This document shows positions 1 through 64,000 of a DNA stretch of 64,000 nt, piece after piece. This DNA is from Mobula hypostoma. Lineage: Eukaryota. Made by a program: the position numbers and the translations under genes. The notes beneath the pieces are model-generated. The model was not told where the DNA came from. It saw only the letters and a list, made by a program, of their open reading frames with translations, and did not search any database. Location: the NCBI RefSeq assembly GCF_963921235.1, contig NC_086108.1, positions 33,482,001-33,546,000 on the forward strand, read 5' to 3'. Every line of letters begins with the position of its first letter. Positions within the stretch are counted from its first letter, which is position 1.

Positions 1-279
1 TGTCTCTTCCCCATAATCTTTAACCCCCACCCCCACTTCCCTGCCAATCTGGCTTACATAAACCCAATGTCTGTTCTCCATAGTTTTTTTGTTGCAATGA
101 ATTCCTCAACTTCACCACCCTCTGGCTGAAGAAATTACTCCTCATCTCAGTTTGAAGAAACAAATAATTTGCTTGTTTATTGATTTAGTTTATATTTTGA
201 ATTATTACTTAATCTGAAGCACCCACCTAACAATTTAATTATCTATGTCTATGAAACCTAATTTTTTTTAGCCTTGAAT

Positions 280-1320
280 ACTACTAAAAGTTCAGTATAT
301 AGAAAGTATTTTGTTCTAAACATTTCAGGCACGAAGTAGATGACCTCACATATGCCCAAGTCAAAAGCCTTCCAAGATGGTTTCTCCCATTCACTCAGTT
401 CATGGCTATAACTGTAATTTATTACTTCAATCAACACTGCTAAAAATGCTGGCTTATCTTTGCATCTCTGGCAAACCTGGAGATACAACTCTTCTTCCTA
501 TTGTTGACATCAATTACCTGGACTCTGTAAACTCCCGCTCATTCCTCACCACACTTTATTTTACTTGTGCATGAGGAGAACAGCATGGTCCCTGTCACCC
601 ACACTGTTCTCAAGTCTGAACAGAGAAATAAATGCCATTTTTATACAGAATTGATCAATTGGTAAACTATGTATCTTTGAATTCCTTACTTGCAAGATCT
701 GTCAACATTCACAATACAGGTGTTAAAAGTCAATAGAAACTACAAGATGATAACCGATTATACTTTGAAATTGGTACAGCAATTGTCCCTTAGTTGGTGT
801 GTGTGTATTTTGCATCTTTCTTCTACATTCTTATCTCATCTAGGGTGAGCGAAATGCCTCTGGTAACCTAGTATATAAAGGGAAGCTACACTCTTCAAAG
901 ACTTTTCTTGCTTGTGTTGTCCAACTTTTTCTGCAACCTATCCTTGCCTGAATATTATGTTCACCTTTGCCTTCCCGCAACTTCCAGACTATCATCCCAA
1001 TCACTTCAAAGTACACTGTCAACACAGTTAATTCTCAGATTCCACTAGTCACACTCTAGCAGTTTGTGTTGTTGCCAGTAAACCCCTCCTCTCTGTCTCT
1101 TGCATTTCAGCAAATTTTCTGTCTGGACCAATTAGGTTGCCTTCATTTCCATGGTCTCAGGTACTGACTTCTTAGGAGCGACTTTTTCAAATCACTTCAA
1201 GAAGTCCATATGAAGCGTCCCCTGTCCATCACTTTAGCCAGCTCTTCATATATTTCTGTTGATCCTGCTGGACACGACCTGCTCTTCACAATTCAATCTT
1301 GTCTCCTTTTATCAACTGAA
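280..1320 (-). mobile_element. Ancient, highly decayed CR1-like LINE RT remnant
   Basis: The minus strand near 1100-1270 reads as broken RT-like peptides (EIYEELAKVMDRG..MDF..FEKV) resembling the CR1 'EFFEEVT..VD.G..VYLDF.KAFDKV' region. No intact ORF. Confidence 0.45.
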
Positions 1321-1329
1321 AAGCTTGAA

Positions 1330-1790
1330 GTTGATCAAAGTATGTATATTATACACAACCTTGAGATTCATCTTCTTGCGGGCAGCCACAAAAACAAAGA
1401 CACCCACCAGAACCCATTAAAAAAGACCGACAAGCACCCAATGTGCAAAAAAAAGAACAAATCGTGCAAACAAGAAAAGGTGTTTATTTGTTTAAATAAC
1501 ATGCAGAACTAAAGAGAGTCCACAGTCACAAAGCCAGTTCATCACTGCAGCCGGTCCAGGAGCCCGCTGGTTACAGGTCACAGATTCAGCTCAGTGCAGA
1601 GATGAATAATCCTTGCAAAGCAGTGAGATGAACACTGGCCCACCCCTCATCTCCAGCCCCAACACCCCAACCTTTTCAATCCGGCCCGGTACCTAAATTG
1701 GGCAAACATCGGCTGGTTCCTCACACTTGGGCCCAGAGCCCAGTGCCTGGATTCAGTTTGTACCCAATCTTTTCAATCTGGCCCAGGATT
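1330..1790 (-). mobile_element. Non-autonomous retroposon fragment with a Rex/Babar-like 3' end
   Basis: The end near 1340-1390 (caaccttgagattcatcttcttgcgggc) resembles the 3' end of the Rex-like copy near 21000. The body is non-coding. Confidence 0.35.
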
Positions 1791-2129
1791 AATTATAAAT
1801 TAATGATTTCTACACAGCTGTCAGCCTATCCAGTTTGTATTTTCCAGGTTAAGAAATGCTATATTTGGCATTCTCATTAACTGTACAGTGTAAGTTCTCT
1901 GGGGTAGAAACATCCCCTGGGTTTGTGACATTAAATGAGTGCAAAAATGCCATCAATTAAGAAGAATTTTGGAAAGGGCTACAAAAATCCCCACTTAGTG
2001 GTAGCACTAAAGATGTTTTTCTCCCCGGTGTTTCTTAGTATTATAACCTGTGCATCATACATCAGCGACTTAAATATTCTTACAACCACATTTACTTACA
2101 TCAAACACAATTCTCCAAGGTACATAAAA

Positions 2130-2890
2130 CATTGAACACAGAATAGTACAGCATACGCACAGGCCCTTCGGCCCACTATGTTGTGCCAAACCAATTAAAT
2201 TGGCAAGCAAATGACCAACTAAGCTAATGCTTCTGCCTACACAATGTGCAAATCCTTCCATTCCCCTCACCTTCATATGCCCATCCAACTGTCTCTTAAA
2301 AATCACTAACGTATGTGCCCATACCACCTCTGCAGGCAGTGCAATCCAGGCAGCAACCACACTCTGTAAAAGACTTGCCCCTCACATCTCCTTTGAACTT
2401 ACTCCCTCTTACCTTCAACGCATGCCCTCTGGTATTTGACATTTCAACCCTGGGGAACAGACACTCTCTATCCACCCTATCTATGCATCTCATAATCTTA
2501 TAAACCTTTTTCAGATCTCACCTCAGCTTCTGCCACTCCAAAGAAAACCACCCAAGTTTGTCCACTCTCTCGTTATAGCACGTGCCCTCTAATACAGCCA
2601 GCATCCTGGTAAACCACTTCTGCACCTTGTCCAAAGCTTTGACATCTTCACTAAAATGGAGCGACCAGAACTGTGTGCTGAACCCTGCTTGCTGCCCAAT
2701 TAGGGTTTAATAAAGCTGCAACATAACTTCCTGACTTTTGAACTGAATGCCTTGACTAATAAAGGCCAGTGTGCCATATGCCTTCTTAACCGGACTACCA
2801 ACCTGTGCAGCCACTTTCAGGGAGCGATGATCTCAGAGGACAAGATCCCTTTGCTCATCAACACTGACAAGGATCTTGCCTTAACAGGGG
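2130..2890 (-). mobile_element. CR1 LINE 3' fragment
   Basis: Minus ORFs encode CR1 ORF2 C-terminal motifs (TRGHALKVRGSKFKGDVRGK), followed by a typical CR1 3' UTR. Confidence 0.85.
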
Positions 2891-3502
2891 CTAAGTGGGT
2901 AACAGGTAACTGGATACCTGAGTATAACTATCATGAGGAAGTTGGAAGGAGCACCTAGCCACACAGAGTTCAGTCTCTTTACCCCTCCCTTGCCTTCACA
3001 ACTTCCACCAGGATAGCCCACTTCCTCTTAACTTACATGAACCAGCTGACCTGGGCAGTGAAGCCACCAGACTGCACTGTCACACCGCACTTGATGCAAA
3101 ACGGCAAGCAGCCAAATGATACAATCCTGATTGCTTCAGATTCCGCCACCTAGTAAATGGTTTGGTACACCTACCTTCTGTTATGTAATATTGACCCTGA
3201 AACCTATTTCTCATCCCGAGAAGAAGTAATTTGTTAATAAATGTCACTATCTGTCATTTCATTTATTATTGTTAAATTACTCATAGTCTTGCAATAAAGC
3301 TTGAAGGGTATGATTTATGGCAAATACACAGCATTCAGCACAACAGCAGAATTTTTAAGATATTTCTGTTGAAATAATTTTATTCCTCAAAGCATTTAAA
3401 TACGTTGAAGTTACTTTAATCAATGTTTGCCAGTTCTAAACTTGCTGACAATTCTTCATCTCTCTCAAGATTCTTTTCATTCAAAAAGATATTCCTGACT
3501 AT

Positions 3503-4165
3503 GAACAACACACACGAAATGCTGGAAGAAGCATCGATGAGAAGGAATAAACTGTCGATGATTTGGGCTGAAACCCTTCATCAGGACTGGAAAGGAAGGG
3601 GGAAGAAGCCAAAATAAGAATGTTGGGGGGGAGGGGGAGGGGGAAGGAGGGCAAGCTAGAGGGTGATAGGTGAAGACAGGTGGGTGGGGGAAGAGAGGTT
3701 GAAGTAAGAAGCTTGGAGGTGATAGGTGGAAAAGATAAAGGGCTGGAGAAGAAAGAGAGTGGAGCATGGGAGAAAGGAAAGAGGAGGAGCACCATGGAGG
3801 TGATAGACAGGTGAGGAGATGAGGTAAGAGGGGAACCAGAGTGCAGGATTAAAGAAGAGGGAAAAGGAGGGTGAAGATGACCAGAAATAGGAGAAAACCT
3901 TATTCTGGGAACGAATGTGGTGGAGGTGAAGGAACTGAGAAAAGGGAATGGTATTTTCACAGGAGACAGGGTGGGAAAAGGTATAGCAAAGATTGCTGTG
4001 AGAGTCAGTAGGTTCATAAAAGATACCAGTAGACAGTTTGTCCCCAGATATCAAGGAAAGTGTCTGAAATGGACCAAGTGAACTTAAGGGTAGGGTGGAA
4101 GTTGGAGACGAAACTAATGAAATTGACGAGGTTGGCATGATGAAGGAAGCAGCACCAATGTGTTA
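3503..4165 (-). mobile_element. Penelope-like element fragment (internally deleted, decayed)
   Basis: The peptide FYEPTDSHSNLCYTFSHPVSCENTIPFSQF matches the PLE at 10817-13625. It has the same purine-rich 3' region and a degenerate hammerhead near 3553-3590. Confidence 0.85.
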
Positions 4166-5069
4166 TCCTTGTCTGTGGCTCATTGAAGGTTAAATGTTGA
4201 GCACAATGCCTGGGATAATTCTTCACCACAATTTTTTTCAAATAATTTGCTGTATTTGTGTCCAGCTGAGAGAACAGACAAGAAGACCTTGATGTAATTT
4301 ACTACCCAAAATTTGTAACTTCCACAAATGCACAATTCCTTTGGTACTGCACGGTAGAGCAGTGTGGATATTTGTGTTCAAGCAGATCAGAAGCCCAAGA
4401 CCTCCAAGCCAAGGAGTGAGAGAGTGACACCACTGAGCTATAGGGGATACTTCAAGGGGGAACGGGACTTGAATGGACCAAACAGGTTAGAAAACCAACA
4501 TGTCCAAAGGTCTAAGCCCAAGTTACTTACTCAGTTATAACTCCATGGGTCAGCCTTGATGCCACAATTTTACTTCCTGACATTTACTAACTCAAGTGAT
4601 TTGCTGGTTAATTTGATCTGAAACAATTTTAGTTCACTCAAAGAGACATTTTAGTGCCAAAAATCTTACTGCGCTTTTCGTGTACAAACTGGAATGTCAC
4701 ATTGGAGGCTGGAATTTCACAATGGGACAAAATGACATGAAATGAAGGTTAGGTTTATAAGATTAGCTTTAATTGTCACATATACAGTAGAGTGCCCAAT
4801 ACTTTTGCACCATACAGTAGTAATTTTATGTATTGCACTGTACTGCTGCTGCAAAAAAAATCAAAATAAACTTCATGACATAGGCGAGTGATGATAACCC
4901 CCCTGACCCTGGCACTTCTTCTTTGCCATCTGTCCCACACCCCTCCCATGGCACTCCACCTTCGCCATTCCTAACATCCTTTGTTCCCACCAGATTTACA
5001 AACACGCTCACAAATACAGCACTGTGCAGAAGTCTTATGCACCGTTGCTCTCTCTCTCTCTATATATAT

Positions 5070-6020
5070 AGACCATAAGACCATAAGACAAAGGAGCAGA
5101 AGTCGGCCATTCAGCCCATCGAGTCTGCTCTGCCATTTTATCATGAGATGATCCATTCTCCCATTTAGTCCCACTCCCCTTCTCACCATAACCTTTGATG
5201 CCCTGGCTACTCAGATACCTATCAATCTCTGCCTTAAATACACCCAATGACTTGGCCTCCACTGCTGCCTGTGGCAACAAATTCCAAAGATTCACCACCC
5301 TCTGACAAAAAAAATTTCTTCGCATTTCTGTTCTGAATGGGTGCCCTTCAATCCTTAAGTCATGCCCTCTCGCACTAGAATTCCCCCATCATGGGAAACA
5401 TCTTTGCCACATCCACTCTGTCCATGCCTTTCAACATTCGAAATGTTTCTATGAGGTCTCCCCTCATTCTTCTAAACTCCAAGGAATACAGTCCAAGAGT
5501 GGACAAACGTTCCTCATATGTTAACCCTCTCATTCCCGGAATCATTCTAGTGAATCTTCTCTGTACCCTCTCCAACGTCAGCACATCTTTTCTTAAATAA
5601 GGAGACCAAAACTGCCCACAGTACTCCAAGTGAGGTCTCACCAGCGCCTTATAGAGCCTCAACATCACATCCCTGCTTCTATACTCTATTCCTCTAGAAA
5701 TGAATGCCAACATTGCATTCGTCTTCTTCACTACTGACTCAACCTGGAAGTTATCTTTAAGGGTATCCTGCACGAGGACTCCCAAGTCCCGTTGTATCTC
5801 AGAACTTTGAATTCTTTCCCCATTTAAATAATAGTCTGCCCATTTATTTTTTCTGCCAAAGTGCATAACCATACACTTTCCAACATTGTACTTCATTTGC
5901 CACTTCTCTGCCCACTCTTCCAATCTATCCGTCTCTCTACAGACTCTCTGTTTCCTCAGCACTACCGGCCCCTCCACCTATCTTCGTATAGTCAGCAAAC
6001 TTAGCCACAAAGCCATCTAT
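5070..6020 (-). mobile_element. CR1 LINE 3' part
   Basis: ORF 5375-5977 (WAEKWQMKYNVGKC..LYKALVRPHLEYC..RGDLIE) and ORF 5035-5325, ending in a short tandem-repeat tail near 5070. Confidence 0.92.
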
Positions 6021-6044
6021 TCCACGTCAGCGAACTTAGCCACA

Positions 6045-7790
6045 AAGCCATATAGATGGCAAATGCAATCTCAAAGGCTCTTCACATGGTCTTAGACCAC
6101 ATAAACACTTACGAGAGATGATTGATAAGTTTGTGGCCTAAGGTAGAAGGAGTCAATTTTAGAAAACGTAGCACATTTATTTTTCAACATAGTCCCCTCC
6201 TACATTAACACACTTAGTCCAGCGGTCGTGGAGCATACGGATCTTGGACCTCCAGAAAATGCCCACAGCGGTGATTGATAAGTTCGTGGCCTAAGGTAGA
6301 AGGAGATGAATTATTAACTTCAAACTTTCTGCATAATCACTGAAAGAGTTGAACTGCATGTGCGTGTAACGAGAGCTGTATAACTCATTTCCTTCTACCA
6401 TAGGCCACAAACTTATCAACCACCTATCTGTGGACACTTTCTGGAGGTCCAAGATCTGTATGTTCCACGACTGCTGGACTAAGTGTGTAAATGTAGGAGA
6501 GGACTATGTTGAAAAATAAATGTGCTAGGTTTTCTAAAATTAACTCTTTCTACCTTAGGCCACGAACTTATCAATCACCCCTTGTATGTCAGGATGCTGT
6601 TCATCGCCTATAGTTCAGCATTTAACACTATCATTCACACAATCCTGATTGAGAAGTTACAGAATCTGGGCCTCCGTATCTCCCTCTGCAATTGTATCCT
6701 CGACTTCATAACCGGACAAACACAATCTGTGTGGATTGGTGATAACATATCCTCCTCGCTGACGATCATCACTGGTGCAACTCGGGTGTGTGCTTTGCCC
6801 ACTGTTCTGCTCTCTGTATACACATGACTGTGTGGCTAGGCATAGTTCAAATATCATCTATAGATTTACTGATGATGCAACCATTGTTGGTAGAATCTCA
6901 GATGGAGACGAGAGGGCGTACAGGAGCGAGATATACCAAATGATGGAGTGATGCCACAGCAACAAGCTGGCACTCAACGTCAGTAAGACGAAAGAGCTGA
7001 TTGTGGACTTCAGGAAGGGTAAGAGGAAGGAACCATACCAATCCTCATAGAGGGATCAGAAGTGGAGAAAGTGAGTAGTTTCAATTTCCTAGGTGTCAAG
7101 ATTTCTGAGGACCTAACCTGATCCCAATATATCGATGCAGTAATAAAGGCAAGACAGCGACTATAATTCATTAGGAGTTTGAAGAGATTTGGTATGTCAA
7201 CAAATATAATCAAAAATTTCTATAGATGTACCATGGAGAGCATTCTGACAGGCTGCATTACTGTCTGGTATGGAGGGGCTACTGCACAGGACTGAAATAA
7301 GCTGCAGAGGGTTGCAAGTTTAGTCATCGGCTCCATCTGGGGTACTAGCCTACAAATTACCCAGGACATCTTCAGGAAGCAGTGTCTCAGGAAGGCAGTG
7401 TCCATTATTAAGGACCTCCAGCACCCAGGACATGCCCTTTTCTCACTGTTATCATCAGGTAGGAGGTACAGAAGCCTGAAGGCACACACTCAGCGACTCA
7501 GGAACAGCTTCTTCCCCTCTGCCATCCGTTTCCTAAATGGACATTGAACCCGTGAACATTACCTCACTTTTTTAATATACAATTTATTTCTGTTTTTTGC
7601 ATGATTTTAATCTATTCAATATACATATACAGTAAATTGATTTACTTATTTATTTACTATTATTATATTTTTTCTCTTCCTCGTCTTCTTTTTCTTCTTC
7701 TTCTATATTATGTATTGCATTGAACTGCTGCTGCTAAGTTAACAAATTTCATGACACATGCCAGTGATGATAGACCTGATTCTGATATAT
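6045..7790 (+). mobile_element. Rex1/Babar-type LINE RT 3' part, interrupted by a MITE
   Basis: RT motif [16 protein letters not shown] and downstream Rex-type C-terminal sequence, with a gattctga tail near 7778. Removing 6112-6586 restores the N-T-Y-V-R-M reading. Confidence 0.85.
6112..6584. mobile_element. Tc1/mariner-type palindromic MITE
   Basis: TA dinucleotides at 6110-6111 and 6585-6586. ~200-bp inverted arms begin cgagagatgattgataagtttgtggcctaaggtagaa and end ttctaccttaggccacgaacttatcaatcaccccttg. No ORF. Confidence 0.9.
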
Positions 7791-7989
7791 GTACCTATAC
7801 ATATTTACAATGGAAGATACAGGGCTGTTCTGTGTCAATGACGAACACAGTCTGACGATTACTCTGGGCCTAGCCTGCTAGATCCACCACACTTCCAGCA
7901 TCAACATAGCATGCCCACAACTCACTAACCCTATCGGTACATCTCAGGACTGTGGGAGGGTAATGAAGCACCTGGAGGAAACCTATGAG

Positions 7990-8954
7990 TGTCATAAGGG
8001 AGTGGCTGGGAACGGACACAAGTGCAAGACACAGACACTGAAGTACTAGGGACAGGACTAGGATACAGGGTGAGGGTTAGGACATGGACACGAAAACCAG
8101 GAACCCGGAACAGGACTGGACAAGAGAGCTAGGAGCCCGGGCTTGGACTCCGAGCCAGAGACTGGACAAGGACCCAGAACCTGGGTCTTGCCTCTGGCTC
8201 AGACCCCAGAACTAGACAAGGACGTGACTTGGCTGGCAGGCAGGACGAGGCTGGAGATCAGAGACTCAAGGCGAGTCTGGAGACCAGAGACTCGAGGCGA
8301 GGCTGGAGACCAGAGACTCGAGGTGAGGCTGGAGACCAGAGACTCGAGGTGAGGCTGGAGACCAGAGACTCGAGGCTTGGGGTCTTGAAGATCCTGTTGG
8401 GCAGGGCACGGTACTCCACCCAATGGAGGCAAGGGACAGAACCGACTGCAGGGTAATGGCAATACGGCCTCGCTTACCCGACAGAGGCAACGGACAGGAA
8501 GGGACAGAACCAACTGTAGGTAACGGCAAGATGGCCTGGCTTACCTGGCAGAGGCAAAGGACAGGAAGGGAGCTGGGTACAGGGTGGCTCCAGGACAAGA
8601 CTGCAGGCGAGACGAGGCGAGAGTTACCAGCAAGACAAGGCAAGGCTTCAGGCAATGCAAGGTGAGACAAGAACTTCAGGTGAGGCGAGAGTTACCGGCA
8701 AGACAAGGCAAGGCAAGGCTTCAGGTGAGGAAACAGAAGACAGGGGAAGGGATACAAGGAGTAAGGACAAGAACAATTCAGCAGCCACACCCTGGTTTCT
8801 GGAGATATTTTATGCGGCCAGCCCCAACGAGAAGCAGCTGCCTCAATTAGTGCTCAAACAGGAACAGAAACAGGGTAGACAGGAAAACCTGGAGCAAGGG
8901 TCAATGGACCGAACCGTGAACCGGAATACGGACTTCACAGACCGGACCATGTCA
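7990..8954 (-). mobile_element. Solo LTR of an LTR retrotransposon
   Basis: TG...CA termini (tgtcat...atgtca) and a perfect 5-bp TSD ATGAG at 7985-7989 and 8955-8959. Its reverse complement start is homologous to the LTR starting at 31540. Confidence 0.9.
8248..8377 (+). repeat. 26-bp tandem repeat (5 units) inside the solo LTR
   Basis: Unit gaggctggagaccagagactcgaggy, repeated five times. Confidence 0.9.
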
Positions 8955-9664
8955 ATGAGATAGTGGGGAGTATGTATAGACTCCTTACAGACAGGGGTGG
9001 GAATCAAACTCTTATCAATGATCACCGGTGCTGTAAAGCAATTGCACTAAACTCTATTCTATCGTGCTACCCCAGATTAGTAATCAATCTAGCCTGTAGT
9101 TCTGAAATAGAAAGGTTTTAACACTTTTAACGACTTATCATGTGCCACCAATATATTCTTGTTCCTCAGAAGATTTCACTTGGCCAATTTATTTTTTGGA
9201 TGATGAGCCAGGAATTCATCTGTTCAGCGATCTGTCCTCCAGTCGAAGATTGCCTTTGAAATCCGAATCCGTGAAGAGGTGTAGTTTTGCAGAGAGCTGT
9301 AGTTCAAAGTTCAAAGTAAGTACATGGAGAATTGTGATCACTTTGGTGCAGGCTGCTCAAAAAGGTTTTTCAATTTAGAGTGGCTGGAGCACTGCAGGCC
9401 AGAAAGACACAAAATTTCCTGGGTCCTACATTGCAGGAGGCAGTTAGCCCAATCACAGAAACATAGATCATTGGTATAAAGAGATGAGGAATGGGAGATG
9501 CCTACATTTCTTGAGGTGCAATGGGAGAGGTGCTTCTGGAATGAGGAGATTAATTGTTCATGTGAGAATGAACGACCAAGCAAAAAGGTAGCATGCAAAT
9601 CCTGCATTGCCACTCTCAGGGGATGTGAGTAATTTATATAAAAAAAACAGAAGTTTAAACATCA

Positions 9665-10816
9665 AAACATGGTATATCAAGTCTGCTCCAACATCCAATC
9701 ATGTCTGATTTATTATCCCTCTCAACCTTATTCTCCCACCTTTGCCCCATAAGCTTTTGATGCCCTACTAATCAAGAACCTATTAAACTCCACTTTAAAT
9801 ATTCCTAATAACTTGTCTCCAGAGCAATGAATCCACAGGTTCATCACCTTCTGGCTAAAGAAGTTCCTTCTCATCTCTGTTCTAAAACACATCCTTCTAT
9901 TCTCAGGCTATGCCCTCTGGTCCTAGCTTCCCCCACTATAGGGAACATCCTCTGCATGTCCACTCTACCTAGGCCTTTCAATGTTCAATAGGCTTCAAAG
10001 AGATCCTCCTTCATTCTACTAAACTCCAATAAGTACAGGATCAGAGCCATCAAATACTCCTCTTACATTAACCTTTTCATTCCTAGATCATACCTGTGAA
10101 CCTCTCCGGACCCTCTCCAGTGCTAGCACATCCTTTCTTAGAAAAAGGGCCCAGAATTGCTCACAATACTACAAGTAGGGTCTGACCAATGCCTTATAAA
10201 GTCTCAGCATTACTCCTTGTTTTACATTCTCTGCATCCTGAAATGAATGTCAACATTGCATTTGCCCTCATTACTATCGAGGTAACCTGTAAATTAAACT
10301 TGAGAGAATCCTGCACAAAGACTCCCAAGTCCCTTTCAACGTCTAGTCTCAAGGATTTTCTGCCCAATTATAAAATAGTCTATGCCTTTACTCCTTCTAT
10401 CAAAGTGCATGATCATATACTTCCCTACACTATTTTCCATCTACCACTTCTTTGCCCATTCTCCTAATCTTTCTAAGCCCTTCTGCAAACATCCTGCTTC
10501 CTCAACACTACCTGCCCCTCCACATATCTTTATATTGTCTGTAAACTTGGTCACAAAGCCATCCATTCTGTCCTCCAAATAATTGACATATGATGTGAAA
10601 ACAAGCAGTCCCTACACCAAACCCTGAGGAACATCACTAGTCACTGGTAGCCAACCAGAAAAGGCCCCCTTTATTCACTCTTTGCCACCTGCCAGTCAGC
10701 CAATCTTCTATCCATGCTAGTTTCTGCTCTGTAATACCATGGGCTCTAGTTTAGCAGCCTCATCTGCAGCACCTTGTCAAAAGCCTTCTGAAAATCCATG
10801 TAAACAACAACCACTG
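9665..10816 (-). mobile_element. CR1 LINE, 3' part (continues at 13626-15260)
   Basis: Decayed CR1 RT and 3' UTR on the minus strand. The sequence resumes seamlessly after the PLE insertion. Confidence 0.85.
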
Positions 10817-13625
10817 AAAACAACAGGAATTCTGCAGATGCTGGAAATTCAAGCAACACACATCAAAGTTGCTGGTGAACGCAGCAGGCCAGGCAGCATC
10901 TCTAGGAAGAGGTGCAGTCGACGTTTCAGGCCGAGACCCTTCGTCAGGACTAACTGAAGGAAGAGCTAGTAAGAGATTTGAAAGTGGGAGGGGGAGGGGG
11001 AGATCAAAAATGATAGGAGAAGACAGGAGGGGGAGGGATGGAGCCAAGAGCTGGACAGGTGATTGGCAAAGGGGATATGAGAGGATCATGGGACAGGAGG
11101 TCTGGGGAGAAAGACAGTGGGGGGGGGAACCCAGAGGATGGGCAAGGGGTATAGTCAGAGGGACAGAGGGAGAAAAAGGAGAGTAAGAGAAAGAATGTGT
11201 GTATAAAAATAAATAACAGATGGGTTACGAGGGGGAGGTGGGGCATTAGCGGAAGTTAGAGAAGTCGATGTTCATGCCATCAGGTTGGAGGCTACCCAGA
11301 CGGAATATAAGGTGTTGTTCCCCCAACCTGAGTGTGGCTTCATCTTTACAGTAGAGGAGGCCGTGGATAGACATGTCAGAAAGGGAATGGGATGTGAAAT
11401 TAAAATGTGTGGCCACTGGGAGATCCTGCTTTCTCTGGCGGACAGAGTGTAGGTGTTCAGCAAAGCAGTCTCCCAGTCTGCGTCGGGTCTCGCCAATATA
11501 TAGAAGGCCACATCGGGAGCACCGGACGCAGTATATCACTCCAGCCGACTCACAGGTGAAGTGTCGCCTCACCTGGAAGGACTGTTTGGGGCCCTGAATG
11601 GTGGTAAGGAAGGAAGTGTAAGGGCATGTGTAGCACTTGTTCCGCTTACAAGGATAAGTGCCAGGAGGGAGATCAGTGGGGAGGGATGAGGGGGACGAAT
11701 GGACAAGGGAGTCGCGTAGGGAGCGATCCCTGCGGAAAGCAGAGAGAGGGGGGAGGGAAAGATGTGCTTAGTGGTGGGATCCCGTTGGAGGTGGCGGAAG
11801 TTACGGAGAATAATATGTTGGACCTGGAGGCTGGTGGGGTGGTAGGTGAGGATCAGGGGAACCCTATTCCTGGTGGGGTGGCGGGAGGATGGAGTGAGAG
11901 CAGATGTACGTGAAATGGGGGAGATGCATTTGAGAGCAGAGTTGATAGTGGAGGAAGGGAAGCCCCTTTCTTCCCTCGTCCTGGAATGAAAAGCCTCATC
12001 CTGAGAGCAGATGCGGCGGAGACGGAGGAATTGCGAGAAGGGGATGGCATTTTTGCAAGAGACAGGGTGAGAAGAGGAATAGTCCAGATAGCTGTGAGAG
12101 TCAGTAGGCTTATAGTAGACATCAGTGGATAAGTTGTCTCCAGAGACAGAGACAGAAAGATCTAGAAAGGGGAGGGAGGTGTCGGAAATGGACCAGGTAA
12201 ACTTGAGGGCAGGGTGAAAGTTGGAGGCAAAGTTAATAAAGTCAACGAGTTCTGCATGCGTGCAGGAAGCAGCGCCAATGCAGTCGTCGATGTAGCGAAG
12301 AAAAAGTGGGGGACAGATACCAGAATAGGCTTGGAACATGGATTGTTCCACAAAGCCAACAAAAAGGCAGGCATAGCTAGGACCCATACGGGTGCCCATA
12401 GCTACACCTCTAGTTTGGAGGAAGTGGGAGGAGCCAAAGGAGAAATTATTAAGAGTAAGGACTAATTCCGCTAGACGGAGCAGAGTGGTGGTAGAGGGGG
12501 ACTGATTAGGTCTGGAATCCAAAAAGAAGCGGAGAGCTTTGAGACCTTCCTGATGGGAAATGGAAGTATATAGGGACTGGACATCCATGGTGAAAATAAA
12601 GCGGTGGGGGCCAGGGAACTTAAAATCATCGAAAAGTTTAAGAGTGTGAGAAGTGTCACGAACATAGGTCGGAAGGGATTGAACAAGGGGGGATAAAATC
12701 GTGTCGAGGTATGCAGAAACGAGTTCGGTAGGGCAGGAGCAAGCTGAGACAATAGGTCTGCCAGGACAGGCAGGCGTGTGGATCTTGGGTAGGAGGTAGA
12801 AACGGGAAGTGCGAGGTGGGGGAGCTATAAGGTTGGTAGCAGTGGATGGGAGATCCCCTGAGCGGATAAAGTCGGTGATGGTGTGGGAGACAATGGCCTG
12901 GTGCTCCTTAGTGGGGTCACGATCGAGGGGTAAATAAGAGGAGGTATCCACGAGTTGTCGCTGTGCCTCGGCAAGGTAGAGGTCAGTACGCCAGACTACA
13001 ACAGCACCCCCCTTATCGGCGGGTTTAATAATAAGGTTAGGATTAGTGCGGAGGGAGTGGAGAGCAGAGCGTTCCAAGGAGTGAGGTTGGAATGGGGACA
13101 AGGTGCGGTGAAGTTGAGACGGTTGATATCCCATTGGCAGTTAGCGATAAAGAGATCCAGAGCAGGCAGAAGACCAGAGCGGGGTGTCCATGAAGAAGAG
13201 GAGGGTTGAAGACGGGAGAAGGGGTCATCGGTGGGGGTGGAAGAGTCCTTGCCGAAGAAGTAGGCTCGGAGACGGAGACGGCAGAAGAAGAGTTCCGCAT
13301 CGTGGAAAACACGGAACTCGCTGAGGTGTGGGCGAAGGGGGACAAAGGTGAGGCCCTTACTGAGGACAGAGCATTCTGCCTCCAACAGTTAAAGGTCTGA
13401 GGAGATGGTAAAAACCCGGCACGGATGAGAGCTGGGATCAGAGGGGGGAGGGGAGAGGCTGGGGGTGTCAATGGAGAGGGGAGGGTTGGGGTGAGAGGAA
13501 GATGGAGCCTCTGAGGACCGAGGAGCTGACGATGGGATCTGAAGGAGACGGGATTGCAGAGTATTGGTGGGGGAAGGGGAGACGGGAGTCACAATAGCAG
13601 CACATAAAGACCCGGCCTGGAGTTT
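10817..13625 (-). mobile_element. Penelope-like retroelement (Neptune-type): RT, Cys-rich linker and GIY-YIG endonuclease; frameshifted, 5'-truncated
   Basis: ORF 11569-13134 has PLE RT motifs (IIKPADKGGAVVV, FYLLPKIH, GRPIVS, MDVQSLYTSI, GVAMGTRMGP, RYIDD). ORF 11246-11572 has GVIYCVRCSRCGLLYIGET. The linker PCKRNKCYTC lies near 11625-11660. Direct repeat CCACTG at 10811-10816 and 13626-13631. Confidence 0.95.
10916..10951 (-). ncRNA. Minimal type-I hammerhead ribozyme motif in the PLE 3' terminal repeat
   Basis: Minus strand reads AGTC-CTGACGA-AGGGTCTCGGCCT-GAAAC-GTC^GACT. Core boxes are intact, stem I is AGTC/GACT, stem II is short, and stem III is the palindrome ACGT. Predicted cut between 10920 and 10919. 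Confidence 0.8.
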
Positions 13626-15260
13626 CCACTGACTTTCCTTTGTCTATCCTGCCTGATGTTCACTCAAAGAATTCCAACAGAATTGTTAGGCAAAATTTTT
13701 CCTTAAGGAAACCATGCTAACTTTGGCCTATTTTATCATGTGTCTCCAAGTACCCCGAAATCTCACCCCTAATAATGGTCTCCAACATCTACCAAACCAT
13801 TGAAGTCAGGCTAACTGGCCTATAATGTCTTTTCTTCTGCCTCTCTCCCTTTGTAAAGAGTGGAGAGACATTTGCAATTTTCCAGTCCTCTGGAGCCTAC
13901 CAGAATCTTGTGATTCTTCACTACAAATACCTCACAATCCAAGCACCTTATCCCTAGTAATAGCAACTACACACAATACTGGACCGTGACATGCTTGAAT
14001 TTCTGGCATATTGCTGGTGTCTCTCATAGTGAAGACTGACGCAAGATTACTGAATTCATCTGCCATGTCTTTGTCACTATTACAGCCTCTCCAGCATCGT
14101 TTTCCAGCAGTGAAATATCCACTCTCAGCTCTGTTTTACTGTTTATATATCCGTGGGAAAAACTGGTATCTCATGGGCATTCTACAAATCCCTTCTCCTG
14201 GGATCCAGCACTAAGTTGATTTTCAAGTCAAGTCTATTGTCATTTAACTACATACACATATATAAAGTACATAACCACAGAATATATATAGAAACAAGAC
14301 AATGTTTCTCCAAACCCAGGTGCAAAGCACACTAGTACACATAACACACAATAACTTATGAAGGTAAGGATAAAATCTACAGATGAATCACACATAAATA
14401 ACAAACTAAAATGCATTAATATTAAATATTGTAAGGTATGGAACAAGTTAACCAGTGACACTTCGAATACGATACGGCAGGGAGTTCAGGAGCCTAATGG
14501 CCTGGGGGAAGAAGTTGTTTCTCATCCTGACCATTCTTGATTTTATGCATCATAGTCTCCTGCCTGGTGGTAGAAAGTCAGAGAGGATGCTGGATGGATG
14601 GGTGGGGTCTTTAATAATACTAAGGGCCCTGTGTACACAGCAGTCTTGATAAATGTCCCTGATGGATTGTAGGGAGACCCACATGATCCTCTCAGCTGTT
14701 CTCACAGTCCTTTGTAGGGACTTCTGGTCCGATGCTCGACTTCACCCATACCAGAGAGAAATGCAACTTGTCAGTTTCTCAAGTGTCCTGCATATTGAAA
14801 TCCCCAAAGACTATTGTAACATTGCCCTTTTTACACACCTCTTCTCTCCTATTTGTAGCCCACATCCTGGCTACTGGTTGGAGGCCTCTATATAACTCCT
14901 ATCAGTGTCTCTACCTTTGCAGTTTCTTAACTCTACCCACAGAGTTTCTACATCTTCTGATTCTATGTCACCTCTTTCTAAGGATTTGATTTCATTTTTT
15001 AACTAATAGAGCCACCTCACCCCGTCTGCCTACCTATATGTCCATTCAATACAATGTGCACCCTTGGTTGTTGACTTGACTTGAAAATCAAGTTGGTGCC
15101 GAATCCCAGGAAAAGGGATTTGTAGCAAGCCCACGAGATACCAAAAGTTTTTTCAGATCTCCCAACAGTTATCTTCTTTCAGCCACGACCCAGTGATGCT
15201 CACATCATACCTGCTAATCTCTAACTGCGCTATACTAGATCATCTACTTTATTCTATGCG
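13626..15260 (-). mobile_element. CR1 LINE, upstream part with deletions and nested insertions
   Basis: Antisense homology to CR1 ORF2 (RT N-part and APE region) of the copies at 24-27 kb and 45-47 kb. Confidence 0.8.
14224..14775 (-). mobile_element. Rex1/Babar-type LINE 3' fragment
   Basis: (caagt)n tail at ~14224-14235 and a Rex-type C-terminal region (aacaacttcttccccc.. on the minus strand). Confidence 0.75.
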
Positions 15261-15529
15261 CTGTGTGCATTCAACTATAACACCCTCAGTTGTGTATTCA
15301 TCACCCTTTTCAATTTTGCCCCCATGTTACCAGAAGTTAAATTCCTATCCCTTTGTAAACTACACACTGCATCTACTTGTTTACCAACTGCCCCATCCTG
15401 AGGGGAGAGGGAGGGACATTTTTTTAAAATCAGAATGGAAATAAATACGAGAGAGTGCAGTTTCTTTAAGCCAAATTACACTTGGCTAACCATTCTTTGC
15501 TGAAGTAATTGAGAGAACTGACAAGAGCA

Positions 15530-17925
15530 GTATGTTTATATGTCTTATGTACGTCGAGACCTACAGTGAAATGCGTTGTTTATGTCGAAACAAATCAGTG
15601 AGGATTGTACTGAGCAGCCCACAAGTTTTGACAAGCTCTTGGCACCAACATAGCATACCCACCACGCAGTGACGCTAACTGTTCATCTTTGGAAAGTGCG
15701 AGGAAACCGGAGCACCCAAAGGAAACACGGGCAGTCCCGGAGCACCCAAAGGAAACACGGGCAGTCTTGGAGCACCCAACGGAAACCCAGGAAGTCCCGG
15801 AGCACCCAAAGGAAACACAGGCAGTCCCGGATCACCCAAAGGAAACACAGGCAGTCCCGGATCACCCAAAGGAAACACGGGCAGTCCCGGAGCACCCAAA
15901 GGAAACACAGGCAGTCCCGGAGCACCCAAAGGAAACACAAGCAGTCCCGGAGCACCCAAAGGAAACACAGGCAGTCCCGGAGCACCCAACGGAAACACGG
16001 GCAGTCCTGGAGCACCCAAAGGAAACACAGGCAGTCCCGGAGCACCCAATAGAAACACAGGCAGTCCTGGAGCACCCAACGGAAACACGGGCAGTCCCGG
16101 AGCACCCAACGGAAACACGGGCAGTCCCGGAGCACCTAAAGGAAACATGGGCAGTCCCGGAGCACCCAAAGGAAACACGGGCAGTCCCGGAGCACCCAAC
16201 GGAAACACGGGCAGTCCCGGATCACCCAAAGGAAACACAGGCAGTCCCGGAGCACCCAAAGGAAACACGGGCAGTCCCGGAGCACCCAAAGGAAACACGG
16301 GCAGTCTTGGAGCACCCAACGGAAACACAGGAAGTCCTGGAGCACCCAAAGGAAACACAGGCAGTCCCGGATCACCCAAAGGAAACACAGGCAGTCCCGG
16401 ATCACCCAAAGGAAACACGGGCAGTCCTGGAGCACCCAAAGGAAACACAGGCAGTCCCGGAGCACCCAAAGGAAACACAAGCAGTCCCGGAGCGCCCAAA
16501 GGAAACACAGGCAGTCCTGGAGCACCCAACGGAAACACGGGCAGTCCTGGAGCACCCAAAGGAAACACAGGCAGTCCCGGAGCACCCAATGGAAACACGG
16601 GCAGTCCCGGAGCACCCAAAGGAAACACGGGCAGTCCCGGATCACCCAAAGGAAACACGGGCAGTCCCGGAGCACCCAAAGGAAACACAGGCAGTCCCGG
16701 ATCACCCAAAGGAAACATGGGCAGTCCCGGAGCACCCAAAGGAAACACAAGCAGTCCCGGAGCACCCAAAGGAAACACAGGCAGTCCCGGAGCACCCAAT
16801 AGAAACACAGGCAGTCCCTGAGCACCCAATGGAAACACGGGCAGTCCCGGAGCACCCAAAGGAAACACAGGCAGTCCCGGATCACCCAAAGGAAACATGG
16901 GCAGTCCCGGAGCACCCAAAGGAAACACAAGCAGTCCCGGAGCACCCAAAGGAAACACAGGCAGTCCCGGAGCACCCAATAGAAACACAGGCAGTCCCTG
17001 AGCACCCAATGGAAACACGGGCAGTCCCTGAGCACCCAACGGAAACACAGGAAGTCCCGGAGCACCCAAAGGAAACACAGGCAGTCCCGGAGCACCCAAC
17101 GGAAACACGGGCAGTCCTGGAGCACCCAAAGGAAACACAGGCAGTCCCGGAGCACCCAGCAGAAACACAGGCAGTCCCTGTGCACCCAACGGAAACACGG
17201 GCAGTCCCGGATCACCCAATGGAAACACGGGCAGTCCCGGAGCACCCAATAGAAACACAGGCAGTCCCTGAGCACCCAACGGAAACACGGGCAGTCCCGG
17301 AGCACCCAAAGGAAACACGGGCAGTCCCGGAGCACCCAAAGGAAACACAAGCAGTCCCGGAGCACCCAAAGGAAACACAGGAAGTCCCGGAGCACCCAAC
17401 AGAAACACGGGCAGTCCCGGATCACCCAATGGAAACACGGGCAGTCCCGGAGCACCCAATAGAAACACAGGCAGTCCCTGAGCACCCAACAGAAACACGG
17501 GCAGTCCCGGATCACCCAATGGAAACACGGGCAGTCCGGAGCACCCAAAGGAAACACGGGCAGTCCCGGATCACCCAAAGGAAACACAGGCAGTCCCGGA
17601 GCACCCAATGGAAACACAGGCAGTCCCGGATCACCCAATAGAAACACAGGAAGTCCCGGATCACCCAAAGGAAACACGGGCAGTCCTGGAGCACCCAAAG
17701 GAAACACAGGCAGTCCCGGATCACCCAAAGGAAACACAGGCAGTCCCGGAGCACTCAACGGAAACATGGGCAGTCCCGGATCACCCAACGGAAACACGGG
17801 CAGTCCCGGAGCACCCAAAGGAAACACAGGCAGTCCCAAGGACACAGACTCTTTACAAACAGCAGTGGGAATTGAACCTGATCTCATAGCTGACTCTGTA
17901 AAACATTAGGCTAACTGCCACACTT
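15530..17925 (-). mobile_element. tRNA-type SINE hosting a minisatellite expansion
   Basis: B-box GGTTCAATTCCC on the minus strand at 17867-17878. SINE body flanks the array on both sides (ggcaccaacatagcataccc..gaggaaaccggagcaccc / cagactctttacaaacagcag). Confidence 0.8.
15708..17837 (+). repeat. 30-bp minisatellite, about 71 units
   Basis: Consensus ggaaacacRggcagtcccggaKcacccaaH, directly visible. One 29-bp unit occurs near 17537. Confidence 0.98.
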
Positions 17926-18609
17926 ATGTGGTTTAAATTTTTGAAGCTCTTTAGTAAAATAACACACCATAAACTTCAGCAAAATCAGAATACATGGGCA
18001 ATCATCATGCAGGTAAGAAAATGGCTAAGATAATAAAGCATTTTTTGTGTAATGACTCTACTAAATGACGTGCTATTATTGGACATTTCATATCAGAAAT
18101 CTGTAAAATTACTAAACATCAGATTATGAAATTCCTTCAATCCTTTTGCCACCTCACTCACAGTATCCTCCTGGGGGCAAAAAGAATATCATTGCCAAAT
18201 CTGGTATGAGTTCATTACTACAGCAGAGTTACCTAAATCCCTTGACATTCACATGGTTCTTCACATTGTTTTTTTGAGTTTAAACTTCCTTTAATCTGTA
18301 ATCGATTTTATACAATTTCATCCAGCTGTGGGGATCAGACTGGATGAGATAGAGTTCTCTCCATTAAAAAGTTTAGGACACTGCATTTTCAGTCTAAACC
18401 AGGTGATCCCAACCTTTTTTATTCCATGGACCCATACCATTAATTGGGAACCACGATCTAATCCTAGATATTTTAGGATCTCTCTAAAATCAATTTAATT
18501 CTGTTCATTGATGGCAAACAATCTGCTGGTCTGTTGATCAGCAATAAACCAATTCCTTTCTGCCTTTTGTTGGGTATTTATGAATAGTGCATTGGCCTTC
18601 ATTAGGTTT

Positions 18610-18890
18610 GGCACAGTAGCGTCCAGTCAGTGCAACACTTTACAACACTAGCTATAAGATCAGGGTTCAATTCCTGCAGCTGTCTGTAAGGAGCTTGTAT
18701 ATTCTCCCCATGACTGTGTGGGTTTCCTCCAGATACTCTAGTTTCCTATGTTATGCTACGTTGGTGCCAGAAGCATAGCGACACTAGTGGGCTACTCTGC
18801 AAAATTCCAGCTAATTTGATTTGACACAAATGGTGCACTGCACTGTATGTTCTGAAGTACGTGTGACAAATTAAGCTAATCTTATCTTTA
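18610..18890 (+). mobile_element. tRNA-type SINE
   Basis: ggcacagtagcg head, B-box gggttcaattcc at 18663-18674, and body ..ctccccatgactgtgtgggtttcctcc.. Confidence 0.8.
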
Positions 18891-18959
18891 AATATACCTT
18901 GTACAATACAGGCATCACCATCTGCTTTGTAATTAAAGGCCCTCCTAGGTAACAAACAT

Positions 18960-20890
18960 GAATGAATGAAGACAAACATAAAAAATTGTTGAAGAAAGAC
19001 AGAATAAGGAATACAGAATAAATAGCAATGATGATAACCATAGGACATACGAAAATATAAGAGCTATAGTCAAGATTGCCAAAAGGCAGGTTGAGAAGGA
19101 TATTGCTGCTAATGCCAAGATTGACCCCAAGAGATTTTTTCAATACTTTAGTTGTAAAATAAGTCAAGGAGGAAGTTAAGTGTATTAGGAATAATAGTGG
19201 GGTGTTAAATTATGCAGAGAAGGACATAGTGGATACTCTTAACTCATATTTTGCTAATGAATTCACCTGCGAAGATGTTAACAACAAGCCTGTGAGTGTG
19301 GAGAAAAATAAGGTTGTTTTAAGTGTCATAGAGATCTTAGAAAGTGAAGTCCTGCTTCAGCTGAAAGTTAATAAATCTCCAAGGCCAGACAACATATATC
19401 CAAGGGTATTTAAAGAGGTCTGTGATTATATATACAAATCCCTAATGTGTATTTTTCAAAAGTCATTGAAGACTGGTGAATTCCCTAAGGACTGAAAATG
19501 GGCTAACATTGTCCTGCTCTATAAGAAGGGTAACCGCACTGACTCTGGTAACTATAGATCAGTAAGCTTAACGTGTATCCTAGGCAAGATAATGGAAACA
19601 ATAATAAAGAATGAGATGGGAAAACAGTTGATAAGAACAGGCATGTTAGCAGAAAGCCAGCATAGTTCAGAAAGGGGAAATCATGTTTTACTAGTATGCT
19701 GGAGTTCTATGACGAGGCAACTAAAATTTATGATAACAATATGGCGGTTGATATAACTTACTTGGACTTTCAGAAGGCCTTTGACAAGGTAGCCCACGAG
19801 AGTTAATAATCAAATTACCGGAGGTAGGAATTCAGGGTAGGGTGTGCGAATGGGTGCAGAATTGACTCAAAAACAGAAAACGAGTTATGCTGAGAGGAGC
19901 ATTTTCACACCCAAAAGTTGCTAAAAGTGGGGTTCCACAGAGATCAGTTTTGGGGATGCTGCAGTTCTTAATTTACATTAATGATTTGGATAAGCACAGA
20001 ACAAATAAACTAGTAAAGTTTGTCAATGATACAATATTAGGGGGACTAGCTGATAACATTCACACAGCAGAATCAATATAGTTAGTTCTAAACAAAATCC
20101 AGATGTGGGCAGATAAATGGCAGATGAAATTTAATATAAGTAAATGTAATGTATTACATATAGGAAGTAGAAATATTAGATATAAATATACAATGGGGGG
20201 TTTTGAGTTAGGAAGTGTACTGTATGAGGAGGATTTGGGGATCCTGATAGACTTATCACTATCAACATCTAGACAATGCACAGAAGTGATTAGGAAGATC
20301 TTTAGAATGTTGTACTATATAATGCGCTCAGTGGAGCTTAAGTCGAGAGATGTTCTCCTTAAGCTGTATAACACACTTGTGAGGCCACACCTTGAGTACT
20401 GTGTACAATTTTGGTCTCCATATTGTGTGAGTGATGCAAAGGCACTGGAGAGAGTTCAGAGAAGGGTGACTAGACTCATTCCAGGTCTGCAGCTATGAAG
20501 AAAGATTGAAATAATTACATATTTTAACCTAAGCAGACGTAGGATGAGCGGAGAAATGATAGAATTGTTCAAAATCATTAAGGGCATAGGTAAGGTGGAT
20601 GCCATATGCTACTTCAAAATTAATCTATCTTCAAGGACATGGGGCTATAGGTGGAGACTGGTTAAAGGAGATTGTGTACTAACATCATGAAGCATTTCTT
20701 TAACACAGTGAGTTGTGGACACATGGAACAAATTACCTAGTTATGTAGCTGAGAGTAGTACCTTAGAGACTTTCAAATCTAAATCTGATAGTTATGTCAA
20801 CACACTATGTGAACAGGATTTTGGCAAGATTTGTTGGGCAGAATGGCCTGTTCTTGTCAAAAACTTTCTAATGTTCTAACGTTCCAAGTT
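18960..20890 (+). mobile_element. CR1 LINE (AT-rich subfamily), decayed ORF2
   Basis: ORFs 19202, 19887 and 20103 carry KSPRPDNIYPRVFKE, SGVPQRSVLG and LYNTLVRPHLEYC. ttctaatg-type tail near 20866-20888. Confidence 0.9.
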
Positions 20891-20944
20891 TTCAGGTGTC
20901 TAAAAGTTGTTATTGTCCATATGTCAGAAAACACAATATCAAAG

Positions 20945-21595
20945 CTTAAAGTTCAAAGTTAAATTTATTATCAGAGTACATACATGTCACTGAATATGTA
21001 GAACCCTGAGACTCTTTTCCCTGAGGGCATACTCAGCAAATCTATAGAACAGTAACCGTAAACAGGATCAATGAAAGAGCAAGAGCACAGAAGACAACAA
21101 GCTGTTGAGATGCAACTATAAATAAATAGCAATAAATAATAAGAGCTTGAAATAACAAGATAAAGAATCCTTAAAGTGAGATCATTGGTTTTGGGAACAT
21201 TTCAATAGATGTGTGCAATTATCCTCTTTTGTTCAAGAGCCTGCTGGTTGAGGGGTAGTAACGGTTCTTGAAGCTGGTGGTGCAAGTCCTGAGGCTCTTG
21301 TACCTTCTGCCTGATGGTAGGACTGAGAAAAGAGCATGGCCTGGGTGCTGAGGACCTTTGATGAAAGATGCTGGTTTTCTACAACAGTGTTTCATGTAGA
21401 TGTGCTCAATGATTGGGAGGGCTTTACCCATAATATACTGGGTCAAATCCACTACATTTTGTAGGATTTTCTGTTCAAAGGCATTGGTGTTCCCACACCA
21501 GGGTGAAATGCAGCCAGTCAGTACACTTTCGACCACACATCTACAGAAGTTCGTCAAGCGTTTTGATGTCATGTTGAATCTTTGCAGCGTTCTAA
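20945..21595 (-). mobile_element. Rex1/Babar-type LINE 3' fragment
   Basis: ORF 21219-21638 (FCRCVVESVLTGCISPW..HPGHALFSVLPSGRRYKSL). Confidence 0.85.
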
Positions 21596-21859
21596 GAATT
21601 CTAAATATGGTAACTATACCTCCACAGTATCGTAGCAAATGGCATCAGAAGTAGATATTTTGTGAAAAAAACAATTACCAACAGTGGAGAGGGAGAGAGA
21701 GGAAACTGGTTCTGCTAGTTATAGGAGTGAACCTAGGACCTATGACCTGCTATTCAAAGGAGTGAACCTAGGTACACAGGTCAGACTCTCAAATTTAACA
21801 ATATTGGGAGGTCAGTCAGAAGGAGGGGTGATCAAAAAGGGGACGGTCTGCCTCATCAC

Positions 21860-22510
21860 AAGGCCACACAGTCATCTTTGATCGATGACCTTATTGTTAC
21901 CTTTGATGACTCTAAATCATGGTATAAGTAGGAAATCAGGAGGTCATAAATCGCTGTAAAGATCTTCAGGTAAGTATGGACAAAGAGGATCATGAACAAG
22001 AAATGGGACACACCACTTCTCATCGGGGGGGCAGCTGTGGACACTGTGAGCCGATTCAAGTTCCTGGACATCAACCTCTCAGGGGATCTATCCAGGGCCC
22101 AACATCATGATGCAGTCAGGAAGGCGGCACATCAGCAACTATACTTCATTAGGAAATTAAGGAGGTAGGTCACCAACAAGCCCAGCAAATTTCTATAGGT
22201 GTACCGTGGACAGCATTCTGAGTGGTTGCATCACCATCTGGTTTGGAGGCTCCAATGCACAGGGTCGAATAGAGGGTTGTAAACTCAGTGAGCTTCACTG
22301 TGGGCACTAACTTTCCCGCCATTGAGGACATCTGCAAAAGGCAGTGCCTCAAGAAAGAAGCATTCATCATCCAAGACATACCCTCTTCTCATTACTACCA
22401 TTAGGGAGCAGGTACAGGAACCTGTCGACACACTCAGCATTTCAGGAACAGCTTCCTTCCCTCTGCCATCAGATTTCTGAACAGTCCAATCCACAAATTC
22501 ATGAATATTA
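21860..22510 (+). mobile_element. Rex1/Babar-type LINE fragment
   Basis: Homologous to 6850-7550 (FKFLDINLSGDLS, LLPLGSRYRNL). Confidence 0.8.
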
Positions 22511-22704
22511 CCTCATTATTTCTCTCTCTCTCTCTCCCCCCCCCTTTCTCTCTCTATATTAGAGAGACAGAAAGAAGTAGTGAGGTAATATTTATGAGTA
22601 TTCATACATATACGTATATAATTCTGAAAGCAAATTAAAATACTGTAGATGATGTAAATCTGAAATAAAATTAGAAATGCTGGACATTTTCTACAGATCA
22701 TACA

Positions 22705-22970
22705 GCACAGTTCAGGGGTAATATGATGGGGAGCTTCTTTACTCAGAGAGTGGTAGCTGTGTGGAACGAGCTTCCAGCAGAAGTGGTTGAGGCAGGTTCA
22801 ATGTTGTTGTTTAAAGTTAAATTGGATAGATATACGGACAGGAAAGGAATGGAGGGTTAGGGGCTGAGTGCAGGTCGGTGGGACTAGGTGAGAGTAAGAG
22901 TTTGGCACGGACTAGAAGGGCCAAGATAGCCTGTTTCCGTGCTGTAACTGTTATATGGTTATATGGTTAC
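22705..22970 (+). mobile_element. CR1 3' end fragment
   Basis: FFTQRVVAVWNELP-type coding sequence and a (tatggtta) tail. Confidence 0.8.
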
Positions 22971-23059
22971 ATGGAGGAAGAAGCAGAGATAAGGTTGGTA
23001 ACATTTCATTTGGAATCCTTGGCTGATGAGTGTAAACATCAATATGCAGTAAATCATTA

Positions 23060-23870
23060 ACATGAGAAAGTCTGCAGATGTCTGAAATCCAAAGCAACAC
23101 ATACAAAATGCTGAAGGAGCTCAGCATGTCAGGCAGCATCTACGGAAATGAATAAACAGTCGATGTTCTTCTTCAGGACTGGAAAGGAAGGGGAAAAGGC
23201 CAGAATAGAAAGGTGGGAGGAGGGGAAAGGGGAATAGCTGAGAAGGTGATAGGTGAAACCAGGTGGGTGTGAAAGGTAAAGAGCTGAAGATGAAGGAATC
23301 TGATAGGAGAGGAGGGTGGATCATGGGAGAAAGGGAAGGAGGAGAGGACGCAGGGGTAACTGATGGGCAGGTAAGAAGAGATAAAAGGCCAGAGTGAGAA
23401 ACAGAAGAAGAGGGGAGAGGGAAGGACGTTTTTTTAATTGAAGGAGAAATCAATATTCATGCCATCAGGTTAGAGGCTACCCAGATGGAATATAGGGTGT
23501 TGCTCCTCCACGCTGAGGGTGGCCTCATCTTGGCACAAGAGGAGGCCGTGGACCGACATGTTGAAACCAGAATGGGAAACGTTTGGCCGCTGGGAAGTTC
23601 CACTTTTGGTGGATGGAGTGGAGGTGCTGTATGAAGCAATTCCCCTATTTTTGATGAGTCTCACCATTGTAGTGGAGGTTGCATCGGGAGCATCGGACAA
23701 TAGATGATCCCAAAAGATTTGCAGCTGAAGTGTTGCCTTCACTGGAAGGACAGTTTAGGCTCTGAATGGAAGTGAGGAAGGAGGTGAAGGGGCAGGTGTA
23801 GGACTTGGCTATTTGCAGGTATAAGTACCTGGGGGAGGGATGAATGGACAGGGAAGGAAGAGGAAAGGGG
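23060..23870 (-). mobile_element. Penelope-like element 3' fragment (GIY-YIG region and terminal repeat)
   Basis: Homologous to 10820-11720 (CSRCNLHYNGET, EATLSVEEQH). The hammerhead near 23157-23180 has lost stem II. Confidence 0.85.
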
Positions 23871-26800
23871 TTAAGGAGCCAGTGCAGAGTACCCTCATAA
23901 CCATCCACCTCAGCAGCAGGTATATCAGTTTGGATACTGTCGGGTGGGGGGGGGGGAATGACCTAACAGAGGGAAGTCACAGTGGTTGGGTCTCTGGCAC
24001 TGATACTGCCTCTGTGACTCAGACAGGAAGGGGGAATAAAAGGCACGCTGCAGTGATATGGGATTTGTTAGGGGAATGGACAGGTTCTGTGGGCGAGAAC
24101 AAGATTCCCGGATGATATGTTGCCTCCTGGGCACCAGGGCCCGAGAAATCTCAAATAGAATCCTCAATATTTTTAAGTGGGAGGATGAACAGCCAGAAAT
24201 CGTGGTCAATGACTTGGGTAGGATGAGTGACGAGGTTCTGCATAAGGAGTTCAGGTAGTTAGGTGCTAAGTTTAAGGACAGGACTTCCAGGGTTGTGATC
24301 TCAGGATTACTACACGTGCCACATGCTAGTGAGGTCAGAACTAGAAAGATTATACCACTTAACATGTGACTAAGGAGCTGGTGTAGCAGGCAGAGCATAA
24401 CATTTTTGGATCATTGCTTTCTCTTCCAGGGAAAGTGGGACCTATACAGAAGGGATGACTTGCCTCTGAACTGGAGGGAGACTAATATCCTAGCATGAAG
24501 GTTTGTTAATGCTGTCCAGAGGGGTTTAAACTAGAGTTGCAGGGGGATGGGAACCAGAGTGCTCGAACAGTTAGTAGGGAGGTTGTGGAGGCAGATGTTG
24601 GTAACAGACAAAGTCAGGAATCAAAAGGTTGAGCGTGATGTGACTAAATCGAAAAGGGTGAATACAGGACTTAAAGTGCTGTATCTGAATGCACGTAGTA
24701 TACAGAATAAGGTAGATGAATTTGCAGCACAGTTGCAGATTGGCAGGTACGATGTTATAGGCATCATGGGATCACGCCTAAAAGGTTATAGCTGAGAACT
24801 TAATGTCCAAGGATGCACATTGTATTGAAAGGATAGGGAGGAAGGCAGAGGGGGTGGCGTTGCTCTGTTGGTAAAAAAATTAAATCAAATCATTAGAGAG
24901 AGATGACATAGGGTCGGAAGGTGTTGAATCATTGTGGAGAGAGCTAAGGAACTGCAAGGGTAACTGATGGGAGTTGTATACAGGCTACCAAGCAGAAGTA
25001 AGGATGCTGCCTACAAATTACAATGGGAGATAGAAAATGCATGTCAAAAGGGCAACGTAACAAGAGTCACGGGGGACTTCAATATGCAGGTAGATTGGGA
25101 AAATCAGGTTGGTCCCAGATTCTAAGAGGTGGAGTGTTCCAGAGTGCCTATGAGATGGCTTTTTAGAGGAGCACATGGTTAAGCCACTGGAGGATCAGCT
25201 ATTCTGGATTGGGTGTTGTGCAATTAAACAGAATTGATTTGAGAGCTCAAGGTAAAAAAGCCCTCAGGGGAAAGTGATCATAATATTATCGAATTCACCC
25301 TTAAATTTTAGAAGCTGAAGTCAGATGTATCAGTGTTACAGTGGATAAAGAGAGTTACAGAGGCATGAGAGAGGAGTTGGCCAGAATTAATTGGAAAAGA
25401 ACACTGGCAGGGATGACGGCAGAGCAGCAATGGCTGGAATTTCTGGAACCAATTCAGAAGGCACAGGATATATACATCCCAAAGAGGGAGAAGTATTCTA
25501 AAGGAAAGATGACACAACCATGGCTAACAAGAAAAATCAAAGCCAACATAAAAGCCAAAGAGAGGACATATAATACAGCAAAGATTAGTGGGGAGTTAGA
25601 GGATTGGGAAGCATTTAAAAATCAACAGGAGGCACCAAAAATCATTAAGAAGGTAAAGATGGAATTAGAAATTAAGTTAGCTGATAATATTAAAGAGGAT
25701 ACCAAAAGTTTCTTCAGATACATAAAATGTAAAAGAAAGGCAAGAGTGGATATTGGACTGCTGGAAAACATTGCTGGAGAGGTAATAGTGGGGCACAATG
25801 AAGCAGCGGACAAACTGAGTAAGTATTTTGCATCAGTGTTCACTGTGAAAGACTCTAGAAGTATGGTGAAAGTTCCAGGTGTCAGAGGCCATGAAGTGTG
25901 TGAAGTTGCCATAACTAGAAAGAAGATTCTTGGGAAACTGAAAGGTCACTTGGACCAGATGGTGAACACCTCAGAGTTCTGAAGGGGGTGGCTGAAGAGA
26001 TTGTGGAGGCATTAGTAGTGAATTTTCGAGCATCACTTGAATCTGGAATGGCTCTGGAAGACTGGAAAATTGTAAATGTCACTCCACTCTTCAAGAAGGG
26101 AGAGAGGCAAAAGAAAGGAAACTGTAGGCCATTTAGTCCGACCTCAGTGGTTGGGAAGATGTTGGAGTCAATTATTAAGGATGAGGTCTTGGTACTTGGA
26201 GGTACATGATAAAATAGGCCGTAGTCAGCTTGGTTTCTTTGGGAATATCTTGCCTGACAAATCTGTTGGAATTCTTTGAAGAAATAACAAGCAGGATAGA
26301 CCAAGGAGAATCAGTTGATGCTATATATTTGTATTTTCAGAAGGCCTTTGTCAAGGTGCCATACATGAGGCTGCTTAACAAGCTACAAGCCCAAGGTATT
26401 ACAAGAAAGATTCTAGCATGGATAAAGCGGTGGCTGATTGGCAGCAGGCAAAGTGTGGGAATAACAGGAGCCTTTTCTGGCTGGCTGTAAGTGACTAGTG
26501 GTGTTCCACAAGGATCTGTGTTGGGAATGACTCCTTTTACATTATATGTCAATGATTTGGACGATGGAATTGATTGCTTTGTTGCAAAGTTTGCAGATGA
26601 TATAAAGAGGTGGAGGGGCAGGTAGTTTTAAGGAAGTAGAGAGGCTACAGAAGGACAGACGAATTCGAGAATGGGCAAAGAAATGGCAGATGGAATACAG
26701 CGTCAGGAAGTGTATGGTCATGCACTTTGGTAGAAAAAAGTGAAAGGATTGACTATTTTCTAAATGGAGAGAAAATACAAAAAACTAATGTGCAACGGGA

Positions 26801-27660
26801 CCTGGGAGTCCTTGTGCAGGACTCCCTAAAGGTTAATTTGCAGATTGAGTCTGTGGTGAGGAAGGTAAATACAAACGATGTACAACGTTAGCATTCATTT
26901 CAAGAGGAGTGGAACATAAAAGCAAGGATGTAATGTTGAGACGAGGAACTCTGCAGATGCTGGAAATTCAAGCAACACACACACAGAATGCTGGTGAACG
27001 CAGCAGGCCAGGTAGCATCTATAGGAAGAGGTACAGTCGAAGTTTCGGGTCGTGTGTGTGTTGATGTGATGTTGAGACTTTATTAAGCACTGGTGAAGCC
27101 TCATTTGGAGTATTGTGGGTGGGTTTGGGACTCTTATCTTAGAAAGGATGTGCTGAAACAAGAGAAAGTTCAAAAGAGGCTCACGAAAATGATTCCAGGA
27201 TTGAATGGCTTGTCATATGAAGAGCGTTTGATGGCTCCAGGCCTGTATTCACCATAATTCAGAAGAATGAGGTGTGACCTCATTGAAACTTATCAAATGG
27301 TGAAAGTCCTTGATAGAGTGGATGTGGAGAGGACATTTCCTTTGGTTGGAGAGTCTAAGACCAGAGGACCCCACCTCAGAATAGAGGAGTGTCCTTTTAG
27401 AACGGAGATGAGGTGGAATTTGTTTAGCCAGAGAGTGGTGAATCTGTGGAATTCCTCACCACCGGCGGCTGTGGAGGCCAACACTTTATGTATATTTAAG
27501 GCAGAGTTTGACAGATTCTCGATTGGTCAGGGCATGACGGAATACAGGGAGAAGACAGGAGACTGGGGCTGAGAGAAAAATTGGATCAGCCATGGTGAAA
27601 TAGCGGAGCAGACTCGATGGGCCAAAAGGCCTAATTCTGCTCCAATATCTTCTGGTCTTA
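23870..27660 (+). mobile_element. Near full-length decayed CR1 LINE (ORF1 esterase part, APE, RT)
   Basis: ORF1-like MICCLLGTRAREIS.., APE start YLNARSIQNKVDE, RT fragments in ORFs 25341-27572, and a 3' UTR. Confidence 0.92.
26943..27062 (-). mobile_element. Short PLE terminal insertion inside CR1
   Basis: Matches 10825-10933. Flanked by a 16-bp duplication gatgtRatgttgagac at 26927-26942 and 27063-27078. Confidence 0.85.
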
Positions 27661-28765
27661 TGGAGGAAGCGATCCCCGCGGAAAGCTGGGGGGTGGGCGG
27701 CTGCGGGCATTCGGGAAATTGAGGAGTTGTGGGCGAGGGCAGCATCAATGGTGGAGGAAGGGAAACCCCATTCGTTAGAGAGGAAAGACCACTCTGAAAT
27801 CCTGGAAGGGAAAGCCGCATTCTGGGAAATGATGCGGCGGAGACGAAGGAACTGAGAAAAGGAAGTAGCATTTTTACAGGAGGCAGGGTGGGAAGCGGTG
27901 CTGTATAGTCAAGATTACCGTGGGCATTGGTAGGTTTATGAACGATGTCGCTTCACAGTTTGCCTCTGGAGATGGAGACAGAGCGATCAAGAAAGGGGAG
28001 GGAGATGTCAGAAATTGTCCAAGTGAATTTAAGGGCAGGGTGGAAGTTAGAGGCAAAGTTGACGAAATTGCCGTGCTCAGCCTGAGTGCATATGCAGCCC
28101 CAATGCGGTCGTCAGTATCAGAGAAACAGATGGGGAGTACTCCTGGGGAGGACTTCGAACATGGACTGTTCTACTAGCCAGCCAAAAGGCAGGCATAGCT
28201 GGGCCCATGCGGGTGCCATGACTACCCCTCAAGTCTGGAGAAAGTGGGAGGAGCTGAAGAAAAAACTGTTGAGTGCGAGAACCAGTTCTGCCAGACAGAG
28301 GAGGGCGGTGGTGGAGGGGAATTGGTTGGTTCTTTTGTTAGGAAAGAAGCGGAGCGCTTTAAGGCCTTCTTGATGAGGGATTGAAGAGTATAGGGACTGA
28401 ATATCCATGAAGAAAATCAGGCGGTTAGGGGCAGGGAATTGAAAGTTACTGAGGAGATCCTGTCCCGGATGAAGGTGTGAAGGGACTTAACGAAGGGTGA
28501 TAGAATGGAATGGAGGTATAGGACACGAGTTCAATGGAGCAGGAGCTGGCAGAGATAATAGGCCTACCGGTCAGCCCGGCTTGTGGATCTTGCACTGCAA
28601 GTAGAAGCGAGCAGTACGGGATAAGGGAACTATGAGCTTGGTGACTATGTGAGTTCTCCAGAGTTGATGATGTCGGAGACAGTCTTGTGATGGTCCGGGG
28701 AGGGGGGTGTCTTCTTCAGAGGAGGTGTCCGAGAGTTGCTGCCTGCCCGCAGCAAGGTATAAGTC
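27660..28765 (-). mobile_element. Penelope-like element RT fragment, decayed
   Basis: Colinear with 11720-12985 (PCD..FSQFLRLRRI, MAPAWAQ/GVVMAP, KIHK motifs on the minus strand). Confidence 0.85.
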
Positions 28766-28779
28766 AGTGCGACATCTAC

Positions 28780-29152
28780 CTTGCTGAGAGACGTAGTTGC
28801 TGGACTTCTCCTTTAAGACGGTCGTTACATTTAGGACGTCACAAATGCGTTGACTGGCAACTGCGTTGATATTAGATCAAAGGCTTCATCGCGGTTAGCG
28901 GCTCATTGGCCAACGCTTCTTAACTTTCAGGTTGATCTCTGTCAGCAGGTTAGCCCTTGCGCTGTATATTGGTACGAAGCAATTTCTGCCTTCAGTCATG
29001 GCTAGTTAATTGTTGCAATGGATTGAGGTCTCCGCCTAATCAAACTTTTTTAAACATATGTATATGCATATTAAAATATCAGATTTAATATTGCACCTAT
29101 ATATATATATATATTAACAATGGAGTTACGGTTTGGATAACATCTTATCAAC
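28780..29152 (+). promoter_or_regulatory. Candidate proximal promoter / 5' UTR of the LRRC52-like gene
   Basis: Non-repeat, locally CpG-retaining segment just upstream of the ATG. It has CRE-like gacgtca (28835-28841), X-box-like gttgactggcaac (28849-28861) and an inverted CCAAT (attgg) near 28905. Motif matches only. Confidence 0.35.
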
Positions 29153-29771
29153 ATGTTCCTTTATCGTAGAGAGCCGCAGGGACTGCTATGGAAATTGCTG
29201 TTAGTGGGAGTGACATTGGCTGCTGATTGTCCATCTATGTGTATATGCGAACCTTTCAAGGTAACCTGCAAAGGCAAAGGTTTAAATGCTTTTCCAGAAA
29301 GCCTTCCATTAAACACCAGGCATCTTGACCTCTCAGACAACAGTATCTCCGAAATCAATTCTCTGGAACTCAATCTGCTCGTTGATCTGGTGCACCTGGA
29401 TTGTAGCCACAATGCAATATCGGAGATTTCAAAACTGGATTTCCTCTCTGGCATAAAGCTAGTTTATTTAGATTTCAGTTACAATGCCTTGAAACAAATC
29501 GGCTCGACGACATTGGAAAGTTTAACTAACCTGATCGTGCTGAAGGTCAGTAATAACAAGATAAGCGAAGTGCAGCGGGGCGCCTTTGAAACAAACATTG
29601 GACTTCGGCTGCTTGATCTCAGAAACAATAATCTGACATTTTTTAACGTTTCGTTAATACGAGGTCTTCAAGGACTGAAATCCGTGTATTTGTCTGGTAA
29701 TCCCTGGGATTGTCAATGCACGATTAAACTGCTGAGTCAGTGGTTAAAGGAAAGCAAAGTTACTTTTCCAG
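29153..29771 (+). CDS. LRRC52: LRRC52-like BK/Slo gamma auxiliary subunit, coding exon 1 (signal peptide, LRRNT, LRRs, start of LRRCT)
   Basis: Hydrophobic leader, then CPSMCICEPFKVTC, repeated LxxLDLSxNxI motifs and LSGNPWDCQC. Splice donor CCAG|GTGAGG at 29771/29772 (phase 1). Confidence 0.88.
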
Positions 29772-31539
29772 GTGAGGTTCAGTCTCAAAATCTGTATCAT
29801 TATCTGTGTTTATACAATTTTGGAGAGATTGTAAGTTATCTGTTGTGTGCTGACTTCAAGGTTAACAGTTGCAAGACTGAATTAGCAGAGACTGAGAAAT
29901 CTAAATACTTGAATTAAAATTATGAAGAGAATCAAAATGTGTAAAAATAAGTAGTTAAAAAGCTGGTTCTTCCTGGATTTTACCTTAGAACAGGTCAAAG
30001 TGTAATTGATTGAATTGACAGATTTGTTTTCATCATGAAAGAAGTAAACAAAAAGTGGCAGCAAAGTCCGAAGTTTTATCCTTCCAATGAAATGGAGAAT
30101 GGGCTTGTTTGGTTCTGATGAAGAATCTTAGAAAAAAAGTGTACTCTCTCTTTCAGATGCAGACTGACATTTATGCTGCAAATATTGCACATTTCCCAAT
30201 TTTGCACAACAATTAAGAAATGGAACTGAGCAAATCAAACACTCCCCCCCCAAAAAAAACTGGGTTTAAACAAGTTTGTAAAAATAAATGAGCGTTTCAA
30301 TTTGCATGGAATTTCAGCTAGATTAGGATCTCATCAGATAGGAAGGGGGAATATGAGATGCATTCTACAAAAAATGTGGCAGAAATGGTTAGAATGAATT
30401 AGGAAGAAATGCATAGGCATGGGCAATCTGGTGCAAAATATGGACTCACAAGAGACTGCAATTCTGAAATATGCAGCAACACACAAAATGCTGGAGGAAC
30501 TCAATGGGAGGGAAATGGGCAGTAGATGTTTGAGGTTAAGATCAAAGGTCCGTTTTCCTCCATAGATGCTGCCTGAGCTTCTGAGTTTCTCCAGTGCTTT
30601 GTGAGGTGCATCATATGGCATTTTGGCACTGAGTAGTAAACCACAAGGCTAATAAAATGCTAAGCAAGATAACTACAGTAAATCAATGTCAAAGAATCTT
30701 CAAAGAGCATTGTGGAAGTTTTAGCTTGCATCCAGTTCTGCGTACTGAATGCAAAGCTAGAAAGAAGAGATTGTATCAAGCTATGGAAGCATCCAGAGAA
30801 GAGTAACAATATAATTTCCAATTTCAGATCTGTATTAGGCTTCCTATCTTAGAAAGCTAATCTCCGAATGACCTTTAGAGCTGTATAGAGAAATACATGG
30901 CAGGAAATAACACTTTGAGGTGCAATTTCTAATCAATTGTATAGCTCATATTGAGAAGTTCTTCAGCCAAAGTGGTGTAGTGTAGGCTTGGAGAGGGGGT
31001 GGAGCATGTGAAAATAATGGTTGGTGCATTATAAAGATTTATAATAATATTATTTAAGGTGATTAGCACACCTTTTATCATCTTTGTCCCTTTGCAGAAT
31101 AATGGTCCAGATATGGCTTTGGGAACTGTTGATGTAGATATTTCCTAAACCTTTTCCTATGCATACCTGAGCAGAATTGCTTCATTGTAAAAGCATTTTT
31201 AAAAAGCTTCCAATTTTTATGTGTTTCAATAGTTTTGCTGTCTTGCTTTACTTTATAAAAGGTAGACTTGTAACTTAATTGTAAACTTCACTGTTAAGTT
31301 CTACTTTAACCTTCCTTATTTCCTTCTATTTAAGTTAAGATTTATGTTATCGTATCATTGAATTTTGTGACAATTATTAAAATGTCTATTTTCAAATCTC
31401 GACTTTAATGCAAAAACTTTAATTTTACAAATATATGTTTGGTATAAGCTTCATACAGAAATAGACTATTTTAAAATTTAGTAATATTCTTGGTTAATTA
31501 ATAAAAATAACCATCACCCTATGTAAAAGATCGTAAACC

Positions 31540-32221
31540 TGTCATGGTCCGGTCCGGGAAGTCCGCGTTGTGGTTCACGGTCCGGTCCATGGACTCCGTA
31601 CTCCAGGTCTTCCTGCTGTCCGTGGTTTCATTTGGGCTTAATCATAGGCACCTGATGCTCATCTTGGGGCTGGGAATATAAGTGGCCCTGGTTTCGAGTG
31701 TGGGTGCTGGTTCGTCTCGTCAGTATCTCGTCCTTGCCTCCGTTGGGTAAGCCAGGCCGTCTTTGCTGTTACCCCGAGGCTGGACTGTTCCCTTCCCTTC
31801 CCCTTCCTCCTCCTCCTCCAGCCTCTGCCTGCGTCCTCACCTGTATCGCTGTCAAGTTCTACCACCGGAACAAGACCGGAGCCTTGCCGTGACTAGATAA
31901 GGAACTGTCTATCATTGTTTGGCACTGTCTCTGTGTCCATGCCTTCACTAGGTAGGTCCGGCTGTTTGCTGCTACCTTGTGTTGGGAACTGTCTCTCTGT
32001 GTTCTGTGTATGAGTTCCAGCCCTACATCCTGTTCCCAAGGAGGGGTCCTGGCTCTGTGTTCCATGGTCCTGTCTCTCAAGTCCAAGGCTCCGTGTTCCC
32101 GTGCTCTAGGCCAAGGCTCTGTGTTCTGCGTTCCTGTCGTCCCAAGTCCAAGGTTCCGAAGTTCCTGTCATCCCAAGTCCAAGGCTCGGCTGTTCCTGAG
32201 TGCCAAGTCAAAGCTTTGTGT
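31540..32221 (+). mobile_element. LTR (related to 7990-8954), 3'-truncated by the Gypsy insertion
   Basis: Starts tgtcatggtccggtcc..gttcacggtccggtccat, homologous to the reverse complement of 8954 inward. TATA-like aatataag near 31675. Contains internal ccaaggct repeats. Confidence 0.8.
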
Positions 32222-33029
32222 TGTGACGAAAAACCAAGTTATCAGAAGATTGATGCTAATGAGAGAGAGATAAGTGAGACAATGGAGAAACGTTCAAAAT
32301 GTTAATGAGAGAGGAGAGAGATAACGAAAAGAGACACAATTCAGAGTATTGACAGATGGTTGCTTTGAACCTGAACTGTTTGAAGTTTGATGGACAGGCG
32401 ATACCCCAGCAGGGGGATAAAAAGAACAGGATCGCGAAGGCATGACATACACCACAAGATCACGGCATAATGAGACCCTGGAAGGGCGGTGTGCCCCCCA
32501 CAAATTGGTGGGAGTTGGAGGTCTGGTTCGCGGGAACCGACCATAGACGCACAGGGTAAAAAGGGTACGATCGGTGGGAACCTGGTGTGTGTGTCCGCCC
32601 TTGCCTGGGTGCCGGGTTCACCGCGGAAGAACGGTCGTATCCGGAATGGTACCACAGAAGACATAAAAGGGTCCGCCTGAAACCACCTGTGGACATCAAA
32701 GGTCTGCTGAATCATCTCTCTCTCTCTCTCTCTCTCTCCAACGGCACAACAGTGATTACTGTGAACTGTACTAAGCTGAACTGAACTCTGCGTCACTTGA
32801 GACTGATCATTTTACCCCTAGACTGCGATAGAGCTTGATTGATTCCTATTACCCTAGTTCTGTGTACATATGTGTTTTATCATTGCTAACCTGTTGCATT
32901 TATATCCGTACGATTAGAGTACTGTATTACTTATTTCTTCAATAAAACTTTATTAGTTTCCAGTAATCCAGACTCCAACTAGTGGTCCATTTCTGCTGGT
33001 TCGGCAACCCAGTTACGGAGTACGTAACA
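32222..33029 (+). mobile_element. 5' LTR of a Gmr1-type Gypsy element
   Basis: tgtgacg...cgtaaca inverted termini, AATAAA at 32941, and a PBS immediately downstream. Confidence 0.9.
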
Positions 33030-33033
33030 TAAG

Positions 33034-33051
33034 TGGGGGCTCATCCAGGAT
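33034..33051 (+). promoter_or_regulatory. Primer-binding site complementary to tRNA-Pro
   Basis: tgggggctcatccaggat versus canonical TGGGGGCTCGTCCGGGAT. The two mismatches are both G>A at CpG. Confidence 0.85.
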
Positions 33052-33127
33052 TTTGAATGCCAAATTTGGGACTGAGTAAATTGATTGGGTTAAAATTCCC
33101 GAAAGAAAAAAAGGGCAAACAGCAGAA

Positions 33128-36100
33128 ATGGAGATTGAGGAATTTCTAAAGGCGCCAACCTTGGAGGCATTAGAGGATGCCAGGAAATCAAAATTGTCAA
33201 CTGCGGCCAAACGGTTGAATTTTTTTAAGGGGAAGTCGACAATGGTGCCAGGGTCCGGAATATTTCTGATCGTGTTCAAGATATCCTGAAGTGGGAGGGT
33301 GAGGAGCCAGAGGTCGTGGTACATATAGGTACTAATGACATAGGTAGGAAAAGGGAAGAGGTCCTGAAAGGAGAAAATAGGGAGCTAGGAAGGGAGTTGA
33401 GAAAAAGGACCGCAAAGGTAGTAATCTCGGGATTACTGCCTGTGCCATGCGGCAGTGAGAGTAGGAATGCGATGAGGTGGAGGATAAATGCGTGGCTGAG
33501 GGATTGGAGCAGGAGGCAGGGATTCAAGTTTTTGGATCATTGGGACCTCTTTTGGCGCAGGCGTGACCTGTACAAAAAGGACGGATTACACTTGAATCCT
33601 AGGGGGACCAATATCCTGGCAGGGAGATTAGTGAGGGCTACTGAGGTGACTTTAAACTAGAATGGTTGGGGGGTGGGAATCAAATTAAAGAGGATCAACG
33701 TGAGGAGGTTAGTTCACAATAGGGGGATGGGAACCAGTGCAGAGAGACAGAGGGGTGTAAAGTGAGGGTCGAAGCAAAAAGTAGTAAGGAGAAAAGTAAA
33801 AGTGGCAGGCCGACAAATCCAGGGCAAGCATCAAAAGGGGCCACTTTTCAACATAATTGTGTAAGGGCTAAGAGAGTTGTAAAAGAGCGCCTGAAGGCTT
33901 GTGTGTCAATGCAAGGAGCATTCGTAACAAGGTGGATGAATTGAAAGTGCAGATTGTTATTAATGATTATGATATAGTTGGGATCACAGAGACATGGCTC
34001 CAGGGTGACCAAGGATGGGAGCTCAATGTTCAGGGATATTCAATAGTCAGGAGGGATAGACATGAAAGAAAAGGAGGTGGGGTGGCGTTGCTGGTTAAAG
34101 ATGAGATTAACACAATAGAAAGGAAGGACATAAGCCGGGAAGATGTGGAATCGATATGGGTAGAGCTGCGTAACACTAAGGGGCAGAAAACGCTGGTGGG
34201 AGTTGTGTACAGGCCACCTAACAGTAGTAGTGAGGTCGGAGATGGTATTAAACAGGAAATTAGAAATGTGTGCAATAAAGGAACAGCAGTTATGATGGGT
34301 GATTTCAATCTACATGTAGATTGGGTGAACCAAATTGGTAAAGGTGCTGAGGAAGAGGATTTCTTGGAATGTATGCAGGATGGTTTTTTGAACCAACATG
34401 TCGGGGAACCAACTAGAGAGCAGGCTATTCTAGACTGGGTTTTGAGCAATGAGGAAGGGTTAATTAGCAATCTTGTCGTGAGAGGCCCCTTGGGTAAGAG
34501 TGACCATAATATGGTGGAATTCTTCATTCAGATGGAGAGTGCATAGTTAATTCAGAAACAAAGGTTCTGAACTTAAAGAGGGGTAACTTTGAAGGTATGA
34601 GTCGTGAATTAGCTAAGATAGACTGGCAAATGACACTTAAAGGATTGACGGTGGATATGCAATGGCAAGCATTTAAAGATTGCATGGATGAACTACAACA
34701 ATTGTTCATCCCAGTTTGGCAAAAGAATAAATCAAGAAAGGTAGTGCACCCGTGGCTGACAAGAGAAATCAATTCCAAAGAAGAAGCATACAAATTAACC
34801 AGGAAAATTGGCTCACCTGAGGACTGGGAGAGATTCAGAGTTCAGCAGAGGAGGACAAAGGGCTTAATTAGGAAGGGGAAAAAAGATTATGAGAGAAAAC
34901 TGGCAGGGAACATAAAAACTGACTGTAAAAGCTTTTATAGATATGTAAAAAGGAAAAGACTGGTAAAGACAAATGTAGGTCCCCTACAGACAGAAACAGG
35001 TGAATTGATTATGGGGAGCAAGGACATGGCAGACCAGTTGAATAATTACTTTGGTTCTGTCTTCACTAAGGAGGACATAAATAATCTTCCAGAAATAGTA
35101 GGGGACAGAGGGTCCAGTGAGATGGAGGAACTGAGCGAAATACATGTTAGTAGGGAAGTGGTGTTAGGTAAATTGAAGGGATTAAAGGCAGATAAATCCC
35201 CAGGGCCAGATGGTCTGCATCCCAGAGTGCTTAAGGAAGTAGCCCAAGAAATAGTGGATGCATTAGTGATAATTTTTCAAAACTCGTTAGATTCTGGACT
35301 GGTTCCTGAGGATTGGAGGGTGGCTAATGTAACCCCACTTTTTAAAAAAGGAGGGAGAGAGAAACCAGGGAATTATAGATCGGTTAGCCTAACGTCGGTG
35401 GTGGGGAAACTGCTGGAGTCAGTTATCAAAGATGTGATAACAGCACATTTGGAAAGCGGTGAAATCATCGGACAAAGTCAGCATGGATTTGTGAAAGGAA
35501 AATCATGTCTGACGAATCGCATAGAATTTTTTGAGGATGTAACTACTAGAGTGGATTGGGGAGAACCAGTGGATGTGGTATATTTGGATTTTCAAAAGGC
35601 TTTTGACAAGGTCCCACACAGGAGATTAGTGTGCAAACTTAAAGCACAGGGTATTGGGGGTAAGGTATTGATGTGGATAGAGAATTGGTTAGCAGACAGG
35701 AAGCAAAGAGTGGGAATAAACGGGACCTTTTCAGAATGTCAGGCAGTGACTAGTGGGGTACCGCAAGGCTCAGTGCTGGGACCCCAGTTGTTTACAATAT
35801 ATATTAATGACTTGGATGAGGGAATTAAATGCAGCATCTCCAAGTTTGCGGATGACACGAAGCTGTGTGGCAGTGTTAGCTGTGAGGAGGATGCTAAGAG
35901 GATGCAGGGTGACTTGGATAGGTTGGGTGAGTGGGCAAATTCATGGCAGATGCAATTTAATGTAGATAAATGTGAAGTTATCCACTTTGGTGGCAAAAGT
36001 AGGAAAACAGATTATTATCTGAATTATCTGAATCCTATTAGGAAAAGGGGAGGTGCAACAAGACCTGGGTGTCATTATACACCAGTCATTGAAAGTGGGC

Positions 36101-39100
36101 ATGCAGGTACAGCAGGCGGTGAAAAAGGCAAATTGTATGCTGGCATTTATAGCGAGAGGATTCGAGTACAGGAGCAGGGAGGTACCACTGCAGTTGTACA
36201 AGGCCTTGGTGAGACCACACCTGGAGTATTGTGTGCAGTTTTGGTCCCCTAATCTGAGGAAAGACATCCTTGCCATAGAGGGAGTACAAAGAAGGTTCAC
36301 CAGATTGATTCCTGGGATGGCAGGACTTTCATATGAAGAAAGACTGGATGAACTGGGCTTGTACTCGTTGGAATTTAGAAGATTGAGGGGGGATCTGATT
36401 GAAACGTATAAAATCCTAAAGGGATTGAACAGGCTAGATGCAGGAAGATTGTTCCCGATGTTGGGGAAGTCCAGAACGAGGGGTCACAGTTTGAGGATAA
36501 AGGGGAAGCCTTTTAGGACCGAGATTAGGAACAACTTCTTCACACAGAGAGTGGTGAATCGGTGGAATTCTGTGCCACAGGAAACAGTTGAGGCCAGTTC
36601 ATTGGCTATATTTAAGAGGGAGTTGGATATGGCCCTTGTGGCTACGGGGATCAGGGGGTATGGAGGGAAGGCTGGTGCAGAGTTCTGAGTTGGATGATCA
36701 GCCATGATCATAATAAATGGCTGTGCAGGCTTGAAGGGCCGAATGGCCTACTCCTGCACCTATTTTCTATGTTTCTATGTTTCTATGAGGAGAGCGGAGA
36801 TGCACAGAGCTATCATAGAGCATTATGTATCTAAAGGTGTGTTTCCCCAAGGGGAGCTGGAGGTGGTATCTATGGGCAAACTGGTGGAGAAGCAGTACAG
36901 CTGCAGATGGAAAAATTGAGACTCGAGCACGAGTTCTGGGTAAACAGCTGGAACAAGAAGAGAGGGACAGGCAGTTAGAACGAGAAGCTAGAGAGAAACA
37001 GATGGAAAGGGAATTTGAGCTGGAGAAGTTAAGGATGAGGCTAGCGCAGGGTCCCATGCCGAACCAAGGTGGAGGGTTCAGGGCGACTCAGGAGGTTATG
37101 CTGGTTCCCCCATTTGAGGAGGCCGATGTTGATCGGTACTTTCTACATTTTGAAAAAGTCGCTGCAAGTCAGGACTGGCCGAGGGATAAGTGGGCTGTTT
37201 TGCTTCAGAGTGTATTTAAAGGAAAAGCCCTGCAAGCTTACTCAGCATTGTCCGCAGAAGATGCCCAGAGGTATGATGTGGTGAAAGAGGCGATACTTAG
37301 GAATTATGAGTTGGTCCCGGAGGCATACCGGCAGAGGTTCTGGAATGCGAGGAAGCAGTGGGGCCGCACGTATTTAGAGTTTGCCCATGAGATGCAGATG
37401 TATTGTGAGCGTTGGTGCGCCTGGAAAGGAGTCAATGGGGATTATGACAGACTGCTGCAGCTAGTACTGATTGAGCAGTTTAAAAGTTGTGTCCCTGAAG
37501 GTATGAGGCCCTATCTAGATGAGTAAGAGGCAGAAACCTTAGACGCAACTGCTAAGTTAGCGGATGAATACGTGTTAACGCACAAAGTGAAGTTTACCTC
37601 GAGTAAAAGATACCAGAAGGGTAGTCAAGAGGGCGAAGATAGTCCGCCGGAAAAGCCAGAAAGTAAGCCAGGCACTAGTGAGAAGGATAAGGAAGACCGG
37701 GAGCAGTTTAGTAGGAAGTCTCCTGGGGTCGTATGCTATAATTGTGGGAAAGCCGGTCACTTTGCATCCAGGTGCTTTGCCCCAAAGAAGGAGACGAGGA
37801 AAGGAAAAACGATGGTTCCGACTGGCTGTATTGAGCTGGAAAACAAACTGCTAGGGGAGAAGAGGTCTGATAAAGTTCAGGAAGGGCGCGAGGTTTATCT
37901 CGGCCGGATTGGTGTCAGTGAAGGAGGGGTTAAACCTGGTTCCAGTACGGATCTGGAGAGACACTGGAGCTTGTCAGTCACTGATCTTAAGGAGTGTGTT
38001 AGACTTTAGTTCAGAGACCGAGACTGGGGAGGTCAGTGTGATAAAAGGCATTGGGAAAGGGACTGAAGCAGGTCCTTTGCACCAGATACACCTAAAAAGC
38101 GACTTGGTCTCCGGACCAGTCATGATCGAGGTGAGGCCCGAACTACCGATGGAAAACGTGGAGGTCTTGCTCGGTAATGACCTCGCCGGCGGAGAGGTGT
38201 ACCCAGCAGTAAGATTGACAAGCCAGCCTGCCAGGACTGAGGACCCGTCCATGGACTCACAGGTTTATCCCGTTTGCGCAGTGATTCGGCGCATGTCCCG
38301 GAAGGCTGCCGAAGCAAATATAGATTTAGCTGAGATGTTTTTACCAGCCTTGTACCAGGAGGGGTTAGAAAGTGAAAAGAAGGAGCATAGTAAAATGGAA
38401 GGAAGTAAGGGAGTTGAGTTAGACTTATCATTAGCAAGGAAGGAATTTATACAGGCACAGGAGCGAGAGGAGGAGCTAATGGTTTTGACGGAGGCAGCCC
38501 TCTCCAAAGCAGAATTAAAGAGGGAGCCAGTGGGCTATTATGTGAAGGAGGGAGTACTAATGAGGAAATGGAGACCACGTACCATGCCCGCAGATGGGGA
38601 ATGGGGGGTGGTGCACCAGGTGGTAGTGCCAAAAATTTATGGGGATGAGATTTTTAAGCTGGCCCACAAGATACCCCTCGGTGGACATTTTGGGGTGAGG
38701 AAAACAGTCGGTAGAATCATGAAAGAGTTTTATTGGCCGCACAGGAGGAAGGATGCTATTGACTATTATAGACGTGAGCCGACACAGTTACAGACTCTTG
38801 ATATGCTAACAGCTTGCCACAATAAGAGAGCAGACCTAGTCGGTGTTATCACGAAAATTAATGAGGCTAGGGTGCCACCTGATAAGGGGAAAACCCATTT
38901 TGAACAGTTAAGTATGGTGCCGACCAGATGGGAGAACTCTATTGTTTTGGCCAGCTTTGCTGATAAGGTCTCTCCCTTAACCCCCGAACAGAGCGAGCCG
39001 CTGAGAAAGCTAATTAACCGGCACGCACACGTATCTCCGGATGTCCCGAGGCGATGCAAAGAGCCGGTACATGGTGGTGTTGTCACATCAGGTCAGCCTA

Positions 39101-39957
39101 GTAAGCAACACCCCCACAGGATGATTAATTCAGTGACAAAAGGGCTAAAGAATGCAGAAGCGTATATTGACAATTTAGTGGTCTGGGGTGACACGTGGGA
39201 GGAGCACATTGTGGAACTGTTTAAATGGCTGTTTGAAGCCAACCTGACAGTGAACCTTGCAAAAAGTGAATTCGGCCACACGAAGGTCACTTATATGAGA
39301 TTTGTGGTAGGACAGGGGCAGCTAGCTCTGATGCAGGCTAAGGTGCGGGCTATCTCTGAAGTCCCCACCCTGACAGACAAGAGAGCCCTGAGAAGATTCT
39401 TGGGGATGTTGGAGTACTGTCGGAAGTTTTGCAAAAACTTTGTGGATATTACTCTCCCTCTCACTAAGCTCTTGCCAAAGAATGCGAAGTTTGTGTGGAA
39501 CGACCTTTGTCAACAAGCCTTCGAGAGTCTGAAGGCGATTCTGTGTCACGATCCTGTGCTGAATGCGCCTGACTTTTCAAAACCCTTCTCCCTAGCAACA
39601 GATGCTAGCGACGAAGCAGCCAGGGCGGTGCTGTTGCAGACAGAGAAAGAGGGGGTTGACCACCCAGTGGCTTATTTCTCTAAGAAATTTAATATCCATC
39701 AGAGAAATTATTCCACTGTGGAAAAGGAGTTACTGGCCATCATACTAGCATTACAACATTTTGAGGTTTATATTTGTCCGGCACGGAAACCACTGGTAAT
39801 TTACACTGACCACAACCCATTAGTGTTTTTGGCCACTATGAAGGATAAGAACAAAAGGTTGCTAAGTTGGAGCCTGGTCTTACAGGAATTTGATATTAAA
39901 ATAAAACATATAAAAGGAATGGAAAATGTGATTGCTGACTGTCTGTCAAGGGGTTGA
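33128..39957 (+). mobile_element. Gmr1-type Gypsy internal region: gag (SCAN-like capsid, CCHC knuckle) and deleted pol (PR, partial IN, partial RT, RNase H)
   Basis: gag ATG at 33128 (MEIEEFLKAPTLE..) resumes after the CR1 at 36788. Motifs: YELVPEAYRQRF..LIEQF, CYNCGKAGHFASRC, protease RDTGA, IN HH motif LAHKIPLGGHFG upstream of RT YIDN, and RNase H TDAS/EKE/TDH/ADCLSR. Stop at 37524 and frameshifts near 36890 and 37890. No 3' LTR seen. Confidence 0.93.
33245..36787 (+). mobile_element. Young 5'-truncated CR1 LINE inserted in gag
   Basis: ORF1 SGNH-esterase part (VVHIGTND..DGLHLN), APE (NARSI..GITETWL..GDFN..SDH), RT (GVPQGSVLGP, FADD), and a (tttctatg)n tail. Confidence 0.97.
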
Positions 39958-40089
39958 CAACTTAAAGTTCTCTGTATTAGCCGAATAGCTGATGACCCTG
40001 TATATTAGTGTGTATCTAATCCTGACATTTTGACATGAGTCAAACATAAATTTGGTATATTGAACCACTCCTTTTTTACTTTGCAACAA

Positions 40090-41690
40090 TCATGTTGAAG
40101 ATGACAAAGTCCCACGTGAGAGGCTGGTCAAGATGGTTCATTCACTTGGCATTCAGGATGCGGTAGTAAATTGGATTCAACATTGGTTTAGCGGGAAAAG
40201 CCAGACGGTGGTTATAGATGGTTGCCTCTCTGACTGGAGGCCTTTGACCAGAGATATGCCACAAGGATCGATGCTGGGTTCATTGTTATAGATCGTTATT
40301 TATATCAACAATCTGGATGATAACGTGGTAAACTGGATCAGCAAATTTGCAGATGATGCTGAGGTTGGGGGTATAGTGGACAGCAGGTAGGTTATCAAAG
40401 CTTGCAGCAGGATCTGGACTAGCTGGAAAAATGGGAGGTAAAATGGCAGATGGAATTTAATGTAGACAGGTGTGAGTTGTTGCATCTTGACAAAACAACA
40501 TCAGAATAGGACTTACAAAGTGAATAGTACAGTAATGAGGAGTGCGGTAGAACAGATCGATATGGGAATACAGATTCCTAATTCCTTATAAATGGCATCA
40601 CAAGTAGATAGTGTCATAAAGACTATTGCCTGTTGCCGGGGCCAGGGTCGAAGCGCTCGGCAGAGATGGTGCTCGGTGCTCGGTGTCGGAGGGCTGGTTG
40701 GAGGCTCGAAGTTTTCGGACGGACTCGAGTCGGCTGTGGTTGGGTGCTTCCAGGGTGCTGCATCGGCAAGTTTGCGGCGCTGGAGGTTCATGGCAGGAAG
40801 AGAGTTTCTCTTCCTTCTTCCGTTTGCGTGAGATGATAGGACTTTCAAGAGACTTTGAGACTTTTTTTTACCGTGCCCATGGTTTGTTCTTTTTCAAATT
40901 ACAGTATTGCTTTGCACTGTTGTAACTATATGTTATAATTATGTGGTTTTTGTCAGTTTCTTTAGTCTTGGTTTGTCTTGTGTTTCTGTGATATCATTCT
41001 GGAGGAACGTTGTATCATTTCTTAATGCATGCATTACTAAATGACAATAAAAGAGGACTGCGTGTCCTCATAATCTAATCTTAAAAAAAGAGAACTTTTG
41101 GCACATTGGCCTTCATAAATCAAAAGTATTGAGTACAGGAGTTGGGATGCTATGTTGAAGTTGTATAAAGTGTTGGTGAGGCCTAATTTGGAGTATTATG
41201 TGCACTCTGGTCACCTACCTACAGGAAAGATAGCAATACAATTGAAAGAATAGAGAGACAATTTACAAGGATGTTGCCAGCTCTTGAGGTCCTGTGTTAT
41301 AGGGAAAGGTTGAATAGATGAGGACTTCATTCCCTGGAGTGTAGGAGAATGAGGGGAGATTTGATAGACGTATATAAAATGACGAGGGGGTATAGATATG
41401 GTAAATGAAAGCAGACTTTTTTACACCCTAGAACAGAGGTCATGGGTTAAGAGTGAAAGGTGAAATGCTTAAGGGGAATTTCTTCAGTCAGAGTATGGTG
41501 AAAGTGTGGAACAAGCTGCCAGTGGAAGTGGTGGATACGGGTTTAATTTCAATACTAAGGAGAAGTTTGGATTAGTACATGGATAGGAAGGGTATGGAGG
41601 TCTATTGTCTAGGAGTAAGTCGATGGGCCAAGACAGAATAATAGTTCGGCATGGACTAAGTGAGATGAAGGGCCCTATGACTCTAATCCA
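40090..41690 (+). mobile_element. CR1 LINE 3' part, interrupted by a SINE-like element
   Basis: Decayed RT motifs (SKFADD, KWQMEFN, LYKVLVRPNLEY) on both sides of 40625-41081. Confidence 0.85.
40625..41081 (+). mobile_element. Non-autonomous retroposon with GC-rich body, 3' stem-loop and (TAATC)n tail
   Basis: AATAAA at 41046, hairpin GAGGAC-tgcgt-GTCCTC at 41053-41069, then taatctaatct. A second copy lies at ~45118-45354. Confidence 0.8.
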
Positions 41691-42656
41691 GAATACATGT
41701 AAAAACTATGTCAAAAATTTTTGTTTATCATTCACAAATATTATTCAAATTCATCTTAATAATAGGTCAACGTTAAAATATGTTGTCTAATCTCAAGGTG
41801 AGATCATGCACTGGTTGATGGTCCTTTGAAAGTGCTGGAGTGGAGGTAAACCAACTATTGCATAGAGCAATAAACACAAGTCAAATTCCCCACACAAAAA
41901 CATTTCAAGCACTGGCTAAAGCCTTCACTAGAGCATATGAGTTTTGACAAGGGCAGCACAGGTATTATAGTGATGGGGGTGCGGAAACTGCCACTGCATT
42001 GCTGCTCCTAGACTGGGGGATAACTAATCAGCACTGAGGAGTTGCTATCGAAACAGATTAGTCAGCTCACTGAAATGTGGGAGATTTGAACTACTCAATC
42101 TATCTGCTACCATGGTGACCTGCTAGTAATATGAGTGATTTTATATATTTGGTCTTGTCTAATCCTTGACACTAGTAGGTTTTGCTTGGCTTACTTCAAA
42201 AAGTTTCTGTCCCAATCACACACATTAGAAAACACAGTATCTGCATATTTGAACCTTTTCTCATCAGGAGATTAGTAGTGGGGTCATTCACTATTTGTAG
42301 TGTAGCCTTTAGTGTGGTCTACAAGACCTCAGATAGGAAAAGTCCACATTCACATGCAGCAGGTACTGGACAATATTTAGCCATGAGGCGATGAGTAGCA
42401 AATGACTCACAAATGCCAAGCAATAGTCAGTATTAAAGAAAGCCATGTAATACTATTGTCCAAAGGCATCAAGAATCTCCTGTTGGGACAGAATGCTCCT
42501 GTTGTTTTTAATGATATGTCACTGGGAGAGAGTTTGCAGTTTGTGTACATACCCAGTTACTTCCCTAGTATGAAGAGTTCTTTTTTACCCCAAAACTTTT
42601 GCTAAAACTTATTTCTGTCTTGCTGAACACTAAAACTGCTCTAAACCAACAGTATT

Positions 42657-42851
42657 AAGCAACATACATCAAAGTTGCTGGTGAACGTAGCAGACCAAGC
42701 AGCATCTCTAGGAAGAGGTGCAGTCGACGTTTCAGGCCGAGACCCGTCGACTGCACCTCTTCCTAGAGATGCTGCTTGGCCTGCTGCGTTCACCAGCAAC
42801 TTTGACGTATGTTGCTTGAATTTCCAGCATCTGCAGAATTCCTGTTGTTTG
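42657..42851. mobile_element. Fold-back PLE terminal insertion
   Basis: 73-bp inverted arms at 42657-42729 and 42745-42817, matching the PLE terminal repeat at 10820-10940. Flanked by agtatt(aa) at 42651 and 42852. Confidence 0.9.
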
Positions 42852-43339
42852 AGTATTAAACAACATTTTGAAATATTCTTTTCACTTCATTTGCTTTTAA
42901 ACAACTTTTGCTTTATTCCCAAGAGATAATGTGGTGAAGTTTGTTTCCCACAGCTCCCAATGAGGGAGTCCCAACATTTCTTTGTTACTTTTATGAAAAA
43001 ATCATTTAGATCTTCTTTAAGGTATGTTTAGAATATTTATCCCCCAAGTGAAACAGCTTGATGTTTGATGCCTCATTCAAAGTTTAAAGGTGAATATGAT
43101 TCAGGATTTTCACAATTAGGGTTATTTTTTCTCTCAAAGAGGGTGAGTGGCGTAGCTAGCATTATGGGTAGGGGCATTGTGCATAGGGCTGATAATTTTA
43201 TAACATGCTCAAAATTGATGTAAAATACTGTGGAAGCTCAAGTTGTCCAATCATATTTTGCACACTAGTAGTGTCAGTAATTGTTTGGGTTAGTTTTAGA
43301 GACAGCAGAAATAAAGTCAAGTCAAGTTTGTTGTCATTT

Positions 43340-43650
43340 AACTATGATCAGGGATTAAGGGAGCTAGGGCTTTACTCTCTGGAGAGAAGGTGAGAGCATT
43401 CTGTGCAGGAGTGGGAAATTCAAGGGGGATATTAGAGGAAGGTTTTTTACTCAGAGAGTGGTTGGTGTGTGGAATGCACTGCCTGAGTCAGTGGTGGAGG
43501 CAGATACACTAGTGAAATTTAAGAGACTGCTGGACAGGTATATGGAGGAATTTAAGGTGGGGGAGTTATATGGGAGGCAGGGTTTAAGGGTCGGCACAAC
43601 ATTGTGAGCCGAAGGGCCTGTACTGTGCTGTACCATTCTGTTCTATGTTC
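43340..43650 (+). mobile_element. CR1 3' fragment with internal deletion
   Basis: Nearly identical in parts to 53427-53840. Confidence 0.85.
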
Positions 43651-44249
43651 TCAAGTTTGAGAAGCTAAAGGCATAACAAGTGCAGGCAGAATGGTAGTTC
43701 AGGCAGTGGAATGCTCCTCTACTGAGGTGTGGAACTTTGTACCAAACTGTCTCCACGATAACTACATCTGCAGGAAGTGGAAGTGCACCTGGGTTCAACT
43801 CCTGACTGACAAGGTCGGTGCAAACAGGGCCTCCCAGGAGGAACTCTCTGGAATACTCCTGGTGCCATGTGCTAGTCAGCACAGGAATAGGATGATAGTA
43901 CAGATGAAGTGGTGTAAGGGGCAGAGTTTCAGATTTTTGGATCATTGGGATCTCTTCTAGGGAAGGTAGGACCTATACAAAAAGGGCGTGTTACACCCGA
44001 ACCCAAGATGTAATATCCATATGAGCAAGTTTAGTAGAGCTGTTGGAGAGAGTTTAAATTATTTTGGCTGGGAAGTGGGAACCAGGGTGACACAACGAGG
44101 ATGGGGAAGTTGGTATACAGGTTGATACGGTGTGCAGTGGAAATGTGAGGGTGGACAGGCAGATGATTGCAGTCAGTGGGATGAGATGAAGTGTAACATG
44201 GGGCAAAATACAAAATCAAAAAGGATGATGAATATAGAAATAAAGGTGT

Positions 44250-44975
44250 TATCAGAATCAGGTTTAATATCACCAGCACATGTTATCTTTGTGGCAGCAG
44301 TACAATGTAATACATGATAATAGAGGGAAAAAGAAAACTGAAATATAGTGACTATATCAGTTAAGTTAGCAGTACAAAACTAGAAAATTAAAAAAAAAAG
44401 TAGTGAGGTAGTGTTCATAGGTTAACTGTTCATTCAGAAATCAGTTGGTAGAAGGGAAGAAGCTGTTCCTGAATCATTGAATGTATACCTTCAGGCTTCT
44501 GTACCTCTTCCCTGATGGTCACAATAAGAAGAGGGCATGTCCTAGGTGATGGGGGTTCTTAATGATGGATGCAGGCATTCTGAGGCACCGCTCCATGAAG
44601 ATGTCCTGGATACAATGGAGGCTAGTGCCCATGACGGAGCTGACTAAGTTTACAACTCTCTGCAGCTTACTTTGGTCCTGTGCAGTAGCCCTCCACCATA
44701 CAAAATGACGACGCAGCCAGTTAGAGTGCTCTCAACGATACGTCTGTAGAAATTTGTGAGTTGTTTTGATGACATACCAAAACTCCTCAAATTTCTAATG
44801 AAATATAGCCACTGCCTTGCCTTCTTTATAGCTGCATTGATTTGTTGGGTCCAGGTTAGGTTAGGTCCTCAAATATTGACATCCAGGAATTAGAAATTGT
44901 TCGCTCTCTCCACTTCTGATCTCTGTATGAGGTCTGGTGTATGTTCCCTTATCTTACTCTTTCTGAAGTCCCCAG
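44250..44975 (-). mobile_element. Rex1/Babar-type LINE 3' fragment
   Basis: Reverse-complement homology to 7005-7790, including the tail. Confidence 0.85.
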
Positions 44976-45117
44976 TTTATCTGAATGTACGCTGTGTACA
45001 GAATAAGGCAGATGATCTTGTAGTGTAGTTAGAGATTGGCAGGTATGATGTTGTGGGCATCATGTAGTCATGGCTGAAAGAAGGTCATAGTTGGGAGGTT
45101 AACATTCAAGGAATGGA

Positions 45118-45354
45118 TTTTTTTTCCCGTGCCCATGGTCTGTTATTTATCAAATTATGGTATTGCTTTCCACTGTTGAAACTATATGTTGTAATTATGT
45201 GGTTTTTCTCAGTTTTTCAGTCTTGGTCTGTCTTGTGTTTCTGTGAAATCATTCTGGAGGAATATTGTATCATTTCTTAATGCATGCATTACTAAATGAC
45301 AATAAAAGAGGACTGCGTGTCCTCATAATCTAATCTAATCTAATCTAATCTAAT
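45118..45354 (+). mobile_element. Second, 5'-truncated copy of the (TAATC)n-tailed retroposon
   Basis: Colinear with 40860-41081, with an identical 3' hairpin and a longer taatc tail. Confidence 0.85.
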
Positions 45355-48300
45355 ACACCTTTTATCAAAAGGGCAGGCAGAGGGATGGGGTGGCTGTGCT
45401 GGGAAAAAATGAAATCTTTGTGGGTGCAGTTAAGAAACTGCAAGGGAAAAAAGATCCTGGTGGAAGTTGTATAAAGATCCCTTGTATAGTAGCCAGGACG
45501 TGGGATATAAGTTTCAATGGGAAATAGGAAAGGCATGCAATAAAGGCAATGTTACAATGGTCTTCGGGGATTTCAATTTGCAGGTAGATTTGGAAAATCA
45601 GGTTGGTGCTGGATCCCAAGAGAGGGAATTTGTAGAATGTCTAGGAGATGGTTTGTTAGAATGGCCTGTGGTTGACCCCACTAGGGAAAAGACAATTCTG
45701 GATTGGGTACTATGCAAAGAAACAGATTTGATCACAGATCTAAAAGTAAAGGGACCCCTAGGAGGGAGTGATCATAATATGATAGAATTCACCCTGCAGG
45801 TTGAGAGGGAGAAGATAAAGTTAGATGCGCGGGAAGCGCAGAATCAAATATCGCAATGATGATTGTACGTTCTAGTATCAATTGTTTGGCCACAATGAAG
45901 TATAAAGTATAAAGTGTTACAGTGGAGTAAAGGGAATTACAGACACATGGGAGAAGAGAAGTTGATCGGAGGGGACAATAGCAGGCATGACAGCAGAACA
46001 ACAACAGCTGAAATTTCTGGGAGCAGTTCAGAAAGGTGCAGGATAGATACATCCCAAAGAAGGAGTATTCCAAAAGCAGGATGACAAACCGTGGTTGACA
46101 AGGGAAGTCAAAGCCAACATAAAAGAAAACAGGGCATATAATATAGCAAAAATTAGTGGGAAGTTAGAGGATTGGGAAGCTTTTAAAAACCATCAGAAGG
46201 CAACTAAAAAACATGAGAGAAAAGATTAAATGTGATGGTAAACTAGCCAATAATATAAAAGAGGATGCCAAAAGATTTATTCAGATATAAAGTGTAAAAG
46301 AGAGTCAAGAGTGGATATTAGACTGTTGGATAATGAAGCTGGGGAGGTAGAACTGGGCGACAAAGAATTGGTGAACGAACTTAATAAATATTTTGTGCCA
46401 GTCTGCATTGTGGAAGACACAAGCTGTATGCCAAAAATTCGAGAGTGTCAGGGGCAGGAGTGAGTCCAGTTGCTATTCAGAAGGAGAAGGTGCTTGAGAA
46501 GCTGAACAGCCTCAAGGTAGATAAGTCAATCTGGATTAGATGTTCTATTCCCCAAGGTTCGCAAAGAGGTAGCTGAAGATATTGTAATGATTTTTAAAGA
46601 GTCACTAGATCCTGGAATAGTTCTGGAGGACTGTAAAATTGTAAATGTCACTCTACTCTTTAAGAAACATAGAAACATAGAAAATCTACAGCACAATATA
46701 GGCACTTCGGCCCACAAAGCTGTGTCGAACATGTCCTTACCTTAGAACTACCTAGGCTTACCCATAGCCCTCTATTTTTCTAAGCTCCATGTAGCCGTCC
46801 AGGAGTCTCTTAAAAGACTCTATCGTTTCCGCCTCCACCACCGCCGGCAGCCCATTCCACACGCTCCCCTTAAGAAGGGAGGGAGGCAGAAGAAAGGAAA
46901 TTATAGGCCAGTTAGCCTGACTTCAGTGGTTGGGAAGATGTTGGAGTCCATTATTAAGGATGAAATTTCATGGTACTTGGAGGTGTTGATAAAGTAGGCC
47001 AAAGTCAGCATGGTTTTCTTAAGGGGAAATCTTACCTGACAAATCTCTTGGAATTCTTTGAAGATCAAACAAGCTGGATAGACAAAGGAGACTTGGTGGA
47101 TGTTGTGTACTTGGATTTTCAGAAGGCCTTTGACAGGATGCCACACATGAGGCTGCTTAACAAGTTAGAGTCCATGGTATTATAGGAAAGACCCTAGCAT
47201 GGATTAAGCAGTGGCTGGTTGGCAGGAGGCAAAGAGTGGGAAAAAACGGAGCCTTTTCAGATTGGCTGTTGGTAACCACTTGTATTCCACAGGGTCTGTG
47301 TTGGGAACACTTCTCTTTATGTTATATGTCAATGATTTGGATGATGGAATTGATGGCTTTGGGACCAAGTTTTGTTAATGATATGAAAGAAGATGGAGGG
47401 GCTGGTAAGTTTGAGAAGTAAGAGCTGCGGAAGGACTTAGATAGATTAGGAGAATAGGCAAAGAAGTGGCAGATGGAATGCAGTGTCAGAAGTGTATTTT
47501 CATCCATATTGGTAGAAGAAACAAAAGTGTAGTCTATTTTCTAAATGGAGAGAAAATTCAAAAATCTGAGGTGCAAAGGGACTTGGGAGTCCTCGTGCAG
47601 GATTCCCTAATGATTCATTTGAAGGTTGATTCTGTGGTGAGGAAGGCAAATGAAATGTTAGCATTCATTTTGAGAGAACTGGAATTTAAAACCAAGGATG
47701 TAATTTTGAGGATTTATAAGGCACTGGTAGGGCCTCACTTGGAGTATTGTGAGCAGTTTTGGGCCTCTTATGTAAGAAAAGATGTGTCAACATTGGAGAG
47801 AGTTCAGAAGAGGTTAACAAGCATGATTCTGGAAATGAAAGGATTACCATAGGAAGACAAATTGCTGGCTCTTGCCTGTACTCTCTGGAGTTTAGAAGAA
47901 TGAAGGGGGATCTCATTGAAGCCTTTCAAATGTCGAAAGGCTCTGATAAAGTGGATGTGGAGAGGCTGTTTCCTGTGTTTGGTGGGGGGAAGTCTAGGAC
48001 CAGGGGGTACAGCCTCAGAATAGAGGGATGTCCTTTTAGAATGGAGATGGGGAATTTCTTTAGCCAGAGAGTGGCGAATCTATGGAATTCGTTGCTACAG
48101 GCTGCTGTGGAGGCCAAGTCATTGGGTATATTTAAGGCATGGTTAATCGATTTTTGTTTAGTCAGGGCATGAAGGGAGAAGGCAGGAGATTGGTACTGAA
48201 AGGGAAATGGAACAGTCTGATGAAATTGTGGAGCAGACTTGATGGGCCAAATGGCCTAATTCTTCTCCTATATCCTATGGTCTTGTTGTCTTAAATCAGC

Positions 48301-48794
48301 CATGATGGAATGGCGGAGCAGACTTGAATGGCCAAGTGGCCTAATGCTGCTTCCGTGTCTCCTGGTCTTATGTCTTTGGGATGTGGGAAGAAGTTGGAAA
48401 GCTTGGATCAGGCAGGAGTCTGATCACAAGGAAAATGTGTGAAATCTGGGCAAGATGTGCAGCACACATGTGGCATCAGCTGGCAGAATTGCAGTCAGGT
48501 AGCTGAATGTGTGAAGCTGTGCCACCATTGCACCATTTCTGTAAGAATTAGAAAGTCTTTCTATGGTCAGAATCCATGGCCTGCATCCATCTGTGAGCTG
48601 CCCAAGCTCACTAGTTGCCTTTGGAAGTGTATAAAATCCTGAAGGGTCTTGATAGCCCAGATATGGAGAAGATCTCCACTTGAGAGAACAAGGGACAGGG
48701 GAAGAGGAGACGACACTGAAAATGAAGGATTGCCATTGAGGACAGAGTTGAGATTTTTTCCCTCTCCCAGAGGACCATGAGGCACTTTATCAAG

Positions 48795-48912
48795 ACTGAT
48801 GAAGAGTCTCAGCCCAGAACATCAGCAATTTATTCATCTCCATAGATGCTGCCTGACCTACTGAGTATTTTGTGTGTGTTGCTCTGGATTACCAGCATCT
48901 GCAGAATCTCTT
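48795..48912 (+). mobile_element. Short PLE terminal insertion starting at a degenerate hammerhead
   Basis: ctgatgaagagtctcagcccagaacatc..tagatgctgcctgacc..ccagcatctgcagaatctc. Confidence 0.75.
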
Positions 48913-49637
48913 CGTATATGAGTCTTAGAAGTCTATTCTTCAAAGACATGCGAAAACAGAGTCTTCGAATATTTTTAAAGTAACAGTTGTTATTTCTTGA
49001 CACACTCAAAGGTTTGGTGCGGGTGTGAATGAAAGGGTACGTGGGTAGACAGAGTTGAAGTTACAATCAGATCAGCTTTGATCTTGTTGAATGTAGGAGG
49101 TGCTCAATGGGCTGAGAGGCTGATTCTGTGCCTGTTTTGTACTTTCACATGTATAAGCTCAAATTCCTCTCTCACATGTCCTGACTTCAACAAACATTTA
49201 AAAGCAAAGTAATTAAAATATTATTGTAGCAGTGAAATAAAAAATCAATATATTGAAAAGGCAAGAATATAATGAAATACATTTAAGTGAACTTAATGAA
49301 ATTGAAAAAGGAATTTATCTTGTAATTCATCCTTTTGTTCACAGTACTGCTTCTTGTCTGAGGCCAACTTGTGGGCAGAATTTTCAGCCTAACTGCTGGC
49401 AAATCTGTGAAGTTTGCTCTCCTTGTTGGACTCTGTGAAGGGATTGATGGGAGGGCACCAGTGAAGTTTGAGTCATCTGTGTACCTTTAGGAGTTCCAAA
49501 CTTCTGTCTAAAAGTTATCGTGGAACCACCAGCATTTATGCAGAAGATTTTGCCAAGAAACACTAAAGTGTGCAATTTTAAGTTCTAATTGTAGATGCAT
49601 GCAAATTACTTTCTTTTCTTACTTGTATTGTTTACAG

Positions 49638-49955
49638 TGGTAAGTGAGACTAGAATTAGAGGACATAGCCTCAAGATTTGCGAGAACAGATTTAAATTGG
49701 AGATGAGGAGAAACTGCTTTTCCCAGAGGGTTGTGAATTTGTGGAATTCTCTGCCTAGGGAAGCAGTGGAGGTTACTTCATTAAATATATTTAAGACACA
49801 GGTTGATAGATGTTTGCATAGCAGGGGAATTAAGGATTACAAGGAAAAGGCAGGTAGGTGGAGTCAAATCCTTGGTCAGATTGACTATGTTCTTATTAAA
49901 TGGTGGAGCAGGCTTAATGGACCAGATGGCCAACTCCTGTTCTAATCTAATGCTC
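49638..49955 (+). mobile_element. CR1 3' fragment
   Basis: ORF 49595 carries TRIRGHSLKI..FSQRVVNLWNSLP. Confidence 0.85.
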
Positions 49956-50029
49956 TTATTGTTGGTTGTGATTCAATGTGATTCTTTGAACAAGTAAACA
50001 CAAGGAAATAATTTGCTTTTGATTCACAG

Positions 50030-50325
50030 ATCATAAAGACACTGTCTGCCGTAGTCCAAAATCAATGGTTGGGATCCCAGTCTCTGGAGCCTTATACAAG
50101 TTATTGCAGATCTGTCTCACGCCTCTGGATTACTTCGACTATATATTTTTCGTAATGGTTGGTTTTGCAATATTTATCAGTGGCATCATTGTAGCCTCAA
50201 TCACAGGTGCAATCATGGTCTGCTTGGAGCGTCACCGGAGGAATACAGAAAAAGAAGATGAGATAGAAATAGCTCTGTATCAAGCAGAAGGGTCTACAGT
50301 GAGATTTAACAATATCGAAACATGA
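50030..50325 (+). CDS. LRRC52: LRRC52-like coding exon 2 (end of LRRCT, transmembrane helix, basic then acidic tail)
   Basis: Acceptor tttgattcacAG|at at 50029/50030. The phase-1 join gives ..VTFP-D-HKDTVCRSPKSMVG in frame with ORF 50065. CLTPLDYFDYIFFVMVGFAIFISGIIVASITG resembles, from recall, the mammalian LRRC52 juxtamembrane/TM segment (C.T.LD..DYIF....GF.IF..G...A..TG). Stop TGA at 50323-50325. Confidence 0.88.
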
Positions 50326-50573
50326 TAAAGGTCTTTTCAGGAATATCCTGTCACAAGGAACTCTTTATTTTATCAGTAAGGTCATTGGTAGGATGGTTCA
50401 TGTTATGAGTTAAATTAAAATGAATTATTTGCTAACCAATGGATCAATATAATGAACTATGTAGAAAACTCAAGGGCATCTCTCAGCAAAATTATCATGG
50501 TTCAATTATGTAGTACTTTCTTTGCAATTTATATATTTTCGGAAGCACTCATTTATTTTGTAAGCTATATGCC

Positions 50574-50579
50574 AATAAA
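50574..50579 (+). terminator. Candidate polyadenylation signal of the LRRC52-like gene
   Basis: AATAAA ~250 nt after the stop, with GT-rich sequence downstream near 50623-50640. Confidence 0.5.
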
Positions 50580-51094
50580 ATTTATTATACATTTCCAAGA
50601 CTACTGATTTATGAATGAATAATGTGTATTGTGTGTTGAGAACAAAAGTCCCCTTTGCCCTGCTGATATACAGATATAGTCAGATTGACACCTGATATGG
50701 TTCAGCACATCAAGGCATTTCTGATCTTATTTTTCCATACAATTTTCTCAGAGATAGAAAGTAGCTGGATACAGCTGCATGAATGGCGGGGGCCTAGCAA
50801 GCACTGATCCCCATTGGATATTGCTCACTCCTGGGTCTAGTTAGCAAGTGAAGGTTGCTATTTGAATAATGGAGATGGTGTTCAAGAGCCATGAGGTAAT
50901 GCTGCAGCCTTGTAAGACTCTGGTCAGACCACATATGGAGTATTGTGTTCAGTTCTTAACGCCTCATTATAAAAAGAATGTGAAACTTTACAGAGAATGC
51001 AGAGGAGATTTACCATGATGCTGCCTGGATTACATCCTATCTGTACAGACGAACCTAATTCTATCATTACCAGTAAACTTACATGCATATTGGA

Positions 51095-51817
51095 TAAGAT
51101 GTCAGGAAGGGGAAGTCGAGTGAACATACACCGGTCCTCATCAAGGGATCTGCAGTGGAAAGGGTGAGCAGTTTCAAGTTTCTGGGTGTCAATATCTCTG
51201 AAGATCTATCCTGGGCCCAACATATTGATGTGATTACAAAGAAGTCACGACAGCACTTATATTTCATTATGAGTTTGAGGAGACTGGTTACGTTACTGAA
51301 GACTCTCTCAAGTTTCTATGGATGTACCGTGGAGGACATTCTAACTGTTTGCTTAACTGTCTGGTGTGGAGGGGCCACTGCATAGGATTGAAAAAAACTG
51401 CAGAAGGATGTAAACCCAACCCAGCCAGCTCCATCATGGGCACTAGTGTCCCAAGCATTGAGGACATCTTCGAAAGGCGGTGCCTCGAAAAGGCAACGTC
51501 CATCATTAAGGACATGCCCTCTTCTCACTGCCACCATCAGGAAGATGGTTCAGGAGCCTGAAGACACACACTCAATGTTTCAGGAACAGCTTCTTCCCCT
51601 CTGCCATCAGATTTCTGAATGGACAATGAACTTATGAACACTACCTCAGTATTTTCTATTTTTGCTCTCTTTTTGTACTATTTATTAAAATATATATACG
51701 TATATTTCTTATTGTGATATAGTTATTATCATGTATTGTAATATACTGCTACCACAAAACAACAAATTTCACAACATATGCCAGTGATATTAAACCCAAT
51801 TCTGATTCTGATTCTGA
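51095..51817 (+). mobile_element. Rex1/Babar-type LINE 3' fragment
   Basis: ORF 51155 (ERVSSFKFLGVNISEDLSW) and a (gattct)n tail. Confidence 0.88.
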
Positions 51818-52639
51818 AGTGGAAACCCTCATTCTGTGCAAGCTAGAAGCAGCTAATACGATTGTCACCAGAATGAAAATCATTTAGCTCAACACCAATG
51901 AGACACCGAACGTAGGAATTCCATGGAGAAATTCCATGGTAAGGCTTTTCTGTGTGCAGATTTTTGGGGGACTGTGAATACCATGTGTTGAATTTTGGAA
52001 TGCCAAGTGGCAACTCCGAGATTTATTGCAAATGAAAGGATTTCCACTTCCTATATGCTCAGTGGTAAGTGATAATAAACAAAGTTGAATGAGGTCAATC
52101 TCCAGAATCTTGGCAGTAGCAACAATGCCCCTTTCGGCAATGGTCTGAAGTGCAATATACATTTGAACAGACACAATGAAAAAGGATGGATTCAGATTAA
52201 CAAGTGTTTTCCACCATAACAATAACACTAGACTCTCCTGCTTATTTTGCAAATGTGTGGACATAGGATGATATGTTGCTACATGAAACATATAGACCAA
52301 GCTTAGACTTAAGTAACATCTTTGCAGTCTGGACCACTCTGGAGCAGCCTAGCAGTGCTCAGCAATATGGTTTACTAAGAACTCTGTCATCAGGATTTAC
52401 ACTTGCTCCAAGTACATGGTGAACAGCAGAAGAAGAGGAATAGAGGAACGATATTGAAAACTCATTTATTGGTATAACATCCATGAATAACGCATCTCAC
52501 TGCATGGTCGGTAAAATAAAATTACAATTGTAAATACAACTGCCCACATCTTCCCTTCCCTCCATTGCTGACCATCACAAGATCCACTCTGGGCAAGCTA
52601 CCAGAACAAAGATCACCACCAAATAAAGATTCTAAATTG

Positions 52640-53220
52640 TTAGAACTTGGAACAGTACAGCACAGGAGCAGGCCATTCAGCTTACAATGCTGTGCTGAAC
52701 CAGCTAAAAAGTAACTCAAAAATGCCCAACACTAATCCATCCTATGTCCCCAATGTCCATATCCTTCCATCTTCTTTACATTCATGTGCCTATCCAAATG
52801 TCTCCTAAAAGTCTCTGATGTACTTGCCTGTACTACCATACCAGGCAGTGCATTCCAAACATCCACCACTCTGAGTAAAACCTTACCCCTCACATCTCCC
52901 TTGAACCTACCCCCTCTCACCTTCAGTATATACCTTCTGCTATTAGTCATTTCAATCCTGGGAAAAAAGACATTCCCTGTCTACTCTGTCTAAGCCTCTC
53001 GTAATCTTATAAACCCTGTCAGGTCTCCCCTCAGCCTCTGCAGTTCCAGAGAAAACAACCAATTCTTTTATCCATCTTTTCTTGATAGTAAATGCGCTTT
53101 AAACCGGGCAGGATCCCGGTAAAGCTTGTCTGCTCTCTCTCGAAAGCCTCAACATCCTTCTTACAGTGGGGCAATAGTGCAGATGTGGCCTAACCAGAGT
53201 CTTAAAAAGTTGCAACATAT
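52640..53220 (-). mobile_element. CR1 3' fragment
   Basis: ORF 52732-52950 (LKVRGGRFKGDVRGK). Same family as 2130-2890. Confidence 0.85.
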
Positions 53221-53341
53221 CACCTAAGTGTCTACATACTAAACAAAACTATAGACAAATCTCTGCCAGTGACTTATATTCAGTGTCTAGGTGCCTGCCT
53301 TTCATGGATTCATGTCTTTTTTAGTGCTCTTGGATTGATCT

Positions 53342-53840
53342 AGCCTCACTATAGGAAGGATGTGGAAGCACTGGAAAGGGTACAGAGGAGATTTACCAGG
53401 ATGCAGCCTGGTTTAGAGAGTATGGATTATGATCAGGGATTAAGGGAGCTAGGGCTTTACTCTTTGGAGAGAAGGAGGATGAGAGGAGACATGATAGAGG
53501 TGTACAAGATATTAAGAGGAATAGATAGAGTGGATAGCCAGCACCTCTTCCCCAGGACATCACTGCTCAATACAAGAGGACATGGCTTTAAGGTAAGGGG
53601 TGGGAAGTTCAAGGGGGATACTAGAGGAAGGTTTTTTACTCAGAGAGTTGTTGGTGCATGGAATGCACTGCCTGAGTCAGTGGTGGAGGCAGATACACTA
53701 GTGACGTTTAAGAGACTACTAGACAGGTATATGGAGGAATTTAAGGTGGGGGGTTATACGGGAGGCAGGGTTTGAGGGTCGGCACAACATTGTGGGCCGA
53801 AGGGCCTGTAATGTGCTGTACTATTCTATGTTCTATGTTC
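53342..53840 (+). mobile_element. CR1 3' fragment
   Basis: ORF 53362-53775 and a (ttctatg) tail. Confidence 0.92.
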
Positions 53841-55554
53841 AATGACTTTGGAAGGCTGCTGTCTTTCAGTAGTGAAAACTCCATGTGACCTTAGAGAAAC
53901 TCCAAGTTGCCCTAGGCTAGATTTTGAACTATTATATTAGCTTGAACGTGAGCTTACTGCAGAGATGGACATCAGCAAGGGTGTTGCTGAAGTGGTTCTG
54001 ATGTGTTCATGATGGTCATTCCTTGCAATCACCACTATCCAACATTCCACACAATATCACTCTCACCACAACTGAAATAGTGTCTGTTGGGACTCGGGAC
54101 CGTTGGAGGGCTGAGACGCCCTGTAAGTCTGTAAGAGTCTGGCGTCCATTGCAGCAGCAGTCTGCGTGGGCGCCACAGAAATGTGACTTTCTGCTAATCA
54201 TCATCCCAGATGTTGAGTAACATCTGGTTGTGCGCCAATAGATGCTGAGTAATCAGCCAGCAGATACCGCATATTGATGTGGGATCAAGGTGCAGCTCAG
54301 AGCTTCCATCCTGGAAAGGATGGGCCGTGCAGCGTTCATGCTGGGACTTGGCACGGCCTATCCAAGTCTAGCAATGCCACATGCACCATGTACTGCACTG
54401 TGCATAGCCATCAGCCTCTCTCTGCAGGATGGTCTAGCTTACACCGAATTATCTGTAGTAGAGTGCATGTGTAGCTTCGTACCCCGGTGATGGGGTGGGG
54501 ATGAAGGAACAGTTGCACACAAACATCAGCTCGCAAGAAAATACGGAATGTGACACAGGAGATCAGGTCAGTCATCCATGGACTGTACCCTATTTCTGCT
54601 TAAGTAACAATGAGCACCCTCCCCTCCATGAGGGGCATTGATGCCCCTGTAACCTGTCATCCATTAGTTACTCATCGCTGCCTTCTATTAGTACTATCTT
54701 GGATACAGCAGAGGACAGGCACCTCAGCCCACCAACACTGCACGAATCATCAAACAGCCATTTGTACTAATCCTACACCAATTCCATTTTCTCCCCACTT
54801 ATCAGCATATTAGGGGCAATTTACAGTGGCCAGTTAACATCACTGGCGTATGGGAGGTAATTGAAATGCCCAGAGGTAAATACGTACAGCCGGCATTGGA
54901 CATCGGTACTGAATCTGCGTCACTGGAGTGGTCAGAAGGTAGCTCGACTGGCTGCACCACTCTGCCCTCTTGTCCAGGGAGAGGAAGACCTGTGATAATA
55001 AATAGTAAATCCTTATTAAAAACTATTTTAGGATAATCTCAATTAGTGCAGGCCCCCTTAAGTTTAAACTTTGTGGTTGCAGAAATATTTAAGTGGGATA
55101 GTCAGGGTGAATATTGGAAATAAGACCATTGGAGGAAAACATTTGCGTCCCTGTGCCTGTTCATCATTGTTGATCTTCTGTACCAGCACCACTTTCCTGC
55201 ACGAAGATCCCCCTCCTATCAAGAAAGCTACCAATCTCTGTCTTGAATGTACTTGGCAACTGAGCTTCCTTCATCCTCCTTGGTAGAAAATTTCAAAGAT
55301 TCACTGCTCTCTGGCTGAAGAAATTTCTTTTTATCTTTGTCTGGAATGGCTGGCCACTTATTTTGACCCAGTCAATTGCAATTAGCTAGAGAGACCATAA
55401 CTGTAGTAGCCCAAATGTCATCTACCATGGAGTTACATTGTTTCAGTAAGAAATCTTTACGTCTATATTTAAATCCTTTGCAACAAAGGCCAAAACAATT
55501 ATTTGCCTTCCTAATTATTTGCTGCAACTGCATGTTAATTTCTAATGATTTGAG

Positions 55555-56395
55555 TACCATATTTATAAATGACCTGGATGAGGAAGTAGACTGGGCTGAG
55601 AAGTGGCAGATGGAGTTCAACCCAGATAAGTGTGAAGTGGTTCATTCTGGTAGGTCAAATATGATGGCAGAATATAGTATTAATGGTAAGACTCCTGGCA
55701 TTGTAGAGTATCAGAGGGATCTTGGGTCCGAGTCCATAGGACACTCAAAGCTGCTGCACAGGTTGACTCTGTGGTTAACCTTCATCAATGGTGGAATTAG
55801 TTTAGGAGCCAAGAGGTAATGTTGCAGCTATAAGGATCCTGGTCAGACCCCACTTGAAGTACTGTGCTCAGTTCTGGACGCCTCACTACAGAAAGGATGT
55901 GGAAACCATAGAAAGGATGCAGAGGAGATTTACAAGGATGCTGCCAGGATTGGGGAGCATGCCTTATGAGAATAGGTTGAGTGAACTTGGCCTTTTCTCC
56001 TTGGAGCGATGGAGGAGGAGAGGTGACCTGATAGAGGTGTATAAGATGATGAGAGGCATTGATCCTATGGATAGTCAGAGACTTTTTCCCAGAGCTGAAA
56101 TGGCTAGTACAAGAAGACACAGTTTTAAGGTGCTTGGAAGTAGATACAGAGGAGATGTCAGAGGTAAGTTTTTTATGCAGAAAGTGGTGAGTGCGTGGAA
56201 TGGGCTGCCGGCGACGGTGGTGGAGGCAGATACAATAGGATCTTTTAAGAGACTCCTGGATAGGTACATGGAGCTTAGAAAAATAGAGGGCCATGGGTAA
56301 CCCTAGGTAATTTCTATGGTAAGGACATGTTCGGCACAGCTTTGTGGGCCAAAGTGCCTGTATTGTGCTGTAGGTTTTCTATGTTTTATGTTCTA
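55555..56395 (+). mobile_element. CR1 3' part
   Basis: ORF 55854-56300. Same subfamily as the antisense copy at 57150-58165. Confidence 0.9.
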
Positions 56396-57149
56396 CCAAG
56401 GACACCCGGGTCCCACTGAGTAGCAACACTCCTTAATCTCCGTGATATAAAAGTAGGTCCTTATTTCTATTTTCTACATAAGTGGGTGACTTCATATTTT
56501 TCCACATTATATTCCATCTGCCCATTCCTCTCCCATTTACTGAGACTGGTTGCAGTGACATAATCAATAATGGATTGATTAGGGGAAGATGATGTGGTTT
56601 GTTAAAGGCAGCTCATGTTTAACTCACCCGATCAAGTTTTGCGATGAGGGGATCGCGAGGGCCAGTGCGAGAAATATGACTGATGTGATGTACTGTGCAC
56701 CGACTTCCAAAAGTTGTTAAGAAGTTTGCTATGAATATATTAGTTATCAAGATTGAGGCCCATGGGGTAAAAGGGACAGCAGCAGTAAATAAGAAGAGAA
56801 CATAACAGCACGAGAAATAGGAGCAGGAGTAGGCCATCTGGCCCGTCGAGCCTGCTCCGCCATTCAATACGATCACGGCTGATCTGGCCATGGACTCACC
56901 TCCACCTACCTGCCTTTTCATCATAACACTTAATTCCCCTACTATGCAAAAATAAATATTGGCTAGGTGAGAGAAAATGGAGTAGTAGCCAGCACTTACT
57001 TTTCAAACTGGAGGAAGATATACCCTGGGATTCCATTGAGGTCTAGCAATTCTCTTAGCCTGTATTAATGACATAGATTGGTTTGTGCAGCACACAATTT
57101 ACAAATCTGTAGATGAACCAAAATTTGGAAGTGTAGTGAAATGTGAGGA

Positions 57150-58165
57150 AACACAGAAACATAGAAAACCTACAGCACAACACAGGCCCTTCGGCCCACA
57201 AAGCTGTGCCGAACATGTCCTTACCTTAGAACTACCTAGGCTTTACCCATAGCCCTCTGTAAGCTCTATGTACCCATCCAGGAGTCTCTTAAAAGACCCT
57301 ATCATTTCCACCTCCACCACTGCCACCGGCAACCCATTCTACGCACTCACCCCTCTCTGCATAAAAATCTTACCCCTGACATCTCCTCTATACCTACTTC
57401 CAAGCACCTTAAAACAATGCCCTCTCATGCTAGCCACTTCAGCCCTGGGAAAAAGCCTCTGACTATCCACACAATCAATGCCTCTCATTATCTTGTACAC
57501 CTTTATCAGGTCACCTCTCAACCTCCGTTGCTTCAAGGGGAAAAGGCTGAGTTCATTCAACCTATTCTCATAAGGCGTGCTCCCCAATCCAGGCAACACC
57601 CTTGTAAATCGCCTCTGCACCCTTTCTATGGTTTCCACGTCCTTCTGTAGTGAGGTGACCAGAACTGAGCACAGTACTCCAAGTGGGGTCTGACCAGGGT
57701 CCTATATAGCTACAACTTTACCTCTCAGCTCTTAAACTCAATCTCACGATTGATGAAGGCTAATGCACTGTATGCCTTCTTAACCACAGAGTCAACCTGC
57801 GGAGAAGCTTTGACTGTCCCATGGACTCGGACCCCAAGATCCCTCTGATCCTCCACACTGCCAAGAGTCTTACCATTAATACTATATTCTGCCATCATAC
57901 TTGACCTACCAAAATGAACCACCTCACACTTATCTGGGTTGAACTCCATCTGCCACTTCTCAGCCCAGTTTTGCATCCTATCAATGTCCTGCTGTAACCT
58001 CTGACAGCCCTCCACACTATCCACAACACCACCAACCTTTGTGTCATCAGCAAATTTACTAACCCATCCCTCCACTTCCTCATCCAGGTCTTTTATAAAA
58101 ACTACAAAGAGCAGGCATCCCAGAACAGATCCCTGAGGCACACCACTGGTCACCGGCCTCCATGA
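57150..58165 (-). mobile_element. CR1 3' part
   Basis: ORFs 57725-58210 (SGVPQGSVLG, SKFADDTK) and 57339-57638. Confidence 0.92.
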
Positions 58166-60135
58166 GAAGAGCAGGAGGATGGCATGAGACTGGTGGAATT
58201 GGTGGAACATGACAGATAAAATTAAACACAGGCAGATATTAAGTGTTGCACTTATGTAGGACTAGCAGGGAGAGGCAATGTGAATTAGATATCACAATGC
58301 TAAAAGGTGTCTAGGAACAGTTATAACTGCATCGATTGTTGATTGAAGTAGCACAGTCTGAGAAAGCAGCTCAAACATGTGTGGGATCCTGGGCTTTACA
58401 AATAAAAACATGGAATACCTGAGAAAGAAAATCATGATAAACCTTTATAATCCTGGTCTGGAAACAAATAGAAATTGGGTCCTACATCTGGGCATTACTC
58501 TTTAGAAAAGATGTGAAGGCTTTGTAGAAGAGATGATTCAAGGAAAAAGGGAGGTTAAAGTTGTGGAGTGACTCGGGATAAAAAGCTACTGCTGTTTTCT
58601 TTGGAACAGAGGAGGTTGAGAGGGAACAAAAACAAAATATTGGAGGAACTTTGTGGGTCAGGCAACATTTATGGAGGAGGCAAATGACATTTTGGAATAA
58701 GCACTTCATCAGAGAGGAGATCTAAGAGAGGTATTTAAAATTATGAAGGTTGTACAAAAGCTAGATGAAAGGAAACTGTTCCTATTGATAGAAGGGAGAA
58801 GAATCAAAGGACTGGGTGTTTTAAATATCAATTTTGGTCGATTCCACAGACGATTATGGCGATTACTAACAGGTTGAACCATATTAGTTGTCCACCAAAT
58901 AGTTCAATTCTCTCTAAGTTCTCTATAGAGCAATCCCATGACTGAAATCATATCCAGCTTGATTTAACGTCATTACCTGAAGCAAACACTACCACAAAAT
59001 TCCTGGACTTATTTCTAAAAAGCAATCTCACAAGATGTAGGTCAGTGTGTTCAAATTGCAGATAAATACACATAAACAGATTAGCTTACAAGATAATCGT
59101 GAAGGTTGTAAATAATTCAAAGTCATAAGATTCCTATTATATCACAACCTTTATTTAGAAAGGAGAACTTGCACTTAAATAGTGCATTCCATGATCTCAG
59201 GAAATACCATACCCTGCCATTTGAGACAGCACCTTGTGATCTTATGTGACCATTTAGGATGGAGGGAGATGAGGCCACAGTTTAACCTCATGTTCCGACA
59301 TCCGAATCTCCAGCAATGCACTGTTTTCTTAGTTCTACTCTGACAGTGATAGTATCTACAAGAGGTGTTTCCTCAAGGAGGCAACATCCATCATCAAAGA
59401 TCTCCAGGCCATGCCATGCCATGCCATGCCATGCCACCATCAAGCAGAAGGAACAGAAGCCTGAAGTGGCACACCACCATGTTCAAGAACAGCTACTTCC
59501 ATTCAGTTGTTTGGTTCTTGAAGCAACCGTTCCAACCCTAGTCACTAGCTCAGTATAGTAACGTTAACCTTTTGATCATTTTGCACAAAGACTGACTTTT
59601 CTGTTGTTCTAATTATGCTTTTTTTCTTGTAAAAATTATGCATGAATGTTTTTCTTCTGAATGCCACTTATATGAAGCTACGTGCTTGTAATGCTGTTGC
59701 AAGTAAGGTTTTCATATGCACTTATGCAACGATAATAAAATTGACTTCACATTAGATTTGATTTTTGCATTCAATTATTTAAATCATAACCTTGTGACTT
59801 AAAGGTGAGAGAGTTTTGCTATTTGAACAAGTGCTGGCATTGATTTCAGAAAGTCCAAATCTTGGGGTAGGATGGTTTGGCTGTCTCTGCTACAACCCCA
59901 GTATTTACCTGCTCTTCACTGATTTCAGTAACTTAATGATTACAGCCAGTGCCTTGCTGGATTAGTGGAAATGCTTGCGGACTGCTGCAGCATTGACCTT
60001 CCCTTCGCCCATGGTTGATCAAGCTGATTCCATTCTGCTGAGCTGCTATTTCCATGTCTCATTCTATCCTAGTGATTTCTATATGATCAACTGAGATGGT
60101 GTAAGGAAAGAGTTATATTTGATTCCTCATTGTTA

Positions 60136-63100
60136 GAAGCAAAAAGTAGTAAGGAGAAAAGTAAAAGTGGCAGGCCGACAAATCCAGGGCAAGCATCAAA
60201 AAGGGCCACTTTTCAACATAATTGTATAAGGGCTAAGAGAGTTGTAAAAGAGCACCTGAAGGCTTTGTGTGTCAATGCAAGGAGCATTCGTAACAAGGTG
60301 GATGAATTGAAAGTGCAGATTGTTATTAATGATTATGATATAGTTGGGAACACAGAGACATGGCTCCAGGGTGACCAAGGATGGGAGCTCAACGTTCAGG
60401 GATATTCAATATTCAGGAGGGATAGACATGAAGGAAGGGGAGGTGGGGTAGCGTTGCTGGTTAAAGAAGAGATTAACGCAATAGAAAGGAAGGACATAAG
60501 CCGGGAAGATGTGGAATCGATATGGGTAGAGCTGCGTAACACTAAGGGGCAGAAAACGCTGGTGGGAGTTGTGTACAGGCCACCTAACAGTAGTAGTGAG
60601 GTCGGAGATGGTATTAAACAGGAAATTAGAAATGTGTGCAATAAAGGAACAGCAGTTATAATGGGTGACTTCAATCTACATGTAGATTGGGTGAACCAAA
60701 TTGGTAAAGGTGCTGAGGAAGAGGATTTCTTGGAATGTATGTGGGATGGTTTTTTGAACTAACATGTCGGGGAGCCAACTAGAGAGCAGGCTATTCTAGA
60801 CTGGGTTTTGAGCAATGAGGAAGGGTTAATTAGCAATCTTGTCGTGAGAGGCCCCTTGGGTAAGAGTGACCATAATATGGTGGAATTCTTCATTAAGATG
60901 GAAAGTGACATAGTTAATTCAGAAACAAAGGTTCTGAACTTAAAGAGGGGTAACTTTGAAGGTATGAGACGTGAATTAGCTAAGATAGACTGGCAAATGA
61001 CACTTAAAGGATTGACGGTGGATATGCAATGGCAAGCATTTAAGGATTGCATGGATGAACTACAACAATTGTTCATCCCAGTTTGGCAAAAGAATAAATC
61101 AAGGAAGGTAGTGCACCCGTGGCTGACAAGAGAAATTAGGGATAGTATCAATTCCAAAGAAGAAGCATACAAATTAGCCAGAGAAAGTGGCTCACCTGAG
61201 GACTGGGAGAAATTCAGAGTTCAGCAGAGGAGGGCAAAGGGCTTAATTAGGAAGGGGAGAAAAGATTATGAGAGAAAACTGGCAGGGAACATAAAAACTG
61301 ACTGTAAAAGCTTTTATAGATATGTAAACAGGAAAAGACTGGTAAAGACAAATGTAGGTCCCCTACAGACAGAAACAGGTGAATTGATTATGGGGAGCAA
61401 GGACATGGCAGACCAATTGAATAATTACTTTGGTTCTGTCTTCACTAAGGAGGACATAAATAATCTTCCAGAAATAGTAGGGGACAGAGGGTCCATGAGA
61501 TGGAGGAACTGAGCGAAATACATGTTAGTAGGGAAGTGGTGTTGGGTAAATTGAAGGGATTAAAGGCAGATAAATCCCCAGGGCCAGATGGTCTGCATCC
61601 CGGAGTGCTTAAGGAAGTAGCCCAAGAAATAGTGGATGCATTAGTGATAATTTTTCAAAACTCGTTAGATTCTGGACTAGTTCCTGAGGATTGGAGGGTG
61701 GCTAATGTAACCCCACTTTTTAATAAAGGAGGGAGAGAGAAACTGGGGAATTGTAGACTGGTTAGATTAATGTCGGTGGTGGGGAAACTGCTGGAGTCAG
61801 TTATCAAAGATGTGATAACAGCACATTTGGAAAGCGGTGAAATCATCGGACAAAGTCAGCATGGATTTGTGAAAGGAAAATCATGTCTGACGAATCTCAT
61901 AGAATTTTTTGAGGATGTAACTAGTAGAGTGGATAGGGGAGAACCAGTGGATGTGGTATATTTGGATTTTCAAAAGGCTTTTGACAAGGTCCCACACAGG
62001 AGATTAGTGTGCAAACTTAAAGCACATGGTATTGGGGGTAAGGTATTGATGTGGATAGAGAATTGGTTAGCAGACAGGAAGCAAAGAGTGGGAATAAACG
62101 GGACCTTTTCAGATTGGCAGGCAGTGACTAGTGGGGTACCGCAAGGCTCAGTGCTGGGACCCCAGTTGTTTACGATATATATTAATGACTTGGATGAGGG
62201 AATTAAATGCAGCATCTCCAAGTTTGCGGATGACACGAAACTGGGCGGCAGTGTTAGCTGTGAGGAGGATGCTAAGAGGATGCAGGGTGACTTGGATAGG
62301 TTGGGTGAGTGGGCAAATTCATGGCAGATGCAATTTAATGTGGATAAATGTGAAGTTATCCCCTTTGGTGGCAAAAATAGGAAAACAGATTATTATCTGA
62401 ATGGTTGCCGATTCGGAAAAGGGGAGGTGCAAAGAGACCTGGGTGTCATTATACACCAGTCATTTAAAGTGGGCATGCAGGTACAGCAGGCGGTGAAAAA
62501 GGCAAATGGTATGCTGGCATTTATAGCGAGAGGATTCGAGTACAGGAGCAGGGAGGTACTTCTGCAGTTGTACAAGGCCTTGGTGAGACCACACCTGGAG
62601 TATTGTGTGCAGTTTTGGTCCCCTAATCTGAGGAAAGACATCCTTGCCATAGAGGGAGTACAAAGAAGGTTCACCAGATTGATTCCTGGGATGGCAGGAC
62701 TTTCATATGAAGAAAGACTGGATGAACTGGGCTTGTACTCGTTGGAATTTAGAAGATTGAGGGGGGATCTGATTGAAACGTATAAAATCCTAAAGGGATT
62801 GAACAGGCTAGATGCAGGAAGATTGTTCCCGATGTTGATGAAGTCCAGAACGAGGGGTCACAGTTTGAGGATAAAGGGGAAGCCTTTTAGGACCAAGATT
62901 AGGAAAAACTTCTTCACACAGAGAGTGGTGAATCTGTGGAATTCTCTGCCACAAGAAACAGTTGAGGCCAGTTCATTGGCTATATTTAAGAGGGAGTTGG
63001 ATATGGCCCTTGTGGCTACGGGGATCAGGGGGTATGGAGGGAAGGCTGGTGCAGAGTTCTGAGTTGGATGATCAGCCATGATCATAATAAATGGCTGTGC

Positions 63101-63162
63101 AGGCTCGAAGGGCCGAATGGCCTACTCCTGCACCTATTTTCTATGTTTCTGTGTTTCTATGT
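60136..63162 (+). mobile_element. Young 5'-truncated CR1 LINE (ORF2: APE + RT) with one stop and one frameshift
   Basis: ORFs 60130, 60808 and 61500. Nearly identical to 33771-36787. TAA at 60760 replaces CAA, and there is a 1-nt loss near 61495. tgtta appears at both junctions (60131-60135, 63160-63164). Confidence 0.97.
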
Positions 63163-64000
63163 TAAATGCTAAAATGTGTAACACAAAATGGAAGCTAGTA
63201 ATACGAAATGGTGTAGGTCTGGGAGGGGAGAATGTTTGGAGAGTGAACATGAGAACCAGTCCACAACTATGTTTTGAGAACTTAGTATGAGTACCAATCT
63301 ACAGCGTTGTGAGTAGATAATGATAAAAAAAAACACATTTGGCTTGAAAAGTACTGGGGTAATTGTTTTAATAGATTTTTGAAGGGATCTTGAAGGATAT
63401 AAAAGGAACAATTACTTTATGCAAGTGGGAATCTTCTCTTAGGCTGGGTCAGGTCTAGAGCTAAATGCTGGAGATAGAGACAAGGACATTGAGAGGGAGG
63501 GAGAGACTTGAAAAAACTGTCCAGCACTTGCAGTTCCCTCCGGCAGTAAATTGAGTGGAGTGCCTTAGTGATTGGTTGACAACCATTATTTTGTCTCTTT
63601 TGATACTTCATTAATTATTTTTTTGTCTGTATTTTGATTTATATAGCCCTAATAAAGTGAGTTCTTATAGCCTTTAATATGTTTATAGTGTCTCCTTTGT
63701 GTGCAGATACCTCGCTGCTGAATTAGAAGAGAACAAGGAACGCATTTTTAAATATTTTCAGTAGAGATGGTGGCCCCCATCTAACAGGAGGTAGTGAGGT
63801 AGTTAGTGGAATCCTGACAGTCTTCAGTGGCTGCAGCAGCTACTGCTGGTCCTTAGCAATGATCTGCACATACTGCACCAGCCAGGATGCATCTCTAAAC
63901 CCTGCATCTTAGGACTGAGTCGATACACTGCTCCCGTAGCTCACCCAGCCCCAGCTGTCACAGGGGGCTTGCCGACAGGAGGTTTAATCGCTGCTGGGAG

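What the first reader, a model, noticed from the sequence alone, without database searches (positions are those of the whole stretch)
10916..10951. Intact minimal hammerhead ribozyme in the terminal repeat of a Neptune-type Penelope element
Seen: on the element's sense strand the 3' region reads AGUC-CUGACGA-AGGGUCUCGGCCU-GAAAC-GUC^GACU. It has the full catalytic core, stem I, a short stem II, and a loop-less palindromic stem III (ACGU). Known: PLEs carry minimal hammerheads that are thought to cleave as dimers through such palindromes. Inference: this young, CpG-rich copy may still yield self-cleaving RNA.
Basis: partly seen in the sequence, partly recalled or inferred. Interest (0 to 1): 0.7.

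Follow-up and report, generated by a model that had tools for sequence, protein, structure and literature searches.

The report
Ordinary Penelope hammerhead in dead copy
This 36-base motif matches the already described minimal hammerhead ribozyme that Penelope-type jumping genes carry in their end repeat; here it sits in a broken, front-truncated copy, one of over 40,000 matching copies in the genome, which likely makes no self-cutting RNA of its own.

Summary
The motif is real (minus strand, 10951-10916) and fits the published minimal hammerhead of Penelope-like element (PLE) end repeats. It lies 300 nt behind the stop codon of an RT plus GIY-YIG element carrying the Neptune/Nematis cysteine linker. 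It is not special: 41,740 genomic places match a 34-mer of it.
Across three subfamilies the motif is conserved (33-35 of 36) while upstream flanks turn over, but without compensatory changes. One older subfamily spread to thousands of copies with an A6C core change. Copy ends mostly record uncut RNA: 0 of 92 start at the cut site. A genome-wide twofold excess there consists mainly of microhomology inversion junctions. No usable RNA reads were available. Verdict: new member of a known kind, low interest.

The parts
10916..10951 (-). Minimal type-I hammerhead motif: stem I 10951-10948 with 10919-10916; core C3-A9 10947-10941; bulged A 10940; stem II 10939-10936 with 10931-10928 (G-U closing pair, 4-nt loop); G12-A15.1 10927-10924; palindromic 15.2/16.2 10923-10922; predicted cut 10920^10919
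10818..11245 (-). 3' untranslated end / single pseudo-LTR of the PLE: pyrimidine-rich tract, hammerhead, conserved downstream block
10818..10851 (-). Optional 'tail': family copies end either near 10818 or near 10851-10856
   Evidence: tail concept from PMC8557442 and PMC11167929
11246..11767 (-). Endonuclease part of the broken ORF: CX4CX2C linker, GIY-YIG-like motif, CCHH residues; stop codon at 11248-11246
   Evidence: (PF01541 weak, E 0.094)
11569..13140 (-). Reverse transcriptase part of the broken ORF; 18-nt deletion near 11973; frameshifts near 11754 and 13076
   Evidence: (RVT_1 E 4.3e-05)
13041..13624 (-). N-terminal remnant of the ORF; the copy is 5'-truncated at about 13624 and lacks about 690 nt (with the likely start codon) plus the upstream repeat
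10811..10817 (-). 7-bp target-site duplication, 3' copy, inside an older LINE fragment
13626..13632 (-). 7-bp target-site duplication, 5' copy

Best explanation
The motif is the minimal hammerhead of a Penelope-like retrotransposon's end repeat, carried here by a 5'-truncated, frameshifted copy that is likely inert. In a full-length repeat-ORF-repeat element the transcript would hold two hammerheads about 3.5 kb apart. Each lacks its own helix III, so two would have to pair through the 4-nt palindrome, likely helped by the element's protein, to cut slowly after the GUC triplet and trim tandem transcripts. Reverse transcription likely starts at the tail about 70-100 nt downstream and mostly runs through an uncut hammerhead. 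Shown: sequence, position, copy number, truncation, broken ORF, where copy ends fall. Inferred: folding, dimer, protein help, cutting, silence of this copy.
For: Architecture matches the published consensus, including the base between A9 and 10.1 and the palindromic 15.2-16.2 pair; the coral Neptune example has the same layout, and G-U at 10.1-11.1 occurs in several listed motifs. Descriptor chance: 0 of 200. Family members with two hammerheads in direct repeats exist, e.g. L132 at 1390 and 4903; 5 of 20 long loci have an upstream repeat. Majority motifs of three subfamilies agree at 33-35 of 36 positions against 5-12 of 25 upstream. This copy: one hammerhead, truncated, two 1-nt deletions and an 18-nt deletion. 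The monomer pairs G5-C17, A6-U16.1, C7-G16.2 and G8-C15.2 with probability 0.96-0.98; with 91-183 nt of context stem I has probability 0.0; the drawn active dimer scores -9.5 against -28.3 kcal/mol for the best dimer fold. 88 of 92 young copies extend 5' of the cut site. Literature: weak cutting as dimer or trimer, none as monomer (PMC4209133); protein-assisted cutting that is dispensable for insertion in vitro, and no RNA-seq ends at the cut (PMC11167929).
Against: No compensatory base change in stems I or II: at most 1 two-sided change per pair in 114 copies; the 9 at the CG palindrome are CpG decay. The 24 nt downstream are as conserved as the motif (22-23 of 24), so conservation does not single out catalysis. 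Folding energies ignore the core's non-standard contacts and would disfavour many true hammerheads. Transcription of this locus was not tested; read-through from a host transcript and pairing with another copy's RNA are not excluded. Pattern counts show about twice as many sense arms starting at the cut as at two control offsets (552 against 294 and 195).
Confidence: 0.8

Rival explanations
1. In this lineage the motif is kept mainly as a structural signal rather than a catalyst: it would mark the edge of a short RNA template or make the reverse transcriptase stall and switch strands, producing the many short and inverted end-repeat copies.
For: An older subfamily has C at core position 6 (14 of 23 copies; 6,680 genome-wide non-A6 matches, 78 C, 13 G, 9 T among the first 100 listed, counted by eye). 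A6C lowers Mg-dependent cutting strongly in other hammerheads. The youngest subfamily fixed a weaker G-U closing pair (27 of 27 copies with the linked marker; hairpin -2.3 against -3.9 kcal/mol). 25 of 88 copies break within 10922-10960, 0.73 per 100 nt against 0.09-0.17 upstream of 11000, and 16 of the 25 are inversion junctions. Catalytic mutants did not affect insertion in the anole element.
Against: The oldest and youngest subfamilies keep all core bases (A6 in 28 of 31 and 59 of 60). A6C hammerheads still cut slowly, better with Mn. Breakpoint density is also raised at 10961-11000 (0.40), and truncation generally favours short copies. Both arms of inverted pairs were counted, so events are not independent.
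Confidence: 0.3
2. This copy, or the family at large, yields RNA that cuts itself in cells, by read-through transcription and pairing in trans among tens of thousands of identical motifs.
For: All core bases are intact here, as in 34 of 63 young copies with core and stems complete. Start-at-cut pattern count is about twice the controls; 4 of 30 inspected are plain junctions against 3 of 21 and 1 of 19 for the controls.
Against: 22 of the 30 are inversion junctions and 4 are deletions or tandem joins, many explained by 3-4 nt microhomology. 0 of 92 copies selected without regard to the motif start within 10914-10921; about 2 would be expected in a 5-nt window, so this shows no pile-up, not depletion. 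Predicted misfolding. No upstream repeat in this copy.
Confidence: 0.12
3. Chance resemblance to a hammerhead.
For: No Rfam match; folding z-score near zero; no covariation.
Against: 0 of 200 random windows fit the descriptor; position and layout are those published for PLEs.
Confidence: 0.02

Closest known systems
Minimal hammerheads (min-HHR) of metazoan PLE pseudo-LTRs, incl. Neptune, Xena and Poseidon of fishes and the Acropora Neptune motif (Cervera and De la Pena 2014, PMC4209133)
   Same: Type-I topology, full core, extra base after A9, short stem I, no helix III loop, palindromic 15.2-16.2, U-rich upstream flank, place in the end repeat, mostly single motifs from truncated copies.
   Different: Stem II is at the short end (4 bp) and closes with G-U in the youngest subfamily. 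Copy number is higher than the 4,000-9,000 reported for coelacanth and Xenopus. No cartilaginous fish is in the paper's Table S1 or Figure S3 lists that I read.
Poseidon element of Anolis carolinensis, PAc (Frangieh et al. 2024, PMC11167929)
   Same: Hammerhead in the end repeat, two alternative 3' ends about 33 nt apart (tail), no clear sign of copies or RNAs starting at the cut.
   Different: Other PLE clade; there the ORF starts inside the hammerhead, here the likely start codon lies about 140 nt downstream of the cut. Activity was measured there, not here.
Neptune clade of EN+ PLEs (Craig et al. 2021, PMC8557442)
   Same: RT followed by a C-terminal GIY-YIG endonuclease, CX2-5CxxC linker, CCHH residues, inverted 5'-truncated partners, 30-40 bp tail.
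   Different: The linker is shared with Nematis; no tree with named references was built.
Animal non-LTR retrozymes (bioRxiv 10.64898/2026.07.22.740005)
   Same: Type-I hammerheads related to PLE end repeats; reported from one chondrichthyan genome.
   Different: Retrozymes are non-coding tandem units; this motif is attached to a coding PLE and is single.

Membership tests
PLE minimal hammerhead | Core CUGANGA ... GAAA ... NUH | tested here: met
PLE minimal hammerhead | Extra base between A9 and 10.1, then helix II | tested here: met
PLE minimal hammerhead | G10.1-C11.1 closing pair (over 80% consensus) | tested here: inconclusive
   G-U here and in 42 of 63 young copies; G-C in 20 of 63 and in most depth of three related organisms' runs; G-U also occurs in published motifs
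PLE minimal hammerhead | Palindromic 15.2-16.2, no helix III loop | tested here: met
PLE minimal hammerhead | Located in the flanking direct repeats of a PLE | tested here: met
   family copies with two repeats and two motifs; this copy keeps only the 3' one
PLE minimal hammerhead | Covariation in the helices across families | tested here: not met
   none among 114 copies of three close subfamilies; stems are nearly invariant, so the test has little power
PLE minimal hammerhead | Self-cleavage as dimer or with protein | not testable with these tools
   no assay; no raw RNA reads offered
Neptune clade PLE | RT with C-terminal GIY-YIG endonuclease in one ORF | tested here: met
   L136 has a 1084-codon stop-free frame through both; homologs carry PF00078 and PF01541
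Neptune clade PLE | CX2-5CxxC linker before the GIY-YIG motif | tested here: met
   CX4CX2C in the translation; definition
Neptune clade PLE | RT phylogeny with named Neptune references (excludes Nematis) | not tested
   no named reference proteins among the hits
Non-LTR retrozyme | Non-coding tandem units each with a hammerhead | tested here: not met
   single motif on a coding element; no such array in the window

The most novel reading that the evidence does not exclude
In this lineage hammerhead catalysis is dispensable and the motif works as an RNA boundary or template-switch signal: one subfamily spread to thousands of copies with an A6C core, the youngest fixed a weaker closing pair and a core-trapping fold, and copy junctions crowd on the motif itself rather than at its cut site.
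Probability: 0.3. Interest if true: 0.5.

Novelty: new member of a known kind. Interest (0 to 1): 0.2.

Why it matters
The single locus matters little. The family is a large natural sample (an extrapolated half million end-repeat copies of several ages) for the open question of what PLE hammerheads do. Its record leans towards reverse transcription of uncut RNA and tolerance of a weakened core, in line with the one biochemical study of an active PLE.

Tried and rejected
Rfam: no hammerhead family hit. DNA search of the genome with the 151-nt repeat end found nothing, as very common words are skipped. RNA evidence: no RNA holder listed, only contigs of guessed type. 8 of 22 runs were laid; contigs gave no ends and no GT-AG joint among those shown (58 joints were not shown), so nothing on expression or splicing. 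The branch-point-like motif, pyrimidine tract and AG at the 5' edge of stem I resemble the D. virilis intron end; untested. Cut-site footprint, prompted by earlier scan notes: weak at best; only the first 30, 21 and 19 junctions were classified, and the TSD search there found few. In one search some 5' ends near 10951-10959 were older subfamilies diverging from the reference; one search was restricted to 92 young copies (127 older ones set aside). In one search, 34 unassigned and 3 fourth-family copies, and copies without an ungapped motif (1 of 61, 13 of 36, 23 of 54), were dropped before counting. Lunse et al. (PMC5785218) was not held; only its title was seen, in a reference list. Literature searches: (0 papers with Penelope, Neptune, shark, retrotransposon). 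Earlier-findings look-ups by sequence and by place returned nothing.

Full report
Observation. The bare core pattern occurs 4 times in the window against 1.46 expected. The full descriptor with stems and palindrome occurs once here, in 0 of 200 Markov windows, and 17 times in 864 kb of genome, always this family. Rfam has no matching model.

The element. It runs from about 13624 to 10818 on the minus strand, flanked by a 7-bp duplication, inside an older LINE fragment whose two halves are continuous in other window copies. It encodes an RT (RVT_1), then a CX4CX2C linker and a GIY-YIG-like domain. The best homolog of a long family frame is a bamboo-shark protein at 71% identity, then unnamed and invertebrate proteins at about 42-57%, so the host is likely a cartilaginous fish. 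Domain order and linker fit Neptune or Nematis (12 of 28 passages read); no tree was built.

State of this copy. Longer relatives continue about 690 nt further 5', and 5 of 20 long loci have an upstream repeat; L132 has hammerheads at 1390 and 4903. The window copy has no upstream repeat and one hammerhead. Against L136, which has a 1084-codon open frame to the natural stop, it shows 1-nt deletions near 13076 and 11754 and an 18-nt deletion near 11973. It is 2.05% (non-CpG) and 9.7% (CpG) from the majority of 18 long copies, typical of them. The family is young; this copy is dead as a transposon.

Abundance. 41,740 places match a 34-mer of the motif with one free position; 128,249 match a 20-mer just downstream. 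A profile of the downstream part finds 139 repeat ends in 864 kb, which extrapolates to roughly 560,000. The window holds other, inverted or decayed copies.

Structure. The published consensus places one base between A9 and helix II and favours G10.1-C11.1 (PMC4209133, parts 1-2 of 4 of the text and parts 1-2 of 3 of supplement 2 read; supplement 1 could not be searched). The U is a fixed subfamily change, not just decay: 42 of 63 young copies have it while the CpG partner base is changed in 3 of 63, and 27 of 27 copies with a linked marker carry it. In runs of three related organisms C dominates (57-86% of depth). The monomer is predicted to pair four core bases with the cut-site strand (probability 0.96-0.98), flanks remove stem I, and the drawn active dimer is 19 kcal/mol above the best dimer fold. 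These energies omit tertiary contacts.

Conservation. Majority motifs of the young, middle and old subfamilies (about 4, 8 and 11% diverged) agree at 33-35 of 36 positions; the 25 nt upstream agree at 5-12 and the linker after the motif at 4-8 of 14; the next 24 nt agree at 22-23. No compensatory changes were seen in 114 copies. The middle subfamily mostly has C at core position 6 (14 of 23; genome-wide 6,680 non-A6 matches, 78 of the first 100 being C). A6C is reported to slow cutting in Mg and favour Mn (PMC3088659 passages; PMC7151607 abstract and results).

What copy ends record. Among 92 young copies chosen by sequence downstream of the motif, none starts within 10914-10921 and 88 extend past the cut. 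25 of those 88 break within 10922-10960 (0.73 per 100 nt, against 0.40 in the next 40 nt and 0.09-0.17 beyond); 16 of the 25 are inversion junctions, with both arms of a pair counted. Of 30 inspected, 22 are inversions, 4 deletions or tandem joins and 4 plain; the controls gave 3 of 21 and 1 of 19 plain. A rare cut-derived class is not excluded, but uncut templates dominate.

Mechanism. Most likely, as proposed for PLEs, two motifs in a tandem transcript pair through the palindrome and cut slowly, helped by the element's protein (PMC4209133; PMC11167929, parts 1-2 of 4; PMC6765202 passages). This copy would lack both the partner and the repeat reported to carry the promoter. The main rival is that the motif now serves as a template boundary or strand-switch signal. 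Expression could not be tested.

Novelty. Hammerheads in fish Neptune elements are described, and a 2026 preprint reports PLE-derived retrozymes in one chondrichthyan (part 1 of 5 and passages; its supplements were not seen and may list this family). My searches found no description of this family's motif. It is a new member of a known kind; interest 0.2.

Noticed in passing
window 42657-42850: Head-to-head inverted pair of short end-repeat copies of the same family, joined inside the hammerhead motif (93 nt and 106 nt arms).
   Followed up: partly
window 26944-27052, 23059-23854, about 3500-4160, 27690-28771, 48829-48907: Older or truncated remnants of related PLE subfamilies with decayed hammerheads or RT pieces (about 70-90% identity).
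   Followed up: partly
G000-wide; e.g. L231-L250: Middle-aged subfamily with A6C in the hammerhead core; at least several thousand copies.
   Followed up: partly
window 10975-10950 (minus): Branch-point-like motif, pyrimidine tract and AG directly at the 5' edge of stem I; the AG is kept in all subfamilies. Resembles the intron end at helix I in D. virilis Penelope.
   Followed up: partly
L134, L135, L140, L141: A 213-nt tandem duplication in the 5' part of the ORF is shared by several long copies, marking a sub-lineage.
   Followed up: no
window 15707-17837: 30-bp minisatellite, 71 copies, 91% matches, with long stop-free frames on both strands and no Pfam hit.
   Followed up: no
window 29141-29917 (+): Host exon with a signal-peptide-like start, LRRNT and leucine-rich repeats; about 15.5 kb from the element, opposite strand. 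Gene identity not determined.
   Followed up: no
window 36819-39957 (+): LTR-retrotransposon-like coding region with SCAN domain, zinc knuckle, and integrase zinc finger upstream of RT-RNase H, an order I recall for Gmr1-like Gypsy elements.
   Followed up: no
window 33872-36252 and 60076-63062 (+): Two LINE copies with apurinic endonuclease and RT frames.
   Followed up: no

Follow-up and report, generated by a model that had tools for sequence, protein, structure and literature searches.

Young copies of a Penelope-like element in Mobula hypostoma often end at the 5' edge of a hammerhead motif

Insertion units of EN+ Penelope-like elements (PLEs) are described, in the portions of the literature available to us, as 5'-truncated copies with an adjacent inverted copy and a one-sided 30-40-bp tail (PMC8557442, PMC3846280), and a CX2-5CxxC linker between RT and endonuclease is given there as a feature of the Neptune clade (PMC8557442). 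The accessible part of the in vitro work on such elements gives uncut RNA as the main substrate and records no reads terminating at the cut site (PMC11167929). The mode of PLE integration and the role of the hammerhead are treated in these same portions as open questions (PMC11167929, PMC8557442).

The window analyzed here is a 64,000-nucleotide stretch of the Mobula hypostoma genome. Judged from its sequence, the parent of the short inserts discussed below is a very abundant PLE with an RT, a GIY-YIG-like domain and a minimal hammerhead. The reference copy, its parts, and two longer copies of an older family are as follows:

10818..13624, minus strand: long young-family PLE copy, truncated at its 5' end, to which all offsets refer
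11569..13140, minus strand: RT reading frame, frameshift-broken (Pfam RVT_1, E 4.3e-5)
11246..11767, minus strand: C-terminal frame with a CX4CxxC linker and a GIY-YIG-like motif in translation (Pfam GIY-YIG, E 0.094, weak)
10916..10951, minus strand: minimal type I hammerhead motif, from sequence boxes and predicted fold
10951-10948, 10947-10941 and 10927-10924, minus strand: helix I 5' arm, CUGANGA and GAAA
10920 and 10919-10916, minus strand: last position before the predicted cut, and helix I 3' arm
10818..10853, minus strand: optional ~35-nt 3' tail between 3' ends at about +67 and +102, from the histogram
23068..23854, minus strand: longer older-family copy that continues past the hammerhead into its own UTR and the end of its coding region, serving as an internal control
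3502..4160, minus strand: longer older-family copy, also through the hammerhead (profile and alignment)

The RVT_1 and GIY-YIG scores of this broken copy are each under the curated cut-off, and the GIY-YIG motif is visible. The parent has the organization of an EN+ PLE: an RT with a GIY-YIG endonuclease C-terminal to it, a pLTR formed by a partial tandem with the hammerhead inside (UTR, hammerhead and tail stand ahead of the body at L041, L088, L262, L265, L267, L268 and L276), and a one-sided 30-40-bp tail with an inverted 5'-truncated copy. The linker predicted in the 11246-11767 frame is of the Neptune type, and within the body the earliest in-frame ATG lies near +139. Unit length is about 3.4 kb, and about 800 copies contain the 5' junction. 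All 40 scored genome matches to the 3' 443 bp of the reference copy are 96-100% identical.

Offsets are counted from C17, window position 10920, at the GUC^ cut of the long copy, so that C3 of CUGA is -27 and the 5' arm of helix I spans -31 to -28. The motif contains CUGANGA, GAAA, an NUH site, helices I and II and a palindromic minimal helix III, as in minimal type I hammerheads. Fold prediction for -33 to +8 yields these helices, and the core is intact in 60 of the 120 arms covering it; an Rfam scan gave no hammerhead family at E<=1.

An earlier note on this DNA had interpreted six short inserts as PLE terminal repeat that begins or breaks at the ribozyme motif. They are listed below:

26943..27062, minus strand: stub from -13/-10 to +95 (profile; 16-bp TSD), inside a CR1-type LINE
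30112..30168, plus strand: possible very decayed stub from about -30 (E 0.17, unproven)
30457..30605, no single strand: older-family head-to-head fold-back, decayed (E 2e-4 and 7e-7)
42657..42851, no single strand: young head-to-head fold-back of a tail-less arm (+69) and a tailed arm (+102)
48795..48912, plus strand: older-family stub starting at -28/-27 (profile E 2.5e-23)
58624..58712, minus strand: older-family tail-less stub starting at -28/-27 (profile E 4e-6; weak TSD)

A profile HMM built on the terminal repeat, which found 10 arms in the window and no match in all of the reversed control sequence, identifies five of the six as real PLE stubs. The remaining one, 30114-30190, is borderline: absent with the first profile, it reached E 0.17 and 7.3 bits with the second, the best reversed-control match scoring 4.1 bits. 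The note's observation is confirmed in part. The first stub indeed breaks in stem II, beginning at loop II or the stem's 3' arm; an 11-nt inverted piece of tail precedes it, and the halves of the LINE align across it. The insert at 48795 begins at ctgatga, that at 58625-58712 ends at the motif on the minus strand, and the two fold-backs (~30450-30605 and 42657-42851) are real, the junction of the former falling inside the hammerhead motif and that of the latter at about -23 to -18 and -3, with a short TSD of score 8. No convincing TSD was found at 30457-30605 or at 48795-48912. None of the seven stub arms in the window starts at the cleavage site, and the arms at 10951, 23180 and 3588 extend past the motif and reach the UTR. 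As such, the inserts are dead stubs of an ordinary kind.

Among loci sampled from this genome, about one quarter of young copies stop directly ahead of the hammerhead motif. The young sample comprises 161 arms from sampled loci, with statistics computed only on arms at least 86% identical. Their 5' ends cluster 23-35 nt upstream of GUC^, with a mode at -31, the 5' edge of helix I. Of 128 arms at risk, thirty end between -26 and -35 (2.6 per 100 nt), a rate 5.1 times that of the 30-nt flanks (37 ends, P 6e-10), with similar ratios for single arms (5.4) and inverted arms (5.2); upstream of -36 the rate drops to 0.2-0.6, and beyond -75 to 0.07-0.18. The peak window was picked after the first 80 loci had been seen. 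In the evenly spaced sample 14/60 arms end at the peak (P 4e-5), and a pattern-anchored second sample replicates this (16/68, P 3e-6), the replication set being drawn from the first 6.5 Mb of one contig. Fold-back ends called at -40 by BLAST proved to be an artefact of self-complementarity, and ends were re-called without gaps. Among single arms ending at -23 to -35, 12/19 have a TSD score of at least 8, versus 13/400 in the null.

Such a peak might arise as an alignment artefact, if UTRs differ between families and homology merely appears to stop at the conserved hammerhead. This does hold for older copies aligned to the young reference, but the statistics use only arms at or above 86%, among which the long copies are 98% matched in the UTR, and TSDs abut the ends. 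The artefact is extremely unlikely and, for the young family, largely excluded.

The earlier note had proposed that a smooth breakpoint distribution would speak against a role of the ribozyme. On the sampled loci the histogram is not smooth and does peak at the hammerhead, but at -23 to -35 rather than at GUC^. This bears directly on the note's first reading, in which self-cleaved, ribozyme-delimited small RNAs are mobilized in trans as retrozymes. In its favour are the intact cores and the short two-hammerhead units elsewhere in the genome (L271 is one), where 8 of 11 short-unit loci have head-to-tail units with at least two hammerheads. However, cleavage would produce RNAs beginning with +1, and just 3/153 arms end at -1 to +3 (rate ratio 0.73, P 0.78). 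The inserts in the window carry one motif or two opposed motifs, never head-to-tail units; a tandem array of the terminal repeat, which the note suggested looking for, is absent from the window; and the stubs are interspersed with long copies instead of forming a non-autonomous lineage of their own, with the same haplotypes. We therefore consider a retrozyme origin of the stubs very unlikely.

The haplotypes also bear on a separate non-autonomous, SINE-like master that would start at -31 and be copied in trans. Many stubs are of similar length, and non-autonomous composites do exist in the genome (L270/L272). Three main haplotypes, however, are common to 39 peak arms and 88 long arms, with mean differences of 6.2 within the peak, 6.1 between peak and long arms, and 6.0 within long arms, and across 83 sites no per-site P is lower than 0.03. 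As stubs share haplotypes with long copies, no separate master is seen; moreover, the ends are spread across 13 nt and are seen again in older families, leaving such a master improbable.

In those older families, 81 of 151 arms reaching -23 lack a pyrimidine-rich UTR upstream (Y<0.7), indicating that older copies also stop near -23. The cut-off is the 0.7 bin edge; 0.75 misclassifies long young copies, whose UTR scores 0.71. A TSD score of at least 8 is found in 4/56 older stubs versus 2% in the null, and because TSDs of this age are mostly decayed, the older-family ends are placed by composition only. Their local-alignment ends are noisy and were left out of the statistics.

The 5' edge of helix I resembles a 3' splice site, with a branch-point-like word at -51 to -45, a pyrimidine tract, and AG at -35/-34 and -31/-30; tract and AG also occur in older families, and, in the accessible part of PMC4209133, the intron end of Drosophila virilis Penelope maps to the helix I 5' end. 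Spliced or aberrantly processed RNA would then set the breakpoint at -33 or -29. Against this, a shared upstream exon is found in 0/12 TSD-resolved peak stubs, the mode at -31 retains the AG, the UTR is pyrimidine-rich throughout, and no GT..AG joint is among those listed in contigs of putative RNA runs. We find splicing an implausible source of the peak.

At the other end, the arms have two favoured 3' ends, at about +67 and +102. The peak is common to +102 arms (17/57) and +67 arms (20/78), so it is fixed by position and not by the length copied. Length-limited abortive synthesis was rejected, since the two 3' classes share one stopping point. All 41 fold-backs consist of one tailed and one tail-less arm, and the longer arm stops at -23 to -36 in 18 of them. 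In only 3/41 does one arm lie inside and the other beyond -36, a count as low in 0/20000 permutations; arm ends correlate among 15 long pairs (Spearman 0.50, P 0.056), which weakens this pair argument. Several junctions use short complementarity at the peak region.

The inserts are short 5'-truncated or head-to-head copies of the abundant PLE. We give an even chance to an explanation in which the enzyme initiates cDNA synthesis inside the RNA, at about +67/+102, using either or both strands of the target, and then runs off the end of an uncut template whose first nucleotides are those of helix I. The available part of PMC11167929 suggests that the two 3' ends may be start sites of reverse transcription, that both target strands may prime, and that priming may require RNA downstream of the tail. 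The 5' ends likely cluster at the helix I edge because many copied RNAs begin there. The transcript would start near -31, where the initiator-like word CCAGTCC/TTAGTCC stands, although helix I pairing also forces that word; the RNA end could reflect either transcription initiation or trimming. In D. virilis Penelope the start site is known to lie upstream. With priming at the start sites close to its 5' end, a transcript beginning near -31 would yield only 100-135-nt products, single or fold-back, and longer copies would derive from tandem, read-through or circular templates. By eye, 0/5 single arms starting at -31 carry an extra cap-type G. Assembled contigs from four putative RNA runs cover the repeat and carry no start or strand information. 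Arms that continue past the 5' junction end at -23 to -35 in 0/14 cases versus 37/135 (Fisher P 0.02), and 0/8 copies with a full-length-type body begin at -23 to -35. A main transcription start at -31 should have left some such ends, so the run-off model would need separate templates for long copies; with the interval widened to -23 to -45, however, the counts are 3/14 versus 43/135 (P 0.55) and the difference is gone.

The main rival to run-off is a barrier to the reverse transcriptase on a longer RNA, the enzyme being released at -23 to -35 by a fold of the RNA or a protein bound to it. Predicted pairing in the young family joins UTR at about -46 to -34 to the core at -27 to -17, leaving a loop at -33 to -28; refolding of this hairpin would displace the nascent cDNA, and splicing factors on the pyrimidine tract might act alike. 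The predicted loop coincides with the peak, short complementarity is used at several of the fold-back junctions, and a second template class is not required. However, the core-sequestering hairpin is the best predicted fold in only some of 16 long copies, and older copies stop nearby too. A stop operating at each pass should also affect second passes and give many discordant pairs, contrary to the 0/14 and 3/41 above. The earlier note's alternative, stalling or switching at the folded ribozyme, is right insofar as ends cluster at the hammerhead, but the peak is on its far (5') side. A peak lying past helix I, stem II and the core, together with the limit shared by paired arms, is more readily explained by a template end than by stalling within the fold, and we rate a barrier as possible though rather unlikely.

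A more tentative extension of run-off, which we doubt more than we believe, has two template classes, linear uncut RNA starting at helix I giving stubs and circular or tandem RNA giving coding copies, with the hammerhead routing RNA between these two fates and marking the 5' end of the message. If so, priming would be internal near the RNA 5' end, so that only 100-135-nt stubs result, tens of thousands per genome, and the 290-460-nt two-hammerhead units would be nascent retrozymes from internally deleted templates. This very large set of dead copies is an in vivo footprint, according to which the 5' end of the copied RNA is not fixed by cleavage, fold-backs use both start sites, and a sharp limit lies at helix I. 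That limit can be addressed precisely and cheaply, both by mapping 5' ends and with the in vitro assay that already exists.

A hotspot at the helix I edge was not found in the portions of the literature surveyed here. The EN+ PLE units in the available portions of PMC8557442 and PMC3846280 are alike in their truncated and head-to-head arms, one-arm tail, TSDs and partial-tandem pLTR; those portions do not report that 5' ends favour the hammerhead edge, whereas here about a quarter of young arms end there. Poseidon of Anolis carolinensis (PMC11167929, main text) likewise has two 3' ends ~35 nt apart downstream of the hammerhead, with both strands extended and no sign there of cleavage defining the template. 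Its ORF starts inside stem II, unlike the ATG found here, and genomic 5' ends are not described in that main text. The minimal hammerheads of metazoan pLTRs (PMC4209133, in the part available) have the same architecture and are mostly solo, which is ascribed to truncated PLEs; cleavage and circularization are proposed there without 5'-end mapping, whereas our stubs contain the motif in full, which implies templates that had either stayed uncut or been re-ligated. Non-LTR retrozymes, in the accessible parts of PMC7229834 and bioRxiv 10.64898/2026.07.22.740005, are similarly PLE-derived and non-coding, with type I hammerheads and larger TSDs, but form head-to-tail units of 150-450 bp that carry two or more motifs and are expressed as circles. 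The window stubs differ from them in being monomers or fold-backs, and it is the rarer head-to-tail units of 290-460 nt elsewhere in the M. hypostoma genome that come closer to non-LTR retrozymes.

The window, from a genome of 3.48 Gb, is composed mostly of retroelements.

Features of the window
10818-13624, minus strand: Penelope-like element (PLE) with a reverse transcriptase frame, a CX4CxxC linker and a weak GIY-YIG match
10937-10966, minus strand: predicted pairing of the young-family UTR with the CUGANGA core
29141-29917, plus strand: open frame encoding leucine-rich repeats (Pfam LRR_8, E 7e-16), probably a host exon
33771-36787 and 60136-63161: two 3-kb CR1-type LINE copies, 96.9% identical to each other
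36819-39957, plus strand: LTR retrotransposon with broken gag/pol-like frames (translations judged by eye)
6107-6589: inverted repeat of about 480 bp, 83% self-complementary, with no match to the PLE tail profile

A 30-bp unit is also repeated 71 times at 15707-17837 (91% matches) and is open in several frames. The PLE copy has a minimal hammerhead motif at its 3' end, and its predicted cut after 10920 serves as offset zero. Searching with a terminal-repeat profile, we found 10 arms (single copies of the repeat) in the window; over 1.664 Mb, made up of the window and 160 10-kb loci at even spacing, the total was 321, against none in reversed control sequence. The window has an additional weak tail-profile match at 22643-22707 on the minus strand (E 0.017). 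Of six inserts described in the earlier note as PLE-terminal mini-insertions, five were recovered as PLE stubs, or short 5'-truncated arms; 30114-30190 was weak (E 0.17 with a second profile). The window's seven stub arms have starts ranging from about -28 to +9, and +1 is called for none of them. The reading of these inserts as ribozyme-delimited retrozymes is rejected, ends at the cut site showing no excess. Genome-wide counts are 31,975 for an exact 45-mer from the young tail, 89,996 for a 27-mer containing one degenerate site, and 792 for the 21-mer directly downstream of the tail, which marks only copies including the start of the body.

To enter the breakpoint test, an arm had to share at least 86% identity with the window copy and extend to +20. 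In an evenly spaced set 82 of 252 BLAST matches qualified, as did 79 of the 105 arms left after de-duplication in an anchored set of 70 loci chosen by the 45-mer, where the 26 arms without that anchor were left out. Eight of the 161 arms, ending downstream of +7, were excluded from the risk set. Moving upstream, end rates per 100 nt were 0.33 (+7..-2), 0.34 and 0.57, rose to 1.76 (-23..-25) and 2.64 (-26..-35), and fell to 0.63, 0.22 and then 0.07-0.18 beyond -75. The peak exceeds its flanks 5.1-fold (P 6e-10), with the mode at -31 (8 arms). Because the peak window was picked after the first 80 loci had been inspected, the anchored set provides the independent check, though it is drawn from one contig end; it alone places 16 of 68 arms at the peak (P 3e-6). 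The sharp hotspot at helix I is genuine. Breakpoints do peak at the hammerhead, as the earlier note anticipated, though at -23..-35 and not at GUC^ itself, where the end-rate ratio is 0.73, with no excess. Arms ending at -23..-35 number 37 of 161 (23%) altogether, which extrapolates to a genome total of the order of 40,000 such young arms. Of 19 single arms, 12 have target site duplications (TSDs) directly adjoining their ends. The pyrimidine-rich UTR upstream is missing from 81 of the 151 older arms that extend to -23, which suggests that older arms obey the same limit, at lower resolution.

If self-cleavage defined the 5' ends of the hotspot, they should lie at +1, where no excess is seen. 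A stall within the folded ribozyme is partly supported, but would be expected on the 3' side of the fold, and the peak lies beyond it. The simplest fit to the sequences is run-off at a putative RNA 5' end near -31. In vitro, priming requires RNA downstream of the tail (PMC11167929), so that a transcript beginning at helix I would be primed close to its own 5' end and yield stubs, and coding copies would have to be made from tandem or circular templates. Counting against run-off, none of 14 second-pass arms (those copied through the 5' junction) ends at -23..-35, with three at -36..-45, and the five arms inspected show no cap-type G. Alternatively, a hairpin or protein barrier may release the enzyme at the peak: in the predicted fold the young UTR pairs with the hammerhead core, and the hairpin loop coincides with the peak. 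This pairing, if formed, would silence the hammerhead in read-through RNA; in RNA starting at -31 it would be absent and the hammerhead freed. A splice acceptor may also set the breakpoint, in agreement with the D. virilis arrangement (PMC4209133 and PMC2377424), but the stubs have no upstream exon attached.

The 3' ends of arms form two clusters, near +67 and +102, and the peak position is identical for both; likewise, the Anolis element has two reverse-transcription start sites and a tail (PMC11167929). All 41 fold-backs (two head-to-head arms) unite one arm of each class. In only three of these pairs do the arms end on opposite sides of -36, and in 18 the longer one ends at -23..-36; in long pairs the arm ends are correlated (rho 0.50, P 0.056), and haplotypes are common to peak arms and long arms. 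We infer that both target strands would be primed, one per start site, and the two cDNAs then united head to head. Self-priming on an antisense template, suggested for such structures by Arkhipova and colleagues (PMC3846280), is offered as an alternative.

PLE truncation, inversion, the tail and solo minimal hammerheads are already published. The helix I hotspot was not found in the open literature text searched, nor is it described in the accessible parts of PMC11167929, PMC4209133, PMC8557442, PMC2377424, PMC3846280, PMC7229834 or bioRxiv 10.64898/2026.07.22.740005.

A rare class, found nowhere in the window, consists of short head-to-tail PLE units of 290-460 nt with nearly all coding sequence absent. 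Of 18 distinct loci with the downstream 21-mer (19 fetched of 792), 11 hold such units, six a full-length-type body and one a larger deletion.

Short-unit loci, fetched from outside the window
L261, L263, L264, L266, L270, L271, L272, L273, L275, L277, L278, at about 900-2600 in each: +177..+290 joined back to -45..-166

The downstream junction mostly clusters at +250..+290, and two loci have an identical junction twice. At least two intact same-pattern hammerhead cores occur in 8 of the 11, and the TSD score is above 8 in seven. Three of 17 second-pass arms (L266:1380, L273:1379, L275:1381) stop at -6/-7, shortly upstream of the cut site; the numbers are small, and first-pass arms ending at -3..-12 number 5 of 148. 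L270:1222-1851 and L272:1207-1843 are one 620-bp fold-back composite, 96% identical, with the same deletion and inversion junctions and different flanks. They are separate insertions of a non-autonomous unit that has been copied at least once. Non-LTR retrozymes, as described in PMC7229834 and bioRxiv 10.64898/2026.07.22.740005, are nearer to these short units than to the window stubs.
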